Below are positions 1 to 64,000 of a DNA stretch of 64,000 bases, in pieces (the first letter of the stretch is position 1; each line of letters opens with the position of its first letter). The notes beneath the pieces are model-generated. The model was not told where the DNA came from, ran no database searches, and saw nothing but the letters and a program-made list of their open reading frames with translations. This DNA is from Candidatus Spongiisociaceae bacterium. GTDB lineage: Bacteria > Actinomycetota > Acidimicrobiia > Spongiisociales > Spongiisociaceae. The stretch covers positions 1,824,001-1,888,000 of the forward strand of contig CBDCOH010000002.1 of NCBI GenBank assembly GCA_965219685.1. Direction: 5' to 3'. Made by a program: the position numbers and the translations under genes.

Positions 1-1230
1 CTTCGCGGTGTCCACGATGCTGGAACTCGGCATCATGGGCAACGGCGACAACAACACCTTGGGCGACTTCGACATGGACCGGGTCGTCGGTCTGTTGGAG
101 ATCATCGCCCAGGTCACCGACGCCGACGTCAGCGGGCTAGCACCCGAAGACCTAGTAACCAACGAGTTCATCGACTTCTCCATCGGGCTACCCGAATCGG
201 CGATGATGACGTCGTTGGCGGGTGTGTGTCCTGATCCGTTGGTGATCCAGCTGGACTGGGAGCCGGAGTCGGAGCATGGCGGTATCTACCAGTTGGTGGG
301 TGACGGTTACGAGATCGACACTGACGCCAAGAGCGTGCGCGGTCCGCTGGTGGCCGGCGGCGACGACACCGGTATCGACATCGAGGTCCGCATCGGCGGG
401 TTCGCGGTCGGGTTCCAGCCGGTGCAGTCGCTCATGTACCAGGACCAGGACATCTTCATGGGCTTCGTCCGGGCCACAGAGGCCATGGCGAGCTATGCGG
501 ATGTTCCGATCGTGAGCGTGATGGCCACCTTCGAGAAGAGCGCCTTCGCCATCTACTGGGATCCGGAGACCTATCCCAACGTGCATCAGATCGCCGATCT
601 CCGAGACGAGGGAGCGACGATCCTGCTGGGACGGCCCGATGTGTTCCAGGACTGGTGGCTGGCTGAGGGGATCATGGACGAGTCCCAGATGGACCTGACA
701 GACCAGCCCAAGCCGGCCGCGTTCGTCGGCCAGGGCGGCGCGGTCGCCGAGGCGGGCTTCGCGACTGCCGAGCCTTACATCTACGAGGCGGAGGTTCCCG
801 AGTGGGGCAAGCCGGTCAGGACCCAGTTGATCCACGACACCGGGTTCGAGGAGTACTTCCAGGCCGTCGGTGTCCGGGCGGCTGACGCGGTGGACTTCGC
901 GGACTGCCTCACAGAAGTGGTCCCGATGATCCAGCAGGCCCATGTGGACTTCCTCAACAACCCGGACCCGACCAACCAGTTGATCCTGGAGTTGGTGGAC
1001 GCCTATGACACCGGCTGGATCTACACCCAGGGCGTGGCCGACTTCGCGGTGTCCACGATGCTGGAACTCGGCATCATGGGCAACGGCGACAACAACACCT
1101 TGGGCGACTTCGACATGGACCGGGTCGTCGGTCTGTTGGAGATCATCGCCCAGGTCACCGACGCCGACGTCAGCGGGCTAGCACCCGAAGACCTAGTAAC
1201 CAACGAGTTCATCGACTTCTCCATCGGGCT
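1..1230 (+). repeat. Exact direct repeat: 1-189 equals 1042-1230 (period 1041 bp = 347 codons)
   Basis: Base-by-base identity over 189 bp. The copies diverge at the next base: ...ggg cta ccc (continues) versus ...ggg ctg tag (stop). Confidence 0.95.
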
Positions 1231-1234
1231 GTAG
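2..1234 (+). CDS. ABC transporter substrate-binding protein (NMT1/THI5-like), 5'-truncated by the window edge, with tandemly repeated domain
   Basis: Frame is open from position 2. IQLDWEPESEHGG N-terminal motif of NMT1/SsuA-type binding proteins. The first ~62 codons are identical to the last ~62 codons. Confidence 0.8.
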   Translation, partial: FAVSTMLELGIMGNGDNNTLGDFDMDRVVGLLEIIAQVTDADVSGLAPEDLVTNEFIDFSIGLPESAMMTSLAGVCPDPLVIQLDWEPESEHGGIYQLVGDGYEIDTDAKSVRGPLVAGGDDTGIDIEVRIGGFAVGFQPVQSLMYQDQDIFMGFVRATEAMASYADVPIVSVMATFEKSAFAIYWDPETYPNVHQIADLRDEGATILLGRPDVFQDWWLAEGIMDESQMDLTDQPKPAAFVGQGGAVAEAGFATAEPYIYEAEVPEWGKPVRTQLIHDTGFEEYFQAVGVRAADAVDFADCLTEVVPMIQQAHVDFLNNPDPTNQLILELVDAYDTGWIYTQGVADFAVSTMLELGIMGNGDNNTLGDFDMDRVVGLLEIIAQVTDADVSGLAPEDLVTNEFIDFSIGL

Positions 1235-1238
1235 TCCG

Positions 1239-2105
1239 ATGGCGTCAGGAACCCTCCGCCTCGCCGTAGCGCAGCCACGGACGGTGGTGGAGCCTGACGC
1301 GGAGGTGAACGTTGCCCGGGCGGTCGAACTGGCCGCCCGGGCATCCACCCTGGGGGCGGACCTGATCCTGTTCCCCGAGGGATACCCCGGACCGGTCCTT
1401 GCCAAACCGAAGGACGACTACGAGGCGGGTCCGGCGATGGAGGCCGCGGCAGGGGAGCACGGCATAGGGATCTGCTGGAGCAGGATGGAGCTCTGTCGCG
1501 ACGGGAACCGCCGACTAGTGGTGTATGTCGTGGACAACCACGGTCGTCAGCTCATCCGCTACGAGCGGGCCCATCCCGCCACGCTGCCGCCCGACGAAAC
1601 CAGGGTCTGGGTCGCGCCGGGCGAGTCCTTGGCGTTCCTCGACCTCGATGGGGTAGGAGTTGGGATCGTGGTGTGCTCGGAGCTGTGGATCCCCGAACCG
1701 ACCCGGGTCCTCGCCCTGCAGGGCGCCGAGATCATCCTGTCACCGGCAGGCGGCGGTTTCACCTCGCTCACCGAGAACTGGCAGACGATCGTGCGGGCCA
1801 GGGCGATGGAGAACCTGTGCTACGTGGCGATGACCAACAACATCTGGCGGGACGAGGTGGGCGCGGCGATGATCGCCGGACCCGAGTACGTGGCGGTGAG
1901 TTCGGGGACCGAGGAGTTGTTGCTGGCGACCCTCGACCTCGACCGCGTCGAGTGGCTCAGGTCGAACGACGACTCGATGGTCGAGCCCAAGGGCTTCTCG
2001 TCCATCCCCGGCCTGCTCAGGGCCCGACGGCCGGAGCTGTACGAGGAGCTGGTCAAGCCGGGTACTGACCTCTACGACTTCCACACCCCTCCCCCGCAAC
2101 GGTGA
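1239..2105 (+). CDS. Carbon-nitrogen hydrolase (nitrilase superfamily)
   Basis: Motifs LILFPEG (Glu), VCSELWIPE (Cys) and RARAMEN. YERAH occupies the usual YxKxH position. Confidence 0.9.
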   Translation: MASGTLRLAVAQPRTVVEPDAEVNVARAVELAARASTLGADLILFPEGYPGPVLAKPKDDYEAGPAMEAAAGEHGIGICWSRMELCRDGNRRLVVYVVDNHGRQLIRYERAHPATLPPDETRVWVAPGESLAFLDLDGVGVGIVVCSELWIPEPTRVLALQGAEIILSPAGGGFTSLTENWQTIVRARAMENLCYVAMTNNIWRDEVGAAMIAGPEYVAVSSGTEELLLATLDLDRVEWLRSNDDSMVEPKGFSSIPGLLRARRPELYEELVKPGTDLYDFHTPPPQR

Positions 2106-3454
2106 AGGACCGCGGGATCCTGGTCCGAGGGGGATACGTCCTCACCTCTTCAACTCCGGAGATGATCGAGAACGGCGCGGTACGGGTCGTCGGCGAGTTG
2201 ATCGACGCGGTCGGGCCGTGGTCCGACCTGCGGGCTCGGCATCCCGACGACGAGGTCCACGGGGACCGCCACTCCATCATCACACCGGGATTCGTCAACA
2301 CCCACGGGCACTTCTCGGAGGCGTTGTTCACCGGAATCGCCGAGGACTACACCCTGGTGGAGTGGATCGAGGCGGTGATCAACCCCACCGCGCCCAATCA
2401 CGACTACGAGATGGCCTACGTGGGCACGCTCCTAGCCGGCATCCAGATGCTCCAGACCGGGATAACAGTCGCCAGCGACATGTACGTCTGCGACCCGGCA
2501 GACCGGCCCGTCACTCCCGGCGTGGTCCGGGCACTGGACGAGTTGGGCATGCGTGGGGTGGTCACATTCGGCGCTGCGGACCGTAGGGGCGCCCCGGTCC
2601 CCGCCATCCTCGAAGAGCATGCCGCCCTGCGGGAAGCGTGCGAGGCCAGCCGCCTGTCCAGTTTCCGGGTCGGGATCGCCCTCCTGGGTGCTCAGTCCGA
2701 GGCCCTGTTCGAGCAGTCCGTGAGGCTGGCGGCCGACCATGGAAGCCATATCCATCTCCACGAGGTCCGGGAGGAAGTCACCGCGATCCGAGCTGCGACC
2801 GGACGGACCCCGATCGAGCAGTGCGCCCGTCTGGGACTGTTCAAGGGGCCGACCATCGCCGCCCATTGCGTTTGGGTCGACGAGAACGACCGCGACATAC
2901 TGGCGGAGCATCAGGTGGGGGTCGCACACAACCCGGTCTCCAACATGATCCTCGCCTCCGGGGTCTGCCCGGTGCCGGCCCTGAGGCGCCTCGGTGTAGC
3001 CGTCGGCATCGGGGTCGACGGCCCCGCAAGCAACGACCGCCAGGACATGCTGGAGGCGATCAAGCTGGCCGTGTTACTGCAGAGGGTCGACCGGCTCCAA
3101 GCGACCGCCCTGTCCGCTCGGGACGCACTGGAGATGGCCACCCTCGAAGGTGCCCGTTCCCTGCGCCTCGACGACGAACTCGGCTCGATAGAACCCGGCA
3201 AGCAGGCCGACCTCGTGGTATTCGACGGCTCGTCCCCGGCGCTTGCCAACGTCCACGACCCATTCCAGAAAGTCGTCTACTGCGCCGGCCCCCGGGAGGT
3301 GTCCGACGTGTGGGTGGCCGGGCAGAGATCGGTGGTAAGTGGGGCAGTCACCCGGGTCGATGTGACTGACGTAGTGGAGCGATCACGTCCCCTCGCCCGG
3401 AAGCTGGCCCGACGAGCGGGAATCGGCGAGCATTCACTGCTGGCTCGGTCCTGA
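2102..3454 (+). CDS. Metal-dependent amidohydrolase/deaminase (MTA/SAH-guanine deaminase-like)
   Basis: Motifs PGFVNTHGH, HIHLHE, AHCV, HNPVSN, GVDG, GSIEPGKQADL. GTGA overlap with the upstream gene. Confidence 0.9.
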   Translation: MKDRGILVRGGYVLTSSTPEMIENGAVRVVGELIDAVGPWSDLRARHPDDEVHGDRHSIITPGFVNTHGHFSEALFTGIAEDYTLVEWIEAVINPTAPNHDYEMAYVGTLLAGIQMLQTGITVASDMYVCDPADRPVTPGVVRALDELGMRGVVTFGAADRRGAPVPAILEEHAALREACEASRLSSFRVGIALLGAQSEALFEQSVRLAADHGSHIHLHEVREEVTAIRAATGRTPIEQCARLGLFKGPTIAAHCVWVDENDRDILAEHQVGVAHNPVSNMILASGVCPVPALRRLGVAVGIGVDGPASNDRQDMLEAIKLAVLLQRVDRLQATALSARDALEMATLEGARSLRLDDELGSIEPGKQADLVVFDGSSPALANVHDPFQKVVYCAGPREVSDVWVAGQRSVVSGAVTRVDVTDVVERSRPLARKLARRAGIGEHSLLARS

Positions 3455-3564
3455 GCCGGCAGCCGAGCGGACCCGCTCGATCGATACACCCTTGCTCCTT
3501 CCTCATGGTGAAGCCTCCGACCATCCATGGAGAATATCGACTGATGCCGTTGTTGAACAAGACT

Positions 3565-3590
3565 GAACTTAGTTGTACACTTAGCGTTAT
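3565..3590 (+). promoter_or_regulatory. Candidate TA operator/promoter with TGTACA palindrome
   Basis: AT-richer stretch with TGTACA at 3574-3579, just upstream of the Phd/YefM-like gene. TGTACA is the core of yefM-yoeB operators. Confidence 0.35.
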
Positions 3591-3618
3591 GTGTTCGACG
3601 CCAGATGCCCTGCCGGAT

Positions 3619-3879
3619 GTGAAGAGCATCCCGATCAGCGAGTTCCGCCAGAAGTGCCTCGCCCTTCTCCCGGCGATAGCCGAGAGAGGGGGGGAAATCA
3701 TCGTCACCCGGCGCGGTAAACCCTTGGCAGTCGTCTCTCCGATCCGCCAGAGCGGGCCCGACACCCTCTATGGCCGCTACTCCGACGGGGACATCGTCTA
3801 TCCCGACCCCACCGCGCCCCATTACTCGGACGAAGAGTGGGATGAGATCGTCGATACCTGGGACGCGAATACCGGCTAG
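3619..3879 (+). CDS. Phd/YefM-family antitoxin
   Basis: Motif KSIPISEFRQKCLALL...EIIVTRRGKPLAVVSP. GTG start at 3619 chosen from homology; the longer ORF starts at 3505. Confidence 0.85.
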   Translation: MKSIPISEFRQKCLALLPAIAERGGEIIVTRRGKPLAVVSPIRQSGPDTLYGRYSDGDIVYPDPTAPHYSDEEWDEIVDTWDANTG

Positions 3880-3909
3880 AAGCAGGCGTTCAATGCTGGG
3901 AGCTATTCG

Positions 3910-4347
3910 ATGAAGCGGTCGGTCGTGCTCGATACGCACATCCTCATCGCTTACTTACGGGGAACTCTAGGCCGACCCGGCAAGCCCAGCTCGCTACGCC
4001 GTGTTCTGAGAGATGCATCAGCAGACCGGGGTTTGCTCGTGTCGGCGGCTACTTTCTGGGAAATCGAGTTGATCCGCCGCCACCCCAGAAATGACCTGCG
4101 GGTGCTCCCAGCCACCGACTCTCTCATCTGGTTGTTGAGATCCAAGGGTGTCGCAACGGCCCCGATCACACCCGAACTGGCCGTTCAAGCTATCCGCCTG
4201 CTTGACGAGGGATTCCATAGAGACCCGATGGACCAGTTCATCACGGCTACCGCCATCGAGGAGGGGAGCATCCTGGCCACGCGTGACCAGGCCATCAGGA
4301 CATGGGCCCAAGAACACGGCAAGCCCGATCTGGCCCCGATGGATTGA
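3910..4347 (+). CDS. vapC: PIN-domain VapC-like toxin
   Basis: PIN motifs VVLDTHIL, VSAATFWEI, HRDPMDQFITATA, LATRD. Lies downstream of the antitoxin. Confidence 0.88.
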   Translation: MKRSVVLDTHILIAYLRGTLGRPGKPSSLRRVLRDASADRGLLVSAATFWEIELIRRHPRNDLRVLPATDSLIWLLRSKGVATAPITPELAVQAIRLLDEGFHRDPMDQFITATAIEEGSILATRDQAIRTWAQEHGKPDLAPMD

Positions 4348-4391
4348 CAGGAGGTCGTAGGGCGAGGTCCCCATGAACCCGCCCGACATAC

Positions 4392-4868
4392 CTACGCCCC
4401 CGCTTGGCCGGGCTCGAGAATGACGACGGTGGTTCCGTTCGTACGGCGGACTGCGAACTCGTCAAGCTTTCGGTTCACCTCGGTCCATCGTTGCCAGAGG
4501 CGGTGTCGTTCCTCTTCGGTCGCCGGACGCGCGATCACATCACGATCGCCATCGACCAGCTCGACGTGCGCCTCCGGGTTGGACTGGAGGTTCAGCCACC
4601 ACGCAGGCTCAGCAGGGTCCCAGCCGTTCATGGCCATGGTCACCAGGTTGGGGCCGTCCTCGACGTAGGCCAGCATCACAGCGCGCTTCTGTCCAGAACG
4701 GCGTCCGATGGCCGTCAGATGCATTAAGCCGTATTGATCAGGCCTCGGCTGACGGAGTCCCCGCCTCCCACTCGTGAGCCGGTACAGCTGAGCATGAATC
4801 CACCAAGCGAGACGAACAAACCAACGCGGTGGCATCCAATGCGCCTTCTCGCTCCTCGGTTCCGTCAT
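4392..4868 (-). CDS. Deazaflavin (F420)-dependent nitroreductase family protein
   Basis: Motifs LTAIGRRSGQKR and NGWDPAEPAWWLNLQSNP, typical of the Ddn family. Confidence 0.88.
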   Translation of the reverse strand: MTEPRSEKAHWMPPRWFVRLAWWIHAQLYRLTSGRRGLRQPRPDQYGLMHLTAIGRRSGQKRAVMLAYVEDGPNLVTMAMNGWDPAEPAWWLNLQSNPEAHVELVDGDRDVIARPATEEERHRLWQRWTEVNRKLDEFAVRRTNGTTVVILEPGQAGA

Positions 4869-5049
4869 GTGCCATACCTCCGTCGAGACTCTGAGCCGGT
4901 CGGCCAGGCCATCCGGGCGTCACCCATGTTGGACGGCCAGGCGCGGCGATGCACCCTCCCATCTGTCGGGATCAGCTCAGCCAAGAAAGAAGGATCCGAC
5001 CTCACGGCCTCCGGATAGCGCACACATCCTGCCCCAGTACCGGCAGGGT

Positions 5050-5419
5050 ACTGGCCTGGGCCGACCGAGCGATAGTCACGAGTGCTCGCGAGCGTCCGGT
5101 CGACCTGGTCCAGCACCAGATAGTCTTCGCGGTCACGGCACGCCAACAAAGCGTCCGGCGGGTGATGTTCAAAGGCGGGACCCTGCTTCGGGTCTGCCAC
5201 CGGCGCGACTGGCGGTTCTCAGAAGACCTGGACTTCGACTGGATCCACGCCGACGACACCAAACCAGCCATGCAGGACTTCTTTGACCGAGTCGTCAATA
5301 CGGCGTCGAGAACCTACCGGACCGCGTTCGACACGAAGTGGGGCGCCAACAAACTCAACATCTACTGGGAGCTGCCCAACGCCACAAGGGATCTGACGAG
5401 GATCGGTGCCAGATCCTGA
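5050..5419 (+). pseudogene. Truncated AbiEii-like nucleotidyltransferase (type IV TA toxin) remnant
   Basis: FKGGTLLRVCH...RFSEDLDF motif. Stops shortly afterwards, has no clear start, and no intact antitoxin is adjacent. Confidence 0.7.
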
Positions 5420-5491
5420 ACGCGGCGCGTGGCCGGCGCTGGAATGACTCACCAGCGCGGGCGTGACTATCGCTCGGTCGATCCGGGCCAG
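5051..5491. repeat. Inverted repeat pair 5051-5080 / 5462-5491 (19-bp perfect core, 27/30 identity)
   Basis: cgaccgagcgatagtcacg at 5062-5080 and its reverse complement at 5462-5480. Confidence 0.85.
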
Positions 5492-5637
5492 AACGCCGAA
5501 ACCCGAGCGCGGCGAACGGGATTTCGGAGCGATGATACCGAGCGCGTTGGTGCCCGGGAGAACCACGTGTCCGCAGTCGATCTGATGTGCCGATCAAGAG
5601 CGCTCGGCCGGTGTCTCCCTCGTAGAGGCACCAGGAG

Positions 5638-5675
5638 AGGCAAGTCCCGGCTAGCATGCAAGTGGGGACTTGCCT
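5638..5675. promoter_or_regulatory. Candidate ArsR-family operator (inverted repeat)
   Basis: AGGCAAGTCCC-N16-GGGACTTGCCT perfect 11-bp inverted repeat, with an inner GCAAGT-N4-ACTTGC, 14 bp upstream of the ArsR gene. Confidence 0.6.
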
Positions 5676-5688
5676 ATGGTGTGCAGTC

Positions 5689-5970
5689 GTGGCCAATGTC
5701 TTCGATGCACTCAACGCACCGGCCCGCCGGGCGATCTTGGACGTCCTGGTCGCTCGGGACGACCAAACGCTGTTCGAGATTTGCGGCCGTCTCGCGGCCG
5801 AACATGACATCGGACTCAGCCGACAAGCGATCTCGCAGCACCTCGCCGTTCTCGAAGACGCGCAACTCGTTCGCAGTCGGCGAGACGGTCGCTACAAGTT
5901 CCACACCATCGACACAGCTCCGCTGCGAGCGGCGTTGGCTCGATGGCTCAACGAGGAGACCAACCCATGA
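5689..5970 (+). CDS. ArsR/SmtB-family transcriptional regulator
   Basis: Motifs FDALNAPARRAIL, SRQAISQHLAVLEDAQLV, GRYKFH. ATGA-coupled to the next gene. Confidence 0.88.
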   Translation: MANVFDALNAPARRAILDVLVARDDQTLFEICGRLAAEHDIGLSRQAISQHLAVLEDAQLVRSRRDGRYKFHTIDTAPLRAALARWLNEETNP

Positions 5971-6353
5971 CCATCCGCCTTCACCTGACCAGCGTCTTCG
6001 TTGACGATCAGGACGAAGCACTCCGCTTCTACACCGAGGTGCTCGGCTTCGAACCGCGCACCGACGAGCCGGTCGGGGATGGCGAGCGATGGCTCACCGT
6101 CGGCGCCAAGGGACAAGACGTTGAACTGCTCCTGGAACCATCCGGTCATCCCGCCGCCGCGCCGTACCGCGACGCCCTGGTCGCCGACGGGATCCCGCTG
6201 GCGTCCTTTGCCGTCGACGACGTCCAATCCGAGTTCGAGCGCCTCCGCGCCGCTGGGGTGACCTTCACCCAGCGCCCGACGACGATGGGACCGGTCACGA
6301 CCGCAGTTCTCGACGACGGCTGCGGCAACCTCATCCAACTCGTCGCTCAATGA
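5967..6353 (+). CDS. VOC/glyoxalase family protein
   Basis: Motifs SVFVDDQDEALRFYTEVLGF and DDGCGNLIQL. Confidence 0.9.
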   Translation: MTIRLHLTSVFVDDQDEALRFYTEVLGFEPRTDEPVGDGERWLTVGAKGQDVELLLEPSGHPAAAPYRDALVADGIPLASFAVDDVQSEFERLRAAGVTFTQRPTTMGPVTTAVLDDGCGNLIQLVAQ

Positions 6354-6382
6354 CATCGCTCCTTACGAAAGGAAGAATCACC

Positions 6383-6781
6383 ATGGCCAAGTCAATCGAC
6401 TTCCACATCCTGTTCCAGAACGGACAGGCGAGACAGGCTTCGGAGCGCTACGGCGAAATCTTCGACGACTACACGCTCGATCGCCTCGACCTCTACCAAG
6501 GCGACGGCGACGGGCCAGCCGGCCAGGTGAAGGTTGCCGACTTCCGAGTGCTCGGCAGGCGATTCGTCTGCATCGACTCCCCGATCCAGCACGAGTGGGA
6601 CATGACACCTGGCATCGCGCCGTTCATTGAATGTGACGACGACCCCGAACTCGAGCGACTCTTCGATGCGCTCGCCGACGGCGGGACGGTCCACATGCCC
6701 CTCGGCAACTACGGCTTCGGACGGCGCTTCGGCTGGGTCGAGGACCGATTCGGCGTGTCCTGGCTCCTGAACATCACCTGA
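6383..6781 (+). CDS. PhnB-like VOC family protein
   Basis: Motif MPLGNYGFGRRFGWVEDRFGVSWLL. RBS-like aaaggaag upstream. Confidence 0.85.
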   Translation: MAKSIDFHILFQNGQARQASERYGEIFDDYTLDRLDLYQGDGDGPAGQVKVADFRVLGRRFVCIDSPIQHEWDMTPGIAPFIECDDDPELERLFDALADGGTVHMPLGNYGFGRRFGWVEDRFGVSWLLNIT

Positions 6782-6910
6782 CCGAAGTCCCCTCGTCTGC
6801 TCGCCGTCGCAGCGGCCAGCACCAGGCTTAGACATCTGAGCTCCCAAACGGCCCCGAGCAGGGCCGCCGCTACTGGCCGCTGCTCCGACAGAGCAGGGCA
6901 TTGCGTATGC

Positions 6911-7174
6911 CTAGGCGATGTAGTTGGCCCACTGCTGCATGATCGGGCGGCAGCGCTCCAGCATGTCACTGCTGGCGTAGGCACCCTCGACGCCGCACAC
7001 GGCATCACCCAGCACCATCCCCACGAGATCCCTCGGTACGCCGGCGTCTGAGCACCAAGAACGGAACGTGGCCCTCAGCCCATGGGCCGAGCTGGGAATG
7101 TCCAGGTCGCGCAGCAGCTTCACATAGGTGTTCTCCGACACCGCTCGCCCCGTGACCGGCGAGGGGAACACCAA
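6911..7174 (-). pseudogene. C-terminal remnant of a P4-like tyrosine integrase
   Basis: Motifs HGLRATFRSW and AYASSDMLERCRPIMQQWANY. The conserved LGH is LGD here, and the N-terminal domains are missing. Confidence 0.8.
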
Positions 7175-7323
7175 GTCGCACCGGACCGCCGCGTGCTTCT
7201 CCCCCTAGCTACGAGGTGGCAGACTTTGTCGAAGCCGTGACTACCGGACGCGCCGATGAGGAAGAGCGGCTACGGCACGAATTGGAGAACCGGTAAGCGG
7301 CGACGGTGTGTGCGCCGTACACT

Positions 7324-7574
7324 CTCGACGAGTAGTTCCTAGTTGGTAGTTGCTAGTTGGCGATCCGTGGTTAGCGTTGGATTGGTTCGTTTTCCGGCCT
7401 CCGAATGGCTGTCCGAGTTCCATGTCACGCCGAGTGGTACCTAACCAAGCGGCAGAGAGGGAGCCTCGGCAAGCGAGATCCATGTACACGAGTTGTGCTG
7501 TTACTGTTAGTCGTTGTATACCGATAGTTCAGTATGGCTGGTTCTGGTGGGATGGCTTGGAACTACTCGTCTAG
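7324..7574 (+). mobile_element. MITE-like element copy A (251 bp, 19-bp terminal inverted repeats)
   Basis: Left end ctcgacgagtagttcctag, right end cttggaactactcgtctag (17/19 complementary). Similar to 34449-34708 and 51362-51626. Confidence 0.75.
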
Positions 7575-8141
7575 TGTCAGGAGCCACTCGTGTGCTGCTT
7601 TGGGTGAGCACAGGCGGATCACGTCCAGATGAACGTGGTCGAGATGAGCCAGCGCCGCTGGTATCGTCCGGCGCCGCCGCCAATGGCTCTTCAGTGCCCA
7701 TAGAAAGAGGGACTGACGACTCAGGAAGTGCCACCGGAGCCTCTCCGTATTGCCGTGCCACAGTTCCTCGCGAAGGACTCCACGCCGCATCGTCCTCCAG
7801 AACAGCCTCCACAAGACCACTCGTATCGGATAGTCCAACCAGACCAACGTAGTGGCCCTGGACCAGACAATGTCGCGGGCGATGCTGTAGTTACCGTCTC
7901 CGACCCATCTATCGCCCTGCAGTTCCAGCCTCAGCTGTTCTCTGAACACATCGTCCGGCGTCTCTGTCCAATTCGGCCCATGCCGAAGGGCATCGAACTC
8001 TATGTGCGGCATGTCGAGCACTCGGGCAATCCTCGTAGCCAATGTCGTCTTCCCAGCGCCGGTGGTACCGATCAGAACGACACGGTCACTGCCACGAAGA
8101 TGGACTTCGGTTTCAGGATTCTGAATCTGAGAATCGGTCAT
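7563..8141 (-). CDS. P-loop kinase (adenylate kinase/FlaR-like)
   Basis: Walker A GTTGAGKTT, plus WVGDGNY and WLDYP. The stop codon lies inside the MITE terminal repeat. Confidence 0.85.
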   Translation of the reverse strand: MTDSQIQNPETEVHLRGSDRVVLIGTTGAGKTTLATRIARVLDMPHIEFDALRHGPNWTETPDDVFREQLRLELQGDRWVGDGNYSIARDIVWSRATTLVWLDYPIRVVLWRLFWRTMRRGVLREELWHGNTERLRWHFLSRQSLFLWALKSHWRRRRTIPAALAHLDHVHLDVIRLCSPKAAHEWLLTLDE

Positions 8142-8222
8142 ATCGTTTCGGGAAGCTCGATAGCGGCCACAGTGGCCGGGGGCAACCGTCGCCCGGTACT
8201 CCTCTTGATCGGAAGCAGCCTC

Positions 8223-8288
8223 ATCTAACACTCACCACAGCTCACCAACAATAAACTACCAACTACAGACTAGGAACTAATCGTCTAG
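8223..8288 (-). mobile_element. Isolated 66-bp left-end module of the MITE-like family (copy D)
   Basis: The reverse complement ctagacgattagttcctagtctgtagttggtagtttattgttggtgagctgtggtgagtgttagat aligns without gaps to 34449-34514. Confidence 0.75.
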
Positions 8289-9271
8289 ATCACCTCGGTG
8301 TCCTCGTGCCGGACGATCAGCGTCCGGTGAGGGAAGGGCATCTCGATACCGGCGGCATCCAAAGCCTCCTTGATCCGCAGGCGTAACTCACGTTCGGTCC
8401 GCCACTGGACGGAAGGCCTGGTCTTGGCCCGGACCCTTATGAAGATCCCGGATTCACCTAGGGCCTGAACACCTTTGACCTGGGGCGGTTCGGACAGTTC
8501 GTCGTCGCCCCACTCCGGGTCCTCCCACATCTCCTGCCCGGCCTGGCGGATCACTTGCATGGCCTGGCGGAGATCGCAGTCGTACGAGACTTCTATGTCG
8601 ACCTGGGCCCTGGCCCAGAGCTGCGAGAAGTTCGCCAGGTGGGCGATCTTGCCGTTGGGAATCGTCCAGACGACTCCCTGACGAGTCCGGATCGAGGTGG
8701 ACCGGAGCGATACCCTCTCCACAGTCCCCCGACCCTTGCCGAAATCGATGTCGTCCCCGACGCTGTAGGTGTCTTCCATCATCATGAACAGGCCGCTCAG
8801 GAAGTCCCTCACGATCTCCTGCGACCCGAATCCTATGGCGACCCCGACGATTCCGGCGCCCGCGATGAGCGGGCCCAGGTTGATACCGAGTTGGCCCAAA
8901 GCCAGCAGCCCGGTGAACGACCATATGGCGATCATGGCCACACTGCGGAGAACGGTGGCCAGGGTGTCGGCCCGGGCCTTGGCTCGCAACTCCTCCGCCT
9001 CTTGCGAGACCAGGGGATCGCGTCCTACGTCCCTGAGTGACGGCCTGTCGATCCTGTCCCGGAAGTGCTCGATCGCCCTCCTTACAAGGCGGGACACGAG
9101 CCATCCGACCGCCAGTATTAACAGGACCGTCAGCCCGCGTTCGACGAACCATGCAGACAGCCCTGCCAGCAGGCCGCTACCCGACCACTCGTAGACCCTT
9201 TGGCATACGATGCTCGGTTGGTCGCCGCAGACCGCTGGCGCTCCGGTGCCGGTTTGGGCTAGAACGATCAT
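8285..9271 (-). CDS. Small-conductance mechanosensitive channel (MscS family)
   Basis: Motif AGAGIVGVAIGFGSQEIVRDFLSG...GTVERVSLRST...IPNG...MPFP. Confidence 0.92.
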   Translation of the reverse strand: MIVLAQTGTGAPAVCGDQPSIVCQRVYEWSGSGLLAGLSAWFVERGLTVLLILAVGWLVSRLVRRAIEHFRDRIDRPSLRDVGRDPLVSQEAEELRAKARADTLATVLRSVAMIAIWSFTGLLALGQLGINLGPLIAGAGIVGVAIGFGSQEIVRDFLSGLFMMMEDTYSVGDDIDFGKGRGTVERVSLRSTSIRTRQGVVWTIPNGKIAHLANFSQLWARAQVDIEVSYDCDLRQAMQVIRQAGQEMWEDPEWGDDELSEPPQVKGVQALGESGIFIRVRAKTRPSVQWRTERELRLRIKEALDAAGIEMPFPHRTLIVRHEDTEVI

Positions 9272-9367
9272 TGGACACCTACGCTTGTCTTCGGGGAACG
9301 AGCCAACGGATTGGCGTCGGCGCAGAGCCTAGTCCGGTGGCCGGTGGCCGGTTGCCGTGTCACGACA

Positions 9368-9601
9368 ACCACACCTAGCTCATCGTGACAAGGACCTAGC
9401 TCGGTAATCGAGTACCGTCAAGAGTTAGCACCATTCACCATTCACCATTCACCATTCACCATTCACCATTCACCATTCACCATTCACCATTCACCATTCA
9501 CCATTCACCATTCACCATTCACCATTCACCATTCACCATTCACCATTCACCATTCACCATTCACCATTCACCATTCACCATTCACCATTCACCATTCACC
9601 A
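9368..9601 (+). repeat. Conserved ~60-bp leader plus (CACCATT)24 heptamer array
   Basis: Perfect array at 9429-9601 (24 full units plus 5 bp). The leader is similar to 18097-18161. Confidence 0.95.
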
Positions 9602-9626
9602 GCCCCACGGACAACCGACAACGGGC

Positions 9627-10520
9627 TCAGGATGTGGCTTGTTCTACCCTTAGCTTGAAGGTGCGTGCGGAGTGCTGATCCAACGCCCAGTCCACCTGGA
9701 TGACCTCGGGCAGCGAGGCCACCTGCTCGTCCGAAAGTCCCAAGGCGTGGGTCGTCACCAGAACATCACCGGATCCCAGGTCCGGGATGCCATCCGCTCC
9801 TCCCAGGTGAGCCTCGATAGAACCCGAGAAATACTGGCGGACGAGCGACGAGATCCGCTCAATACCCCGCCTGGTGGGTAGGACCACCACCACCCGGCAC
9901 CGCGGGTCGATCGTGGCGATGCGGCGGAGCACACCGGCGGCCGGAACGAAGTTGAGTTCCACGACCCGGTCGAGGCCCGGAGACTTGGCGGCCACATCGG
10001 CGAGATGGAAGAGAGGGACCGCGACCACGTCGAACGTCTCGGTCCAGTCGTCGGCCAGTTCGTCGAGGAGGAGCGGCTCGACCGCCACCCCGGTGGCGTT
10101 CTCGACAATCCGGAACATGCGGCCTAGATCGAACGGGTTGCACTCGGCGAAGGCGACCCTGGTGGTAGTCGTCACCGAGGCGAGAGCCTTCTCGAACATC
10201 CGCTCTATCAGAATCCGGTCGTACCCCGCGGCGGAAGCCCTCGAAACAACGCTGGTCAGGTCCTCCACGATCTTCGACTCGGAGTCGATCCGAGCCGGTT
10301 GGGTGGCGGTCACGAAGGTCCCCCGGCGTTCCTCGGTCCGCACCAGCCCGTCGGCGGACAACCGTCTCAGAGCCCTGCTCACCGTGGAGGGATTCGAACC
10401 GAAGGCAGCCGCCAGGTCCCGGCAGGAAGGTAGGCGCGCGCCCAGCGGGAAGGCGCCGGCGCCGAGCCGCTCGAGGATCAGGAGATAGATGTCGTCGACC
10501 GATCGGGAAGCGCGGTTCAT
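9627..10520 (-). CDS. GntR-family transcriptional regulator
   Basis: wHTH motif GARLPSCRDLAAAFGSNPSTVSRALRRL...GTFV. ATGA overlap with the upstream gene. Confidence 0.88.
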   Translation of the reverse strand: MNRASRSVDDIYLLILERLGAGAFPLGARLPSCRDLAAAFGSNPSTVSRALRRLSADGLVRTEERRGTFVTATQPARIDSESKIVEDLTSVVSRASAAGYDRILIERMFEKALASVTTTTRVAFAECNPFDLGRMFRIVENATGVAVEPLLLDELADDWTETFDVVAVPLFHLADVAAKSPGLDRVVELNFVPAAGVLRRIATIDPRCRVVVVLPTRRGIERISSLVRQYFSGSIEAHLGGADGIPDLGSGDVLVTTHALGLSDEQVASLPEVIQVDWALDQHSARTFKLRVEQATS

Positions 10521-11488
10521 GGTCTGGTTCCAATGTAGAGGGTCAGGGGATCCTCGCACGGCAACCGCTCGATACCGCAGAATCCCGCTTCGCTCAGCAT
10601 GGCCTCGAGGGTTGCCCGCGAGTGAGCCGCTCCCCCGGTCTCGACGCGCATCATCAGGTCGAACAGCGACCCGAACGCCCCCGGGCCGCTGTCGGCCGAG
10701 AAGTCGTTGACCACCACCCGGCCCCCGGATACGAGCGCGTTCCGTACCCGCTGCAGCAGGTCCACACCCGTCTCCGGTGGTAGGTCGTGCAGGAGGTGCG
10801 ACACCAGAGCGGCATCCACCGACACGGGGGCAACACCGCAGGAAGGATGATCGAAGAGGTCGACCCCGACAACCGAGACACCTGTGCTCGCCAACCGGTC
10901 CGCCGCCCATGCCGCCACCGGGGGGAGATCAACCAGGGTGACATCCGACCCGGCCGCATCGAGCAGGCGCGAATACGTACCGAGCCCGCCGCCCACGTCG
11001 AGCACCCGTTTGCCCGGGGCCAGCTCAGCCAGTTCGTGGAGGGGCGGGCCGCCGATCCTGGCAAGCACATCGAGCGCCTCGAGGAAAGCCAGAGCCCTCC
11101 CGGGACGGGTTCTCAACTGCGATCTCCACGGTTCCATCGCGGCCTGTCCCTCCAGGACGACCTTGTCGAGGCGGGTCCACGCCTCCGCGAAGACCGCTTC
11201 CTTGGCCACGACCAGTGCCATCTCGCCGTCCGGTCCCAGGCGAGCGGCCACGTAGCCGGTGGCGGAGTAGCCATCGGGGGTGGCCTCCGCGAGCCCCAAC
11301 GACACCAGTGCATCCAGCAGCGCGGCGAGGTTCGACGGATCCGCCGACAGTTCCCGAGCCAGGTCTGCCGCTGATCGGGGAGCTCCGGGCAGGACCTCGA
11401 ACAGCCCGACTCGTTGGGCGGCGGCGATCACGGCCGCCGGCTGGTAGCCCGTTATCAAGTCGATCAGGTCCCAGTCGTTGTCGATCAT
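10517..11488 (-). CDS. SAM-dependent O-methyltransferase (dimerisation plus methyltransferase domain)
   Basis: N-terminal wHTH-like dimerisation region. Motifs VLDVGGGLG and SHLLHD. Confidence 0.88.
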   Translation of the reverse strand: MIDNDWDLIDLITGYQPAAVIAAAQRVGLFEVLPGAPRSAADLARELSADPSNLAALLDALVSLGLAEATPDGYSATGYVAARLGPDGEMALVVAKEAVFAEAWTRLDKVVLEGQAAMEPWRSQLRTRPGRALAFLEALDVLARIGGPPLHELAELAPGKRVLDVGGGLGTYSRLLDAAGSDVTLVDLPPVAAWAADRLASTGVSVVGVDLFDHPSCGVAPVSVDAALVSHLLHDLPPETGVDLLQRVRNALVSGGRVVVNDFSADSGPGAFGSLFDLMMRVETGGAAHSRATLEAMLSEAGFCGIERLPCEDPLTLYIGTRP

Positions 11489-13059
11489 CGGCGTCTCAAC
11501 GTTCGATAGAGGCGCCAGCCACGCCGGGCCGCCGACAGGCCGGACAACCTGGCGCGCCTCGAACTCCTGCGACCGAGATCCCCGAGCACGGCCATCGCGG
11601 CGTTCTTGCCGGGCATGCCGGACAGACCACCGCCGGGGAAGGTACCGGCGCCTGACAGGTAGAGCCATGGCGCCTCGGTGCGGTATCCGAGAGCGGTGGG
11701 AGGGCGGCGCGAGAACATCTGGTCGAGGGTCATGTCGATGTGGTTGGGATTTCCGGAGACCGCCCCGGTGCGCCTCTCCCATGCCTGCGGTCCGGTCACC
11801 CGCATGTCGACCATCCGATCCCTGATGTCGTCCCCGGTGATAGAGGCGAAACTGTCCAGAACCCGCTCCGCGGTGGCCATGAGGCCGGCTTCCGTCCATT
11901 CCCCGCCGTGGAGGCGGGCAGGCACGAACGTCGACATCCACGCGGTCCCACCACCCGGGGGCGCCCCCGAGGGATCGAGCGCGGACGGTGACGCCCACAG
12001 GATGGACGGCTCGGAGGGTAAGAGACCGGCCGCGATCTCACCGAAGGAGCGGGTCATGGCGCCCGGCCGGGGCTGGAGCAGCCAGATCGCCTCCGCAGGC
12101 CCGAAGCCGCCAGGTGTCGCCCGTGCGGACAGTGCCAGGTCGACCTTGAACTCGGCCACGTTCAGCGAGCCGCTGGTCGCCTCCCTCGCACCGGCTTCTA
12201 GAGCAGGCAGGCCGGAGACCACGAGACGGCTCGTGCGTGCGATGTCGAGAGTGGAGACCACAACATCGAACCGGTGGTCACCGGTCGCGGAGGTCCGCAA
12301 CGCCACACCACCCTGAGCCCCGTCGATCGATACCACGGCATCGCCGGTGCGGAGGCTTCCTCCGGCAGCTTCGAGCGACTTGGCCAAGGCTTGGATCAGT
12401 TTCTCCGAGCCCCCGACGGGGCGCCCCGGACCGTGTCCGTGCGACCCGGCCAGCAGGAGGCCGAACAGTCCGGTCCCGGGGAGCCAGGGGGGCAGTTGGG
12501 CGAACGAGCCGTACATGGTGAGGGCCGCGGCCAGGTGCTGATCGCTGATGTGGTCGCCCACGATCTTCTCGGACGAACCAAGGATGAGGCCCATGGGGTC
12601 GATGCCTCCGATGGGGCCCAGTCGGGCTATGTCGACAAGTGAGGGACCCGCCGACAACCCGTCGAGGATCGCCAGCAGGTCCGATCCGACCGTTGCGAGC
12701 GTTCTGTACCCGGCGATGTCATCCTGCCCCAGACCGGCGAAGCCCTCCAGCGTCGTATCGAGGTCCCGGTGGAACAGCAAGCTTGTCCCGTCCCCGTATC
12801 CGGCACCGGCTGTCACATCCCGGAAGGCGTACTCCAGCCCGAACCGACCGAGGTCCAGTTCCTCCGCCACCGACAGTATCGCGCCGTGGTCGATCGCCCC
12901 ACGTTCGATCCGATGGCCCGAAGGCAGTTGTTCGGTCCAGATGCACCCGCCCGCGGTCGGGTTCGCTTCGAAGACCGTGACGTCGAGGCCGGCGTTGGCC
13001 AGGTAACAGGCACAGACCAGCCCGTTGTGCCCTCCGCCGATGACGGAGACCCTGGTCAT
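11485..13059 (-). CDS. FAD-dependent oxidoreductase (phytoene desaturase/COG1233 family)
   Basis: Rossmann motif VIGGGHNGLVCACYLA. C-terminal LYLSGAGTFPGGGLSGMPG. Confidence 0.9.
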   Translation of the reverse strand: MTRVSVIGGGHNGLVCACYLANAGLDVTVFEANPTAGGCIWTEQLPSGHRIERGAIDHGAILSVAEELDLGRFGLEYAFRDVTAGAGYGDGTSLLFHRDLDTTLEGFAGLGQDDIAGYRTLATVGSDLLAILDGLSAGPSLVDIARLGPIGGIDPMGLILGSSEKIVGDHISDQHLAAALTMYGSFAQLPPWLPGTGLFGLLLAGSHGHGPGRPVGGSEKLIQALAKSLEAAGGSLRTGDAVVSIDGAQGGVALRTSATGDHRFDVVVSTLDIARTSRLVVSGLPALEAGAREATSGSLNVAEFKVDLALSARATPGGFGPAEAIWLLQPRPGAMTRSFGEIAAGLLPSEPSILWASPSALDPSGAPPGGGTAWMSTFVPARLHGGEWTEAGLMATAERVLDSFASITGDDIRDRMVDMRVTGPQAWERRTGAVSGNPNHIDMTLDQMFSRRPPTALGYRTEAPWLYLSGAGTFPGGGLSGMPGKNAAMAVLGDLGRRSSRRARLSGLSAARRGWRLYRTLRRR

Positions 13060-14444
13060 AGGAAGGAGTGGACGCCGCTGAGGCCCGCGCTAGCCGCGAC
13101 CGCCCTGGCCAGGAAGCGGCCGCGGGCGATCTGGTCTGCTTCGTCGACGGTGGTGAGCCGGCCATCGGCGAGCAACCGGCGCCCGTCCACCCATACGTTG
13201 CTCACCGACTGCGGTCCGGCGCAGTAGACGACCTGCTGGTAGGGATCGTGGATGGCGGCCAACTCGACCGTGGGATCGAGAAGGACGACGTCGGCGCGCT
13301 TTCGCGGTTCGAGGCTGCCGACCCTGCTGTCGATCCCCAATGCTCGGGCCCCTCCGAGCGTTGCCATCTCCAACGCGTCGACGGCGGACATGACGGCCGG
13401 ATCCAGATGATGAACCTTCTGTAGCAGTGCCGCCATCTTCACCGCTTCGAACATGTTCTGGGAGTCGTTGGAGGCTGGTCCGTCCGTGCCGATCCCGACC
13501 GCCAGCCCTGCCGAGACCAGCCGGGCGAGCGGGCAGACTCCGGAACCGAGGATCATGTTGGCGACCGGGTTGTGCGCCACGGACGCGCCATGGGCGGAGA
13601 GCAGGTCGATGTCCTCTTGGGTGATCCATATCAGGTGGGCGGCCAGCATCGGAACGTCGAGAAACCCGAGCGCCGCGGCCTGGGGCACCGGGCGTCTCCC
13701 CCACCGCAGCGAGGCATGAACCACCTCCTCCCTTACCTCCGCCAGATGGGTGTGCACCCCCCAACCGTTCCGGCGGCACGCGGCCGCACCGGCCTCGAGG
13801 AGTCCGTCGGACTGGCCGAGCAGCGTCCCGATCCCGTACCGGAAGTCGAGGAGTTCCGACTCCCCGGCGAGCCGGGCCAGGTCATGTTGCTCGTCTAGGA
13901 CCTCTTCGATCGGCATGGGCGGAGTCTCGCTGGTCCCCCCGAGCGCGTCCTCGGCGCCGAAGCTGACCGTGCCCCGCAACCCCACCTCGCTGAGACCTCC
14001 GGCAACGCCGAGCGAAGCCCTCGTCCCGGGGTTGGAGTGCACGAACATGTCGTTCACGCAGGTGATCCCGCTCCGGATCATCTCGATCGCCTTCAGGCGG
14101 GTCCCCTCCCGGGCCATCTCGGCGGTGAGGCTCTGAGACACAGGAGTGACGATGTCCTCACCCCATTCGTACAGGGTCTTCTCCGAACCCATGCCCGGCA
14201 CCAACGCCTCGGAGAGGTGGGTGTGGACGTTGACCATTCCAGGCATGACGATCCCGAACCCGTCCCCCACCACCGTCGCGGCGGGATCGATGGCCCGCAG
14301 CCGGTTGTAAGGACCGACGTCGGTGATGGCTCCGGCTTCGATACGGACCGCGCCATCCTCCAGCGGGGGACCCCCGCCCATGGTGAGCACCCAGGCACCC
14401 CGAACCACCACCGTCTCCCGGGGCGGCAGGGCGGCCACCGTCAA
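13056..14444 (-). CDS. Metal-dependent amidohydrolase/deaminase, paralogue of 2102-3454
   Basis: Motifs PGMVNVHTH, HTHLAE, HNPVAN, GTDG. Confidence 0.9.
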   Translation of the reverse strand: MTVAALPPRETVVVRGAWVLTMGGGPPLEDGAVRIEAGAITDVGPYNRLRAIDPAATVVGDGFGIVMPGMVNVHTHLSEALVPGMGSEKTLYEWGEDIVTPVSQSLTAEMAREGTRLKAIEMIRSGITCVNDMFVHSNPGTRASLGVAGGLSEVGLRGTVSFGAEDALGGTSETPPMPIEEVLDEQHDLARLAGESELLDFRYGIGTLLGQSDGLLEAGAAACRRNGWGVHTHLAEVREEVVHASLRWGRRPVPQAAALGFLDVPMLAAHLIWITQEDIDLLSAHGASVAHNPVANMILGSGVCPLARLVSAGLAVGIGTDGPASNDSQNMFEAVKMAALLQKVHHLDPAVMSAVDALEMATLGGARALGIDSRVGSLEPRKRADVVLLDPTVELAAIHDPYQQVVYCAGPQSVSNVWVDGRRLLADGRLTTVDEADQIARGRFLARAVAASAGLSGVHSFL

Positions 14445-15700
14445 CCTGCGAGCGCAGCGATCGAGGAACCCAGCACTCCGATGAAGCGGTCTACCTCAGC
14501 ACGCCGGATCACCAGCGGCGGTGCGACCCGGACGGTTCCCGCCGAGTTCAGCATCGAACCGACCACCACACCCCTGCGGGCCATGTCGTCGACCAGCGGC
14601 TGGGCCATTCCGGCCGGATCGACGTCGAACGCGCACCACAGTCCGATCCCTCTGATCCCGACCAGGGTCTCGGGGTGCTGCTCCCGGACGGAGCGCAGAC
14701 CGTCCCGGAGGTACTCCCCCATCTCTGTGGCTCGCTCAACCAGGCCGTCCTGCTCGATCACGTCGAAGGCGGCCACCGCCGCCGCGCAGGAGATCGGGTT
14801 GCCCCCGAAGGTGGTCAGGTGCGAGAGAGGCGGGTCCAGGAACGTGGCAAAGATCTCGGCGGTGGAGATGAACGCCCCCAGGGGCAGGCCCCCGCCGAAG
14901 GCCTTGGCGATGGTGATCACGTCCGGGGTTACCCCCCAGTTCTGGCAAGAGAACCAGTGACCCGAGCGTCCCATTCCTCCCTGCACCTCGTCGCAGATCA
15001 GAAGGGCGCCCCGCTCGGAGCACAACTCCCGCAGTCCGGGGAGGAAACCGTCGGACGGGATCCTCACCCCCCCTTCGCCCTGGACCGGCTCCACGATGAC
15101 CGCGGCTATCTCGCCGTCGATGGCGGCATCGGCGGCGTCGAGATCGTCGAAGGGAACGAACCGAACCGGCTGCAGCAGCGGCTCGAAGGGCTTGCGCCAC
15201 TCCTCCTTCCACGTCACGGATAGCGACCCGAGCGTTCGACCGTGGAAGGAACGCTCGAACGCCACGAAACCCGGGCGGCCCGTGTACTTGCGGGCCAGCT
15301 TCAGCGCCCCCTCGGTGGCTTCGGTGCCGGTGCTGGTCAGGAACGCGACATCGAGATCGCCGGGCGTGACGGAAGCGAGGCGCCGGGCGATCTCCACCTG
15401 GGGCGGCAATGTGAAACGGCCGTACACGTCCACATGGGCGAACCGGTCGAGCTGGTCCTTGATCGCCTCCACGACCACTGGGTGGCAATGCCCGACGTTC
15501 GATACCGCAATGCCCGAGATCATGTCCAGCAGGACCTGGCCCTCGGCGGTCTTCAGCGAGCACCCGGCCGCGTCCACGATGACCCTCTCCTTGATACCGG
15601 GCACTGTCTGGCACAGGTGCGCCACGAAGTCGGATCGGTAGGCGTCGGCATCGGATCCGGACATCACCGGCCGGGTGTCGAGTTGTTTGAACCCGGTCAC
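14441..15700 (-). CDS. PLP-dependent class III aminotransferase
   Basis: Motifs SFHGRT, EPVQGEGG, DEVQGGMGRSG, and AKAFGGG (PLP Lys). GTGA overlap. Confidence 0.92.
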   Translation of the reverse strand: MTGFKQLDTRPVMSGSDADAYRSDFVAHLCQTVPGIKERVIVDAAGCSLKTAEGQVLLDMISGIAVSNVGHCHPVVVEAIKDQLDRFAHVDVYGRFTLPPQVEIARRLASVTPGDLDVAFLTSTGTEATEGALKLARKYTGRPGFVAFERSFHGRTLGSLSVTWKEEWRKPFEPLLQPVRFVPFDDLDAADAAIDGEIAAVIVEPVQGEGGVRIPSDGFLPGLRELCSERGALLICDEVQGGMGRSGHWFSCQNWGVTPDVITIAKAFGGGLPLGAFISTAEIFATFLDPPLSHLTTFGGNPISCAAAVAAFDVIEQDGLVERATEMGEYLRDGLRSVREQHPETLVGIRGIGLWCAFDVDPAGMAQPLVDDMARRGVVVGSMLNSAGTVRVAPPLVIRRAEVDRFIGVLGSSIAALAG

Positions 15701-16401
15701 TGTCCGTGACCCTGACCGGTAGCCGACCGCTCTCCGAAGGTCCGGAGCATCCATCGCTTCGCTCTTACCAGCTCGGCCCCCGAGTCCTCCATCCGCAGTT
15801 TCCACAGCCTCTCGGGTCTGGCCTCCATCCCGAAGAGGGCGCCCCGGGCCTGCACGACCACCCGAGCCCGTTCTTCCAGGAACCAGAGTCGGGTGGCGGC
15901 TTCGAGGAGATCGCCACCGACCGACAGAGCTCCGTTGGCCGCCAGGAGCATGCTGAAGTCGTCGCCCAGCGTCGCCGCTACCCGGTCGGCGTGCTCGTCG
16001 GACTTGACGAGTTCGATCTCCGGATGGACCCGCACCCCCGCGCCTGCGATGCCACCGAGCCCATGGAGAAGGGGCAGCCGCTCGTTGGTGACACCCCATA
16101 CCACGGCGAAGGGAGGATGGCCCCTGCAGATGGCCACGACTCCGGGACGGGCCCGGTAGATGGCATCGTGCATCGGCGCCTCAAGGGGAAGCCGGTCCAC
16201 CGGACCCCCCACCGGAACGCCCGCATCGACCACGACCACGTCCTCGGCCGTGCAATCGGACATGGGACGGGTGCTGGTGATCAGGAAACCTCGCTCGGTT
16301 CGAGCCGATACATGCCCGAACGCTTCGACCAATCCGGCCGACGCAATCATCCGGGCGGTGGCCGCCACGTCGCTACGCCTCGAACGCGAGACCGAGATCA
16401 T
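15697..16401 (-). CDS. Class II aldolase/adducin-family protein
   Basis: Motifs AFGHVSAR and PLEAPMHDAIYRARP. ATGA overlap. Confidence 0.85.
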   Translation of the reverse strand: MISVSRSRRSDVAATARMIASAGLVEAFGHVSARTERGFLITSTRPMSDCTAEDVVVVDAGVPVGGPVDRLPLEAPMHDAIYRARPGVVAICRGHPPFAVVWGVTNERLPLLHGLGGIAGAGVRVHPEIELVKSDEHADRVAATLGDDFSMLLAANGALSVGGDLLEAATRLWFLEERARVVVQARGALFGMEARPERLWKLRMEDSGAELVRAKRWMLRTFGERSATGQGHGQ

Positions 16402-17429
16402 CGGCTGTCGAGCCAGGCAACGAGGTGGGTCAGGCTCTCCGGAAGGCCGAGTGGGGTGTCGTTGCCGTCGCCCCTCGCGTAGATGGCTCGTACCGCGCCC
16501 GGGGTCGCCTTGCGGCCTTCGGAGCGGAGCCGGACCGCCAGCCGCGTGCGAGCCTCCTCCAGTTGGTCCTGGCTCGGCATGACCGTCACGAGGTCGGGCG
16601 CCGTTTCCAGGACACCCATGAGTTGGACCGGCCCCTCGAGCCCGCTCCGCGACATGGACAAGCCCTCCGCTCTCCGGAAGGCCCGGTCGGCCAGGAAGCT
16701 GCGATGTGTCAAGCCCGGAGACACCCAGGCGCCGATCGCCGCGTAGTACGGAGACAGCCTCGTCAGTGACTTCGCGATCACTTCTGCCAGGTAGTTGTGA
16801 GTCTCGGCGTAGGCTTGCCGTTCCGCGGGTCCCCACCTCCACTTGCCGTTGCTCAACGGGACGGCGGTGCAGTCCTCCCGCTCGGGCGAGACCGAGGTGC
16901 CCCTCGCCTCGAAGAGTCCGGGATCGTCGTAGGCAGCAGCCGGACTCCGACGCCCCTCCCAGTAGTAGATGTTGGAGTAGGGCACGATCGCCAGAGGTTC
17001 CGAAAGCACGAAACGGTCCAGGTACACGTTCCCCTTCTGCAGGGGACCGTCGTGCACCAGAGCCGGATGCTCACCTTCATCCAGGTAGTCGTGCAGGTCT
17101 ACGGGTGCCGCGGATGCACCGTGCGGCGCCCAGCCTGCCGCCAGCAGCGCCCCGTTGATGGCGCGATGCTCACGACTCGTCGAATACGGCTTGAACTTCG
17201 TGCAGGGGATCAGCAGCGCGACGCGACGGGCACCCGCCGCCGTGTCGGGCGGCGCCCACCGGTCCGCCACGTACTCGTGGAATGCGGCCACCTCGGGATG
17301 GCTCATCGCATCCCGATTGGCCTGCGGGGAGTAGAACCGCAGTGACGGATCCAACTCGAACGGTGGACGGATCTTTCGCGCCGACTCGTCCCAGCGGGAG
17401 TCGATCGTCGCTTGCTCTGTGATGGTCAT
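16398..17429 (-). CDS. Stand-alone DUF5591/ArcS-like catalytic-domain protein
   Basis: PCTKFKPYSTSREH matches the ArcS motif PCx3KPYx2Sx2H. SEPLAIVP...PAAAYD is a second ArcS-like segment. Confidence 0.75.
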   Translation of the reverse strand: MTITEQATIDSRWDESARKIRPPFELDPSLRFYSPQANRDAMSHPEVAAFHEYVADRWAPPDTAAGARRVALLIPCTKFKPYSTSREHRAINGALLAAGWAPHGASAAPVDLHDYLDEGEHPALVHDGPLQKGNVYLDRFVLSEPLAIVPYSNIYYWEGRRSPAAAYDDPGLFEARGTSVSPEREDCTAVPLSNGKWRWGPAERQAYAETHNYLAEVIAKSLTRLSPYYAAIGAWVSPGLTHRSFLADRAFRRAEGLSMSRSGLEGPVQLMGVLETAPDLVTVMPSQDQLEEARTRLAVRLRSEGRKATPGAVRAIYARGDGNDTPLGLPESLTHLVAWLDSR

Positions 17430-17447
17430 GGTTGCCTCCCGTCAGGT

Positions 17448-18050
17448 TCACCCATCCCGGACTCTCATCAGCATGGAGGTGGGATTGAAGTCATTGCACG
17501 GGGTCAGATCCTGGGGACAGGCCGAGAGCAGCACGACCAGATCCTCATGGACCTGCAGGGTGATGGTGGCACCGGCCTCGTGGGCGGCCCGGTCGGTCAC
17601 CACGTCCCCGTCGTCGGTGACGCGGTTGTGCATGAAGACGTTCCAGGCGGTCTCGCCGTACAACTCCACATCCTCGCCCAGCAGGTCCCGGGCCTGCTCG
17701 AGGTTGGCCAAGCAGTGAGGATGGTCGTCCAGGTCGTAGTCCCGCTTGAAACGTTCATGGTCGCAGCAGGGAACGATGATGTCGTGCTTTTCCACGTCGT
17801 CCCGCACGATCGTGAAGACCGGGTTGCGGTGGTTGGAGAACAGCTGCGAGCCGGTCGCGAGCAGGATCGAAGCGTTGCACGAAACGGTATGGGTCGGGGA
17901 CAGGTACTCGGCGGGATCGTTGCGGAACCACGCGATCAGGTCACCCACCTGGTGGCCTTCAAGATCGACGATATCGAGCAGTTGGCCCTTCTCGACATAC
18001 ACACCCCGGCCCTCCCGAGCCGGGACGATCACTTCAGTTGCTCGTCCCAT
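17448..18050 (-). CDS. DUF1989 / urea-carboxylase-associated family protein
   Basis: Motifs DLEGHQVGDL, HDIIVPCC, CLANL and SACPQDLTPCN. Confidence 0.88.
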   Translation of the reverse strand: MGRATEVIVPAREGRGVYVEKGQLLDIVDLEGHQVGDLIAWFRNDPAEYLSPTHTVSCNASILLATGSQLFSNHRNPVFTIVRDDVEKHDIIVPCCDHERFKRDYDLDDHPHCLANLEQARDLLGEDVELYGETAWNVFMHNRVTDDGDVVTDRAAHEAGATITLQVHEDLVVLLSACPQDLTPCNDFNPTSMLMRVRDG

Positions 18051-18096
18051 TCTTCCATCTCCAGTTGGTCCCGTTGCCCGTTGCCCGTGTACGGCT

Positions 18097-18226
18097 ACCA
18101 CACCTAGCTAGCTCATCGTGGTCGGTCCTAGCCCGGAAGGCGAGTACCCTCCAGAATTCGCCACCATTCACCATTCACCATTCACCATTCACCACTCACC
18201 ACTCACCACTCACCACTCACCACTCA
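18097..18226 (+). repeat. Conserved leader plus (CACCATT)4(CACCACT)5 heptamer array
   Basis: Array at 18162-18224. The leader is similar to 9368-9428. The array overlaps the TGA stop of the enamidase-like gene. Confidence 0.92.
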
Positions 18227-19411
18227 AACATGGGCTGATCCGGGGAGTTCGCCTACCTCGGGGGTGACCGTGACCTGGCGGGCCGCCGCGGGGGTGTTCC
18301 GGCTGCGGAGGGCTCTGATGCGCCCGTCGATGAGCACCGCGCTGATACCGGGAATGTCGCCTCGTGCCAGCGCCCCGAGCGCGTCGCCTCCGTATGAGCC
18401 CCACGGGGCGTCGGCGATTACGAGATCGGCTGGCCGGCCCACCTCGATCTTTCCGGCCTCCAGGTCATAGACATCGGCGGTGACGCCCGAGGCCCACGCC
18501 CAGACAACTGCCGGGTCGGCGTCGGACAGGGAGGACAGTTCGGCCATCGTCTTGACAACACCCAGGGGCATGACACCGGTTCCGGTGGGAGTGTCCGACC
18601 CGATGATGACCCGGTGTTCGGCGCCGCTCTCGAGCGCTGCGTTCACAATCTTGATCGCGCTGCGGACGTTGCCCGCCTGCACGATCTGGAGAACGAGATC
18701 GGTGTTCCGGACGATCTCGAGAACCCCGTCGTCATCGAGGGAGGAGGGACCACCGTTGACGTGACCGCACACGTCGGGCTTGAGCAGCATCAGGTGCTCG
18801 GTGGTGATCGGCTTGGATCCCGGGATCGAAGCGCCTCCCGAGTGGCACATCACCCGGATTCCGACCTCCTGTGCGGCCTGCACCTGTGGCAGGCCGTCGG
18901 CAGGATCCGCGTAGCGGCCGAACCCGAATTTGGCGAGGCGAACACCCTGTTCCGCCAGGTAGCGAAAGTGCTCCGGTTCCAGGGTGGGCTCCAGAACCAC
19001 CGCGCCCCCATGGACCTTCATGCCGTTGGGCCGGTAGTTGCTCCACGAGCGCTGGGCGAACACTGCGAGGGCGACGACCCCGTCGGCGTCGTGCGGTCTC
19101 CCCGGAGCGTGGATCTCCCCAGGAGAGATCGCCTGGGTGATTCCCCCGTGCACGTAGGAACTGAGAAAACCGACCACGTTCTGGCGGGGCGTGAAGTCGC
19201 CGATGACCACATGGCAATGGGAATCGATCAGGCCGGGGCCCACCGTGGCCCCGTTGGCGTCGATGACCTGGTCGGCCTGCTGGGATCCCGCCGCGGACCC
19301 GATCGAGGCGAACCGCCCGTCCTCGATGAGCAACGCCTCGGCGTCACGAACCGGCTGGCCGAGGTCGCCCGTAACCAGGGTTCCGATGTTGATGACCGCG
19401 GTCCGAGACAA
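18224..19411 (-). CDS. Enamidase-like amidohydrolase
   Basis: Segments IDSHCHVVIGDFTPRQ, SPGEIHAPGRP, HSGGASIPGS, GHVNGGP and SDTPTGTGV resemble the enamidase of nicotinate catabolism. Confidence 0.8.
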   Translation of the reverse strand: MSRTAVINIGTLVTGDLGQPVRDAEALLIEDGRFASIGSAAGSQQADQVIDANGATVGPGLIDSHCHVVIGDFTPRQNVVGFLSSYVHGGITQAISPGEIHAPGRPHDADGVVALAVFAQRSWSNYRPNGMKVHGGAVVLEPTLEPEHFRYLAEQGVRLAKFGFGRYADPADGLPQVQAAQEVGIRVMCHSGGASIPGSKPITTEHLMLLKPDVCGHVNGGPSSLDDDGVLEIVRNTDLVLQIVQAGNVRSAIKIVNAALESGAEHRVIIGSDTPTGTGVMPLGVVKTMAELSSLSDADPAVVWAWASGVTADVYDLEAGKIEVGRPADLVIADAPWGSYGGDALGALARGDIPGISAVLIDGRIRALRSRNTPAAARQVTVTPEVGELPGSAHV

Positions 19412-19421
19412 TCCGGGACCC

Positions 19422-20003
19422 CTAACGCAGTCCGTCCTCGCCTATGACGTCCTCGGCCATCAAGCCCCCCAGCCGCGCGTTCGGGCGTCCGCGGTTGGCC
19501 GCCGCTACCGCCACCACGACCTCGTCGGGCCGGGGAGCATCTCCGGGATTCAAGGTGACCGCGTCGTAGTTGTCGCGCACGTAGAGGGCGTCCTTGTGAG
19601 CAAGGGGGATAGTGATCGGGGTACCGGCAGCTCCGACGATGGTGGCGGACGACATCCAGGCCACCCCGCCGCCGACCTCCTCGCGCAGGGGATTGGCGAA
19701 GGCGGTGGAAAGGAACATCACCACATGTTCCTGGGAACCGGCCAGCCCCGCTATCCCACCCTTCCCGTAGGACTGGACCGGGTCGCCGAGTGCTTCCGTG
19801 GCCATCACCCCCAACCGCAAGCCCAGACCGGCGGAGAATGCGACAGCTTCCGACAGATCCTCGTGGTAGGCGCCCGCGTACGGGTTGTGGATGACGGCCG
19901 CCACTATCACCTTCCGCAGCGGCGGATCGGCCCTGATGCCCTCCCGGCTTCGCTCCTCCTCGATCTGGGTGATGAACTTGCGGATCGGGAACTCGAGACT
20001 CAA
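19422..20003 (-). CDS. DUF1185 ('amino acid synthesis') family protein
   Basis: Motifs AAVIHNPYAG, SYGKGGIAG, IPLAHKD and DAPRPDE. Confidence 0.85.
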   Translation of the reverse strand: MSLEFPIRKFITQIEEERSREGIRADPPLRKVIVAAVIHNPYAGAYHEDLSEAVAFSAGLGLRLGVMATEALGDPVQSYGKGGIAGLAGSQEHVVMFLSTAFANPLREEVGGGVAWMSSATIVGAAGTPITIPLAHKDALYVRDNYDAVTLNPGDAPRPDEVVVAVAAANRGRPNARLGGLMAEDVIGEDGLR

Positions 20004-20755
20004 AGGGACTCCCTCCTGGCTGCGTCGGCAGCCGGCGGGTAGGTGCGGTCGAACAGTCCCTCTTCCAGGCCGTCCAGGTAGTCGAGGACGTCCTCGAGGT
20101 CCGTGACGTCCACATACTTCATGTGCAGGTCGAACAGGGTGATCTTGTGGGACACCTCCCCGCGGTCGAACACCGCCTCGTGCGGGATGGTGACGAGAAA
20201 ATCGTAGGACAGGGCGTCGACGGCGCTGGCCCGGACGCAGCCGCTGGTGGTGGTGCCGGTCAGGATCAGCGAATCGGCTCCCATCATGTTCAGGTGGCTC
20301 ACCAGGGGCGTCCCGAAGAAGGCGGACGGTTTGCGCTTCTCTATGAACAGGTCGCCGGGCTCCGGCCCGATCTCTGCCACGATCTCGTTGCCCTTGTGGC
20401 CCATGACGTCTACCTCATCCTCGGACCGGGTGCTCTTCAGGGTCCACACGCCGAGGTCGAAGCCATCGGAGCGCCGCGGGTTGGTCGTGTAGATCACCGG
20501 AAGGCGCTTGCGACGGGCCACGTCGAGTATGCGGCGGATCGCCGGGATCCCGCGCTCCCAGGCCTCGGGACCGCAGGCGTAGCGCCACTTCTTGATCGAC
20601 TCGAGGATCGGCTCGGCCCGGTCGCCGCAGAAGTTGTAGTTGACATCGATCACCATGATCGCCGGCCGTTTCCCGTATCCGGCCCGTTTGCCCCAGCCGG
20701 CCTCCTCGAAGACGACCCGGTCGGTGTCGGTGAGCACGTCGTCCCAGATCGGCAT
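20000..20755 (-). CDS. Isochorismatase-family cysteine amidohydrolase (N-carbamoylsarcosine/maleamate amidohydrolase-like)
   Basis: Asp-Lys-Cys triad: VIDVN, KRKPSAFFGT, TTTSGCVRAS. Confidence 0.9.
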   Translation of the reverse strand: MPIWDDVLTDTDRVVFEEAGWGKRAGYGKRPAIMVIDVNYNFCGDRAEPILESIKKWRYACGPEAWERGIPAIRRILDVARRKRLPVIYTTNPRRSDGFDLGVWTLKSTRSEDEVDVMGHKGNEIVAEIGPEPGDLFIEKRKPSAFFGTPLVSHLNMMGADSLILTGTTTSGCVRASAVDALSYDFLVTIPHEAVFDRGEVSHKITLFDLHMKYVDVTDLEDVLDYLDGLEEGLFDRTYPPAADAARRESL

Positions 20756-20757
20756 GG

Positions 20758-22368
20758 TCAACCGCCCCTCACACTGCGGTATCTGGTCGTCTCGGGGGCG
20801 AACCCCGGACGGTCGAACTCGTCGGCCAGCCACCGGTCGGTAGGCGCCACCCGCACCGGGCTCACGGGATCCATCATCCGGGTCGCAGCCCGGAGCGAGC
20901 GGGGTAGGTACTCCCCTCTCGGCTCGCCTACCGGACGCATCCCCGGCGAGTCGTCGGCCCACTCGGCCGAGATCTCTCCGCGCAGGATGGTCATGATGGG
21001 CCAGCCGGTGAAGTCGTGGCCTTCCATGATCGACCAACCCGACCGGGTGTTGATGTGCTCCTTGCCGACGGTCACCTCCCTGCCGAGGTCGATGATCACC
21101 ATGTCGGCGTCGAAACCGGGCAGGAGCGAACCCTTCTGGCCCCAGAGCCCGGAGGTCTTCGCCGGGTTCTCGCAGCTGACCTGGACCGCCCGCTCGAGAC
21201 TGATGCGGCCCTTGTTAACCCCTTCCGAGAGCATCACCGGCAGGAACAGTTCCACACGGGAGAATCCCGTCCGGCAGTCCCAGATGACCGGGTTGTACAT
21301 CTCCTCGTGAGAGGACGGCTCCCATCCGACCACGTGGTCGGAGCCGACCACATCGACGGTCCCGTCGGCGAGGGCCACCCAGAGGGCTTCGATGTTGTCG
21401 CGCCGGCGGAGCGGGACGTTGATGCGCCAGCCGTACTCGGGTTCGGCCCACAGCCAGGGAGGTCCGGTCTGGGCGTAGAGCTCGAGTCCTTCGGCCCGCG
21501 CCCTTGCCACCTCCTCGAACGACAGCCTGGTCGTGCAGTGCTGCAGGTACAGGGGCACGTTGCCCGGGGTCTGCATGGCGAGGTATGCGTAGGAGCGGAT
21601 GTGGTGCGCCTCCAGGAAGTCGGGCGACCGGTCGGTCCAGGACCCGAAGTCGGTTCTCCCGCTCTCGCGGAGGCGGTCCTCGAAAATACGGCCGATCTCC
21701 CAGTTCTCCGGATGGATGTGGACGATCCCCGGACGTCCTATATGGGCGACCTCTTCCATCACCATGAATACGGTGCCGTCGTCGATGCCCTCCCCGAGAC
21801 CGGCCCTCCGCGACGGCCAGTTGGTGTCCGTGTCGTCGCCGAAACCCTTCATGGAACGGGTCTGGAGGTACAGCTTGAAGGAGGTGACGCCGTGCTCCTC
21901 CGCGTACTGGGGGATCTCCCGGGCATGCTCGTCTGTCTCGAGCATGTACGTGAGGTAGGCGTCCACGTGGCTCACCTCGTTGATCACGTCCCGCCCCGAC
22001 GGGAACGACTCGTTGAACGAGACCACATCGGCCCTGGCCACGACTTCCTTGAACGGTTTGGTACCGAGACGGGTGGTGGGCGCCTGGATACCCCACGTGG
22101 TGATGCCCGCCGTGGCCGCCGCCCTCGACTCGGTGGTCATGTCGTAGTCGAATGGCACGTAACACCCGGGATGCGCCTCGGAATCGACCACCCCCGGAAG
22201 GACGTAGTTGCCACGAGCGTCGATCGTCCGCGCAGCTGCCGGCAGCAGTTCTTCGGGCGCCAGAACGGCCACCTTGCCGTCCTTGACCCCGACTGCAACC
22301 CGGTACCGCCCTCCGCCGAGTACGACCGTCCCGTTGACTACTGCGAGATCGAGAGGTTCTCGTGCCAT
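20758..22368 (-). CDS. Cyclic amidohydrolase (dihydropyrimidinase/allantoinase-like)
   Basis: Motifs SFKLY, HPEN, GSDH, NPAK and KGSLLPGFDAD. GGAG RBS before the ATG at 22368. Confidence 0.85.
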   Translation of the reverse strand: MAREPLDLAVVNGTVVLGGGRYRVAVGVKDGKVAVLAPEELLPAAARTIDARGNYVLPGVVDSEAHPGCYVPFDYDMTTESRAAATAGITTWGIQAPTTRLGTKPFKEVVARADVVSFNESFPSGRDVINEVSHVDAYLTYMLETDEHAREIPQYAEEHGVTSFKLYLQTRSMKGFGDDTDTNWPSRRAGLGEGIDDGTVFMVMEEVAHIGRPGIVHIHPENWEIGRIFEDRLRESGRTDFGSWTDRSPDFLEAHHIRSYAYLAMQTPGNVPLYLQHCTTRLSFEEVARARAEGLELYAQTGPPWLWAEPEYGWRINVPLRRRDNIEALWVALADGTVDVVGSDHVVGWEPSSHEEMYNPVIWDCRTGFSRVELFLPVMLSEGVNKGRISLERAVQVSCENPAKTSGLWGQKGSLLPGFDADMVIIDLGREVTVGKEHINTRSGWSIMEGHDFTGWPIMTILRGEISAEWADDSPGMRPVGEPRGEYLPRSLRAATRMMDPVSPVRVAPTDRWLADEFDRPGFAPETTRYRSVRGG

Positions 22369-22423
22369 CGCTCCAAACTCCCGTCTGTGTATCTTGTCAG
22401 CAACAGAGACAGTAGCCCATCGT

Positions 22424-22460
22424 GTCGCCACCCCTCAACCGGAACCCTGAGAGTGGCGAC
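22424..22460. terminator. Intergenic hairpin (possible terminator or stabiliser)
   Basis: GTCGCCAC...GTGGCGAC 8-bp stem with inner CTCA/TGAG pairing, between the sdhA-like and cyclic amidohydrolase genes. Confidence 0.3.
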
Positions 22461-22558
22461 CCTTTCGTCGCAGCCTGACGAGCCGGCACTTGGGATGCGG
22501 TTCGGCGAGCGCGCTGATGATCCTCGAGGGCCAAGGTCCCTCTGGGCTCGGCGCGGAT

Positions 22559-24271
22559 CTAAGGGGCCACCCGGGGAGGCGCCAAGTACGGGAATCGCAC
22601 GGGGACGGTTGAGACCGACACGCCCTTGCTGCCATCCGACGAAACGACCACGTTACGGAGCCATGCCTCGTCATCACGGCCCGGGTGGTCACTCCTGTGG
22701 TGCGCGCCCCGACTCTCGGTCCGGACCAGGGCGCTCCGGCACAATGCAGAGGCCACCACCAGCAGGTTCTCGATGTCCATGGCTTCGTTCCAAGCGAGGC
22801 TGTGTTCACGACTGCCGGCCGGACGCACCGAGGGCAACCGACCCTCCAGTTGGCGCAGCTTCTCGAGGGTCCGCGAGAGGCCCGGGCCGGTCCGTACGAC
22901 GCCCGCCCCCTCCCACATCGTTTGTTCCAGTTCCCTCCTCAGGGAGTGGGGATCTTCACTCCCGCCCGGCTCCCCCAGTAGTGACTCGGCGCGTGCTCGA
23001 ATCGTCTCGGGCTGGCTGACCGAGACGGTTCCCATCGGCTCGGTTGACGCGAAATCGGCCATGGCCTCCCCAGCGCGAGCCCCGAAGACGGTGGACTCGG
23101 CGACCCCGTTGCCTCCGAGACGGTTGCATCCGTGGACACCTCCGGCATCCTCCCCGGCGACGAACAGCCCTTCGACCGCGGTACGACCCGATGGATCAAT
23201 CCTGACTCCCCCCATGTGGAAGTGGGAGGTGGGGATGACCTCGATCGTCTCTCGGGTGAGATCGCGGCCGGCCAGCGAAGCCCGTTTCACCATGCCGGGA
23301 AACTCGGCTCGGATCCTCTCAGCACCTATGTGGCTGACATCGAGGAAGACGCCTCCCTGCTGGCTACCTCGCCCCTCGACCACTTCGAGATACATGGCTC
23401 GCGAGACGATGTCGCGCGTCGACCGCTCCAACCTCTCAGGGTCGTGGGCAGCCATGAAGCGTTCCCCCGCCATGTTGAGGAGATGACCGCCCACACCCCG
23501 CAACCCCTCTTCGACCACCGAACCGGTCAGCACCGAGTCGCCAGCCAGCAGACCGGTCGGGTGGAACTGGAGCATCTCCATGTCCATGAGACCGAGCCCG
23601 GCCCGGAATGCCATCGCCACCCCATCGCCGGACTTCTCCATCGACGGCGAGGAGTAGCGATACATCCGGGCGCCGCCGCCGGTTGCGATGAGGACCGCAC
23701 GAGCCCTGATCGTGAGGAACTCCCCGGTTCTCAGGTCGGTGACCACCAGACCGCCGACCCGCCCACCATCCCCTGCGAGCAGGAGATCGACGGCCCGATG
23801 CTCCTCGAGGATGCGCACACCGGGCCTGGTCATCACATGGTCCGCCAGGCGGGACACGATCTCGATTCCTGTCAGGTCCCCCCGGTGAACGGTGCGATCG
23901 TGCGTCATCCCGCCGAACGGCTTCAGGTCGTGGCGGCCATCCGGATTGCGGTCGAACCGGCACCCGAGAACCTCCTCCAGCTCCCGTATCCGCTGTGGAG
24001 CATCGTCGGCGAGAACCTTGGCCAGATGCTGGTCGTTGAGGAACCCTCCTCCGATGATCGTGTCCCGAAGGTGGATCTCGGGGGAGTCATCCGGGTGCAG
24101 CGCAGCGTTGAAGCCTCCCTGGACCATGCGGGTGCACCCGCTCTTTCCGAAGAGTCCCTTCACAACGACTGTCACGTCCAGACCGGCCGGATGCGCCGAT
24201 GCCCGCAAGGCCGCGAACAGGCCGGCGCCTCCCGATCCGATGATGGCAATGTCGGTGGTGAGTTCGTTCAT
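22559..24271 (-). CDS. Succinate dehydrogenase/fumarate reductase-like flavoprotein subunit
   Basis: Motifs GSGGAG, QFHPTG, RDIVSR, HFHMGG, NRLGGN and ESRGAH. The covalent-FAD His position is Cys. Confidence 0.88.
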   Translation of the reverse strand: MNELTTDIAIIGSGGAGLFAALRASAHPAGLDVTVVVKGLFGKSGCTRMVQGGFNAALHPDDSPEIHLRDTIIGGGFLNDQHLAKVLADDAPQRIRELEEVLGCRFDRNPDGRHDLKPFGGMTHDRTVHRGDLTGIEIVSRLADHVMTRPGVRILEEHRAVDLLLAGDGGRVGGLVVTDLRTGEFLTIRARAVLIATGGGARMYRYSSPSMEKSGDGVAMAFRAGLGLMDMEMLQFHPTGLLAGDSVLTGSVVEEGLRGVGGHLLNMAGERFMAAHDPERLERSTRDIVSRAMYLEVVEGRGSQQGGVFLDVSHIGAERIRAEFPGMVKRASLAGRDLTRETIEVIPTSHFHMGGVRIDPSGRTAVEGLFVAGEDAGGVHGCNRLGGNGVAESTVFGARAGEAMADFASTEPMGTVSVSQPETIRARAESLLGEPGGSEDPHSLRRELEQTMWEGAGVVRTGPGLSRTLEKLRQLEGRLPSVRPAGSREHSLAWNEAMDIENLLVVASALCRSALVRTESRGAHHRSDHPGRDDEAWLRNVVVSSDGSKGVSVSTVPVRFPYLAPPRVAP

Positions 24272-24951
24272 CGGCGGGGTCCGAACGCCAGCACCCGTCG
24301 CGCCGCCATCCTCTTCAGTTTGTGGATGGCGTGCGGAATGGCAAGATCCTTGGGGCAGGCATCGAGACAGTCAAGGTGGCCGCGGCATCCGTACATTCCA
24401 TCTGCCGTCGCCAACCCGCGTATGCGGCTCTCGGCCTCGGCTTCATCCGCCTCCTCCACAAGCCGTAACGCTCGGAACAATGCAGCGGGGCCCACATAAC
24501 CCTCGTTGACTCCGGCCATCGAGCAGGCCGACAGGCACGCCCCGCAAGTGATGCAGTCCCCCGAGGTTTCGAGACCGGCCGGCGTCTGGCCGTGAGGCGT
24601 CCCTCCTGCCGGATCCACCCTCCTGTATCGAACGAAGAACGGCTCCGGGTCCACAACGAGATCCTTCAGGACCGGCAGGTTGCGCAGGGGGCCGATCCGG
24701 ATCGTCCGGCCCACCGACCGGACGGGAGTCTGGCAGGCGAGAGCCTCCCGGCCGTCAACCAGCAGAGCACAGGTACCGCACATACCGACCCGGCAGGAGA
24801 AGCGAAACGAAAGGGTCGGGTCGTGACGCTGCGCGATGGTCCTCAACATGTCGAGGATCGTGAAACCTACCCCCGGCTTCACCTCGTAGGTCGACTCGTA
24901 GCGACCGCATGATCGGTCGAAACGGGCCACCCGGACCGTGACTATCTTCAC
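24268..24951 (-). CDS. Sdh/Frd-like iron-sulfur subunit
   Basis: Cys clusters SCRVGMCGTC...C, CITCGACLSAC and CRGHLDCLDACP. Confidence 0.9.
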   Translation of the reverse strand: MKIVTVRVARFDRSCGRYESTYEVKPGVGFTILDMLRTIAQRHDPTLSFRFSCRVGMCGTCALLVDGREALACQTPVRSVGRTIRIGPLRNLPVLKDLVVDPEPFFVRYRRVDPAGGTPHGQTPAGLETSGDCITCGACLSACSMAGVNEGYVGPAALFRALRLVEEADEAEAESRIRGLATADGMYGCRGHLDCLDACPKDLAIPHAIHKLKRMAARRVLAFGPRR

Positions 24952-25310
24952 AGTGCCACCGACGCACCCCAAGCGGTCAGTGCTGCAGCCAGGACAGCGA
25001 AGGGGATGGTGAGCCGGTCGGCGACCCGTACCCATCCGAGATCGATCATGATCGTGCGGATGCCGAACAGGGCGTGGAACGCTACGGCGGCGATCAAGAC
25101 AACATCCACCGCTCCGTTCGTGTGGATCGCGGTCATCAAGTCTCCGCCCGGCACTGATCCCCTGAACGCCCAACCGCTGACAACTTTCAGAGGCACGAGG
25201 ACCAGGAGCAGGGCGGACGCTACGCGCTGCACCACCCACGCCACCGCACCCCGGGTAGCGCGCCGGTCCGTCCGCCGTGCCCGAAGGGTCCCCGGATCTT
25301 CCCCGGTCAT
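24948..25310 (-). CDS. Sdh/Frd-like membrane anchor subunit
   Basis: Three hydrophobic helices. Motifs WVVQRVAS and FHALFGIRTIMIDLG (haem His motif). Confidence 0.8.
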   Translation of the reverse strand: MTGEDPGTLRARRTDRRATRGAVAWVVQRVASALLLVLVPLKVVSGWAFRGSVPGGDLMTAIHTNGAVDVVLIAAVAFHALFGIRTIMIDLGWVRVADRLTIPFAVLAAALTAWGASVAL

Positions 25311-25540
25311 GTGCTGGGACCCGCGGAAAGGCCCGGGCTCGTCGTGAAGGTGTCGAGACTCATCCACTCTTCCAAATATCCTCCCCCAAGCCCGGCCGAG
25401 GTCACACAATCCTCGCCCTGTCGTCGGTTAGGGTCGGGACGACCCGACCACACAAAGCGGCAAGGCGTACACATGCAAGATACCTGCGGGTCGCCGGCGC
25501 CAAGGGATTCTGAGGCTCGAGTGACCACCTGTCCCCATCC

Positions 25541-26446
25541 ATGCCCTGGGCTCCTACTCTCCAACCTGTGACGTACGTTCGGGCGGGCTCCATCGAAGAG
25601 GCAGTCTCGCTCCTTCGCGACCGTGGCCCCGACGCGAGGATCCTGGCCGGCGGGCAGAGCCTGATACCGATCATGTCCGCCGGGCTGGCCCGTCCGTCGG
25701 TGTTGATCGATGTGATGGGGATCGACGAGACTCCACTGCTGGAACTGGAGGATGATCATGTGCGCATCGGGTTCCGCGCTCGCCACATCGACGTCGAACG
25801 AGCGGAACCATCGATCGCCACTGCCGCTCCCCTGCTGCCGGCGGCGGCTCCGTTCGTCGGTAACCGGGCGGTCAGGAACAGGGGCACCGTCGTGGGAAGC
25901 GTGGCGCACGGCGACCCGGCGGGCGAGTGGCCTGCAGTCGCGATCGCTCTCGATGCGAACGCCCACATCGTCGGTCCTGCAGGTACGCGGACGGTTAGGG
26001 TCGACGACCTGATCCTGGGATCCCTATGGGTTGATCTCGAACCCGATGAGATGATCACCTCGATCACGATTCCAGCGGTCGAGAGGGACAGCGGTCTCAT
26101 GGCAGGGGCGGGTGTCTACGAGTTGGCCCATCGGCGCGGCGACTACGCCATCGTGGGATGCGTCGCCCAGGCGGTGGTCGACTCCGACGGCCGGATCTCC
26201 GAAGGCCGGTTCGCCATGTTCGGCCTCGGGGACACTCCGTGGCGCAATGCCGAACTCGAGCTTGGTCTGGCGGGGGCACTTCCGACCGACATCGCGGACG
26301 TGACCGGGGAGCTCCCGGGCCTGATCGACGCCGTCACAGATGCCAAGGCGTCGGGGGCATACCGGCGGCAGGTGTCCGGCGTCGTGGCCGCACGCGCCCT
26401 GCGGGCCGCCTACGACCACGCACTCACCCGGCGCGTTGCCGGATAG
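25541..26446 (+). CDS. Xanthine/CO dehydrogenase-family FAD (medium) subunit
   Basis: Motifs ILAGGQSLIP, RNRGTVVGSVAHGDPAGE and GDYAIV. Confidence 0.9.
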   Translation: MPWAPTLQPVTYVRAGSIEEAVSLLRDRGPDARILAGGQSLIPIMSAGLARPSVLIDVMGIDETPLLELEDDHVRIGFRARHIDVERAEPSIATAAPLLPAAAPFVGNRAVRNRGTVVGSVAHGDPAGEWPAVAIALDANAHIVGPAGTRTVRVDDLILGSLWVDLEPDEMITSITIPAVERDSGLMAGAGVYELAHRRGDYAIVGCVAQAVVDSDGRISEGRFAMFGLGDTPWRNAELELGLAGALPTDIADVTGELPGLIDAVTDAKASGAYRRQVSGVVAARALRAAYDHALTRRVAG

Positions 26447-26478
26447 CAGAGATGCAACATCCGAACCCACGATTCTGT

Positions 26479-26529
26479 GCACCCTTAACAACTAACAACG
26501 AACAACTAACACCTAGTAACTAAGGGTGC
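26479..26529. repeat. Degenerate heptamer run (TAACAAC-like) inside a 9-bp inverted repeat
   Basis: GCACCCTTA...TAAGGGTGC flank taacaac taacaac gaacaac taacacc tagtaac. Lies between convergent genes and overlaps the MFS stop codon. Confidence 0.7.
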
Positions 26530-27692
26530 TTCGGTATGCGAGCGCCCATGATCACGGCTCCTGCCAGCGCCATGACGAGAGACATCGCCCACAGGACCGG
26601 GTAGCCACCGGTGAGGTCCACGCTCCAGCCTTGGATCGGCGGCCCGACGCCGAGCCCGGCCATGAACCCGAACATCACCACTCCTGACTGGGAGCCGGCC
26701 AGGCCCGATCCCGCTCGACTGATCACAGCCACCATCCCCACCGAGTTCCACGAACTGGTCGTGAAACCCATCAGCAGTGCTCCGGCCGCCAACTGCCATG
26801 CCCGCCCGCCGTAGGGAGCAGTGAGTATCAGGGCGAACGAGACGGCGCCTGCGGTTGCTTGCCACGTGAGGATCTTCTCGAACTCGCCACCACGATCGGC
26901 GAGGCGAGCCCATATCACCCGGCCCACGACAGCCGCGAGCCCTGCCAGACCGGCGGCGGCTCCGCCCAGGACCGGACTTAGCAGGAGCACCTCCTGTGCG
27001 TACAGCGGTATGAAGGCCACCGCAGAATTGGCGTACCCGAGCAGGAAGGCGAACACGGTCATGGCCACCAGGTCGGGATCGAGGCGGAGGGCGGCAACCC
27101 CGCCCGCTCGCACACGTCGCTCCCCGGGGTCGCGGGGCACGGCGACTCCGGTCGCAACCACCGCCGCGAGGGTCAAAGCCCCCACGATCCCGAGAGCGGC
27201 GCGCCATCCGAGACGCAGGGCCACGGGCGGCAGCGCGACCCCGCTCAGGAAGAGGGCAAGCGACACCCCCGACTGCTTGACACCGGTCACGATCCCCCTC
27301 CGCCGGGCAGGAAGGTGGAGGGCGATGGTCTTGTTGGTGGCGGAGTTGGCTGCCGACAGCGGCACGGACGCGATAACGGACGCCACGTACATCACCAGAA
27401 CGTTCCTGGCGACCGCGTACAGAAAGAAAGACAGGGCGCTCAGGGCGAACACCGCTAGGAGCGAACGCTTCGCCCCGATCAGATCGACTGCCCTCCCCGA
27501 CGGTATGGCGACGACGGCGCCGACCGCGGAACTCACTGCGATGATCGCCCCGAGTTCCGCTCGTGTCATGGAGAACTCTCCGATCAGGAAGTGTGCAAGG
27601 ATCCCCAGGGCATGGGAGGTCATCGTGCTGACCGCCATTGCCAGCAGCATCAGGACGGTCAGGGTGATACGGGTCCTGGGTTCCTGTTGCAT
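26520..27692 (-). CDS. MFS transporter
   Basis: About 12 hydrophobic segments. MFS loop motifs GRAVDLIGAK and ARLADRGG. Confidence 0.88.
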   Translation of the reverse strand: MQQEPRTRITLTVLMLLAMAVSTMTSHALGILAHFLIGEFSMTRAELGAIIAVSSAVGAVVAIPSGRAVDLIGAKRSLLAVFALSALSFFLYAVARNVLVMYVASVIASVPLSAANSATNKTIALHLPARRRGIVTGVKQSGVSLALFLSGVALPPVALRLGWRAALGIVGALTLAAVVATGVAVPRDPGERRVRAGGVAALRLDPDLVAMTVFAFLLGYANSAVAFIPLYAQEVLLLSPVLGGAAAGLAGLAAVVGRVIWARLADRGGEFEKILTWQATAGAVSFALILTAPYGGRAWQLAAGALLMGFTTSSWNSVGMVAVISRAGSGLAGSQSGVVMFGFMAGLGVGPPIQGWSVDLTGGYPVLWAMSLVMALAGAVIMGARIPKHP

Positions 27693-28125
27693 GAACGGGA
27701 GTCCCGTCAGCCCGACATCGGGGCGCCACCGCTGCGCTGGTCTTCGCCCTCGCACTCCCCCGGCCCGACCCCAGGTCGCCTGTACGGCCTAACGATGCGC
27801 CAATGCACCCTTCCCTTGATCACTACTCACGGAACTCACTGCGGGAAGGGCTCCAAGCGGGGTTCTGAACACAGCGCATCTCGTCAGGTGAGATTTTCTC
27901 GGCTCCACAACTAGTTCGCCAGTAGCGTACCTGTCACCCGGGGACGCCCGCAGTTATACTCTCGCCATCCGACGGAGGATCCCGCTTGGGTGCGCTTCCA
28001 ATCGCGAAGGCTCATCAGCATCCCGCCCAACGGTCCGCCCTGCCTCCGACCAACCCGGACTCCCGGAGCTTCCGTCCATGTCCATCCGCACCCGCGACTG
28101 CCGGCCACCCTGATCGCCCGGATCA

Positions 28126-28953
28126 GTGGTTGCGGTGACCGAGGCTCTCGATCCCCACCCAGATGAGACACTGAGACGCCCTGCCGTCGTTACCCGCGAA
28201 CTATCGATCGTTTACGGCACCGGAAAGGACGCTGTCGTCGCTCTCGACGGCTTCAACACCGCGATCGACGAGAACGAATTCGTAGCGATCATCGGCCCTT
28301 CCGGTTGCGGGAAGTCCTCACTCCTGAAGGCCATATGCGATCTGTTGCCCGCCGAAGTCGTGCAGGGTGACATAGAGGTGCATGGACGGTCGCCTTTCGA
28401 TGCGCGCCGTGACAACGCCTTCGCGTTCGTATTCCAGGACCCGGTGCTCGCTCCCTGGCGTACGGTCATAGAGAACGTCTCTCTTCCCTTGGAAGTGGTC
28501 GACTCCGACCGCTCCGACATCGACACAAGGCCGCAGGAACTCGTGGAGCTGGTCGGTCTCAGCGGCTTCGAGAACGCACTACCCCATTCGTTGTCGGGAG
28601 GCATGAGACAGCGGGTGGCGATCGCGAGAGCTCTCACTCTCGAACCGTCCGTTCTGTTGCTGGACGAACCCTTCGGCGCGTTGGACGAACTGACACGGGA
28701 CTACATGCATGACGAGCTCCTCAAGATATGGCGCACGACAGAAGCCAGCGTGCTGCTGATAACTCACTCCATCCCCGAGGCCGTATACCTCTCCGACCGG
28801 GTACTCGTTCTCAGCGCCCGCCCGGGCAGGCTGCTCACCGATATCGACATCCCGTTCCCCCGGCCACGGGACCCGAACTTGAAGACATCCGTAGAGTTCC
28901 TGAAAAGGACCAACGAGGTACGAGCTTCGCTAAGCCAGGAGTTCCATGACTGA
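28126..28953 (+). CDS. ABC transporter ATP-binding protein (NitT/TauT family)
   Basis: Motifs GPSGCGKS, LSGGMRQR, LLLDEPF and ITH. Confidence 0.95.
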   Translation: MVAVTEALDPHPDETLRRPAVVTRELSIVYGTGKDAVVALDGFNTAIDENEFVAIIGPSGCGKSSLLKAICDLLPAEVVQGDIEVHGRSPFDARRDNAFAFVFQDPVLAPWRTVIENVSLPLEVVDSDRSDIDTRPQELVELVGLSGFENALPHSLSGGMRQRVAIARALTLEPSVLLLDEPFGALDELTRDYMHDELLKIWRTTEASVLLITHSIPEAVYLSDRVLVLSARPGRLLTDIDIPFPRPRDPNLKTSVEFLKRTNEVRASLSQEFHD

Positions 28954-28968
28954 GAGGATGGGAACCAG

Positions 28969-29811
28969 ATGAGCACCGACCCGGGCGGCCGGTCTGCGTC
29001 AGGTCTCCGCTCCGCGGTGATACCGCCCGAGCGTGAGATCAAGCTCCTCCGCGACATCGCCAAGAGGTCCATGGTTCTGGTCGTCCTCATCGCCACGGTA
29101 ATCGTTTGGGAATCTTGGGTGACGTTGCGGGACATCCCGAATTACCTCTTTCCGAAACCGACCACGGTCGTTGATCGGCTCGTTGCGAAACCGGCGGTCA
29201 TGACCGAGGCCTTCCTGTTCACGTTCGTCGAGTCGATCATCGGGTTTGCCCTTGCTTCCATTGTCGGGATTGCCCTGGCCATTCTGATCGCCCGGTCGGC
29301 GCTACTCGAACGGCTCATATATCCGTATCTGAACATCATCCGAGTCACGCCGGTTATCGCCATCGCACCGCTGTTAACGATCTGGTTCGGGCACGGCATT
29401 CTCCCCCAAGCTTTGATAGCAGCCCTGATCGCCTTCTTCCCGATCGTGGTGACAACCGTGCTCGGACTCAAGTCCGTGGATCCGGAACTGGTCAGTTTGA
29501 TGAAACTCCTGAACGCCACCGAGGCAAAGGAACTATGGAAGATCAGGCTTCCCAACGCCCTCCCCTACATCTTCTCGGCCTTCAGGATCTCGGCTCCGCT
29601 GGCGGTTGTCGGGGCTCTCGTCGGGGAGTTCGTCGGGGGCGCCCAAGGTCTGGGTTGGATACTGATAACAGCACGTGGCCGTCTGGATACGAGCACCGTG
29701 TTCCTGATGGTTGTGCTGGCAGTGCTGCTGGGCATCGCATCGTTCACGCTGGTTGTCGTATTCGAGAAGAGGTTCGTCAAGTGGCACCCGGCTGTCGTAC
29801 TCCATAGTTAG
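28969..29811 (+). CDS. ABC transporter permease (NitT/TauT family)
   Basis: Transmembrane helices, EAA-loop region, and IRLPNALPYIF...GEFVG. Confidence 0.93.
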   Translation: MSTDPGGRSASGLRSAVIPPEREIKLLRDIAKRSMVLVVLIATVIVWESWVTLRDIPNYLFPKPTTVVDRLVAKPAVMTEAFLFTFVESIIGFALASIVGIALAILIARSALLERLIYPYLNIIRVTPVIAIAPLLTIWFGHGILPQALIAALIAFFPIVVTTVLGLKSVDPELVSLMKLLNATEAKELWKIRLPNALPYIFSAFRISAPLAVVGALVGEFVGGAQGLGWILITARGRLDTSTVFLMVVLAVLLGIASFTLVVVFEKRFVKWHPAVVLHS

Positions 29812-29871
29812 GAGAACCGGAAGGACAGGCAAGGCCGTTTTTACATACGGCACGAACGGAAGGAGGGAAAC

Positions 29872-30912
29872 GTGAAGTTTATGAGACGCGCGCTCGGAAG
29901 AGGTGCGCATTCGCCCAGGCGGCCCATTGCAAAGGTCCTTGTCCTGGTGGCGGTAGCGGCGCTGGTCGCATCCGCATGCGCTGAGGAAGAGGCCGAAGAT
30001 GTGGTGATCCGCTTCAGCTTCGACTGGAAGATGGACGGCGACTGGGCTCCGCTGATCTGGGCCGGCGCGAACGGCTACTTCGAGGAGGAAGGTCTTAACG
30101 TCGAGTGGATGGAGGGAGACGGCTCAAGCGCCGTTCTGCCTCTCCTCGGTGCCGGCGAGCTCGAGATCGGCCAGATATCGGCTCCGCCCCTCGTCCTGAG
30201 CGTCCCCGAGGGTATCCCGGTGACGGTCGTGGGCGTCCAGGGGACGGGCAGCCCGAACGTATTCTTATGCGACCCGTCGATCCAGACGCCGGCCGATCTG
30301 GCAGGAAAGAGGTACGCCGACCAGGTAGGAGAGTTCGAGCACGCGCTGTGGATAGCGTGGACGGCTGCGAACAACGTGAACATCGCGGATGTGGATGTCA
30401 TACCGGCCACCGGCGAGAGCGGAGACGTGCTGTTCATCGAAGGGGAGCTCGACTGCTATATCGACTTCTGGACGTCGGGAGTGATTCCGGAAGTGCTGAA
30501 CGCTCGCGACGGCGAGGAGTCGCTCTTCTTCGTGAGGGACAGCCTGGACATCTACGGGCAGTCGATGGCGGTCAACAACGACTTCCTCGAGGAGCATCCG
30601 GACGCGGTCAGGGGGTTCCTGCGGGCCTATGCGAAGGGTGTCCAGTACGCGGTCAACAACCGTGACGCTACGCTGGAGAAGCTCATCGAAGAGATGCCGG
30701 CGAACGACCCGGACTCGTTGGCGTGGTCGATCGACCGCTACATCGAGCAGTGGGACAACGACCTGTCCCGAGCCGAAGGGATCCTGGCCTTCGAGGCGAG
30801 AGGCTTCGAAGCGACGAAGGAAGCCCTGGTGGACGCCGATCTGATGCCGGACATCGACATCAGCGGCCTCTACACCTTCGACTACCTGCCCGATCCGCCC
30901 ATAACGCCCTAA
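29872..30912 (+). CDS. ABC transporter substrate-binding lipoprotein (NMT1/THI5-like)
   Basis: Lipobox LVASAC, plus FDWKMDGDWAP and GYFEEEGLNV. Confidence 0.9.
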   Translation: MKFMRRALGRGAHSPRRPIAKVLVLVAVAALVASACAEEEAEDVVIRFSFDWKMDGDWAPLIWAGANGYFEEEGLNVEWMEGDGSSAVLPLLGAGELEIGQISAPPLVLSVPEGIPVTVVGVQGTGSPNVFLCDPSIQTPADLAGKRYADQVGEFEHALWIAWTAANNVNIADVDVIPATGESGDVLFIEGELDCYIDFWTSGVIPEVLNARDGEESLFFVRDSLDIYGQSMAVNNDFLEEHPDAVRGFLRAYAKGVQYAVNNRDATLEKLIEEMPANDPDSLAWSIDRYIEQWDNDLSRAEGILAFEARGFEATKEALVDADLMPDIDISGLYTFDYLPDPPITP

Positions 30913-30922
30913 CCATCGGCTG

Positions 30923-30970
30923 AGGTGTTGGCCGCCTTCGGGATGTTCCCCCAGGGCGGCCGACGCCTTT
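30923..30970 (+). terminator. Strong hairpin downstream of the binding-protein gene
   Basis: aggtgttggccgcc pairs with ggcggccgacgcct and is followed by a short T run. Confidence 0.5.
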
Positions 30971-30995
30971 CCAGCCCGAACCTGAGCGAGATCGA

Positions 30996-31973
30996 ATGAA
31001 GGGTGTGACGACAGTCTCCACGGAGGCTCTTCGCGACTACTGGCATCCGGTGGCTTTCTCCAGCGATGTAACCGACCGCCCGGCGGCCGTGAGTCTGCTG
31101 GACGAACGTGTGGTGCTCTACCGGACCACGAGCGGGCGCGCCGTCGCACACAAGGACCTGTGCATCCACAGGGGCACGCCGCTGTCGCTGGGATGGGTCG
31201 AGGAGGAGACGCTGGTGTGCGCCTACCACGGCTGGTCGTACGCGCCGGACGGCAGATGCATCCGTATTCCGTCGGTGGACCCGGCGCGCAAGATCCCGCC
31301 GAAGGCCCGTCTCACCACCTTCAGGGCCGTGGAGCGATACGGGATCGTATGGATCTGTCCCGGCGAGCCGGCGGCGCCGATCGCCGACTTCCCGGAGTTC
31401 GGCGACGGGAGCTTCCGGACCTTCCTCACCGAACAGGACGATTGGAATGCGAGCGCGGCCCGGCTAGTGGAGAACTTCGTGGACACCGCCCACTTCGCCT
31501 GGGTGCATCCCGGTCTCCTCGGAAACCGGGACAAGCCCCGTGTTCCGCCGATTCAGATCGCCAGAGGCGCGCACACGATCGATGTCACCATGAGGATGGA
31601 AGTGGCCAACGCAGTGCACAAGGGCGCCTACAGCGAGATCTACGACCAGATCACGCTGCCGTTCACCCTCCGGCAGGTGCGGACCGACCCGGACGGGGGG
31701 CGGCATATCGTCTTCCTGGCGATCTCTCCGGTCGGTTCGAACCGGCTCCGGCGGTTCTCCTACAAGATGCGCGACTACGACCTCGACGCCCCCGACGACC
31801 GGTTCATCGAGAAGTCGTCGATCGTGTCCGCCCAGGACCGGGCCATCGTGGAGGAACAGCGCCCGGAGGAGCTTCCGGTGGACCTGACCGCCGAGCTGCA
31901 TATCAAGGGCCCGGACGACCCGGCCCTGGTGTACCGCAAGGCGCTCGCTGCGATAGGCGTCGAGGTCCATTGA
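30996..31973 (+). CDS. Rieske non-haem iron oxygenase (VanA/NdmA-like demethylase type)
   Basis: Rieske ligands CIHRG and CAYHGW. Mononuclear Fe site ENFVDTAHFAWVH and AQD. Confidence 0.9.
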   Translation: MKGVTTVSTEALRDYWHPVAFSSDVTDRPAAVSLLDERVVLYRTTSGRAVAHKDLCIHRGTPLSLGWVEEETLVCAYHGWSYAPDGRCIRIPSVDPARKIPPKARLTTFRAVERYGIVWICPGEPAAPIADFPEFGDGSFRTFLTEQDDWNASAARLVENFVDTAHFAWVHPGLLGNRDKPRVPPIQIARGAHTIDVTMRMEVANAVHKGAYSEIYDQITLPFTLRQVRTDPDGGRHIVFLAISPVGSNRLRRFSYKMRDYDLDAPDDRFIEKSSIVSAQDRAIVEEQRPEELPVDLTAELHIKGPDDPALVYRKALAAIGVEVH

Positions 31974-32061
31974 ACAGGCCCGCCCGCCCGGCCGCCGCCG
32001 CCAGTCCGGCGATCGGGGGACGCGGGTGCATGCGTACGGACCGCGCGAGCAGGAACCACTG

Positions 32062-32895
32062 ATGATCGTCGACATGCACGCCAACCTCCTACCGGACGAC
32101 CCGGAGGCCATCGAGCAGATGCGTCGCATCGGAAACGTGGTGGCCGACCCGGCCTTGTGCACCCTGTCGGGAACGCTCGACCGCCTCGACAGCCACGGTA
32201 TAGACCGGGCGGTGGTGTGGCGCATAGGCAGATCGGCCGCCGAGTGCCGGCGCAACAACGACTTCGTGGCGGAGGCCGCGGCGCGGCATCCCGATCGCCT
32301 CATCCCCTTCGCGACCGTGTGGCCGCACGACCCGGACGGGGCGATCCGCGAGGCCGAGCGGGCGGTCGGGGAACTGGGGATGAGAGGCATCAAGCTGCAC
32401 CCCGTCCTGATGGAGGAGGTGATAGGAGGGCCTGGCTTTCTGGCCGTCGTCGAATGCGCCCGCCGACTGGACGTCCCGTTCGTGACCCACGTCAACCTGA
32501 CGGTCCTGGGTCAGTTGACCCCCGGAGGTCCGTATACGGCGGCGGATCGACCGCGCCCCGAGGACCGCTCCCCGTTGGCCGAGCCGGAAGGCCTGTTCCC
32601 GGTTGTCGACGTGTGGGATTCCCCGCGAGTGCAGGCGGCCCATATGGGAGGACTGTGGCTCCCCGACGTGCGCTCCTCGACGATCACGTTCCAGACGACC
32701 GGCGCATCCCGCCACGTGCTCCAGTGGGCCGTGGACAACGTAGGCGCCGAGAGGATCGTCTTCGGGGCCGACTATCCGTTCTACTTCGTCGACGACGAGC
32801 TGACCAAGGTGACGGCACTGGAGGCGTCGGCTGCCGAGAAGCACGCCATCCTGTCCGGCAACGCACTCACTCGGGTTCTGTCCGACCCTTCGTAG
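32062..32895 (+). CDS. Amidohydrolase_2 family protein
   Basis: Motifs IVDMH, GIKLHP, AHMGG and IVFGADYPF. Confidence 0.85.
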   Translation: MIVDMHANLLPDDPEAIEQMRRIGNVVADPALCTLSGTLDRLDSHGIDRAVVWRIGRSAAECRRNNDFVAEAAARHPDRLIPFATVWPHDPDGAIREAERAVGELGMRGIKLHPVLMEEVIGGPGFLAVVECARRLDVPFVTHVNLTVLGQLTPGGPYTAADRPRPEDRSPLAEPEGLFPVVDVWDSPRVQAAHMGGLWLPDVRSSTITFQTTGASRHVLQWAVDNVGAERIVFGADYPFYFVDDELTKVTALEASAAEKHAILSGNALTRVLSDPS

Positions 32896-32980
32896 CCTCG
32901 CATCGGCGGCTGTCGTACCCACCTCCGATGCTGAGGATCGTGACTGCCGCGGCACCCAGGAGCACCGATCCGCCGTTTTT

Positions 32981-34414
32981 TCAACCGTGCGAGTGGAGGT
33001 GGCTGCGTCCGGAGGGTGAGAGCCCGACGGTTTTCAGCCAGAGAGCCTTCACCTCCTCTTCGAGCCCGGCGGCACGCACGGTCTCGAGCGAGACCTCGGT
33101 CGCCTCGGCCAAGAGCTCCGGGACGTCCACCCCTTCGAGGCGTCCGTCGCGCAGCAGGAGATCACCGTTGACCACTACGTGGCGGACCGTGTGCCGGTCG
33201 GCCGCGAAGACCAGCGAGTCGACCGGGTTGGAAACCGGCCAGGAGCCCAGGGTCGCCAGATCGAACACGGCGAGGTCGGCGGCGGCGCCCGGTCTCAGGA
33301 CTCCGGAGTCGATTCCCAGAGCCAGCGCCCCGTCCCGGGTGGCCATCCGCAGCACCCGCTCCGGCGCCATGGCCTTGGGGTCACCGCTCACAGCCTTGTG
33401 GAGAAGCGCTGCGTACCGTAGCTCGCTGAGCATGTCGTAACGGTCGTTCACCATCCCGCCGTCCGTACCGAGGCCGACCCGGATGTCGCGAGCGAGCATC
33501 GCCGGAACGGGAGCAACTCCGGCGCCCGTTCGGGAGTTGGAACTGGGACAGTGCGAGACCGACGCACCCGTCCGCTGCAGAACCTCGAGATCGGACTCTG
33601 CGAGGTGGACTCCATGGGAGAGTACCGTCGAGGGACCGAGCAGCCCGATCGAATCGGCGTAGTCGAGCGGGCCCATACCGGTGCCCGCCCGGACCGCTTC
33701 AACGTCGGCCGTCTGCTCCGCGCAATGGAAGGTAAGCGGAACACGGTGTTGCGCTATCGCCGCGGATAGGGCCTGTCCGAGGCGGCGGTCCGCTCCGCTC
33801 AGGACGCGCAGCCCGAGCCAGAGGGCGATCCGCTCGCGGTTCTCCCGGCGCCATCGCCTGACGAACTCGCCGAACTCGGGACCGGTCACGTCGAGCGAGT
33901 CCGAGCCGGCATGGGAATGATGGCTGTGCCCGTGGGAATGGGCGGAGGCGCCGTACCCGGCTCCGGAGGCGACCGCCACCGCGAGCCCGGCCTTGATGCC
34001 GGTCTCCGCGGTCGCTGCCGCCACCTGATCGGCCAGGTGGGCGGGAACCTCCGGATCCAGCACGGCCGTGGTGCCGGACATCAGCATCTCCGCACACGCC
34101 AGCCGGACACCCACTCGGATCGAGTCCCCGTCGAGTTGGGCCATGAGCGGATGCTTGCGGTTGGCGATCCAGGCGATCGTGTCCTGCTCGCCGCCGCATC
34201 CCCTCCAGAGAACTTCGGCCATGTGCGCGTGGGTGTTGACGAATCCCGGCATCACGATCGAACCCCGGCAGTCGATCGACTCTCCGTGCCGGACGTGTCC
34301 CTCGACGATCCCGGCTACACGTCCCTCCTCGATCACGACGGTGGCCCCGGGACGGGCGGGCCGGGCGGGGTCCATCGTCAGCACCAGGCCGCCGGACAGG
34401 CTGCCGACCGTCAT
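32981..34414 (-). CDS. Metal-dependent amidohydrolase/deaminase with His-rich insert
   Basis: Motifs PGFVNTHAH, FHCAE, SHGVH, HCPSSN and GTDG. HSHGHSHHSH loop. Confidence 0.9.
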   Translation of the reverse strand: MTVGSLSGGLVLTMDPARPARPGATVVIEEGRVAGIVEGHVRHGESIDCRGSIVMPGFVNTHAHMAEVLWRGCGGEQDTIAWIANRKHPLMAQLDGDSIRVGVRLACAEMLMSGTTAVLDPEVPAHLADQVAAATAETGIKAGLAVAVASGAGYGASAHSHGHSHHSHAGSDSLDVTGPEFGEFVRRWRRENRERIALWLGLRVLSGADRRLGQALSAAIAQHRVPLTFHCAEQTADVEAVRAGTGMGPLDYADSIGLLGPSTVLSHGVHLAESDLEVLQRTGASVSHCPSSNSRTGAGVAPVPAMLARDIRVGLGTDGGMVNDRYDMLSELRYAALLHKAVSGDPKAMAPERVLRMATRDGALALGIDSGVLRPGAAADLAVFDLATLGSWPVSNPVDSLVFAADRHTVRHVVVNGDLLLRDGRLEGVDVPELLAEATEVSLETVRAAGLEEEVKALWLKTVGLSPSGRSHLHSHG

Positions 34415-34448
34415 GCAGCGGCTGGTCCCTCTCGACCGATGCGGTCGG

Positions 34449-34708
34449 CTAGATGATTAGTTCCTAGTCGGTAGTTGGTAGTCTGTAGTTGGTGAGCGGT
34501 GGTTAGCGTTAGATCGTGGCAAGTGTCGGCCTCGTTAGCACGGTTCCGGAGTCGCTGGCGGGCCGAGGGGCGACTCTCACGGAGTAGATGCGAGGGGATC
34601 CGGCCCAAAGGCAGATGCATATGAGCTACTGCTGTGTTGTACAGCGTTGTGTACTGATGGTATAGTTTCGGTCGCTTCCAGTCAGATCCCTTGGAACTAC
34701 TCATCTAG
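34449..34708 (+). mobile_element. MITE-like element copy B (260 bp, CTAG-bounded 19-bp terminal inverted repeats)
   Basis: Left end ctagatgattagttcctag, right end cttggaactactcatctag (17/19 complementary). Confidence 0.8.
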
Positions 34709-36973
34709 CGCCGCCAGCACCCGCTCCGGCGTCAGGGGTAGCGTGGTGACGCTGAGTCCCACCGCGTCGAGCAGCGCGTTGGCGACGGCCGGGGCGGGGA
34801 GCATGATGCTCGGCTCCCCTATTCCCTTGGCGCCGAAAGGCCCGGTCGGGTCCGGGCACTCCACGACCTGTACCTCGATGGAGGGACCGTCGCCCGCGTA
34901 TGCAACCGCGTAGTCCATGAGGGTCCCGTTCATCAGGACCCCACCATCGTCGACGATGAGCTCTTCCGTGAGAGCGAACCCCAGACCCTGGTGGGTGGCG
35001 CCCTCGATCTGCCCTTCCACGATGGTCGGGTTGATCGCCTTCCCCACGTCCTGGACTGCCAGCATACGGTTTACGGTCACCTCACCCGTCTCGACGTCGA
35101 GGTCCACTTCGGCGCAGTGGACCGCGTAGGTCGGGGCGTTCTCGAACTCCGTGTAGGCGGTCTCGACGATGTCGACCCCCCTCATGAGGGCCGCACGGGC
35201 GACCTCCGCCACCGTGATGCTGTAGCCGGGCGCGCCGATCGCGAACACCCGGCCCGAGTCCGCGGTCAGATCGGCGGCATCCACCTCCAAGAGTTCCGAT
35301 GCGATCCCCGCCAGCCGATCGCGTGCCTTGGTGGCCGCTGCCACGACCGCTTGCCCGCACCTGTAGAGGGACCGGCTGGCGTGTGCACCCGTGTCGAAGG
35401 GCGTGGCGCCGCTGTCGGCCGACGTGGTCCGCACGCTCTCGACATCGACTCCGAGTGCGTCGGCGCAGATCTGGGCAAGCGTGGTCCTGATCCCGGTCCC
35501 CATCTCGATGGCGGCGACGCCCAGGTCGACGGTGCCGTCGAGGTTGACCGACACGGTGGCTCCGCTCAGGTCTATCGACCCGGGCTTGCCGGCGATTCCG
35601 CTCTTCCAGGCTGTCATCGCCATCCCGCGGCCCCGGCGCAGGTGGGGTTCGGGCGGTGGATCAGCGGGCTCGTCCCACCCGAAGGCCTCAACGGCGACCC
35701 GGAGGGTCTCGTCGAATCCCGTCAGGTCGAGCGGCCGGTTTCGGGGACCCCACGGTACCCCGTCCCGCATCCGATGCCGGCGCCTGAACGAGATCGGATC
35801 GGAAGCTGTCGCCCGTGCCGCGAGGTCCATCATGTGCTCCAGAGCGAAGACCGACTGCGGACCGCCGTAACCGCGGAACGCCCCGGCGACCGGGGTGTTG
35901 GTGAACACGCCGACCACCTCGATGTCGGCGTTGGCGATGTCGTAGGTCTGCAGGAACTGGTTGGCGATCACTCTGAGAACCCGGGGGCTGTGGCTCCGGT
36001 AGGCGCCGCAGTCGACCCGGCATCGGGCTCTGAGACCGGCGATCCTCCCGTCGGGTGATAGGGCGACCGAGACGTCCGCGACCATCGCATGGCGGGATTC
36101 CGTACCGACGAAGTCCTCGGTCCGGTCGAACACCAGCCTGACCGGTCGCCCCGTGAGCAGGGACAGGGCCACGGCGTATGGTTCCGCGGTCAGGGCGTCA
36201 TTCTTGCCGAACGCGCCGCCGATCTCCGGGTTCACGACGCGAAGCCGGGTCTCGGGAATCCCGAACAGGTGCGCGAGGGTGCTGCGTGCCCGGTGCGGCG
36301 CCTGGTGGGGACTCCACACCTCGATCCGGCCGTCGGCCTGCGGGATCACGAGGCATCCGGTGGGCTCCAACTGGCACTGCTTCTGCCTCGGTGTCGTGAA
36401 TCGGCGCTCGACGACCCGATCCGCCCCGGAGAAGGCAACACCCGGATCACCGCTCACGACCCGGACGGTGTCGGCGATATTCGAGGACGTCGAGTCGTGA
36501 ATCACCACCGCATCCGGCGCCATGGCCGCCCCGAGTGCCACGGCGGGGTCGAGGGGCTGGTACCGGACGTCGATCAGACCCGCGGCGGCCTGAGCCTCCT
36601 TGCGGGAGCGTGCCGCGACCGCCGCGACCGGCTCGCCGATGTAGCGGACCCGGCGGTCGAACAGCCGGAAGTCACCGGGTTGGAGTTCGAAGGCCGGATC
36701 CCGCTCGAAGTCATGGCAGGCCGGGTCGAAGGACCGGGTCCCGGGGGCAACCTGACCGATGTTCGAGAGGGAGACAACCCCCTCGACCCCGGACGCCGAG
36801 CGGGCCGATGCCTCATCGACCGTTACCAGCGCGTGGTTGGAGAAGCTCCGCGCCAGCGCGGCGTGCAGCATGCCCGGCACGCTGATGTCCTCCACGTACG
36901 TGGCTGTGCCGAGCGCCTTCGACGTGGCGTCGACTCTCTCGACACGCCGCCCGACCGCTCGCGTCGCGATCAT
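34697..36973 (-). CDS. Xanthine dehydrogenase-family molybdopterin (large) subunit
   Basis: Motifs QLEP, GGAFG, AFRGYGGPQ, EMGTG, EGQIEG and GAKGIGEP. ATGA overlap with the small subunit. Confidence 0.92.
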   Translation of the reverse strand: MIATRAVGRRVERVDATSKALGTATYVEDISVPGMLHAALARSFSNHALVTVDEASARSASGVEGVVSLSNIGQVAPGTRSFDPACHDFERDPAFELQPGDFRLFDRRVRYIGEPVAAVAARSRKEAQAAAGLIDVRYQPLDPAVALGAAMAPDAVVIHDSTSSNIADTVRVVSGDPGVAFSGADRVVERRFTTPRQKQCQLEPTGCLVIPQADGRIEVWSPHQAPHRARSTLAHLFGIPETRLRVVNPEIGGAFGKNDALTAEPYAVALSLLTGRPVRLVFDRTEDFVGTESRHAMVADVSVALSPDGRIAGLRARCRVDCGAYRSHSPRVLRVIANQFLQTYDIANADIEVVGVFTNTPVAGAFRGYGGPQSVFALEHMMDLAARATASDPISFRRRHRMRDGVPWGPRNRPLDLTGFDETLRVAVEAFGWDEPADPPPEPHLRRGRGMAMTAWKSGIAGKPGSIDLSGATVSVNLDGTVDLGVAAIEMGTGIRTTLAQICADALGVDVESVRTTSADSGATPFDTGAHASRSLYRCGQAVVAAATKARDRLAGIASELLEVDAADLTADSGRVFAIGAPGYSITVAEVARAALMRGVDIVETAYTEFENAPTYAVHCAEVDLDVETGEVTVNRMLAVQDVGKAINPTIVEGQIEGATHQGLGFALTEELIVDDGGVLMNGTLMDYAVAYAGDGPSIEVQVVECPDPTGPFGAKGIGEPSIMLPAPAVANALLDAVGLSVTTLPLTPERVLAALDE

Positions 36974-37452
36974 GGCCCGCCTCGCGTCAGCACCCCGGCA
37001 ACGGCGTCGACGATCTTCTCGTACCCGGTACAGCGGCACAGCGTCCCCGAGAGGCCGGATGCCAACTCGCGCCGGGTGATGGGGCCGCGACGCTCGGCGA
37101 CGAGCGCGGCGGCGGCGACCAGGAAGCCTGGGGTACAGAATCCGCACTGGATGGCGCCCTTGGAGATGAACTCCTCCTGCAGGGCGTCCAGGTCAGACGG
37201 GGAGCCGAGACCGTGGACGGTGGTGACCTCGCGGCCTTCCGCCTGCAGGGCGAGCATGAGGCAGGACCGGGCCAGTTCGCCGTCGATCAGGACGTTGCAC
37301 GATCCGCAGACGCCCTCACGGCATCCGATCTTCACGCCGTGCTTGCCCAACCGGTCCCTCAGGGTGTCGACGAGCACCTCGAACGGTTCCGCAACGAGGT
37401 CGTACGTCATATCGTCGACTCTCAGCGATAGGGACAGTGGCGGTTCACCCAC
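36970..37452 (-). CDS. Xanthine dehydrogenase-family 2Fe-2S (small) subunit
   Basis: Motifs GCREGVCGSC, SC, QCGFCTPG and LCRCTGY. Confidence 0.93.
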   Translation of the reverse strand: MGEPPLSLSLRVDDMTYDLVAEPFEVLVDTLRDRLGKHGVKIGCREGVCGSCNVLIDGELARSCLMLALQAEGREVTTVHGLGSPSDLDALQEEFISKGAIQCGFCTPGFLVAAAALVAERRGPITRRELASGLSGTLCRCTGYEKIVDAVAGVLTRGGP

Positions 37453-37593
37453 GTGTTCGACTCCGCGACGGCTCGGGACCGAGCTTTACAATAGCCATTG
37501 GCGGCTGCCGGGAGCCGGGAGGTTCCACCCGTTACGAGGGACGGCCCGTATCTGCGGCAGCCTCAGCGCATCGGAGATCAGGAGGGTCGCGGG

Positions 37594-38376
37594 ATGGACA
37601 CGGTACTCGACCTTTTCCGGCTGGACTCCAAGGTGGCGATGGTGACGGGTGGCAGCAAGGGCATCGGCCGCCACTATGCGGAGGCCCTTGCACAGGCAGG
37701 GGCCCGTGTGGTCGTAGCCGACATAGATCGAGCCGCGATCGACGAGACGACGGCTCGCCTTGAGGCATCTCACCCCTCGCAGGCAATGGGCATCTATGTC
37801 GACGTGACCGACCGTCAACTCATCGAAGAGGCCGTAGGCGAGATCGACCGGCGTTGGGGCGGGCTCGACATCCTCGTGAACAATGCCGGCCTCTACGCCG
37901 CGCTTCCTACCCGCGAATCGGCCTGGGGCATCCCGGACGACGAGTGGGACCGTATCCTCGCCGTCAACGTCCGCTCGATATACGTGATGACAGAAATGTG
38001 CCTGCCGTTGCTGAAGAGGGGAGGTTGGGGGCGGGTGATCAACATCTCCTCAGGTCTGGCCATCCGCGGTTCTCCGCGGCTCATCCACTACTCGGCCACG
38101 AAGGCGGCGGTCACCAACCTCACCCGTACGACCGCGCTGGCGGTCGCCGGGACCGGCATAACGGTGAACTCCATCGGGCCCGGGATGACCGCCAGCGACA
38201 CGGCCCTGGCCGCGAGGGGTGCCGACTACTACAGGAAGCCGGTAGCGCCCCAGGTCATCGACCGGGTGGGTCTTCCGGGTGATCTGGTCGGCACCCTCCT
38301 CTACCTTGCGTCACCGGCCAGCGACTTCGTGACCGGCCAGATGATCCTGGTCGACGGCGGAGGCATCTTCCACTGA
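37594..38376 (+). CDS. Short-chain dehydrogenase/reductase
   Basis: Motifs TGGSKGIG, NNAG and YSATK. GGAGG RBS upstream. Confidence 0.92.
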   Translation: MDTVLDLFRLDSKVAMVTGGSKGIGRHYAEALAQAGARVVVADIDRAAIDETTARLEASHPSQAMGIYVDVTDRQLIEEAVGEIDRRWGGLDILVNNAGLYAALPTRESAWGIPDDEWDRILAVNVRSIYVMTEMCLPLLKRGGWGRVINISSGLAIRGSPRLIHYSATKAAVTNLTRTTALAVAGTGITVNSIGPGMTASDTALAARGADYYRKPVAPQVIDRVGLPGDLVGTLLYLASPASDFVTGQMILVDGGGIFH

Positions 38377-38389
38377 GGACGCCCAGGGT

Positions 38390-39466
38390 TCACCACAGCA
38401 CCGGCGACTCCGACAGGAGACGGTCGGGATCCCCGTACTCGGCGGCTTTCGCCCGCACGGAGGGATGGTCGAGGGTTGACAGGCGACCGCGGTCGACCAG
38501 TGGCTTTCCGTCCACCGTGATGGTCGGCCGGTCGAACTGGCAGTCGCAGTGGGCGCGGCCGGGACCCGCCCGGTCCGCTGCGTCGAGCGAGTCGATCCCG
38601 AAATAGAACGCCCCGGCATGTTTCTCCCGTTCGAACTGGGGCGCCCCTTTCACGCGAACCTTGGGATTCAAACCGATGAACGCGTGCCTCAAGTAGTAGC
38701 CGGAGGGTGAGAACACCTCCAGGTCGCGGGCTTCGACCCCTCCCGAAATGTCCACCACGCGATTGCCTTCGAGGCGCAGCGCCAAGGGGTCCGTGGGAAC
38801 GCCGGTCACGGTGCACTCTTCGATGACCACGGTGCCATAAGTATCGTCCGGGTACCAGTTCACACCCCCGTAAGGGAACGGAGACCATGACCCGGGCTCC
38901 TGCAACGGGCCGTTGTCGGTATCGAACCGCATGTGACCGAACCGGATGTCGGTGCCGAACGAGGTGGTGACCCGGATCTCGGACGACCCGACGACGTGGT
39001 CCAGTACCCGGCTCTTGATCTCGTAGAACACCTCGGGGGGAAACCGCGCTCCGGTGGTGAAGGCCCCCAGCGTCGCGGTCTGATGTAGCGCGGCGAGACG
39101 CGCCCCGAGGCGGCCGAGTTCAGTGAAGAACAGAGGCCCCGTGTGGACTTCCGCCCACCATGCGCAGGAAATGACGACATCCGCCGCCTCCCAGGCAGCG
39201 ACGACCACGGGACTGGGATCGGTCGCTCCCATGCCGCCCGGCCTCCACGGGTCCACATAGAGAGTGGACACGTTTCCTCCGAGGAGCGCAGCCACCGAAC
39301 CGATCGCTCCCACAACCGCCGGATGGACCGAATGCTCGGCTAGCACCAGGACATGCTCGCCGACGCTCAGCGACACGTAGTCCATCAGGTTCTTGACACC
39401 CGGCATCAGCATCGGCGTCGTGCCGGGACCCGGAGGGTTCATGTCGGCGTATGCTCGGGGTTCCAC
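38390..39466 (-). CDS. M29/NicX-fold protein (2,5-dihydroxypyridine dioxygenase-like)
   Basis: Segments GEHVLVLAE, TSFGTDIRF, GTVVIE, RHAFIGLNP and HCD...PTITVDG. Confidence 0.65.
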   Translation of the reverse strand: MEPRAYADMNPPGPGTTPMLMPGVKNLMDYVSLSVGEHVLVLAEHSVHPAVVGAIGSVAALLGGNVSTLYVDPWRPGGMGATDPSPVVVAAWEAADVVISCAWWAEVHTGPLFFTELGRLGARLAALHQTATLGAFTTGARFPPEVFYEIKSRVLDHVVGSSEIRVTTSFGTDIRFGHMRFDTDNGPLQEPGSWSPFPYGGVNWYPDDTYGTVVIEECTVTGVPTDPLALRLEGNRVVDISGGVEARDLEVFSPSGYYLRHAFIGLNPKVRVKGAPQFEREKHAGAFYFGIDSLDAADRAGPGRAHCDCQFDRPTITVDGKPLVDRGRLSTLDHPSVRAKAAEYGDPDRLLSESPVLW

Positions 39467-39867
39467 CGCCCACCTCCCTCCCTGACCGCCGGCCGGGACC
39501 CGTCACTCCCGGCCGGACAAGGCCGCAACTCCACCGGCCCCCGGGGTAATGGAACGGTGACACGGTCGGGGTCCGGTTCATGGGGAGCGTAGTACGGGCC
39601 GGCTCGCCGCCGCTCACCTCATCAGAGACCGGGGCGGGTCCGTCCGGTCATCACGGATGGATACCCGAGGCCGGATGCTGTCGCGTAAGATCTCGATCCG
39701 CCGGAGCCTCCCCCGACTGGTCGAAAGAAGTACCGACGACCGGATGCGGTGCGGTTCCGGCTACGGCTAACTTAGACAGCAAGGGCGGGAGCCGAACCCC
39801 GAGCGCCCGCGACTTGCGTCGACACGGAGGCGGGCTCACCCACCAGAATCTACTGGAGGTCATCAGT

Positions 39868-40902
39868 ATGCCAATCATGAAGGCCGCACAGGTTCATGAA
39901 GACCTGAGCTTGAATGTGAACGAAGTGGATAGACCTTCCCCCGGACCTGGGGAAGCGCTGGTCCGGTTACATTCGTCCGGGGTGTGCGCCACCGATCTTC
40001 ACGTCCTCGAGGGGATGATCCAGCCCGACGAGTATCCGATGACGGTCGGCCATGAAGCGGCCGGAGTGGTGGTCGAGGTCGGCGACGGCGCGACCGTATC
40101 CGTCGGTGACCGGGTGGCTGTTTACAACAAGATCTTCTGCGGGACCTGCGAGCAGTGCCTGGTCGGACGCCAGAACATTTGCGACAACGAACCCGGGCAG
40201 TTCGGATTCAACCTGGATGGCGGGTATGCCGAGTACATCAACTCTCCCTCCCGCAATCTTGTCCCGCTACCGGACAACGTGGACTTCGACACCGCCTCGG
40301 TACTCGCCTGCGCGGGCATGACCGCTGTGCATGCGGCCCGGCTCTCGCACATGAGCGTGGGCGAGACGGCAGTCGTGAACGGCGTCGGCGGAGTCGGATC
40401 CATGGTCCTCCAGGTGGCCGCTCTGGCCGGCGCCCGTGTCCTCGCCGTCGCCGATACCGAGGAGAAGCTGGAACTGGCGAAGTCATTCGGTGCTTCCGGG
40501 GGCGTCGTGGTGCCGGACGCCGATGGCTACGACGAACTCCCCGAGCGAATCCGGGGACTGACCGGGGGCAGGGGCACCGACCTGTTCTTCGAGTTGGTAG
40601 GCACCACGAAGACGATGCTGGCCGGTATCCGCTCACTGGCCAAGCACGGGCGTTTCGTGTCAACCGGATACACGGGCGAATCGCTGGAGGTCCACCCGAT
40701 CGAGTTCATCCTGCCGGAGACCGTCTGGGTATCCACGGTGGCCGCCACCGTGCGCGACCTGGCCGACGCCATCCGCCTGGCCGCCGACGGGCACATCTCG
40801 GTGCCGGTAGCCGCCACGTACCCGCTCGACGGCGCCGCAGAAGCACTGGAGAACCTGCGGCAGCGGCGGGTACTCGGGCGCCAGGTTCTCGCCCTGGCCT
40901 GA
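39868..40902 (+). CDS. Zinc-dependent alcohol dehydrogenase
   Basis: Motifs GVCATD, GHE, structural-Zn CGTCEQC...C, and GVGGVG. Confidence 0.93.
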   Translation: MPIMKAAQVHEDLSLNVNEVDRPSPGPGEALVRLHSSGVCATDLHVLEGMIQPDEYPMTVGHEAAGVVVEVGDGATVSVGDRVAVYNKIFCGTCEQCLVGRQNICDNEPGQFGFNLDGGYAEYINSPSRNLVPLPDNVDFDTASVLACAGMTAVHAARLSHMSVGETAVVNGVGGVGSMVLQVAALAGARVLAVADTEEKLELAKSFGASGGVVVPDADGYDELPERIRGLTGGRGTDLFFELVGTTKTMLAGIRSLAKHGRFVSTGYTGESLEVHPIEFILPETVWVSTVAATVRDLADAIRLAADGHISVPVAATYPLDGAAEALENLRQRRVLGRQVLALA

Positions 40903-40941
40903 CACACGGGGAGCTATAGGAAACATGGGAGCTATAGGAAC

Positions 40942-42459
40942 ATGACAGTCATTGAACGCCCCAGCATCGACTTCCTCACCCGGCCCAAGCGTCTCTTCAT
41001 CGGAGGCGAATGGGTCGACGGAACCGACATCTTCCTGACCAGCGACCCCTCAACGGGGGAGGTACTTGCTGAGATACCCGTCGCCGGTCCGGACCAGATC
41101 GACCAAGCCGTGGCAGCTGCCCGGCATGCGTTCGACAACGGTTGGCGGGACATGGCGCCGACCGAGCGCCAGCGGCTCATCTGGGGTCTCGGCGACCTGC
41201 TCGACGAGCACAGGGACGAGTTCGCGGTGCTCGAAGTCCTGGACAACGGCAAGCCGCTGTGGGAGGCGGAGCTGGTGGATATCGCCCTGTCGATCGAGAT
41301 CCTCCGGTACTACGCCGGTTGGGCCACCAAGATCCACGGCGACCTGCTCCCGAACAGCATCCCCGGGCTGATCAGCCTTCGCAAGCGCGAACCGATCGGC
41401 GTGGTTGGGGCCATCGCGCCCTGGAACTTCCCGCTGCTGGAGATCATCTACAAGCTCGGTCCGGCGCTGGCGGCCGGTTGCACGGTCGTGGGCAAGCCCG
41501 CCTCGTGGACACCGCTCACCACGCTGCGCTTCGCGGAGTTGGTGAACGAGTCCGGGATCCCGCCGGGAGTGATCAACATCGTCACCGGTCCGGGTCCCGA
41601 CGTGGGTGCCGCGATCGCATCGCACCCGGGAGTCGACAAGGTGGCCTTCACCGGTCAGACCAGCACCGGCCAGCAGATCCTCAAACAGGCCATTCCCTCC
41701 CTCAAGCGCGTTTCGCTGGAGCTGGGGGGCAAGAGTCCGAATGTGGTGTTCGCCGACGCCCACCGGGAGGCGGCAATGGCGGGCGCCTTCGGTGGGATCT
41801 TCTTCAACCAGGGCCAAGCCTGCGTGGCCGGTTCCCGGCTCTTCGTCGAGGAGAGGATTGCCGACGAGTTCGCCGAGGAGTTGACCGCGAAAGCGCGGGG
41901 TGTGCGTCTCGGCCAGGGCCTGAATCCCGATTCGCAGATGGGTCCGCTGGTCTCGGCCTCCCATCGGGAAACGGTGAAGGGCTACATCGACACCGCCTCC
42001 GGAGGAGGCGCCGAGGTCGTGGTCGGCGGCCGCGACGCCACAGTTGAAGGTCTCGAGAGCGGCTTCTTCCTCGAGCCCACGGTGGTGGACCGGGTCACCA
42101 ACGACATGACGGTCGCCCAGGAGGAGATCTTCGGACCGGTGGTGTCGATCCTGCGGTTCTCGGATTGGGACGAGCTCATCTCGCTGGCCAACGACGTCCG
42201 GTACGGCCTGGCAGCCGGCGTTTGGACCTCGGATGTCAACAAGGCGCTGAAGTTCGCCGACGCGGTCCGGGCAGGCACCGTATGGATCAACACCTACGGC
42301 ATGTTCGATGTTGCGGTGCCGTTCGGAGGTCAGAAGATGTCGGGGTTCGGTGGTCGCGAACTAGGCGAGGAGGCGCTCGACCCCTACCTGCAGTCCAAGT
42401 CGATCTGGATCGACACCGAGGCGGTGATCCCGACGCAGGGGCAGGGCATCTCCCGCTGA
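40942..42459 (+). CDS. Aldehyde dehydrogenase
   Basis: Motifs PWNFP, FTGQT, LELGGKSP, GQACVAGSR and EEIFGPV. Confidence 0.95.
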   Translation: MTVIERPSIDFLTRPKRLFIGGEWVDGTDIFLTSDPSTGEVLAEIPVAGPDQIDQAVAAARHAFDNGWRDMAPTERQRLIWGLGDLLDEHRDEFAVLEVLDNGKPLWEAELVDIALSIEILRYYAGWATKIHGDLLPNSIPGLISLRKREPIGVVGAIAPWNFPLLEIIYKLGPALAAGCTVVGKPASWTPLTTLRFAELVNESGIPPGVINIVTGPGPDVGAAIASHPGVDKVAFTGQTSTGQQILKQAIPSLKRVSLELGGKSPNVVFADAHREAAMAGAFGGIFFNQGQACVAGSRLFVEERIADEFAEELTAKARGVRLGQGLNPDSQMGPLVSASHRETVKGYIDTASGGGAEVVVGGRDATVEGLESGFFLEPTVVDRVTNDMTVAQEEIFGPVVSILRFSDWDELISLANDVRYGLAAGVWTSDVNKALKFADAVRAGTVWINTYGMFDVAVPFGGQKMSGFGGRELGEEALDPYLQSKSIWIDTEAVIPTQGQGISR

Positions 42460-42616
42460 CCGGCCACCCCCGGCTGGATGGTTTCCAGGCCGGGAGCGCG
42501 CCCCGCTACCAGTGGTCTGCCTGCGAATTGGCGGCGCGCCGCGCGGCGCTATCCGGCGGACAGACCACCAGCGATCATCTATCGTTTCGGGACAAGTGGA
42601 GGGAAGGAGAATCGGG

Positions 42617-43477
42617 GTGGACAAGCTGGTACGACCTGGTTGGCTCGAGGAGAACCTGGCGGCCCCTGACCTGCGCATCCTCGACTGCTCGGTGGTCTTC
42701 GAGAGACCGGGCGGTGTGCTCAACATCGAAAGCGGCCGGGAACGGTGGAATCAGGAGCACATACCGGGAAGCGTCCACGTCGATCTCATGACCGAACTCG
42801 CCGACCAGACCGCGGAACTCATGTTCATGATGCCGCCCGCCGAGCAGTTCGTGTCGGTCATGGAGTCGGTCGGGGTCGGCGACGGTACGAGGGTCGTCCT
42901 CTACGACTTCGATATCAACATGTGGGCCGCCCGGGTCTGGTGGATGCTTCACTCCGTGGGGTTCGACGAGGCAGGTATCCTCGATGGGGGCCTTAGGGGC
43001 TGGAAGGCCGGAGGCCGGTCGGTCACGGCTGATCCCGCGCCGCGGCATCCCCGGGCCTCACTCACCCTCCGGCCACGCCCGGGCATCTTCGTGGGCAAGC
43101 AAGAGGTCCTCGCCGCTATGGAGGACGACGACGTAACCATCGTCGACGCCCTGCCTGCAGCTCACTACAACGGGGAGACCCAGTACTACCGCCGCCGGGG
43201 TCACATCCCGACCGCGGTCAACGTACCGGCCGGCTCCCTCGTCGATCACCGCACGCACGCCTACGCCGAGACCGATGAACTGCGCAGTCTGGCAGCCCCC
43301 GCGCTCGAAACCGGGGCCAGCCAGACAATTGCCTACTGCGGAGGAGGAATCTCCGCGGCGAGCACCGCATTCGCGCTGTCCCTGCTCGGTGAAGAGCACG
43401 TTTCGATCTACGACGCCTCCATGGGCGAGTGGACGAGGGATCCCTCGTTGCCTCTCGAGGTCCCGCCTGCCGGTTGA
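42617..43477 (+). CDS. Sulfurtransferase (two-domain rhodanese)
   Basis: Motifs HIPGS, AARVWW, GHIPTA, active-site YCGGG, and YDASMGEW. Confidence 0.92.
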   Translation: MDKLVRPGWLEENLAAPDLRILDCSVVFERPGGVLNIESGRERWNQEHIPGSVHVDLMTELADQTAELMFMMPPAEQFVSVMESVGVGDGTRVVLYDFDINMWAARVWWMLHSVGFDEAGILDGGLRGWKAGGRSVTADPAPRHPRASLTLRPRPGIFVGKQEVLAAMEDDDVTIVDALPAAHYNGETQYYRRRGHIPTAVNVPAGSLVDHRTHAYAETDELRSLAAPALETGASQTIAYCGGGISAASTAFALSLLGEEHVSIYDASMGEWTRDPSLPLEVPPAG

Positions 43478-43486
43478 TCGATCGCG

Positions 43487-44701
43487 GTGCCGCGCAGCGA
43501 GATGAGAGAAGTGGGCGCTGATCGGACAGCCAGGGCCGCGATCGAGTCGCTGGATCTCGACCTCGCGGTCGATCTGTGCCGGCAGGTATCGCGCATCCCG
43601 AGCGTGCTCGGCGAGGAGGGTCCCCTAGCCGAGTTCATCGCCGCCACGCTGCGGGATCTCGGGTTCGAGCAGGTCGAACTCCAGCCGGTCCTTCCGGGCC
43701 GGCCCAACGCCATCGGAGAACTGTCCTTCGGTCCGGGCCGGCGGGTGGTGCTCACCGGCCACCTGGATACCAAGCCGGTTTCCCACGGCTGGACCGTGGC
43801 CGAGCCGTACTCCGGTGATCTCGTGGACGGGCGCGTGTACGGGCACGGGATCATGGACATGAAGGGGGCCCTCGCCTGCCAGATCGCGGCCCTCACGGGA
43901 CTGAGGAGCGCCGGGATCCCGCTCACCGGGACGGCCGCCCTCGCGGCGGTGTCGGACCACATGGGTGAGCAACGGGGTTCGATCGCATACTTCGAGGCTC
44001 ACCCTGCCGATCTGTGCGTGCTCGGTGAGTTAAGCGAGAGCACCATCTGCCTGGGCCACCGGGGCCGCTACTACTTCGACATCCACGTGTACGGGCGCTC
44101 GGCGCACACCTGCCACAAGTACGACGCGGTGAACGCCAACTACCTCGCCGCTCTGGCGGTCCTCGAGTTGGACCGGTCCCGGCTGGAACCCGACCTGGAA
44201 CCGTGGGTGGCGGACATGTTCGGCAAGGAGACGTTCATGTCCCCTGGCCGTATCTACGGCGGACTCCCTCCTGGCGGTCCGTCCATGATCCCCGACGAGT
44301 GCGTGATCAGGGTCGACTGCCGGCCCCAGCCCGGGGTGAGCAAGGCGACCGTACGCGCCGAGATCGACCGCGCACTGGCAGCCGCGGCGGCGAAGGACAC
44401 CCGGTTCAGAGCCGACGTGGTGCTGGCCGACGAGAAACCCGGTCATCTCGTGGATCGAGACTCCGAGGTGGTGCGCCTGATGCGAGAGGCTGTCCGCGCT
44501 GCCCGGCCGGGACACGAGCCCTCATTGCGGGTGGAGGGCTGGCTCGGCGACACCTCCAGCTTCGGACCCCTGGTCGAGACGGTGATCTTCGGTCCGGGCG
44601 GAGAGCCCGTCTACTCGGCCGACGAGAACCTATCGGTCGACGACATACACGACGCGACGAAGGTGTACGCCGCCTTCGCCGCCCTGGCCCTCTCGACGTG
44701 A
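43487..44701 (+). CDS. M20-family (ArgE/DapE-like) metallohydrolase with atypical active site
   Basis: Motifs GHLDT, GHGIMDMKG and GRSAH. SDHM replaces the usual xDEE. Confidence 0.85.
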   Translation: MPRSEMREVGADRTARAAIESLDLDLAVDLCRQVSRIPSVLGEEGPLAEFIAATLRDLGFEQVELQPVLPGRPNAIGELSFGPGRRVVLTGHLDTKPVSHGWTVAEPYSGDLVDGRVYGHGIMDMKGALACQIAALTGLRSAGIPLTGTAALAAVSDHMGEQRGSIAYFEAHPADLCVLGELSESTICLGHRGRYYFDIHVYGRSAHTCHKYDAVNANYLAALAVLELDRSRLEPDLEPWVADMFGKETFMSPGRIYGGLPPGGPSMIPDECVIRVDCRPQPGVSKATVRAEIDRALAAAAAKDTRFRADVVLADEKPGHLVDRDSEVVRLMREAVRAARPGHEPSLRVEGWLGDTSSFGPLVETVIFGPGGEPVYSADENLSVDDIHDATKVYAAFAALALST

Positions 44702-45660
44702 ACTACCCCGGTTTCGACGCCGTACTCGAATCCTGCCTGCGAGTGCGACCGGGTGAAGAAGTCCTGCTGCTCACCGACGAGGGGACGGATGCGGACGTCG
44801 TAGCCGGTCTCGTAGAAGGAGTGACCGCGCGGGGCGCCATCCCCCTCGTGTCCAGGATGCCGATGCCCTACATACCGGGCTCCGAGCCACCTCGGGCCGT
44901 GGCTGCGGCTCTACGGTCATCGGGAGCGGCCATCGAACTGACCAGCCTGTTCGTCGGGTCGAGCCGGGCCCGCCAGAGGGCTTCCGCGGCCGGCGTTCGA
45001 TATCTTGCCATGCCGGGCGTCGAACTGGACACGTTCCGCGCCGGAGGACCTCTGACCGTGGACTTCGACTCGCAGCGCGCGGTCGCCGTCGCGATCGGTG
45101 CAGCCTGGGATCGCGGCTCCAGTTTCAGGCTGACCAGCGCCGCCGGTACCGATCTGCGTGGCTCGGTGGCGAACCGCGCCGGCCGGGTCCTCGACGGCAT
45201 CGCAAGAGCCGATGGGCAGTACATGGCGCCTCCGGACATCGAGGCCGGAACCGCGCCCGTCGAGCAGACCACCTCGGGGGTGGCCGTGATCGACGGCGAT
45301 CTCCTGTTCATGGGTCGAGGCCCCCTCCCAGAGCCGGTCGTCATGCACTTCGACCGCGGACGGATGGTGGGCACCGACGGCGCCTACAAGGATCGCCTTC
45401 TCGAGATGATTGCTCGCTGCGACGACGACCGGATGAGCAATCTGGCGGAGGTGTCCATGGGCCTGAACCCTCTGGGGAGGATCTGCAGCGTCCCGATGGA
45501 GACCGAGTCGGCACTGGGAACGGCCCACATCGCACTCGGTAACTCCATCGCCTACGGGGGCACTGTCAATGCAGCCGCTCATCTCGACTGCGTGATGGCG
45601 GCCGCCACCTTGGAGATCGACGGCGAGGTGGTGATAAGCGACGGGGAACTCCGGCCATGA
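44698..45660 (+). CDS. M29 (aminopeptidase T-like) metallohydrolase
   Basis: Motifs GEEVLLLTD, AGTDL, LAEVSMGLNP, HIALG and HLD. GTGA overlap. Confidence 0.8.
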   Translation: MNYPGFDAVLESCLRVRPGEEVLLLTDEGTDADVVAGLVEGVTARGAIPLVSRMPMPYIPGSEPPRAVAAALRSSGAAIELTSLFVGSSRARQRASAAGVRYLAMPGVELDTFRAGGPLTVDFDSQRAVAVAIGAAWDRGSSFRLTSAAGTDLRGSVANRAGRVLDGIARADGQYMAPPDIEAGTAPVEQTTSGVAVIDGDLLFMGRGPLPEPVVMHFDRGRMVGTDGAYKDRLLEMIARCDDDRMSNLAEVSMGLNPLGRICSVPMETESALGTAHIALGNSIAYGGTVNAAAHLDCVMAAATLEIDGEVVISDGELRP

Positions 45661-46061
45661 GCAGGCCCCGCATCCTGCTGGCCAAACCCGGTCTCGACGG
45701 CCACGACCGCGGCGTGAAGGTCATCGCCATGGCACTTCGGGATGCGGGAGCGGAAGTCATCTTCCTCGGGCTCCGGCAGTCACCGGAGCAGATCGTCACC
45801 GCCGCGATCGAGGAGAGCGTGGACGTGATCGGTGTCTCGTTGCTGTCCGGAGCGCACGTGGCGCTGGCAAGACGCTTGGTGGAGGAACGAGCCAGGGCCG
45901 GCATCGCCGACGTCCCGATAGTCATCGGCGGAACCATTCCGCAGGCGGATGTCGACCTGCTCACACACATCGGGATACATGGGGTCTTTCCGGTGGGATC
46001 TCCCCTCGACGTTGTGGTGGACGGGATGTTCCGTGCGGCGTCTGCCGGCATCCCCCGATGA
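45657..46061 (+). CDS. Cobalamin-binding small subunit of an acyl-CoA mutase
   Basis: KPGLDGHDRG (DxHxxG), SLLSGAH and GGTIP. Confidence 0.93.
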   Translation: MSRPRILLAKPGLDGHDRGVKVIAMALRDAGAEVIFLGLRQSPEQIVTAAIEESVDVIGVSLLSGAHVALARRLVEERARAGIADVPIVIGGTIPQADVDLLTHIGIHGVFPVGSPLDVVVDGMFRAASAGIPR

Positions 46062-47650
46062 TCGACGAACGCCACACCGACTCCGGAATCCCGGTAGCGC
46101 CCCTCTACACAGACGCCGACGTCGAGGGTCTCCTGCCGGACCGGCATCTCGGGTTCCCCGGCCAACCACCCTTCACCCGGGGTCCGTACGAGACGATGTA
46201 CCGCGGTCGCCTGTGGACGATGCGCCAGTTCGCCGGGTATGGCAGTGCCGAGGACGCCAACGAACGCTTCCGATTCCTGCTCGAACAGGGCCAGACCGCT
46301 CTTTCGGTTGCCTTCGACCTCCCGACCCAGCTGGGCTACGACTCGTCACATCCCATGGCCCAGGCCGAGGTCGGTCGGGTGGGAGTGGCCATCGATACCG
46401 CCGACGACATGGCAGACCTCTTTCACGGCCTACCCCTCGACAAGCTCTCGGTGAACCTCACCATCAACGCCACGGCACCGATCATCCTGGCGTTCTACCT
46501 GGTGGCGGCCGAACGCCAGAACGTGTCGTACGCGGACCTGTCCGGAACCCTCCAGAATGACCTGCTCAAAGAGTTCCTGGCCCGCAAGGCGTTCATCTTT
46601 CCCCCGACGGAGTCGATGCGGCTCGTAGCGGACATCGTCGAATGGTCCTCAACCCACCTGCCGCGGTTCAACCCGATCTCGGTAACCGGATACCACGCCC
46701 GGGAGGCGGGTTGCAATGCGGTGCAGGAACTGGGCCTGACGATGTCCTCCGCCATCGCCTATGCCGAGGAGCTGCTGGCCCGGGGGCTTCCCTTCGACTC
46801 TTTCGCACCCAGGTTCTCGTTCCACTTCGCCACCACCATGAACCTGTTCGAAGAGGTCGCCAAGCTGAGGGCGGCCCGGCGCCTGTGGCACGACATCGCC
46901 ACTGCCCGTTTCGGAGCCGACGACCCCCGCTCGGCCCGGCTTCGTTTCTTCTCCGGGAACTCGGGCACCACCCTCACCGCCGCCCAACCGCTCAACAACA
47001 TCATCCGCTCGACCATCCAGTGCCTGGGCGCGGTACTCGGCGGCGCCCAATCCATACACGTGATGGGCTACGACGAGGCCTACGAACTACCCACCGAGGA
47101 GGCCGTGACCCTCTCGCTCCGCACGCAGCAGATCGTGGCCCACGAATCGGGGGTCGCCGACACCGTAGACGCCCTGGCGGGTTCCTACTACGTCGAGTGG
47201 CTCACCAGCGAGGTGGAGCGTCGGGCCCGCCGGGTCATGGCCGCGGTGGAGGATCTGGGGGGCGCCGTCAAGGCGCTGGAGGCCGGTACACCCCAGCGCT
47301 GGATAGCGGAGGAGGCCTACAGGACGGAGCGGAACATCGCCGACGGATCGAGGGTGCGGGTAGGTGTGAACCGGTACGTGGACGATTCGGACACGCCGGA
47401 CGAACCCCGGCTGTTCACGCTGGATCCCGAGATCGGCGAGCGTCAGATCGCCCGGACGGAACGGAGAACGGCCACCCGGGATGACCATTCAGCCGGCACG
47501 GCACTCCAAGTTCTGCGGCAAGTCCTGCGCAGGGGAACGAACGTCATGCCCCCGATCCTGGAATGCGCGAGGGCCGGGGTCACGCTCGGTGAGATGAGCG
47601 ACGTGATGAGGGACGAGTTCGGCGAGTTCCGCGAACCGAGCCCCTGGTGA
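46058..47650 (+). CDS. Acyl-CoA mutase large subunit (methylmalonyl/isobutyryl-CoA mutase family)
   Basis: Motifs PFTRG, WTMRQFAG, AFDLPTQLGYDS, QNDLLKEF, GYHARE and LRTQQIVAHESG. Confidence 0.93.
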   Translation: MIDERHTDSGIPVAPLYTDADVEGLLPDRHLGFPGQPPFTRGPYETMYRGRLWTMRQFAGYGSAEDANERFRFLLEQGQTALSVAFDLPTQLGYDSSHPMAQAEVGRVGVAIDTADDMADLFHGLPLDKLSVNLTINATAPIILAFYLVAAERQNVSYADLSGTLQNDLLKEFLARKAFIFPPTESMRLVADIVEWSSTHLPRFNPISVTGYHAREAGCNAVQELGLTMSSAIAYAEELLARGLPFDSFAPRFSFHFATTMNLFEEVAKLRAARRLWHDIATARFGADDPRSARLRFFSGNSGTTLTAAQPLNNIIRSTIQCLGAVLGGAQSIHVMGYDEAYELPTEEAVTLSLRTQQIVAHESGVADTVDALAGSYYVEWLTSEVERRARRVMAAVEDLGGAVKALEAGTPQRWIAEEAYRTERNIADGSRVRVGVNRYVDDSDTPDEPRLFTLDPEIGERQIARTERRTATRDDHSAGTALQVLRQVLRRGTNVMPPILECARAGVTLGEMSDVMRDEFGEFREPSPW

Positions 47651-48855
47651 CCGGCGGAGGCATGCTGGACGGGATCCGGGTGGTGGACCTCACCAGATTC
47701 GTCTCGGGGGCCTACGCCTCCTTCATACTGGCGACCCTCGGCGCCGAGGTGCTCAAGATCGAAGGCCCGTCCGGAGGCGACCCCTACCGGGGTCAGGGAG
47801 CCGCCCGGATCGGGAACGAGTCCGTGCTGTTCATGACCCTCAACAGCGCCAAGAAGAGCATCGCGCTCGACTTCCGGGCGGAGGACGCCCGACCTGCGAT
47901 GGAAGCACTGCTCGCTTCTTCCGATGTCATTCTCGAGAACGGACGACCGGGCAGCCTCGCCAAATACGGACTCGACTACCCCTCGGTCCACGCCCGGCAT
48001 CCCTCGATCGTGTACGGGTCGGTTTCCGGGTTCGGAGATGTGGGACCTGACGCCACGAGGGGCGGGTTCGATCTCATCCTGCAGGCCTCGGGCGGTCTCA
48101 TGAGCGTCACCGGCCACGAAGCGACCGGACCGGCCAAGATAGGGGCCCCGGTCACGGACGTTGGCGCCGGCCTCGCCTGTGTAGTCGGCGTGCTCGCCGC
48201 CCTCGCCGAGCGGGAACGAACCGGGCTCGGGCGACAGGTCTCCACCTCGCTGCTCGAGTTCTCCCTGGCCGCGCTGGCCACGGTCGCCACGCCGTACCTG
48301 GTGAACGGTGAGCTACCAGGCCTGTTGGGCAGCCACTCCCCCACGTTCGCGCCGTACGGCGCATTCCGGGCCCGCGACGGCCACTTCGTCGCCGCCGGCG
48401 CCGGATCGGAGGCCCTGTGGCAACGTTTCTGCAGGACGATCGGTGCGCCACAACTGATCGAGGATCCCCGCTTCGCCGACAACGCCTCACGTGTGGCCGC
48501 TCGAGACGAACTGACAGCCGAGATCGAGTCGGTCACCATGAGCAGGGACGTGTCCGAGTGGCTGACCCTCTTCGAAGAGGCCCGTGTCCCCGCTGACCGC
48601 ATCAACGACATCGGCGGTGTGCTGGACGGACTCCAGGCGCGGGCGCTCGGCGCGGTTCAGACCCTGGTCCACGACACGGCCGGTTCCTACCCCGCGATCG
48701 GCCTCCCGCTCCGGATCGACCGCCACCCGCTGCCCATTCCCCGGCCTGCGCCGCTGCTCGGCCAGCACACGCGGGAATCACTCCTGCAGGTCGGGATTGA
48801 ACCGGACGATGTCGAAGCGCTCATCGCCGGCGGAACGGCGGCCGAGCCGGAATGA
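47647..48855 (+). CDS. Family III CoA-transferase (CaiB/BaiF)
   Basis: Motifs LDGIRVVDL, LGAEVLKIE, catalytic TD, and PLLGQHT. Confidence 0.93.
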   Translation: MTGGGMLDGIRVVDLTRFVSGAYASFILATLGAEVLKIEGPSGGDPYRGQGAARIGNESVLFMTLNSAKKSIALDFRAEDARPAMEALLASSDVILENGRPGSLAKYGLDYPSVHARHPSIVYGSVSGFGDVGPDATRGGFDLILQASGGLMSVTGHEATGPAKIGAPVTDVGAGLACVVGVLAALAERERTGLGRQVSTSLLEFSLAALATVATPYLVNGELPGLLGSHSPTFAPYGAFRARDGHFVAAGAGSEALWQRFCRTIGAPQLIEDPRFADNASRVAARDELTAEIESVTMSRDVSEWLTLFEEARVPADRINDIGGVLDGLQARALGAVQTLVHDTAGSYPAIGLPLRIDRHPLPIPRPAPLLGQHTRESLLQVGIEPDDVEALIAGGTAAEPE

Positions 48856-49949
48856 TCGAGGACGCAGCCAGAGCCGTCCTCGAACGAACCGTCGAGTTGG
48901 CAGCTGTCCCGGCGCCACCCCTGGACGAAGCAGACCGGGCGAGGGTCGTAGCCCGATGGTGGCGCGCCGACGGACTGGAACCGCGGATCGATCGGGCGGG
49001 TAACGTCGTCGCCCGGGTTCGCAGAGGGGAAGGTGCGGCGACCTTCGTGGCCGCCCACCTCGATACGGTCTTCGGCCGGGACGTCCGCCACAGTGCCGAG
49101 CGGCGCGACGGCAGGCTCTACGGCGTCGGGGTGGGAGACAACACCGTCGCCGTCGCGGCGCTGTCCCTTCTGGACCGGCTCCTGCCACCGAGTATGTCCC
49201 GCCCGGTGTGGATCGTGGCCACCACCGGCGAGGAGGGCCTCGGCAACCTTGCCGGGGCCCGGCATCTGGTGAAGCATCCTCCGGACGAGATCGGGGGATT
49301 CATCGCACTGGAGGGGAACTACCTCGGGCGGGTCGTGACAGTCGGGGTCGGATCGATCCGGTGGCGCGTGGAGCTCGCAGGTCCGGGAGGCCACGCGTGG
49401 GAGGCTGCCGACAGCCCCAGCGCCATCCACGACCTGGCCAGGATCATCACCGGCCTGGAACGGCTGCTTCCGGACGCCCGCAGCCGCGCCCGGTGCTCCC
49501 TCAATGTAGGCCACATCGAAGGCGGCGAGTCGATCAACGCCCGTGCTCGCCGCGCCGCGTTCCATGTCGACATCCGCTCCGCCGACTCGCTGGTCCTTTC
49601 CGATCTCGACGCCGCGGCCCGCCAGGTGGTGGACAAGGAGACATCTCCGTCGGTGACGGTGCTCTACGAAGCACTGGGGAAACGGCCCGCCGGTTCGGTC
49701 GCCGAGACGCATCCCCTGGTGGGGGCAGCTGACGCTGCCCTGACCGCTATCGGATTGGATCCCCAGCATGTCGCGACCAGCACCGACGCCAATGCCGCCT
49801 ACGCAGCCGGGATTCCAGCTGTCACCATCGGCATTACGCTCGGATCCGGGGAGCACACGCCCCACGAATGGATAGAGACCGAGCCGGTCGGAGCCGGACT
49901 CACCGCCCTGGCCGATACCATCGTCGGGTACGACAGGAAGGCAGGATGA
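48852..49949 (+). CDS. M20/M25/M40-family metallohydrolase
   Basis: Motifs AHLDTVF, GDN, TGEEGLGNL, GGHAW, STDAN and HTPHE. Confidence 0.88.
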   Translation: MIEDAARAVLERTVELAAVPAPPLDEADRARVVARWWRADGLEPRIDRAGNVVARVRRGEGAATFVAAHLDTVFGRDVRHSAERRDGRLYGVGVGDNTVAVAALSLLDRLLPPSMSRPVWIVATTGEEGLGNLAGARHLVKHPPDEIGGFIALEGNYLGRVVTVGVGSIRWRVELAGPGGHAWEAADSPSAIHDLARIITGLERLLPDARSRARCSLNVGHIEGGESINARARRAAFHVDIRSADSLVLSDLDAAARQVVDKETSPSVTVLYEALGKRPAGSVAETHPLVGAADAALTAIGLDPQHVATSTDANAAYAAGIPAVTIGITLGSGEHTPHEWIETEPVGAGLTALADTIVGYDRKAG

Positions 49950-49953
49950 TCGC

Positions 49954-50937
49954 ATGCAAACCGGTGTAGCCCTGCAGGGTCGCTACCCTCCCAGCGTCTT
50001 CGAGGACATGGTCCGGGTGGTCGACGGGTGCGGATACGACTATCTATGGCTCACCGACTCCTCGCTCCATACCCGGAACCCCTACATGCACCTAACGTTG
50101 GCCGCCCGGTTGACAACACGCATGGTTCTGGGAACGGCCGTGACCAATCCGCAGACCCGACATCCCGGCATAGTCGCGGTCAACGCAGCCAGCCTCGAGG
50201 AACTGGCGCCCGGGAGGACGATCCTCGGTATAGGGGCAGGCGACCGCCCCCTCCGTTCCCTCGGACTGCGACCTGCCCGCCTCTTGGAGATGCGGGAGTC
50301 GATAGACGCCATCCGGCGGCTCCTCTCCGGTGAGCACGTCACCTACGAGGGCCAGGGGTTCACGATGGACGACGCGCACCTCCGGTTCGATGCCGCCTAC
50401 CACATACCGGTGTTCATCTCGGCGAGCGGCCCCAAGACCCTCGAGTTGGCCGGCGAGATAGCCGACGGCGTTATCTTCCTGGGCGGCCTGTTCCGGGACG
50501 GGGTCGCGTACGGATTGGAACACATCGAGCGAGGCGCCGAGCGGGCGGGACGGTCCCGACCCCACGTGTCCGTGTTCGGATATGGAGCGATCGACGACAA
50601 GGATCCCGCCGGGGCGCTACAGGTAGCCCGCTCGATCGCAGCCTGGTTCCCGCAGACCGCGCCGATGTACTGCGATCTTGCCGGCCTGGACCCTGCCATC
50701 TCAGCCGAGGTGAAGGCTCGCTACGCGGGAGGCGAGTTCCAGGAGGCACTCGCCGCGGCTTCGATCATGCCCGAAGAATTCGTCAAGAAGATGGCCTTTG
50801 CCGGCGACAGCGAGCAGGCGCTGGCCCACCTCCGGACGCTCGACGACCTGGGGGTCGACTCTGTCACCGTGTTCCCCCTCGGTTCGAAGAGGCGGGAGAC
50901 GGTCGAGGCGTTCGCCCGCGTGTTCTCCCGCCTGTGA
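49954..50937 (+). CDS. LLM-class (luciferase-like, probably F420-dependent) oxidoreductase
   Basis: Motifs WLTDS, GTAVTNPQTRHP, LGIGAGD and ASGPKTLELAGEIADG. Confidence 0.9.
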   Translation: MQTGVALQGRYPPSVFEDMVRVVDGCGYDYLWLTDSSLHTRNPYMHLTLAARLTTRMVLGTAVTNPQTRHPGIVAVNAASLEELAPGRTILGIGAGDRPLRSLGLRPARLLEMRESIDAIRRLLSGEHVTYEGQGFTMDDAHLRFDAAYHIPVFISASGPKTLELAGEIADGVIFLGGLFRDGVAYGLEHIERGAERAGRSRPHVSVFGYGAIDDKDPAGALQVARSIAAWFPQTAPMYCDLAGLDPAISAEVKARYAGGEFQEALAAASIMPEEFVKKMAFAGDSEQALAHLRTLDDLGVDSVTVFPLGSKRRETVEAFARVFSRL

Positions 50938-51365
50938 TGGCCACGGAACCGCCCTCGTCGGCATGGCCGCCCCCCCTCAGGATCCACCACGTTGCCTTCG
51001 CGCACACCGGGGGTTCCGCTCCACACCACCGGTTCGCCGAACTCTTGGGCGTCCCCGTGTGCCACGAGGAGGACGGGCCGGGATTCCTTGAGAGGATGCT
51101 GCCCGTGGGGGACGGCTTCGTACAGACCCTCGAAGCGACCGGGCCGGGTGTGATCGGCAAGTTCGTAGGCAAACGGGGGTCCGCGCTCCACCACATCGCG
51201 TTCGAGGTGGAGGACATCGACGAGTACCTGCAACGGCTCCGCGACTTGGGCGTATGCCTCATCGACGAGCATCCCCGCCCCGGCGGCATGGACACGATGA
51301 TCGCATTCGTCCATCCCCGGGAGTTCGACGGCTTGCTGGTGGAATTGGTGGAAACCCGCCGCTAG
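50934..51365 (+). CDS. VOC-family protein (methylmalonyl-CoA epimerase-like)
   Basis: Motifs HHVAFA, LHHIAFEVEDI and FVHP...GLLVELVE. Confidence 0.85.
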   Translation: MMATEPPSSAWPPPLRIHHVAFAHTGGSAPHHRFAELLGVPVCHEEDGPGFLERMLPVGDGFVQTLEATGPGVIGKFVGKRGSALHHIAFEVEDIDEYLQRLRDLGVCLIDEHPRPGGMDTMIAFVHPREFDGLLVELVETRR

Positions 51366-51626
51366 ATGATTAGGCCCTAGTCGGTAGTCTGTAGTGTATA
51401 GTTAGTAATCGGTAGGTACCGTTAGGTTGGATCATTTGCCATCCCCAATAGCACTGGTTGGGTGCCGCCGTTAGGCCGAGTGGGGGGCTCTTCGCGAAAG
51501 TGGCCGCGAGGGGTCCGAGTCCGGGAAGAGACCTATTCAAGTTACACAGATGTGTTGTACAGCAGTATCCCCGGCGTTGCGCAAGTCATGTACTCAAGGG
51601 TGCGCATTGCTTGTAGTCACCTCAGG
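51362..51626 (+). mobile_element. Degenerate MITE-like element copy C
   Basis: Left end ctagatgattaggccctagtcggtagtctg... plus internal ggccgag, gcgagggg and tgtgttgtacagc shared with copy B. The right end is eroded, so the boundary is approximate. Confidence 0.65.
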
Positions 51627-51714
51627 TTCGCTTCCGGGTTGCGGCGCGTCGGGCGTCTTGCGGCGTTAATGCGGACGGATCGTGCGTAATGCGGACCACT
51701 TGTGAGTCATCTGA

Positions 51715-52874
51715 TCAGAGATCTTGCAGCGGATCCTCCGATGTCAGCAGTTCGACCGCGCCGATGGCGGTGATCCTCTCGGCCATGGGAAACCGATGCC
51801 GGCCGGCGTGAACCACCACCAGATGGTCAAGGTCCAGGTCGGCTACCGCGATGTGCATGGATTTCGACGTGGAAGGGCGGTCGGTCCGCTTGATCTCGAA
51901 TCCGAGCACCCGACCCCCGATGTCCATGCGGAGATCCAACTCGGCGCCTCCATGCGTCGCCCAGTAACCGGCCTCCGCTCGAGGGAACCGGGCCAGGAGT
52001 TGCTCGATGATCATCCCCTCCCAGCTGGCACCCAGCTTGGGATGACGCTCGAGATCGAGGCTGCTGCCGATACCCAGAGGCGGTGCAGCAGGCCGGAATC
52101 CCGGATGTAGACCTTGGGCGATCGGACCTGGCGCTTGCCTACGTTCGCGAACCATGGGAGTAGCTGCCGCACCACGAGGGCGTCGGTGAGCGCATCGACA
52201 TAGCGGCGCACTGTCGACTGGGACACGTCGATCGAACGGGCGATCTCAGCCCCGTTCCACCTCTGCCCGTGACAATGGGCCAACATCGTCCAGAACCGGC
52301 GCATCGTGGTGGCAGGGAAGCGGAACCCGAGGTTTCCCAGGTCGCGCTCCAGGAAGGTGGCGATGTAGTCGTCCCGCCAGAGGTTGGAGTCGGCACCGGT
52401 ACGTGCGAGAAAGGACTCCGGTAGGCCACCTCGTAGCCAGAGAGCGTCGAGCCGGTCAGGGCCGACGTCGCTGAGCCGGAGACCCGACAGGGTCACGAAG
52501 GTCACGCGGCCGGCCAGCGACTCCGAACCGAGTCCCACCAGATCCGGCGAGGCGCTACCCAGCACGACGAACCGGCCCGGGCGCCGGTTCTCGTCCACCA
52601 GCACCCGCAGGGTCGGGAAGAGGTCCGGCTTAGGCTGGGCCTCGTCGATGACGATCGTCGCGCCCGTGTCCCGCAGGGCGAGGATAGGCTCGGCGAGTCG
52701 GGCCTGGTCCCGGTAGTCCTCGAGGTCGTAGAAGGCTGATGGCGACGGCGCGATGACCTGCCGGGCCAATGTCGACTTGCCGGCCTGGCGAGGGCCGGTC
52801 AGCAACGTCACGGGAGAACGCGCCACTGCTCTACTCAAGGCATACACATCCAGGGGCCGGTCGACGAGAACCAT
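51715..52874 (-). pseudogene. AAA+ ATPase (AAA_14/DUF4143 type) with a one-base frameshift near 52077
   Basis: [14 protein letters not shown] and [12 protein letters not shown] are in one frame; [10 protein letters not shown]...ELDL...FEIK is in another. ctc tgg gt fits loss of one C from ctc ctg ggt. Confidence 0.85.
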
Positions 52875-53037
52875 GCAGTCAAGATGATCATTGAAAATCC
52901 ACCACACCAAGAAGGATTTACCAGGGCAATGCTGGCTCAGCCAGTGTTCAGCCGATCAGATCGCTTCCCCGCCAGGAATGGCTCTGGCTTGTGCATATAA
53001 TATGCTGCGTAGGCTAACAAGACACTACACTCGTCCA

Positions 53038-53307
53038 ATGACCAGGCCCACCAACGTACTATTGGACGCTTCGCTGCGTGCGATAGCCAAACGCCGTGCT
53101 CTAGAGCGAGGCTTGAGCCTGTACGCCTACGTTCGCGAGCTCATCCGAGCCGACGATGCAGCCGCCCGGGGAACAACCGGCGACATCACTCCCCTCGTTG
53201 GCATCCTGGGAAGTCAGGGTGAAATGACCGACATCGCCCGTCACAAGCACAAAATGATTGGGGAGGCATTCGAACGGACGCAACCCCCTCGAAGGACTGC
53301 TGGTTGA
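53038..53307 (+). CDS. Putative ribbon-helix-helix antitoxin
   Basis: RPTNVLLD...AKRRALERGLSLYAYVRELI. Its stop overlaps the TTG start of the PIN remnant. Confidence 0.65.
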   Translation: MTRPTNVLLDASLRAIAKRRALERGLSLYAYVRELIRADDAAARGTTGDITPLVGILGSQGEMTDIARHKHKMIGEAFERTQPPRRTAG

Positions 53308-53725
53308 CCCGGGTCTTCGTGGATCCGAGCGCGTGATATGCGGCAGCGGCAAGTGACGACGTGTCCCACAAGCGGGCAGTTCACCTTCTGAGCGACCATG
53401 GCGGACATTGAGCACTACTGACCATGTGCTTGTGGAAACATGGGTGCTCGCTCGAAACGGGGGAGGCCGTGCCGCGGCGGATTCCCTGGTGGAAACCGTT
53501 ATGGGCCGAAACCTCGCCGAAGTGCTGACGGCGACACCAGACGACATCCGCATGGCTCTGCGGATCGGAGAACTCTTCAGCGACCAGGACTTCTCGATAG
53601 TAGACAGGACGAGCTGGGCCGTCATGGAACGATACGGCATCAAGGAAGCTGTTGCGTTCGACGTGGACTTCGGCGTGTACCGCTACGGACCCGGCCTGCG
53701 AAGAGCCTTCACCGTCCATCGCTGA
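53304..53725 (+). pseudogene. VapC/PIN toxin pseudogene
   Basis: RVFVDPSA is followed by an in-frame TGA at 53334. A frameshift then precedes TTDHVLVET...FSIVDRTS...FDVDF. Confidence 0.8.
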
Positions 53726-53754
53726 GGGTTCTCACCACCCGTCCGGGCTTATAC

Positions 53755-55104
53755 CTACCGTTCGAGAAGTCCGGCGTACTCCTCCGGTACCTCCATCCGG
53801 TCGATGCAGGTGACGAAGCTCTCGGTGGCCTTGGCGAGGACTTCCTCCTCGTCGAATAGCAGGAACTCGCGACCTTCCATCACGACGGTGCCGTCGACGA
53901 TGGTGGTGTCGACCGCCGCGCTCTCGGCGCTGTAGACCAGATGGGATATCAGGTGGGTCTTGTTGCCCCGTACCCATGGGGTGAAGTGGTGGTTCTGCAG
54001 GTTGACGAGGATCACGTCCGCAACTTTGCCGACGCTCAACTCACCGGTCTCGTGGCCGAGGGCCCGGGAGCCATTCCGGGTCGCCATGCGCAGGATCTGT
54101 GGGGCCTGCAGGATCGACGCGTCCTTGCGCTCGGCCCTGTGCACCAGGGAAGCCCACTTCATCACCTGGAACAAGTCGCAACTGTTGGTACCCTCCGCCG
54201 AGTCGTGCCCGAGCCCCACGTTCAGGCCGGCGTCGAGCATCTCCGGTAGCCGGGCTATCCCGTTACCGAGCTTGGCGTTCGACGACGGGTTGTGGGAGAT
54301 ATGGGTCCCGGTCTCGCTCATCAGCCCGATCTCCCGGTCCGAGAGGTGGACGCAGTGGGCGGCCACGCAGTCGGAACCGAGTATCCCGGCGTCGTAAGCG
54401 ACCTCGCTGGGCCGGCGCCCGCCGAAGTTCTGCATCGAGATCTCGACCTCGCCCAGGGACTCGTTCAGGTGGATGTGTATCCCGGTCCCCAACTCGTCGG
54501 CCAGCGCCCGGCAGTCGACCAGCAATGACTCGGAAGCGAGGGGAAGCCACTCGATCCCCATGAATACCTCTACCCTGCCGTCACCCATCCCGTGGCATTG
54601 GTGGTACGCCGATTCGTTGTCCTCGAGGACATCTATTCCGTGCTCCGGATCGGCGACCACGTTGGAGAGCACCACCCGGATCCCGCTGTCCACCGCGGCC
54701 CTGGCCAGCCCTGGAAGCCGGCGGAACATGTCATTTGCCGTCGTGACCCCTGCCTTCAGCGACTCGCTGTAGCTCGCCATGGCCGCCCAGTAGACCTCTT
54801 CGGTATTGACCGCCCGGATCATCGGGTACCAGAACGCTTGGAGGATCTCCCACAGATCCAGGTGGTCGCAGTAGCCCTTGCCGATGGCGGTGTGGTAGTG
54901 GAGGTCGACGAACCCCGGAAGGGCTGCCTTTCCGCCGGCGTCGATGATCTTCGCGTTCGTGCGGTCGAATCCGGAGACCGCTTCGGAACCCCCGACCGCG
55001 ACGATCCTGTTGCCCTCGATCACAATCGACCCGTCGAAGATGACATCGTCTTCGTCGTTCATGGTCACGATGGCGGCGTTCTCGATGATGATCCGATTAG
55101 CCAC
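53755..55104 (-). CDS. Metal-dependent amidohydrolase/deaminase (MtaD-like)
   Basis: Motifs PGFVDLHYH, HIHLNE, AHCVH, HNPSSN and GHD. Confidence 0.92.
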   Translation of the reverse strand: MANRIIIENAAIVTMNDEDDVIFDGSIVIEGNRIVAVGGSEAVSGFDRTNAKIIDAGGKAALPGFVDLHYHTAIGKGYCDHLDLWEILQAFWYPMIRAVNTEEVYWAAMASYSESLKAGVTTANDMFRRLPGLARAAVDSGIRVVLSNVVADPEHGIDVLEDNESAYHQCHGMGDGRVEVFMGIEWLPLASESLLVDCRALADELGTGIHIHLNESLGEVEISMQNFGGRRPSEVAYDAGILGSDCVAAHCVHLSDREIGLMSETGTHISHNPSSNAKLGNGIARLPEMLDAGLNVGLGHDSAEGTNSCDLFQVMKWASLVHRAERKDASILQAPQILRMATRNGSRALGHETGELSVGKVADVILVNLQNHHFTPWVRGNKTHLISHLVYSAESAAVDTTIVDGTVVMEGREFLLFDEEEVLAKATESFVTCIDRMEVPEEYAGLLER

Positions 55105-55181
55105 TTTCTCCCTCGCTCTCGCTATCCGTGGGTTCAGGCAACGCGGCGCGTCGGCACCCACGGCAGCAAACGCTTCTCCGT

Positions 55182-56738
55182 CTACCGACGCATGGTACGG
55201 GCTGTCGGCCCCAGTTGCTCGGGGAGAACGGCATAGGCATCCTCGATCCACTGGCACAGGACCGGTCTGGTCCGACGCGGATCGATGATCTCCGGTACGC
55301 CGAACGCCTCTGCTGTGCGGAAGGGCGACGACAGATCGTCGTATTGCGCTTCCAACTGTGCCAGCCTCTTCTCGGCTTCGTCGGCGGGCAGGGCGTCGAG
55401 TTCGCGGCGGAAGGCGGCCCTCACCCCTCCCTGGATCGGGATAGAACCCCACCGGGCGGACGGCCACGCGTAGTGCAGGTTCAGGCCCTGCAGCCGCCCG
55501 TAGCTGGTGCCGGCCAGCCCGAAGAGCCTCCGGATGATCATCCCGCACCACGGCACCCGCGACTGCTCGATGGCCGAGACGAGCCGGATGGTTCCCCGCA
55601 CGGCCCCTTCACGTTCGGCTTCCAGGCCGATGACGGTGCCGGGCTGGTCCACGAAGTTCACTATCGGGATGTGGAACGTGTCGCACAGGTCCACGAACGT
55701 CTCGACCTTCTCCGCGGCGGCGCGGGTGAGGCCGCCCCCGAACCGGTAGGGATCGTTCCCGATGACCCCGACCGGATACCCGTTGAGGCGCGCCAGAGCC
55801 GTGATGGACGACGGCCCGTAGGCGGGAGCGATCTCGAACAGCGAATCACGGTCGAACACCAGCGAGAGGAGCCTTCGCGAGTCGTAGACCTGGCGCTGGT
55901 TGCGAGGGATGATCGAAGCCAACTCCTCCTCGGCTCGTTCCGGCGGATCATCGGAGGGTCGGCGGGGAGGCACGTCGAACACGCTCTGGGGCAGGTACGA
56001 CAGGAACTGTTTGGCCTGCTGCATCGCCTCCTCCTCCGAGTCGGCGGCGTTGTCGATGACGCCGCTCTGCCCGGTATGGATATGGGCGCCCCCGAGTTCC
56101 TCCTTGTCGATGTCCCGGCCTAGGGCAACCCGGGCGACGGGAGGACCGGCCGCGAAGACCTGGCTGGTTCCGCGGACCATCACCGAGAAGTGGCTGCTGG
56201 CGGCCTTCATCGGGCCGAGACCCGCTGACGGACCCAGCACCAGGGCCACCACGGGAACGTAGCCGAGCATCTCGGCGAGGGGCCACATGCGGTAACCGGG
56301 GATCTTGGTCCGGCCCATCTTCTCGAGTAGCCGGACGCTTCCGCCGACGTTCTCGACGAGACGGATCATCGGCATGCGCATCTCCAGCGCGTACCGGTTG
56401 ATGAACTCCCACTTCTCCGAGATCTGGGCTTCGGTGGAACCGCCCCTGATGGTGTAGTCGTCTGCTTCCACGGCCACGCGGCGATCCCGGACCCGGCCGG
56501 TGCCGATGATCGTGTTGGCGGGCCTGACGCTCACGAGGCGGCCTTCCGCATCGTAGGCGGTACGGCCGGTGAAGGTGCCGATCTCCTGCCAGGTGTCCTC
56601 GTCAAGTAGCAGCCCGATCCTCTCCCTGGCGGTGAGCCGGCCTGCTCCATGCTGGCGGGCGACGGACTCCTCTCCGCCCATCGAGAGCGCGAACGCCTTC
56701 CGGCGCTCCATCTCCTCGAGTTCGGGCTCCCAGATCAC
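55182..56738 (-). CDS. Acyl-CoA carboxylase carboxyltransferase subunit
   Basis: Motifs RLTARERI, DDYTIRGGS, AGPPV, EELGG and FVDQPG. Confidence 0.9.
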   Translation of the reverse strand: MIWEPELEEMERRKAFALSMGGEESVARQHGAGRLTARERIGLLLDEDTWQEIGTFTGRTAYDAEGRLVSVRPANTIIGTGRVRDRRVAVEADDYTIRGGSTEAQISEKWEFINRYALEMRMPMIRLVENVGGSVRLLEKMGRTKIPGYRMWPLAEMLGYVPVVALVLGPSAGLGPMKAASSHFSVMVRGTSQVFAAGPPVARVALGRDIDKEELGGAHIHTGQSGVIDNAADSEEEAMQQAKQFLSYLPQSVFDVPPRRPSDDPPERAEEELASIIPRNQRQVYDSRRLLSLVFDRDSLFEIAPAYGPSSITALARLNGYPVGVIGNDPYRFGGGLTRAAAEKVETFVDLCDTFHIPIVNFVDQPGTVIGLEAEREGAVRGTIRLVSAIEQSRVPWCGMIIRRLFGLAGTSYGRLQGLNLHYAWPSARWGSIPIQGGVRAAFRRELDALPADEAEKRLAQLEAQYDDLSSPFRTAEAFGVPEIIDPRRTRPVLCQWIEDAYAVLPEQLGPTARTMRR

Positions 56739-57640
56739 TTCGTCTCCACCCCCATCCCGACCCTAATCAGACCGGGGATATCCTCCACGCGCTCCGCTAT
56801 GAGCGCCCCGGCAGCCGCGAGCATGTCACGTTTCACGACCGTCCGGTCTGTATCGCGCCGCACCATCGCCGACACATGCCCGAACGACGATCCGGGCGGG
56901 TGGGCGTCCTGGAACTCACCCACGATCATCGCCACGACGGGTTTGGTGACCTCGCCGCTCTCCATCGCGGCGGCCAGCCCGGACTCATGGTCCGATCCGG
57001 GCTCCCCGAACACCACGATGGCGTCGGTGGCGGCGTCTGCCTCGAACCAGCGGGCGTACTCGGCCATCGTCCTCCCGGTGATGGCTTCGCCTCCCATCGA
57101 CACGCACGTCGAGATGCCGCTCCCGGCCCTCGCCAGCGCGAGGGCGATCTCGGCGGACATACCTCCCGACCGGGAGCAGACACCCACCCTTCCCGGCCTG
57201 AACAGGTCGGCCGGCCTCGGTCCCCCGATACCGCCCAGCTTCGTCTTGCCGGGAGATATGACGCCGTTGGTATTGAAACCGATGAGGACCGAACCGGCGT
57301 CCCGGGCAGCAAGGGCTGCCCTCCATGCATCTTGACGGGGGAGGTTCTCGGCCATGGCGACGATCGGCGAGAGTCCGGAAGAGCACGCCTCCATTACCGC
57401 GTCCGCCGCGTGGCGCGCGGGCACGTACTGAACGGCCGCGTCGGCCCCGGTCCGGTCGACGGCTTCACCTACGGTGTCGAAGACCGGTACTCCCGATACG
57501 GACTGGCCACCCTTCCCGGGCGTCACCCCGGCCACGATCCGGGACCCGTACTCCAGGCAGAATCGTGTGTCGAGCCGTCCCACCGAGCCGGTGATGCCCT
57601 GTACCAGGATGCGGGTCCGCTCGTCGACCAGAATGCTCAC
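56735..57640 (-). CDS. Succinyl-CoA synthetase alpha-like subunit
   Basis: Motifs VQGITG, GVTPGKGG, SRSGG, FGEPG and FGH (phospho-His). Confidence 0.9.
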   Translation of the reverse strand: MSILVDERTRILVQGITGSVGRLDTRFCLEYGSRIVAGVTPGKGGQSVSGVPVFDTVGEAVDRTGADAAVQYVPARHAADAVMEACSSGLSPIVAMAENLPRQDAWRAALAARDAGSVLIGFNTNGVISPGKTKLGGIGGPRPADLFRPGRVGVCSRSGGMSAEIALALARAGSGISTCVSMGGEAITGRTMAEYARWFEADAATDAIVVFGEPGSDHESGLAAAMESGEVTKPVVAMIVGEFQDAHPPGSSFGHVSAMVRRDTDRTVVKRDMLAAAGALIAERVEDIPGLIRVGMGVETK

Positions 57641-57855
57641 CGGTGGAGTTCGATCCGTACCAGCGTGTCACCGGCGTCGATGACGTCCCCCTCCGCGACC
57701 GGGATGTCCTCCACGACTCCGGACACCGGGGAGAGCACCGGGATCTCCATCTTCATCGACTCGAGAATGAGCAGTTGCTTCCCGGGATGGACCGTTTCCC
57801 CTTCGGCCACGGTGACCCTCCAGACGATCGATGCCATATCTGCGGTGACTATCAC
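57637..57855 (-). CDS. Biotin carboxyl carrier protein
   Basis: ESMKME biotinylation motif. 72 aa, translationally coupled on both sides. Confidence 0.88.
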   Translation of the reverse strand: MIVTADMASIVWRVTVAEGETVHPGKQLLILESMKMEIPVLSPVSGVVEDIPVAEGDVIDAGDTLVRIELHR

Positions 57856-59000
57856 CGGTTGATCCTGACCAGAGTATCCACAGCGTCTCCAAGGCTCGCT
57901 CCGGAGGGAAGGTACCGCATACCGGCGCGGCGGGCCGCCAACCGCCTCGCCCGGCCGGCGTTGAAACCCTCGAGCCTGACCACGACCGGGATCGAGCCCT
58001 GCCCGGAACCCCAGCGGTCCAGACCGACCAGGAGCCGCTCGACGATGAGGTCGCACGGCGCCAGCTGCAGGATGTTGAAGCTGACCAGAAGGCGAGAGAG
58101 GTTGGGATGCGTCAGGACGGCTTCGATGAGAACGTCCAGCTTCTCGGCTGACACGCCGGCGCCCAGGTCACTGTGGTTGGCCGGCCGCACACCGGCCTCG
58201 ACGAGCAGGTCGTGCTGGTACAGACCGGCGCCACCCCCTCCCACGAGCAGCCCCGTGTCCCCGTCCAGCTCCACGTACCGCACCGACGCTCCAGGGAGCC
58301 GCCGATCCGCATCCGTCACGAAGGCTTCACGTTCGCTGAGCCCGTGGGGACGCCACCGGAGTTCCGGATGCCTGAACAGCGCGTTGGTGTCCATCTCGAT
58401 CAGACCACCGACCGCGGTGACGGCCCCCTCCGGTGAAATGGCCAGTGGGTTGAGTTCAACCAGTAGAGCGTCGTCGAGGAAGACCGTCGCGGCGGCCACC
58501 GTCTGGTCGACCAGCGGGGCGGGGATCCGGTGGTCACCGAGCGCCCGCCGCCAGAGATCCTCAGCCATCTCTCGCGTGAAGCTCCCAGGCCCGTCGAAGG
58601 CCCTTCGTGTCAGTGCATCGCCCGACTCTTCGATGTCGACGCCTCCGGTGCCGGATGCGGTGACCAGAGGTCCACGGGGACCCCACGAGAACGCCACATA
58701 GAGCTCGCGGGAGACTGCCACCGCCTCCTCCACATACACGGAGCGGCAGGGATGGCCGAGGATCCGGGAACCGAGCAACCGCCTTGCTGCCTCCGCTGCC
58801 GCAGCCACTCCGATCGGACCTATCACCCCGTTGCTCCTCGCACGCCGATTCGCCGGGACCAGGGCCTTGACGAAAACCTCGGCGCCCAGTGCTCGGGCAA
58901 CTCTCTCCGCGCCGGCCGGCGAATCGGCCACGCCTCCGCTGGGGACATTCACCCCCGCTCCGGCCAGGCGAGACTTGGACTCACTCTCCAGCAACCTCAT
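57852..59000 (-). CDS. Succinyl-CoA synthetase beta-like ATP-grasp subunit
   Basis: Motifs MRLLESESK, VEE, GGVDIE, ELNPL, DTNALFRHP, GGGAG and PANHSDLG. Confidence 0.85.
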   Translation of the reverse strand: MRLLESESKSRLAGAGVNVPSGGVADSPAGAERVARALGAEVFVKALVPANRRARSNGVIGPIGVAAAAEAARRLLGSRILGHPCRSVYVEEAVAVSRELYVAFSWGPRGPLVTASGTGGVDIEESGDALTRRAFDGPGSFTREMAEDLWRRALGDHRIPAPLVDQTVAAATVFLDDALLVELNPLAISPEGAVTAVGGLIEMDTNALFRHPELRWRPHGLSEREAFVTDADRRLPGASVRYVELDGDTGLLVGGGGAGLYQHDLLVEAGVRPANHSDLGAGVSAEKLDVLIEAVLTHPNLSRLLVSFNILQLAPCDLIVERLLVGLDRWGSGQGSIPVVVRLEGFNAGRARRLAARRAGMRYLPSGASLGDAVDTLVRINR

Positions 59001-59434
59001 CCCGTTACAGGGTCGGTCCCGGAGGGGTCGCCGTGGGGCTCCACCAGGCCGGTCAGGACGCCGTCGTTGGTAGCGGGATGGATGAACACCCGGCGCCCCC
59101 TGGCATCCTCCATGGGGGTGCGAGAGATCAGGCCACAGCCCGCGGCCTCCGCCGCCGCGGTGGCATCGGCCACGGATCCGACCCGCAGGCAGAGGTGATG
59201 CAGACCCTCGCCGCGCCCGGCCAGGAACCGGTCCAGATCCGAGCCGTCCCTCGTCGACTCGAGGATCTCGACGTAGGCCGCACCGGACCGAAGGAGATGG
59301 CTCCTGATCCCCCCCGGCAGGTCCTCGGTGCGCACCTCGACGAATCCCATCGTCCGGTAGCGATCTATCGCCGCTGCCGAGTCTCGGACGGCGACACCGA
59401 CATGCTCGATCGCGACCACCGGTGATTCAGCCAT
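58997..59434 (-). CDS. VOC-family protein (methylmalonyl-CoA epimerase-like)
   Basis: Motifs EHVGVAV, GEGLHHLCL and FIHP...GVL. Confidence 0.85.
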   Translation of the reverse strand: MAESPVVAIEHVGVAVRDSAAAIDRYRTMGFVEVRTEDLPGGIRSHLLRSGAAYVEILESTRDGSDLDRFLAGRGEGLHHLCLRVGSVADATAAAEAAGCGLISRTPMEDARGRRVFIHPATNDGVLTGLVEPHGDPSGTDPVTG

Positions 59435-61019
59435 CCGCGCCATCCGCCTGCCCCCGCTCGAAGACCACCCGTTCGGTGGCGACCCGGCGGAGGTCCGCCC
59501 TCTGTAGTTTGCCGGTCGGGCCGCGCGGCATCGCCTCAACCACCACCACTGCCTCCGGACAGTGGATCGGTGGGATCCCGGCACGCTGCAGGAAGCCGGC
59601 TAGGTCCGCGGCGCGAGGTACGAAACCGGGCCGCGCTTGGACACATGCAACGGGCCGTTCCCCGAGACGGCGGTCAGGCACCCCGACCACGATGGCGTCC
59701 TCCAGCAATTCATGACGAGCCAACGCCCGCTCCACCCTCTCGGCGGGTATGTTCTCCCCGCCCCGGATCACCATGTTCTTGACCCTCCCGGTGATCACCA
59801 GGTAGCCGTCGCGGTCCGCGTAGCCCAGATCCCCGGTCCGGAAGAATCCCTCCTCGTCGATCGCTCCGGGGGAGCGGCCGGCGTGGTAACCGGTCATCAG
59901 GAACGGCCCCCGGAACGCGACCTCACCTTCCCGCTCCCGGCCCAGCCGCTCGCCATCGGGACCGAGGACCCGCATCTCGATCTCGGGATGGGGGTGACCT
60001 TCGGTCGTGAGCAACTTCTCGGTCGGCGAGCCCTCCCCAGTAGAGCAGACGTGCCCGACCTCGGTCATCCCGAAGGCCTTCGACATCCGGCCCGGCAGCG
60101 TGTCCACTACCTCCTCTGCCACATCGGAGGCGAGCTTGGCGCCCGCGCACGTGAACAGGCGGAGTGAATCGAGGCGACCACGCCAGGTGGAGCGGCGAGC
60201 AAGCAGATCCACCAGAAAGGCAGGAGGACCCGAACTCACCGTGACCCCGTACCGGTCGGACAGGTCCAGCATCAGGTCCGGGTCCCAGCGCTCCTGGAGG
60301 ACCACACGGGCGCCGGCGTGCAGGCCGAGGCGTACCCCGTAGAAGTACCCGAAGTTGTGTCCCACCGGTAGGGCGACGTGCACGACGTCGTCGGCATCTA
60401 TCCCCTGCCTGGAAATGGTGGAGAGAATGCCGGCGGTCGCGGTGGCGTGGGTATGGAGCACGCCCTTGGGAGGTCCGGTCGTCCCCGACGTGAAGGCCAA
60501 CTCGGCCACGTCGTCCGGGCCGGGGGGATCCGGCAGCCTGCCTACCGGACCGGGTTCGTCGAGCAACTCATCGAGCAGCAGCCCCGCGCCGGACTCGGAG
60601 ACCGACACCGCGGGGATGCTGCCCATGCCATCGAGGGTGTCCGGGTGGTTGGCTGTCAACACCAGCGCCGGCCGGGCAAGCTCCACTATCTCCCCGAATG
60701 CCTTGCCTCTGACCGCCGGTAGCAAGGGTGACACGACCGCCCCCAGGCGTTCGGCGGCGAGGAACGCGGGTACGAACCCGCGCACGCCGTGCATCTGGAC
60801 GATCACCACATCGCCGTGGCCGACACCCATCTGCCGGTACCGAGCGGAGAGCCTGAGGGTGGCCTCGACGAGGCGTAGATAGGTGTATGCCCCGGAACCG
60901 TCGGACACCGCGCTGGCGTCGGGTCGTTCGGCGGCGTGGCGGACCACGTCGTCCCACAACGTTCGTTCGGGCCAGCGGAAGCCGGCGGGACATCGGTGCT
61001 GTCTCAGGGAGGATGTCAC
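59427..61019 (-). CDS. AMP-forming acyl-CoA ligase
   Basis: Motifs FTSGTTGPPKG, FGMTE, TGDLG, GRVKNMVIRGGENI and TGK. Confidence 0.93.
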   Translation of the reverse strand: MTSSLRQHRCPAGFRWPERTLWDDVVRHAAERPDASAVSDGSGAYTYLRLVEATLRLSARYRQMGVGHGDVVIVQMHGVRGFVPAFLAAERLGAVVSPLLPAVRGKAFGEIVELARPALVLTANHPDTLDGMGSIPAVSVSESGAGLLLDELLDEPGPVGRLPDPPGPDDVAELAFTSGTTGPPKGVLHTHATATAGILSTISRQGIDADDVVHVALPVGHNFGYFYGVRLGLHAGARVVLQERWDPDLMLDLSDRYGVTVSSGPPAFLVDLLARRSTWRGRLDSLRLFTCAGAKLASDVAEEVVDTLPGRMSKAFGMTEVGHVCSTGEGSPTEKLLTTEGHPHPEIEMRVLGPDGERLGREREGEVAFRGPFLMTGYHAGRSPGAIDEEGFFRTGDLGYADRDGYLVITGRVKNMVIRGGENIPAERVERALARHELLEDAIVVGVPDRRLGERPVACVQARPGFVPRAADLAGFLQRAGIPPIHCPEAVVVVEAMPRGPTGKLQRADLRRVATERVVFERGQADGADG

Positions 61020-61876
61020 CTGTAGAGGCTACGGAGCGGCTCGACGCGGTGGCCACCGTCGCCGGAGGGGACGATCACGCGATCGTCGTGGCCGGGCAGC
61101 ACCGTCATTCCGTAACGCTCCACCAAGCGGCGGACCTTGACCGCCGATCTGGCCCACTCCTCGGGGAACTGGTTGAGGATGCTGGGCACGAACCGCTTTC
61201 CGTAGGTGTCGGCCAGGTAGATGGCGTCGGACGCGATCAGGATCCATCCGTCCCGCTCGAGCAGGACGGCGACCCCGATCGTCCCCCACGTGTGTCCCGG
61301 CAATGTCACGACCCAGACTCCCTTCAGCAGCTCGAAGTCGGCGAACACTTCGACGGCCCGGTCTGGCATCAGCGACGCGAAGTCGGCCCGCGTGAAGCCC
61401 TGGGGGCTGGTGACCCCCCAGAGCGTCACCAGATCGTCCCGGATCAGCCCTCCCTTCTGGCTGAAGGCCCCTCGCAGTTCGTCCCGGCCCACATAGATCC
61501 GGGCATCGGTGGGCGCGAACATCCGCACGTTGCCGGCATGGTCGGTATGCAGGTGGGTGATGACAACGTGATCGAAATCGTCGGGGGACAGCCCGAGAGC
61601 GGCGATGCGCTCCGGGAACAGACCACCGTCTCCCGGGTCGTAGGACATGGCGTTCTGATAGAACTCGTTCTTCCACTCCTGGCGGAAGCGGACCGAGACG
61701 CCGGTGTCCACAAGGACTCGCCCGTCAGGATGCTCGATCACGTACACGTAGATGGGATGACGGAGTAGCTCCTTGCGACCGGAGCTCTCCGCGGTAGCAA
61801 GGCGCTCGGGATGTCCGGTGAGGGCGAGCTCAAAGTCGAGCGAAGTCCGTCCGCATTCGATCACCTTCAACTCCAT
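61016..61876 (-). CDS. Metallo-beta-lactamase-fold lactonase (AHL/pyridoxolactonase-like)
   Basis: Motifs VDTG, HLHTDH, GHT, SDA and GHD. Confidence 0.88.
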   Translation of the reverse strand: MELKVIECGRTSLDFELALTGHPERLATAESSGRKELLRHPIYVYVIEHPDGRVLVDTGVSVRFRQEWKNEFYQNAMSYDPGDGGLFPERIAALGLSPDDFDHVVITHLHTDHAGNVRMFAPTDARIYVGRDELRGAFSQKGGLIRDDLVTLWGVTSPQGFTRADFASLMPDRAVEVFADFELLKGVWVVTLPGHTWGTIGVAVLLERDGWILIASDAIYLADTYGKRFVPSILNQFPEEWARSAVKVRRLVERYGMTVLPGHDDRVIVPSGDGGHRVEPLRSLYR

Positions 61877-61940
61877 CCGACCTCCTCCGGGCGCGGCGGC
61901 GACTCCCGCATTATGGTCAGGTCACCAAAGGAGGACCACG

Positions 61941-63515
61941 GTGAGCCGCACATTGGTGATGGGAGATCCCCTCGTCGTCCTCGGCGATCCGTCCCCGGGA
62001 TACATCCGGGATGGCGCGCTCATCGTCGAAGGTCGCCGGATCGTACGAGTCGGATCGAGGCAGGATCTTGAGGGTCTCGGTCCTTTCGATCACCTGGTCG
62101 GGTCTCCCCGCCATGCCGTCCTGCCCGGATTCATCAATGGTCACTACCACTCGGGTTCGGCCCTGAACCGGGGAATGCCCCAGTACATCTTCGAGCGGGC
62201 CAACGTCCATGTGCACGCCATGTGGAGCGCGGTCACCGAGGAAGACCTCTACTACGCCGTGCTGGCCAACGTCATCAACGACGTTCGAGGAGGCCAGACC
62301 GGGTTCGTCGACCTCAACTACGGCCGGTCCGGCCTGCCCAACTTCGGGTACGACGCCATCCTGCAGGCTTACGGGGACCTCGGGGTGCGGGTGGCCCTCG
62401 GGGTGGTCACCAGGGATCGGAACACCCTGGTCCATGCGGACGATGAGTCCTTCCTCGCCACGCTTCCCCCGGATCTGGCCGCGCGGGTGCGCGCCTCGAC
62501 GATGGGTTACGCATGGCCGGTCGACCAGGTGTTCGCCGCCTACCGGGACCTGGTCGCTCGCTGGGACTACCGGGAGGGCCGTATCCGGGTCCTGCTCGCA
62601 CCCGACTGGACCCCGGCCTGCTCGGACGAACTCTACGTCCAGAACCGGCGCCTGGCCGACGAGTTCGGAACGGGGATCATGACGCACGTGCTCGAGACCC
62701 GTTCCGAGATGATGTACGCGCTGGAGAGCGACGGCAAGACCGCCATGCGCCGGCTGGCGGATCTCGAAGTGCTGGGACCCGATGTCTCGTGCTCCCACTT
62801 CGTGTGGGCAACCGACGAGGACATCTCGATACTCGCCGATACGGGGGCGGTCGCGGTCAACAACCCGGGTTCCAACCTCCGCCTGAGCACGGGGATAGCC
62901 CGGGTGAGGGACATCATGGACCGTGGCGGGCGGGTGTGCTTCGGTACCGATAACATCTCTTTTTCGGACTCCGGCGACTTCTTCCAGGAGCTCCGCCTCG
63001 CCGCCTACCTGCAGAGAACCCCGGGATTGCTGGAGGTAGGTCGCCTCGATTCGGAGGCCGTGCTGCGAGCTGCGGCGCGCAACGGCGCCCGGGCGATCCG
63101 CTTCGAGTCCGAACTCGGTTCGCTGAGCGTGGGGAAGGAGGCCGACCTGGTCGTCTTGAGCCGCGACCGCCTGTTCTGGCCGGAGGAACGTTACGCCTCC
63201 GCCCCGCCCCTGGACGTCATCCTCGACCGAGCGTCGGCCGCCGACGTGGCGTCCATAATGGTTGCCGGAGAGGTCGTGTTCGACGATGGCGAATTCACCC
63301 GGATCCCTGAGAGCCGGATCCGGGACCACGTTGCCGAAGCGGCTCTGCGCATCATGGGCAACGATCCCGACCCGGACTCGGTGCGCCTGGGCTGGGAGGT
63401 GGACCCCTACGTACTCGATTTCTACCGCCGGTGGGCCCGGACGCCGCTCGAGCCGGCCGCGGTGTACAACGCCAAGCATCCGCCCCCAGGCGGGGATGGT
63501 TCGAGAGAGGAGTGA
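61941..63515 (+). CDS. Metal-dependent amidohydrolase/deaminase
   Basis: Motifs PGFINGHYH, THVLE, SHFVW, NPGSN and GTD. aaaggagg RBS upstream. Confidence 0.9.
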   Translation: MSRTLVMGDPLVVLGDPSPGYIRDGALIVEGRRIVRVGSRQDLEGLGPFDHLVGSPRHAVLPGFINGHYHSGSALNRGMPQYIFERANVHVHAMWSAVTEEDLYYAVLANVINDVRGGQTGFVDLNYGRSGLPNFGYDAILQAYGDLGVRVALGVVTRDRNTLVHADDESFLATLPPDLAARVRASTMGYAWPVDQVFAAYRDLVARWDYREGRIRVLLAPDWTPACSDELYVQNRRLADEFGTGIMTHVLETRSEMMYALESDGKTAMRRLADLEVLGPDVSCSHFVWATDEDISILADTGAVAVNNPGSNLRLSTGIARVRDIMDRGGRVCFGTDNISFSDSGDFFQELRLAAYLQRTPGLLEVGRLDSEAVLRAAARNGARAIRFESELGSLSVGKEADLVVLSRDRLFWPEERYASAPPLDVILDRASAADVASIMVAGEVVFDDGEFTRIPESRIRDHVAEAALRIMGNDPDPDSVRLGWEVDPYVLDFYRRWARTPLEPAAVYNAKHPPPGGDGSREE

Positions 63516-63517
63516 GC

Positions 63518-64000
63518 ATGGCCTTCGTGGTGGATTGCCACATGCACATCATGGAGCCGGACTGGAACCCGATGAACGTCTCCTCCGGGATGGCCGAGTC
63601 CTGGGCCCGGCAGGTCCGCTGGTACGACCCGCCCAAGTCCGATCCCGAGTACTTCGCGGAGGCATGGAAGGTGTCCGCCGACGGCAACGGTGATAAGGCG
63701 GTGGCGCGTATGGACGAGGCCGGGGTGGACGCGTCGGTGATGATGCCCATGGACCACGGCGTCGGCCTTGGCGAGGAAGGCGTCATACCCATAGCCGAGA
63801 AGAACCGGCTCTGCGCCCAAGCCACCAAACGACACCCCGGACGGCTCTACACCTTCTGCGGAGTAGACCCCCGACGACCCAACGCCCTCGAAATCCTCAC
63901 CACCGCGGTAGACCAATGGGGCGCCATCGGCCTCAAGCTCTACCCCACCAACGGCTTCTACCCCGACGACGAAAACGTCGTCTACCCCCTATACCGGTTC
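63518..64000 (+). CDS. Amidohydrolase_2 family protein, 3'-truncated by the window edge
   Basis: Translated by eye: MAFVVDCHMH...MDEAGVD...HPGRL...GLKLYP...FYPDD...YPLY, open to the end of the window. Confidence 0.85.
   Translation, partial: MAFVVDCHMHIMEPDWNPMNVSSGMAESWARQVRWYDPPKSDPEYFAEAWKVSADGNGDKAVARMDEAGVDASVMMPMDHGVGLGEEGVIPIAEKNRLCAQATKRHPGRLYTFCGVDPRRPNALEILTTAVDQWGAIGLKLYPTNGFYPDDENVVYPLYRF

Follow-up and report, generated by a model that had tools for sequence, protein, structure and literature searches.

On balance, we lean towards reading the window, meaning the whole 64-kb stretch of DNA analysed here, as an island of catabolic genes in the genome of a sponge-associated member of the Acidimicrobiia, composed of at least three separable modules, one of which (M1) would dismantle a guanine-like base by hydrolysis. 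The stretch consists of several modules and is not supported as one conserved 60-kb unit: M1 (g01-g03 and g14-g25), M3 (g39-g51, g55-g59 and g63-g64) and a set of subclade-only genes (an Sdh-like complex, a Rieske/ABC unit, a Mo-hydroxylase unit and g60-g62). No described pathway matches M1, and M3 is a second orphan module.

Gene content and module architecture

Genes were called by codon usage, the model having been trained on the window itself, and number 64. All were scanned against Pfam, 60 of them with a match at E<=1e-3. Of the 49 pairs of adjacent genes on the same strand, 22 share a 4-nt overlap (NTGA). Nine amidohydrolases fall into Amidohydro_1 (g03, g17, g22, g25, g36, g55 and g63) and Amidohydro_2 (g35 and g64). 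Mo-hydroxylase subunits are encoded by g37 (large), g38 (small) and g29 (FAD), and an ABC ATPase, permease and NMT1 binding protein for uptake by g31-g33. The CoA genes comprise a B12-binding protein (g46) and an MM_CoA_mutase (g47), two Glyoxalase_4 proteins (g51 and g60), a carboxyltransferase (g56) with a biotinyl protein (g58) and, on the ligase side, AMP-binding g61 and the succinyl-CoA-ligase-like g57 and g59.

Every gene listed in an earlier sequence-only reading is present among these calls at the family level, and the gene families support its view that they encode catabolic-type enzymes for nitrogen-rich ring compounds; its "nitrilase" (g02) and "lactonase" (g62) stand as superfamily members but as nothing more specific. 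It had also held that the mosaic maps onto no single described pathway. This agrees with an NCBIfam scan of 30 window proteins, in which the mutase g47 alone reached a curated cut-off, and with the literature, where we found no published description matching these gene sets.

The same reading joined the genes into one supercluster of more than 60 kb, which comparison with same-genus genomes does not support. The distance from g25 to g45 is 24 kb here, 23 kb in G007 and 59 kb in G002, and the two blocks lie 556-599 kb apart in three of five same-genus genomes (556 kb in G004, 599 kb in G005 and 592 kb in G006). Orthologues of g34 (Rieske/VanA_C; 91-93%), g37 (81-83%) and g62 were found in only two of five same-genus genomes, again at odds with a single unit. 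Gene-neighbourhood conservation, proposed earlier as a check, shows synteny within M1 and within M3 but no conserved 60-kb unit. An assembly artefact was ruled out as the cause of the arrangement, since two further same-genus assemblies give identical gene order.

Three genomes of one subclade (G000, G002 and G007) share one gene order, so that within this subclade the modules may still be functionally linked; in G002, three of the module junctions contain 16-20 kb of other DNA. Of the 21 TRZ/ATZ-type paralogues in the genome, five fall inside these 64 kb, where an even spread would give about 0.3. The surrounding 0.5-Mb stretch contains 66 of the 142 members of these families, so co-location alone is weak evidence for one pathway. 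The window also contains two variable islands:

3505..8231, no strand assigned: variable island 1 with toxin-antitoxin genes, outside all modules; Phd/PIN pair, F420H2 quinone-reductase-like protein, AbiEii fragment, ArsR, two glyoxalase-fold proteins, P-loop protein (Pfam)
51715..53725, no strand assigned: variable island 2; AAA_14/DUF4143 ATPase split into two ORFs, PIN fragment (Pfam)

The first is mostly missing at this position in G002 and G004, and G007 retains g04, g05 and g12; the second is not at this junction in G007 and is replaced by about 20 kb of other DNA in G002.

M3 and the subclade-only units

M3 comprises the following features:

37498..39466, g39 forward, g40 reverse: SDR (g39) and M29/NicX-superfamily protein (g40) at the M3 edge (Pfam)
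39580..51365, forward: M3 core, g41-g51 (Pfam)
53755..55161, reverse: g55, TRZ/ATZ-type amidohydrolase that travels with M3 (Pfam E 2e-58)
55182..59000, reverse: g56-g59, carboxyltransferase, SucD-like protein, biotinyl carrier, SucC-like ATP-grasp protein (Pfam)
61956..64000, forward: g63, TRZ/ATZ-like amidohydrolase (519 aa), and g64, Amidohydro_2, which runs past the window end (Pfam)

In order, g41-g51 encode a Zn-ADH, an ALDH, a double rhodanese, an M20 protein, the NicX/M29-like g45, a B12-binding subunit, an acyl-CoA mutase, a family III CoA-transferase, a second M20 protein, an F420-type luciferase-like oxidoreductase and an epimerase-like Glyoxalase_4 protein. The mutase g47 scores 652.9 bits against TIGR00641 (cut-off 303.8). 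The "NicX/M29-fold proteins" noted earlier stand in looser form: g45 matches NicX (7cn3) weakly, at E 7.9e-4 with H-L-D aligned, and g40 is its distant paralogue (E 4e-7). Within g56-g59 the MmdA-like match reaches 297 bits against 999 and the SucC-like match 160 against 370; no biotin carboxylase was found within the window.

The core block is conserved in G004-G006, and the longer block g64-g63, g59-g56, g51-g41 in G005 and G006. Both g39 and g40 adjoin M3 in G006; g56-g59, a genus-wide companion of M3, adjoin it in G005 and G006; and g63 and g64 do so in G005, G006, G343 and G053. In the last two genomes, which belong to another actinobacterial family, g44-g51, g41, g42, g55, g63, Amidohydro_2 and ABC genes recur at 48-71% identity, the g55 orthologues (65%) lying beside M3. 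We suggest that M3 strips nitrogen by means of its TRZ/ATZ, M20 and M29/NicX-like hydrolases, and that a branched C4-C5 acid may then pass through the CoA-transferase, the epimerase-like protein and the B12 acyl-CoA mutase towards succinyl-CoA. The branched acyl-CoA end product once proposed for the entire stretch would be plausible for M3 only.

The subclade-only units are recent additions that may broaden the substrate range; they are listed here together with g29 and g30, which lie between two of them:

22559..25409, reverse: g26-g28, accessory Sdh/Frd-like flavoprotein, Fe-S and cytochrome b subunits (Pfam)
25541..26446, forward: g29, Mo-hydroxylase FAD (CoxM-type) subunit (Pfam E 2.7e-38)
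26520..27755, reverse: g30, MFS transporter (Pfam E 4.5e-32)
28126..32895, forward: g31-g35, ABC ATPase, permease, NMT1 binding protein, Rieske/VanA-type oxygenase, Amidohydro_2 (Pfam)
32981..37452, reverse: g36, TRZ/ATZ-type amidohydrolase; g37, Mo-hydroxylase large subunit; g38, 2Fe-2S small subunit (Pfam)
58997..61876, reverse: g60, Glyoxalase_4; g61, AMP-binding CoA ligase; g62, metallo-beta-lactamase-fold hydrolase (Pfam)

The complex g26-g28 is TfrA-like (554 bits against 718) and adjoins M1 in the closest subclade only (2/43 loci). All five other genomes searched for g26 have only paralogues at 28-29%, and the search gave no orthologue in the three genomes it covered of the five same-genus ones used for distance comparison. 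The Mo-hydroxylase unit g36-g38 is XdhA-like (558 bits against 780).

Genes and distribution of M1

M1 and its neighbour g13 are laid out as follows:

2..1234, forward: g01, divergent NMT1-like lipoprotein substrate-binding protein, 3' part (signal/lipobox sequence)
1239..2105, forward: g02, nitrilase-superfamily (CN_hydrolase) protein (Pfam E 1.3e-26)
2102..3454, forward: g03, TRZ/ATZ-type deaminase (Amidohydro_1 E 2.8e-55)
8285..9271, reverse: g13, MscS channel (Pfam, synteny)
9627..10520, reverse: g14, GntR regulator, end of the M1 operon (Pfam E 1.3e-15)
10517..13059, reverse: g15, O-methyltransferase, and g16, FAD amine-oxidase/CrtI-like oxidoreductase (Pfam, NCBIfam)
13056..14444, reverse: g17, TRZ/ATZ-type deaminase (Amidohydro_1 E 2.9e-55, NCBIfam)
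14441..15700, reverse: g18, class-III omega-aminotransferase (Pfam E 2.1e-108)
15697..16368, reverse: g19, class II aldolase-fold protein (Pfam E 6.5e-26)
16398..17429, reverse: g20, stand-alone ArcS-C1/DUF5591-like protein (Pfam, motif, fold)
17448..18101, reverse: g21, DUF1989 protein (Pfam E 5.8e-40)
18224..19411, reverse: g22, enamidase homologue (2vun_A E 2.9e-104 over residues 1-380)
19422..20003, reverse: g23, AA_synth/DUF1185 protein (Pfam E 1.3e-55)
20000..20755, reverse: g24, isochorismatase-family cysteine hydrolase (Pfam E 1.9e-27)
20758..22431, reverse: g25, cyclic amidohydrolase of a distinct subfamily, 557 aa (L-hydantoinase 1gkr E 1.3e-49)

The cluster had been said to start at 1239, but a second binding protein, g01, begins upstream of that position and of the window (ORF start at C2:1822985 in the genome). 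It carries an in-frame 1041-nt tandem duplication whose two copies show 100% identity across 1028 nt, has no match in Pfam or NCBIfam, and aligns with NMT1 binding proteins by hhalign (probability 96.8%, E 2.5e-10). The top NCBIfam match of g02 is deaminated glutathione amidase (78.8 bits, cut-off 355), and Arg replaces the expected catalytic Lys in g02 and five orthologues. The paralogues g03 and g17 are related at E 2e-118; g03 stays under the cut-offs of the TRZ/ATZ, 8-oxoguanine deaminase and guanine deaminase models, as g18 does under those of the acetylornithine and putrescine aminotransferase models. The channel gene g13, which adjoins M1 within the genus, is probably unrelated to it.

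Among the remaining enzymes, g19 is a probable (hetero)aromatic carboxylate decarboxylase, with 3,4-dihydroxyphthalate decarboxylase as top NCBIfam match (57 bits, cut-off 200). The UAAP2 model gives g21 108.8 bits against 284.7, and g21 also matches PDB 3oru (E 1.1e-22) and TMAO demethylase (E 2.3e-9). The metal motif DSHCH is conserved in g22, 10 bp from g23, whose DUF1185 fold is Bacillus chorismate mutase-like (PMC2954203). N-carbamoylsarcosine amidase is nearest to g24 (PDB N-carbamoylsarcosine amidohydrolase entries, E 1.8e-31 and 2.4e-27), the Asp, Lys and Cys positions are conserved, and g24 adjoins g25 in the locus gene orders listed. For g25 the D-hydantoinase model gives 185 bits against 393. 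A DSEAHPGC-type motif occurs in 65 of 67 g25 homologues, and g25 is 72-93% identical across phyla. In place of the usual HxH metal motif g25 has ExH, the first His being replaced, so its chemistry may differ from that of hydantoinases.

M1 is an old, widely shared operon: each of the seven same-genus genomes searched carries it, and it also occurs in Actinomycetota, Acidobacteriota and Alphaproteobacteria; g25 is present in 14 of 26 relatives, G000 included. A scan of species-representative genomes gave 69 loci, with record titles naming Acidimicrobiia, Streptomyces, Actinocorallia, Spirillospora, Acidobacteriota and Alphaproteobacteria. Each locus extends no more than 10 kb to either side, which makes the counts that follow lower bounds on presence, and related genomes among them are non-independent samples. 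In the set of 43 with complete flanks, g24 occurs in 43, g22 in 38, g21 in 36, g23 in 35, g20 in 32, a TRZ/ATZ protein of g03 or g17 type in 32, g19 in 31 and g18 in 24, and all eight of g25-g18 together in 20. The lineage-specific additions g15 and g16 occur in 11 and 14. Across these loci no oxygenase or reductase is among the members of the conserved core.

Several Actinomycetota loci (e.g. L018, L023, L044, L045 and L047) carry the g01-g02-g03 unit and ABC genes inside the operon, and GntR genes flank M1 in other phyla. In 11 loci a CDA-type deaminase lies upstream of g25; L039 contains an adenosine deaminase, and urease adjoins M1 in L051. In Streptomyces-type loci the set is reduced to g25 and g24 with a deaminase and an aminotransferase; it adjoins KAS III, acyl-CoA dehydrogenase and ATP-grasp genes, which hints at a biosynthetic use there.

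A proposed route and substrate for M1

From family membership, we infer that M1, as an ABC importer with binding protein g01, together with g02, g03 and the GntR-ended operon g14-g25, uses hydrolysis alone to take apart a guanine-like base, a fused pyrimidine of the 2-amino-4-oxo type. The deaminase g03/g17 would convert the cyclic guanidine to a cyclic ureide, which the ExH-type g25 would open to a ureido-carboxylate; the N-carbamoylsarcosine-amidase-like g24 would remove the carbamoyl group, and g19 would decarboxylate the product. An enamine or amidine nitrogen may then be removed by g23, with its chorismate-mutase/RidA-like fold, and/or by g21, after which g22 would open the lactam ring that is left, giving an aldehyde-acid. 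Amine and aldehyde ends could be processed by the aminotransferase g18 and an aldehyde dehydrogenase, and a nitrile, formamidine or carboxamide group by g20 with g02 and g21.

Judged from these sequences, the substrate is most likely either a 7-deazaguanine (preQ0, preQ1 or queuine-type) or a purine (guanine or xanthine), two versions that are not separable. The earlier suggestion of a modified nucleobase or deazapurine gains a specific lead from g20. Its motif PC-X3-KPY-X2-S-X2-H, invariant in 16 of 16 aligned homologues, is exactly the catalytic motif quoted for the C1 domain of archaeosine synthase, ArcS (PMC10516641). The predicted g20 model (pLDDT 91.8) superimposes on AF0587 (2q07) with Z 11.2 and rmsd 2.5 over 137 residues, the next match having Z 5.7, and a profile comparison (E 0.0017) spans the catalytic motif. 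Motif and fold are common to g20 and the ArcS C1 domain, g20 being bacterial and stand-alone. As a further lead on the chemistry, the genome itself has TGT but no convincing QueC.

Against this, the link to 7-deazaguanine depends on one protein, which 11 of the 43 full loci lack and whose DUF5591 match is marginal (26.5 bits against a cut-off of 26, covering only 44 of the profile's 150 positions). A search of the window and of six M1 loci for riboswitches, preQ1 or other, found none. Moreover, 7-deazaguanines are scarce in nature, so that a large dedicated pathway would be surprising. A purine substrate, on the other hand, would leave the aminotransferase and aldehyde dehydrogenase without a clear role. 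With either base, M1, common to distant bacterial groups, may dismantle guanine-like bases with water only.

Gene content and genomic setting

A codon-usage model trained on the long ORFs of the window called 64 genes (g01-g64), all of which were scanned against Pfam and 60 of which gave a match. Every gene family named in the sequence-only reading was recovered at family level.

Table. Catabolic gene families found among the 64 genes (Pfam)
Amidohydrolases: seven Amidohydro_1 and two Amidohydro_2
CN_hydrolase; three Mo-hydroxylase subunits; Rieske/VanA_C oxygenase
NMT1 binding protein with ABC partners; isochorismatase-family protein
AA_synth (DUF1185) gene adjoining an enamidase homolog (2vun, E 2.9e-104)
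Metallo-beta-lactamase-fold protein
B12-binding subunit and MM_CoA_mutase; two Glyoxalase_4; carboxyltransferase with biotinyl carrier
SucCD-like and AMP-binding ligases; SdhABC-like set

Four-nucleotide overlaps join 22 of the 49 same-strand neighbor pairs. Two islands are foreign to the catabolic theme.

3505-8231: Phd/PIN toxin-antitoxin pair, AbiEii fragment, F420H2 quinone-reductase-like gene, glyoxalase-fold genes
51715-53725: AAA_14/DUF4143 gene split into two ORFs, PIN fragment

Both islands are variable and sit at module junctions; the Phd/PIN pair has a second copy, 79% identical, at position 2204136 of the same contig (C2). The G+C content of the window lies between 0.60 and 0.69 and is lower at the inserted islands.

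Of 30 window proteins compared with NCBIfam, the mutase g47 alone passed a curated cut-off (TIGR00641, 652.9 against 303.8 bits). The TRZ/ATZ-type proteins g03, g17, g36, g55 and g63 fell below every equivalog cut-off (guanine, 8-oxoguanine and 5'-deoxyadenosine deaminase among others; g03 scored 296 against 540 bits), and g25, the Mo-hydroxylase, the CoA-transferase and the carboxyltransferase stayed well under their thresholds. Phmmer gave no significant solved-structure match for g01, g20 or g40, and Rfam, at its gathering threshold, gave no riboswitch in the window.

The host genome, in which the window spans C2:1824001-1888000, comprises 4.42 Mb in two contigs (chromosome 65.3% G+C; 96.7% complete, 5.9% contamination). 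The closest relatives of g25 come from metagenome-assembled genomes titled Acidimicrobiia, 'Candidatus Spongiisociaceae' or 'Candidatus Spongiisocius', and the DNA sequencing runs that contain this stretch are labeled sponge, coral or marine metagenomes; no RNA run was among the matches listed. We also counted ten catabolic families across the genome (TRZ/ATZ; Mo-hydroxylase L, M and S subunits; Rieske; hydantoinase-like; Amidohydro_2; NMT1; LLM; CoA-transferase III). Of their 142 members, 66 lie at 1.8-2.3 Mb of the chromosome, a region of 0.5 Mb (11% of the chromosome) that includes the window. Genome-wide paralogs include about 30 Mo-hydroxylase large subunits, 21 TRZ/ATZ proteins and 10 VanA-type Rieske proteins.

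Two modules brought together in one subclade

The sequence-only reading had taken the window for a single N-heterocycle catabolic supercluster of more than 60 kb. We located the marker genes g25, g26, g34, g37, g45 and g62 in related genomes, and fetched and mapped the regions around them.

Table. Units of the window
M1 (marker g25): g01-g03 and g14-g25
M3 (marker g45): g39-g51, g55-g59 and g63-g64
Subclade-only, Sdh-like complex (marker g26): g26-g28
Subclade-only, Rieske/ABC unit (marker g34): g31-g35
Subclade-only, Mo-hydroxylase unit (marker g37): g36-g38
Subclade-only, further genes (marker g62, metallo-beta-lactamase fold): g60-g62

The M3 marker was present in all seven other genomes of the genus and in none of the 18 others searched from the family and order; the M1 marker was present in 14 of 26 genomes, G000 included. 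Among five same-genus genomes (G002, G004-G007), orthologs of g34, g37 and g62 occurred in G002 and G007 only. For g26, the five other genomes searched (G004-G006 and two from other genera of the family) held only 28-29% paralogs, and g26-g28 is therefore an accessory complex. A housekeeping succinate dehydrogenase was considered for it and rejected: the other members of the genus lack an ortholog and have only the 28-29% paralog, which is present here too, at 26%.

The distance between g25 and g45 is 24 kb in the window, 23 kb in G007 and 59 kb in G002, and 556, 599 and 592 kb in G004, G005 and G006, respectively. Gene order in G007 is that of the window from g02 to g63. G002 shares the order from g01 to g64, but with about 16, 19 and 20 kb inserted at g28/g29, g35/g36 and g51/g55, and it lacks the island at 3505-8231. 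In G004-G006, ABC genes, g01, g03 and g13-g25, with or without g02, are kept together at one site; G005 and G006 keep g64-g63, g59-g56 and g51-g41 at a separate site, where G004 has g43-g48, g50 and g51 only. Because the marker distances and the maps of same-genus genomes differ in this way, we conclude that the 60-kb arrangement is a juxtaposition in one subclade. As a conserved gene neighborhood, the single supercluster is not borne out: the 60-kb arrangement, with synteny of all modules, held in only two of the five same-genus genomes, and M1 and M3 stand 556-599 kb apart in the other three.

The whole 60 kb might nonetheless form one co-regulated pathway for a single class of compound (substituted pyridines or modified nucleobases), with the Rieske oxygenase, Mo-hydroxylase and deaminases as its upper part, ring reduction by the Sdh-like complex, ring opening and nitrogen removal by M1, and M3 as a lower CoA pathway. 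The order shared with G007 (g02-g63) and G002 (g01-g64) agrees with such a scheme, as do the many 4-nt overlaps inside units, and the families can be chained chemically, from Mo-hydroxylase through reductase to enamidase, as in nicotinate fermentation. We consider both the single pathway and this order of steps unlikely, however, given the 556-599-kb gap between M1 and M3 in three of five same-genus genomes, the failure to find g34, g37 or g62 orthologs in G004-G006 or a g26 ortholog in these and the two genomes of other genera, and the 16-20-kb inserts between units in G002. Among 43 M1 loci in other genomes, moreover, the Sdh-like complex adjoins M1 in two and Mo-hydroxylase subunits in none or one. 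Proximity is itself weak evidence here, because 66 of 142 family members crowd into 0.5 Mb; where a genome concentrates catabolic paralogs, closeness over tens of kilobases is not readable as one pathway. An oxidative pyrimidine route (uracil dehydrogenase, barbiturase, ureidomalonase) was also considered as a way of joining all modules and was not favored, since it leaves g19-g23 unexplained.

Distribution of M1

A scan with one genome per species, which reaches close relatives only, gave 125 pattern matches, 72 of them confirmed, and from these 69 loci with a g25 relative. The relatives are 72-93% identical to g25 and come from Acidimicrobiia, Streptomyces, Actinocorallia, Spirillospora, Actinomadura, Acidobacteriota, Alphaproteobacteria and a Cellvibrionaceae MAG; between phyla the identity is 72-78%, which is unusually high conservation. 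None of the 69 loci in this close-relative scan was from Clostridia, and a plasmid collection held no g25 relative at E<=1e-100. All 64 window proteins were compared with these loci by tblastn, and the genes were counted, with two weak loci (L067 and L070) dropped beforehand, on the 43 loci that had full 10-kb flanks.

Table. Window genes at the 43 loci with full 10-kb flanks (lower bounds, as flanks are short; related genomes are not independent)
g24: 43/43
g22: 38/43
g21: 36/43
g23: 35/43
g20: 32/43
g03/g17-type deaminase: 32/43
g19: 31/43
g18: 24/43
g16: 14/43
g15: 11/43
Sdh-like: 2/43
Mo-hydroxylase subunits: 0-1/43

The complete eight-gene set from g25 to g18 occurs at 20 of the 43 loci. 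At L017, L018, L022, L023 and L044-L047 the operon also contains g01, g03 and two ABC genes, and at five of these g02 as well, which ties the first operon of the window to g14-g25; in other lineages a canonical NMT1 binding protein takes the place of g01. Accessory neighbors elsewhere include a CDA-type deaminase upstream of g25 (11 loci), HDAC-type amidohydrolases (9 loci), an adenosine deaminase (L039) and aldehyde dehydrogenases. In an Acidobacteriota MAG, M1 has as its direct neighbors a urease alpha subunit gene (L051:2565-4283) and a match to a ureB antisense RNA, which is consistent with urea as a product. Rfam searches of six M1 loci at the gathering threshold returned tRNA and ureB antisense RNA only, and no riboswitch.

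Reduced loci containing only g25, g24, a g03-type deaminase and a distant aminotransferase were seen in Streptomyces, Marinitenerispora, Spirillospora and Actinomadura (L035, L038, L040, L042 and L059). At L038 the reduced set adjoins KAS III, acyl-CoA dehydrogenase and PGM1-type ATP-grasp genes. In such loci the same three enzymes may serve biosynthesis.

Proteins encoded by M1

The g22 protein aligns over its full length with the enamidase 2vun_A (E 2.9e-104, residues 1-380 on chain residues 1-383), and 50 of 51 homologs keep DSHCH or DSHVH, which we take to be the HxH metal-binding motif of amidohydrolases. The nearest solved relatives of g24 are N-carbamoylsarcosine amidohydrolases (E 1.8e-31 and 2.4e-27); its segments VIDVNY, KxKPSA and SGCVR are conserved, with one or two variants, among 65 aligned homologs, and their Asp, Lys and Cys presumably form the catalytic triad. 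Hydantoinases are the relatives of g25 (L-hydantoinase 1gkr, E 1.3e-49; 1nfg, E 2.5e-39), which did not reach a curated equivalog score (best TIGR02033, 185.1 against 393.25 bits). In 65 of 67 homologs an ExH (DSEAHPGC; D-[STP]-E-[AS]-H-P-G-[CH]) replaces the HxH at what we take to be the first metal motif of hydantoinases, the motif having been placed by inspection. The segments FKLY, HIHPEN, QHCT and GSDH, seen in sequence only, are also conserved and may supply the carbamylated Lys, two His and Asp metal ligands.

Of the other M1 proteins, g21 is a DUF1989 protein, and the published DUF1185 structure paper offered no usable functional context. In g02 and five orthologs, aligned by inspection only, Arg stands where the Glu-Lys-Cys triad should have its catalytic Lys (RY-x-R-[AS]-HP); RYRK is retained in a weaker, paralogous match.

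The g01 ORF (C2:1822985-1825234; window positions 2-1234 plus upstream sequence) encodes a lipoprotein of roughly 750 residues that consists of two in-frame tandem copies of a 347-residue unit. It has no Pfam match; profile comparison relates it to NMT1 proteins (probability 96.8%, E 2.5e-10), and the predicted structure of the repeat unit has a mean pLDDT of 40.5. Over 1028 nt the two copies show 100% identity in this genome and 4 differences in G002, while the two genomes differ from each other by about 7%; G005 and G006 also have two copies and G004 has one. On the assembled sequences, this looks like a duplicated binding domain under concerted evolution.

A bacterial protein resembling the catalytic domain of archaeosine synthase

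The sole Pfam match of g20 (343 residues) is a marginal one to DUF5591 (PF17884), over profile positions 1-44 of 150 and at 26.5 bits against a gathering cut-off of 26; the score was 25.7 bits in a whole-genome scan and 28.8 with neighbors in frame. The protein contains the motif PC-X3-KPY-X2-S-X2-H (PCTKFKPYSTSREH), whose P, C, KPY, S and H do not vary among the 16 aligned sequences. PMC10516641 gives exactly this motif for the catalytic C1 domain of archaeosine synthase, ArcS. The model of g20 (pLDDT 91.8) matched the DUF5591 protein AF0587 (2q07_A) with Z 11.2, rmsd 2.5 over 137 residues and 24% identity, the next chain having Z 5.7; Foldseek gave the same protein with probability 0.99 and E 0.02, and a profile search aligned the two motifs (E 0.0017). 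Among 14 control genomes, DUF5591 was found in three archaea only, and small clusters of bacterial DUF5591 proteins appear in a protein atlas.

The reaction of ArcS is the addition of an amine to the preQ0 nitrile (abstract of PMC11298593), and a C1-only phage form, ArcS2, makes the formamidine (PMC10516641). As far as the accessible parts of these two papers describe them, g20 resembles both enzymes in its exact C1 motif and AF0587-type fold, and ArcS2 in consisting of C1 alone. It differs in being bacterial, in its place within a catabolic operon that also has an importer and a GntR regulator, in carrying neither the TGT-like N-terminal domain nor the PUA domain of canonical ArcS, and in the absence of dpdA and preQ0-synthesis genes from its surroundings. 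Rather than on tRNA or DNA, it probably acts on a free base or small molecule. DpdL, a phage protein proposed to decarboxylate 7-carboxy-7-deazaguanine, was considered as a link to g19 and discarded, being a QueD paralog unrelated to g19.

A hydrolytic pathway proposed for M1

The conserved core of M1 contains no oxygenase or reductase. Its opening steps would follow the logic of the creatinine deaminase route, in which a cyclic guanidine is deaminated, the cyclic ureide is opened and the carbamoyl group is removed; the later ones would employ a second ring-opening enzyme, a decarboxylase-type protein and proteins that handle amidines or enamines. Because it joins this trio to these later activities, the enzyme set would suit a fused 2-amino-4-oxo-pyrimidine, and, judging from gene content, we stand close to evenly divided on whether a fused-base mechanism operates.

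With a 7-deazaguanine as substrate, every M1 gene would have a role. A nitrile, formamidine, carboxamide or aminomethyl side chain would be converted to a carboxylate either by g20, g21 and g02 or by g18 with an aldehyde dehydrogenase, and decarboxylation by g19 would follow; g03/g17, g25 and g24 would remove the pyrimidine ring, g23 would aid the passage from aminopyrrole to pyrrolinone, and g22 would open the pyrrolinone to give succinate semialdehyde. The host genome encodes a bacterial TGT (C2:315222-316277) and no convincing QueC was found in it (only a marginal 21.9-bit match); the organism probably relies on imported 7-deazaguanines, which is compatible with the deazaguanine version and not decisive.

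With guanine or xanthine, the same enzymes would reproduce the clostridial sequence to formiminoglycine, g20 and g21 acting on the formamidine group and the aminotransferase having no clear role. According to the available portion of PMC3519856, purinolytic clostridia convert xanthine through 4-ureido-5-imidazolecarboxylate, aminoimidazole and imidazolone to formiminoglycine, by a hydrolytic pathway whose genes were unknown in 2012. Sequence comparison is for that reason impossible, and the likeness to the pathway as outlined there is one of reaction order: opening of the ring to give a ureido-carboxylate, decarbamoylation, decarboxylation, deamination, second ring opening and formamidine handling, with no role for the aminotransferase and aldehyde dehydrogenase of M1. 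Of the purine and deazapurine versions, we rank neither above the other. More ambitiously, M1 may encode a whole route that degrades guanine-type fused bases by hydrolysis, independently of oxygen. In that case it would be either the first catabolism of 7-deazaguanines (preQ0, preQ1, queuine-derived), with a bacterial ArcS-like enzyme acting on the nitrile or formamidine side chain, or the long-missing genes of the xanthine-to-formiminoglycine pathway of purinolytic clostridia, whose biochemistry dates from the 1950s. This fuller proposal we offer as possible and tentative.

Other substrates for M1 have been weighed. A tetrahydro-oxo-pyridine route occurs in the fermentation of Eubacterium barkeri and in the aerobic route of Azorhizobium, and M1 might be a pyridine pathway of this nicotinate or 6-hydroxynicotinate type, with a tetrahydro-oxo-pyridine carboxylate opened by the enamidase. 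We think this improbable. It is true that g22 is a full-length homolog of the E. barkeri enamidase (2VUN) with its HxH, that g24 shares its family with nicotinamidase and maleamate amidase, and that a Mo-hydroxylase lies beside g25 at L037 and L056 and nearby in the window, together with a B12-dependent mutase. That mutase, however, is an acyl-CoA mutase (MM_CoA_mutase), whereas the pathway of E. barkeri includes 2-methyleneglutarate mutase; its other gene families are absent from the Pfam results for the 64 genes, the core has no 6-hydroxynicotinate reductase-type gene, and nearly all M1 loci lack a Mo-hydroxylase. Left unexplained would be the second ring-opening enzyme g25, always paired with the decarbamoylase-like g24, as well as the TRZ/ATZ deaminase, DUF1989 and the ArcS-like g20, all of which, with DUF1185, M1 adds to the E. 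barkeri set. The nic cluster of Pseudomonas putida comprises NicAB, NicC (a flavin monooxygenase), NicX, NicD (an alpha/beta hydrolase), NicF and NicE (maleate isomerase). The window shares with it a Mo-hydroxylase and, in g24, a member of the NicF family, and g45 and g40 are distantly NicX/M29-like, but the NicX-like and NicF-like genes fall in different modules here, and Pfam matches for the 64 ORFs include no NicC-, NicD- or NicE-type family; the FAD proteins of the window are the CrtI-like oxidase g16, the SdhA-like g26 and the CoxM-type g29.

If M1 acted on a monocyclic compound, either a cyclic guanidine or a ureide (creatinine, for instance, or a derivative of (methyl)cytosine or uracil), the route would run through deamination, hydantoinase-type opening and N-carbamoyl amide hydrolysis, with the remaining genes as side branches. 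The creatinine deaminase route consists of creatinine deaminase, N-methylhydantoinase and N-carbamoylsarcosine amidase, and the M1 triad mirrors it with an amidohydrolase-type deaminase, a cyclic ureide hydrolase and the isochorismatase-family, N-carbamoylsarcosine-amidase-like g24; the minimal loci (g25, g24, deaminase, aminotransferase), the suitability of an aminotransferase and aldehyde dehydrogenase for beta-alanine from pyrimidines, and the presence of the stretch in sponge, coral and marine metagenomes also agree with such a substrate. It is nevertheless a distinctly unlikely one: the co-conserved g22, g21, g23, g20 and g19 (38, 36, 35, 32 and 31 of 43 loci), five further enzymes without counterpart in the creatinine route, would have no role, the ring opener g25 is metal-dependent with ExH rather than of the ATP-dependent HyuAB type, and uracil-type rings need a reductase, which the core lacks. 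The binding proteins of the importer, of NMT1/ThiY type, might instead point to salvage or degradation of the thiamine pyrimidine (HMP, aminomethyl-pyrimidine or the formyl derivative). In accord with this, g01 is a divergent NMT1-like protein replaced by canonical NMT1 at other M1 loci, the aminotransferase, aldehyde dehydrogenase and decarboxylase could trim an aminomethyl side chain, and the HDAC-type amidohydrolases at 9 loci could deformylate. We find this very improbable, given that the 2-methylpyrimidine ring is not a cyclic ureide and hence fits the g25/g24 chemistry poorly, that the compounds are scarce, and that NMT1-type proteins bind many unrelated ligands.

A second orphan module, M3

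M3 is a second conserved orphan module, as its recurrence in two genomes of another actinobacterial family (G343 and G053) demonstrates. In same-genus genomes it consists of g39-g51 and g63-g64 together with the companion operon g56-g59. In a sample of 401 Actinomycetota genomes, 27 had a g45 relative (five of the 27 are flagged unpublished, all of them weak matches), and three genomes of one other family carried 65-69% orthologs. The order in G343 and G053 is g44-g51, g41, g42, g55, g63, an Amidohydro_2 gene and ABC genes, at 48-71% identity.

The nitrogen-removing hydrolases of M3 are two of TRZ/ATZ type, two M20 and one or two M29/NicX-like proteins. Of the latter, g45 aligns with NicX (7cn3) at E 7.9e-4 over 197 residues; the H-L-D (H-x-D) is aligned and the first NicX His ('ISHIGWGL') falls on Glu, these NicX residues being, we assume, the Fe(II) ligands of 2,5-dihydroxypyridine dioxygenase. 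A distant paralog of g45 is g40. The module further encodes an ADH, an ALDH, an F420-type luciferase-like oxidoreductase, a CaiB-type CoA-transferase, an epimerase-like protein and a B12 acyl-CoA mutase, the latter formed by g47 and the B12-binding subunit g46 (E 9e-27). On the simplest reading, a branched C4-C5 acid, for example of methylmalonate type, would be activated by CoA transfer and isomerized to succinyl-CoA; among the modules, M3 alone would then match the earlier idea of branched acyl-CoA products.

M3 and its companion operon share with the methylmalonyl-CoA pathway the TIGR00641 mutase, two Glyoxalase_4 epimerase-like proteins, a carboxyltransferase with biotinyl carrier, SucCD-like proteins and a CaiB-type CoA-transferase. 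They differ in that the window genes are extra copies, with 30-54% paralogs elsewhere in the genome, that all except the mutase score far under equivalog cut-offs, that the window has no biotin carboxylase, and that the genes are embedded among TRZ/ATZ, M20 and M29-like hydrolases. The companion operon (g56-g59, 55182-59000) encodes a carboxyltransferase, a SucD-like protein, a biotinyl carrier and a SucC-like ATP-grasp protein in a window without biotin carboxylase, and adjoins M3 in G005 and G006. It could form a decarboxylase or transcarboxylase, or provide an unusual ATP-grasp partner for biotin.

Implications

The value of the window lies in two orphan modules, M1 and M3. A search of open-access papers and preprints (DUF1185/PF06684, enamidase, DUF1989, ArcS/DUF5591, the intermediates of the clostridial pathway, and the breakdown of 7-deazaguanine or queuine) found no published description of either, and the sequence-only reading was right to see undescribed N-heterocycle catabolic genes here.

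M1 is noteworthy because one operon, shared across phyla, brings together five families about which little is understood, a bacterial ArcS-like enzyme among them. Either version of the fused-base route, if true, would give functions at once to DUF5591, DUF1989, DUF1185, the ExH cyclic amidohydrolases and the enamidase-like lactamases. If it works as proposed, M1 would be a new nucleobase-type catabolic pathway in several phyla and the first catabolic role of an archaeosine-synthase-like domain in bacteria, and it is testable in carriers that are, by their record titles, cultured, such as Spirillospora and Actinocorallia strains. For the sponge symbiosis, it would point to specific nitrogen-rich metabolites of the host or its community as food for Acidimicrobiia symbionts.
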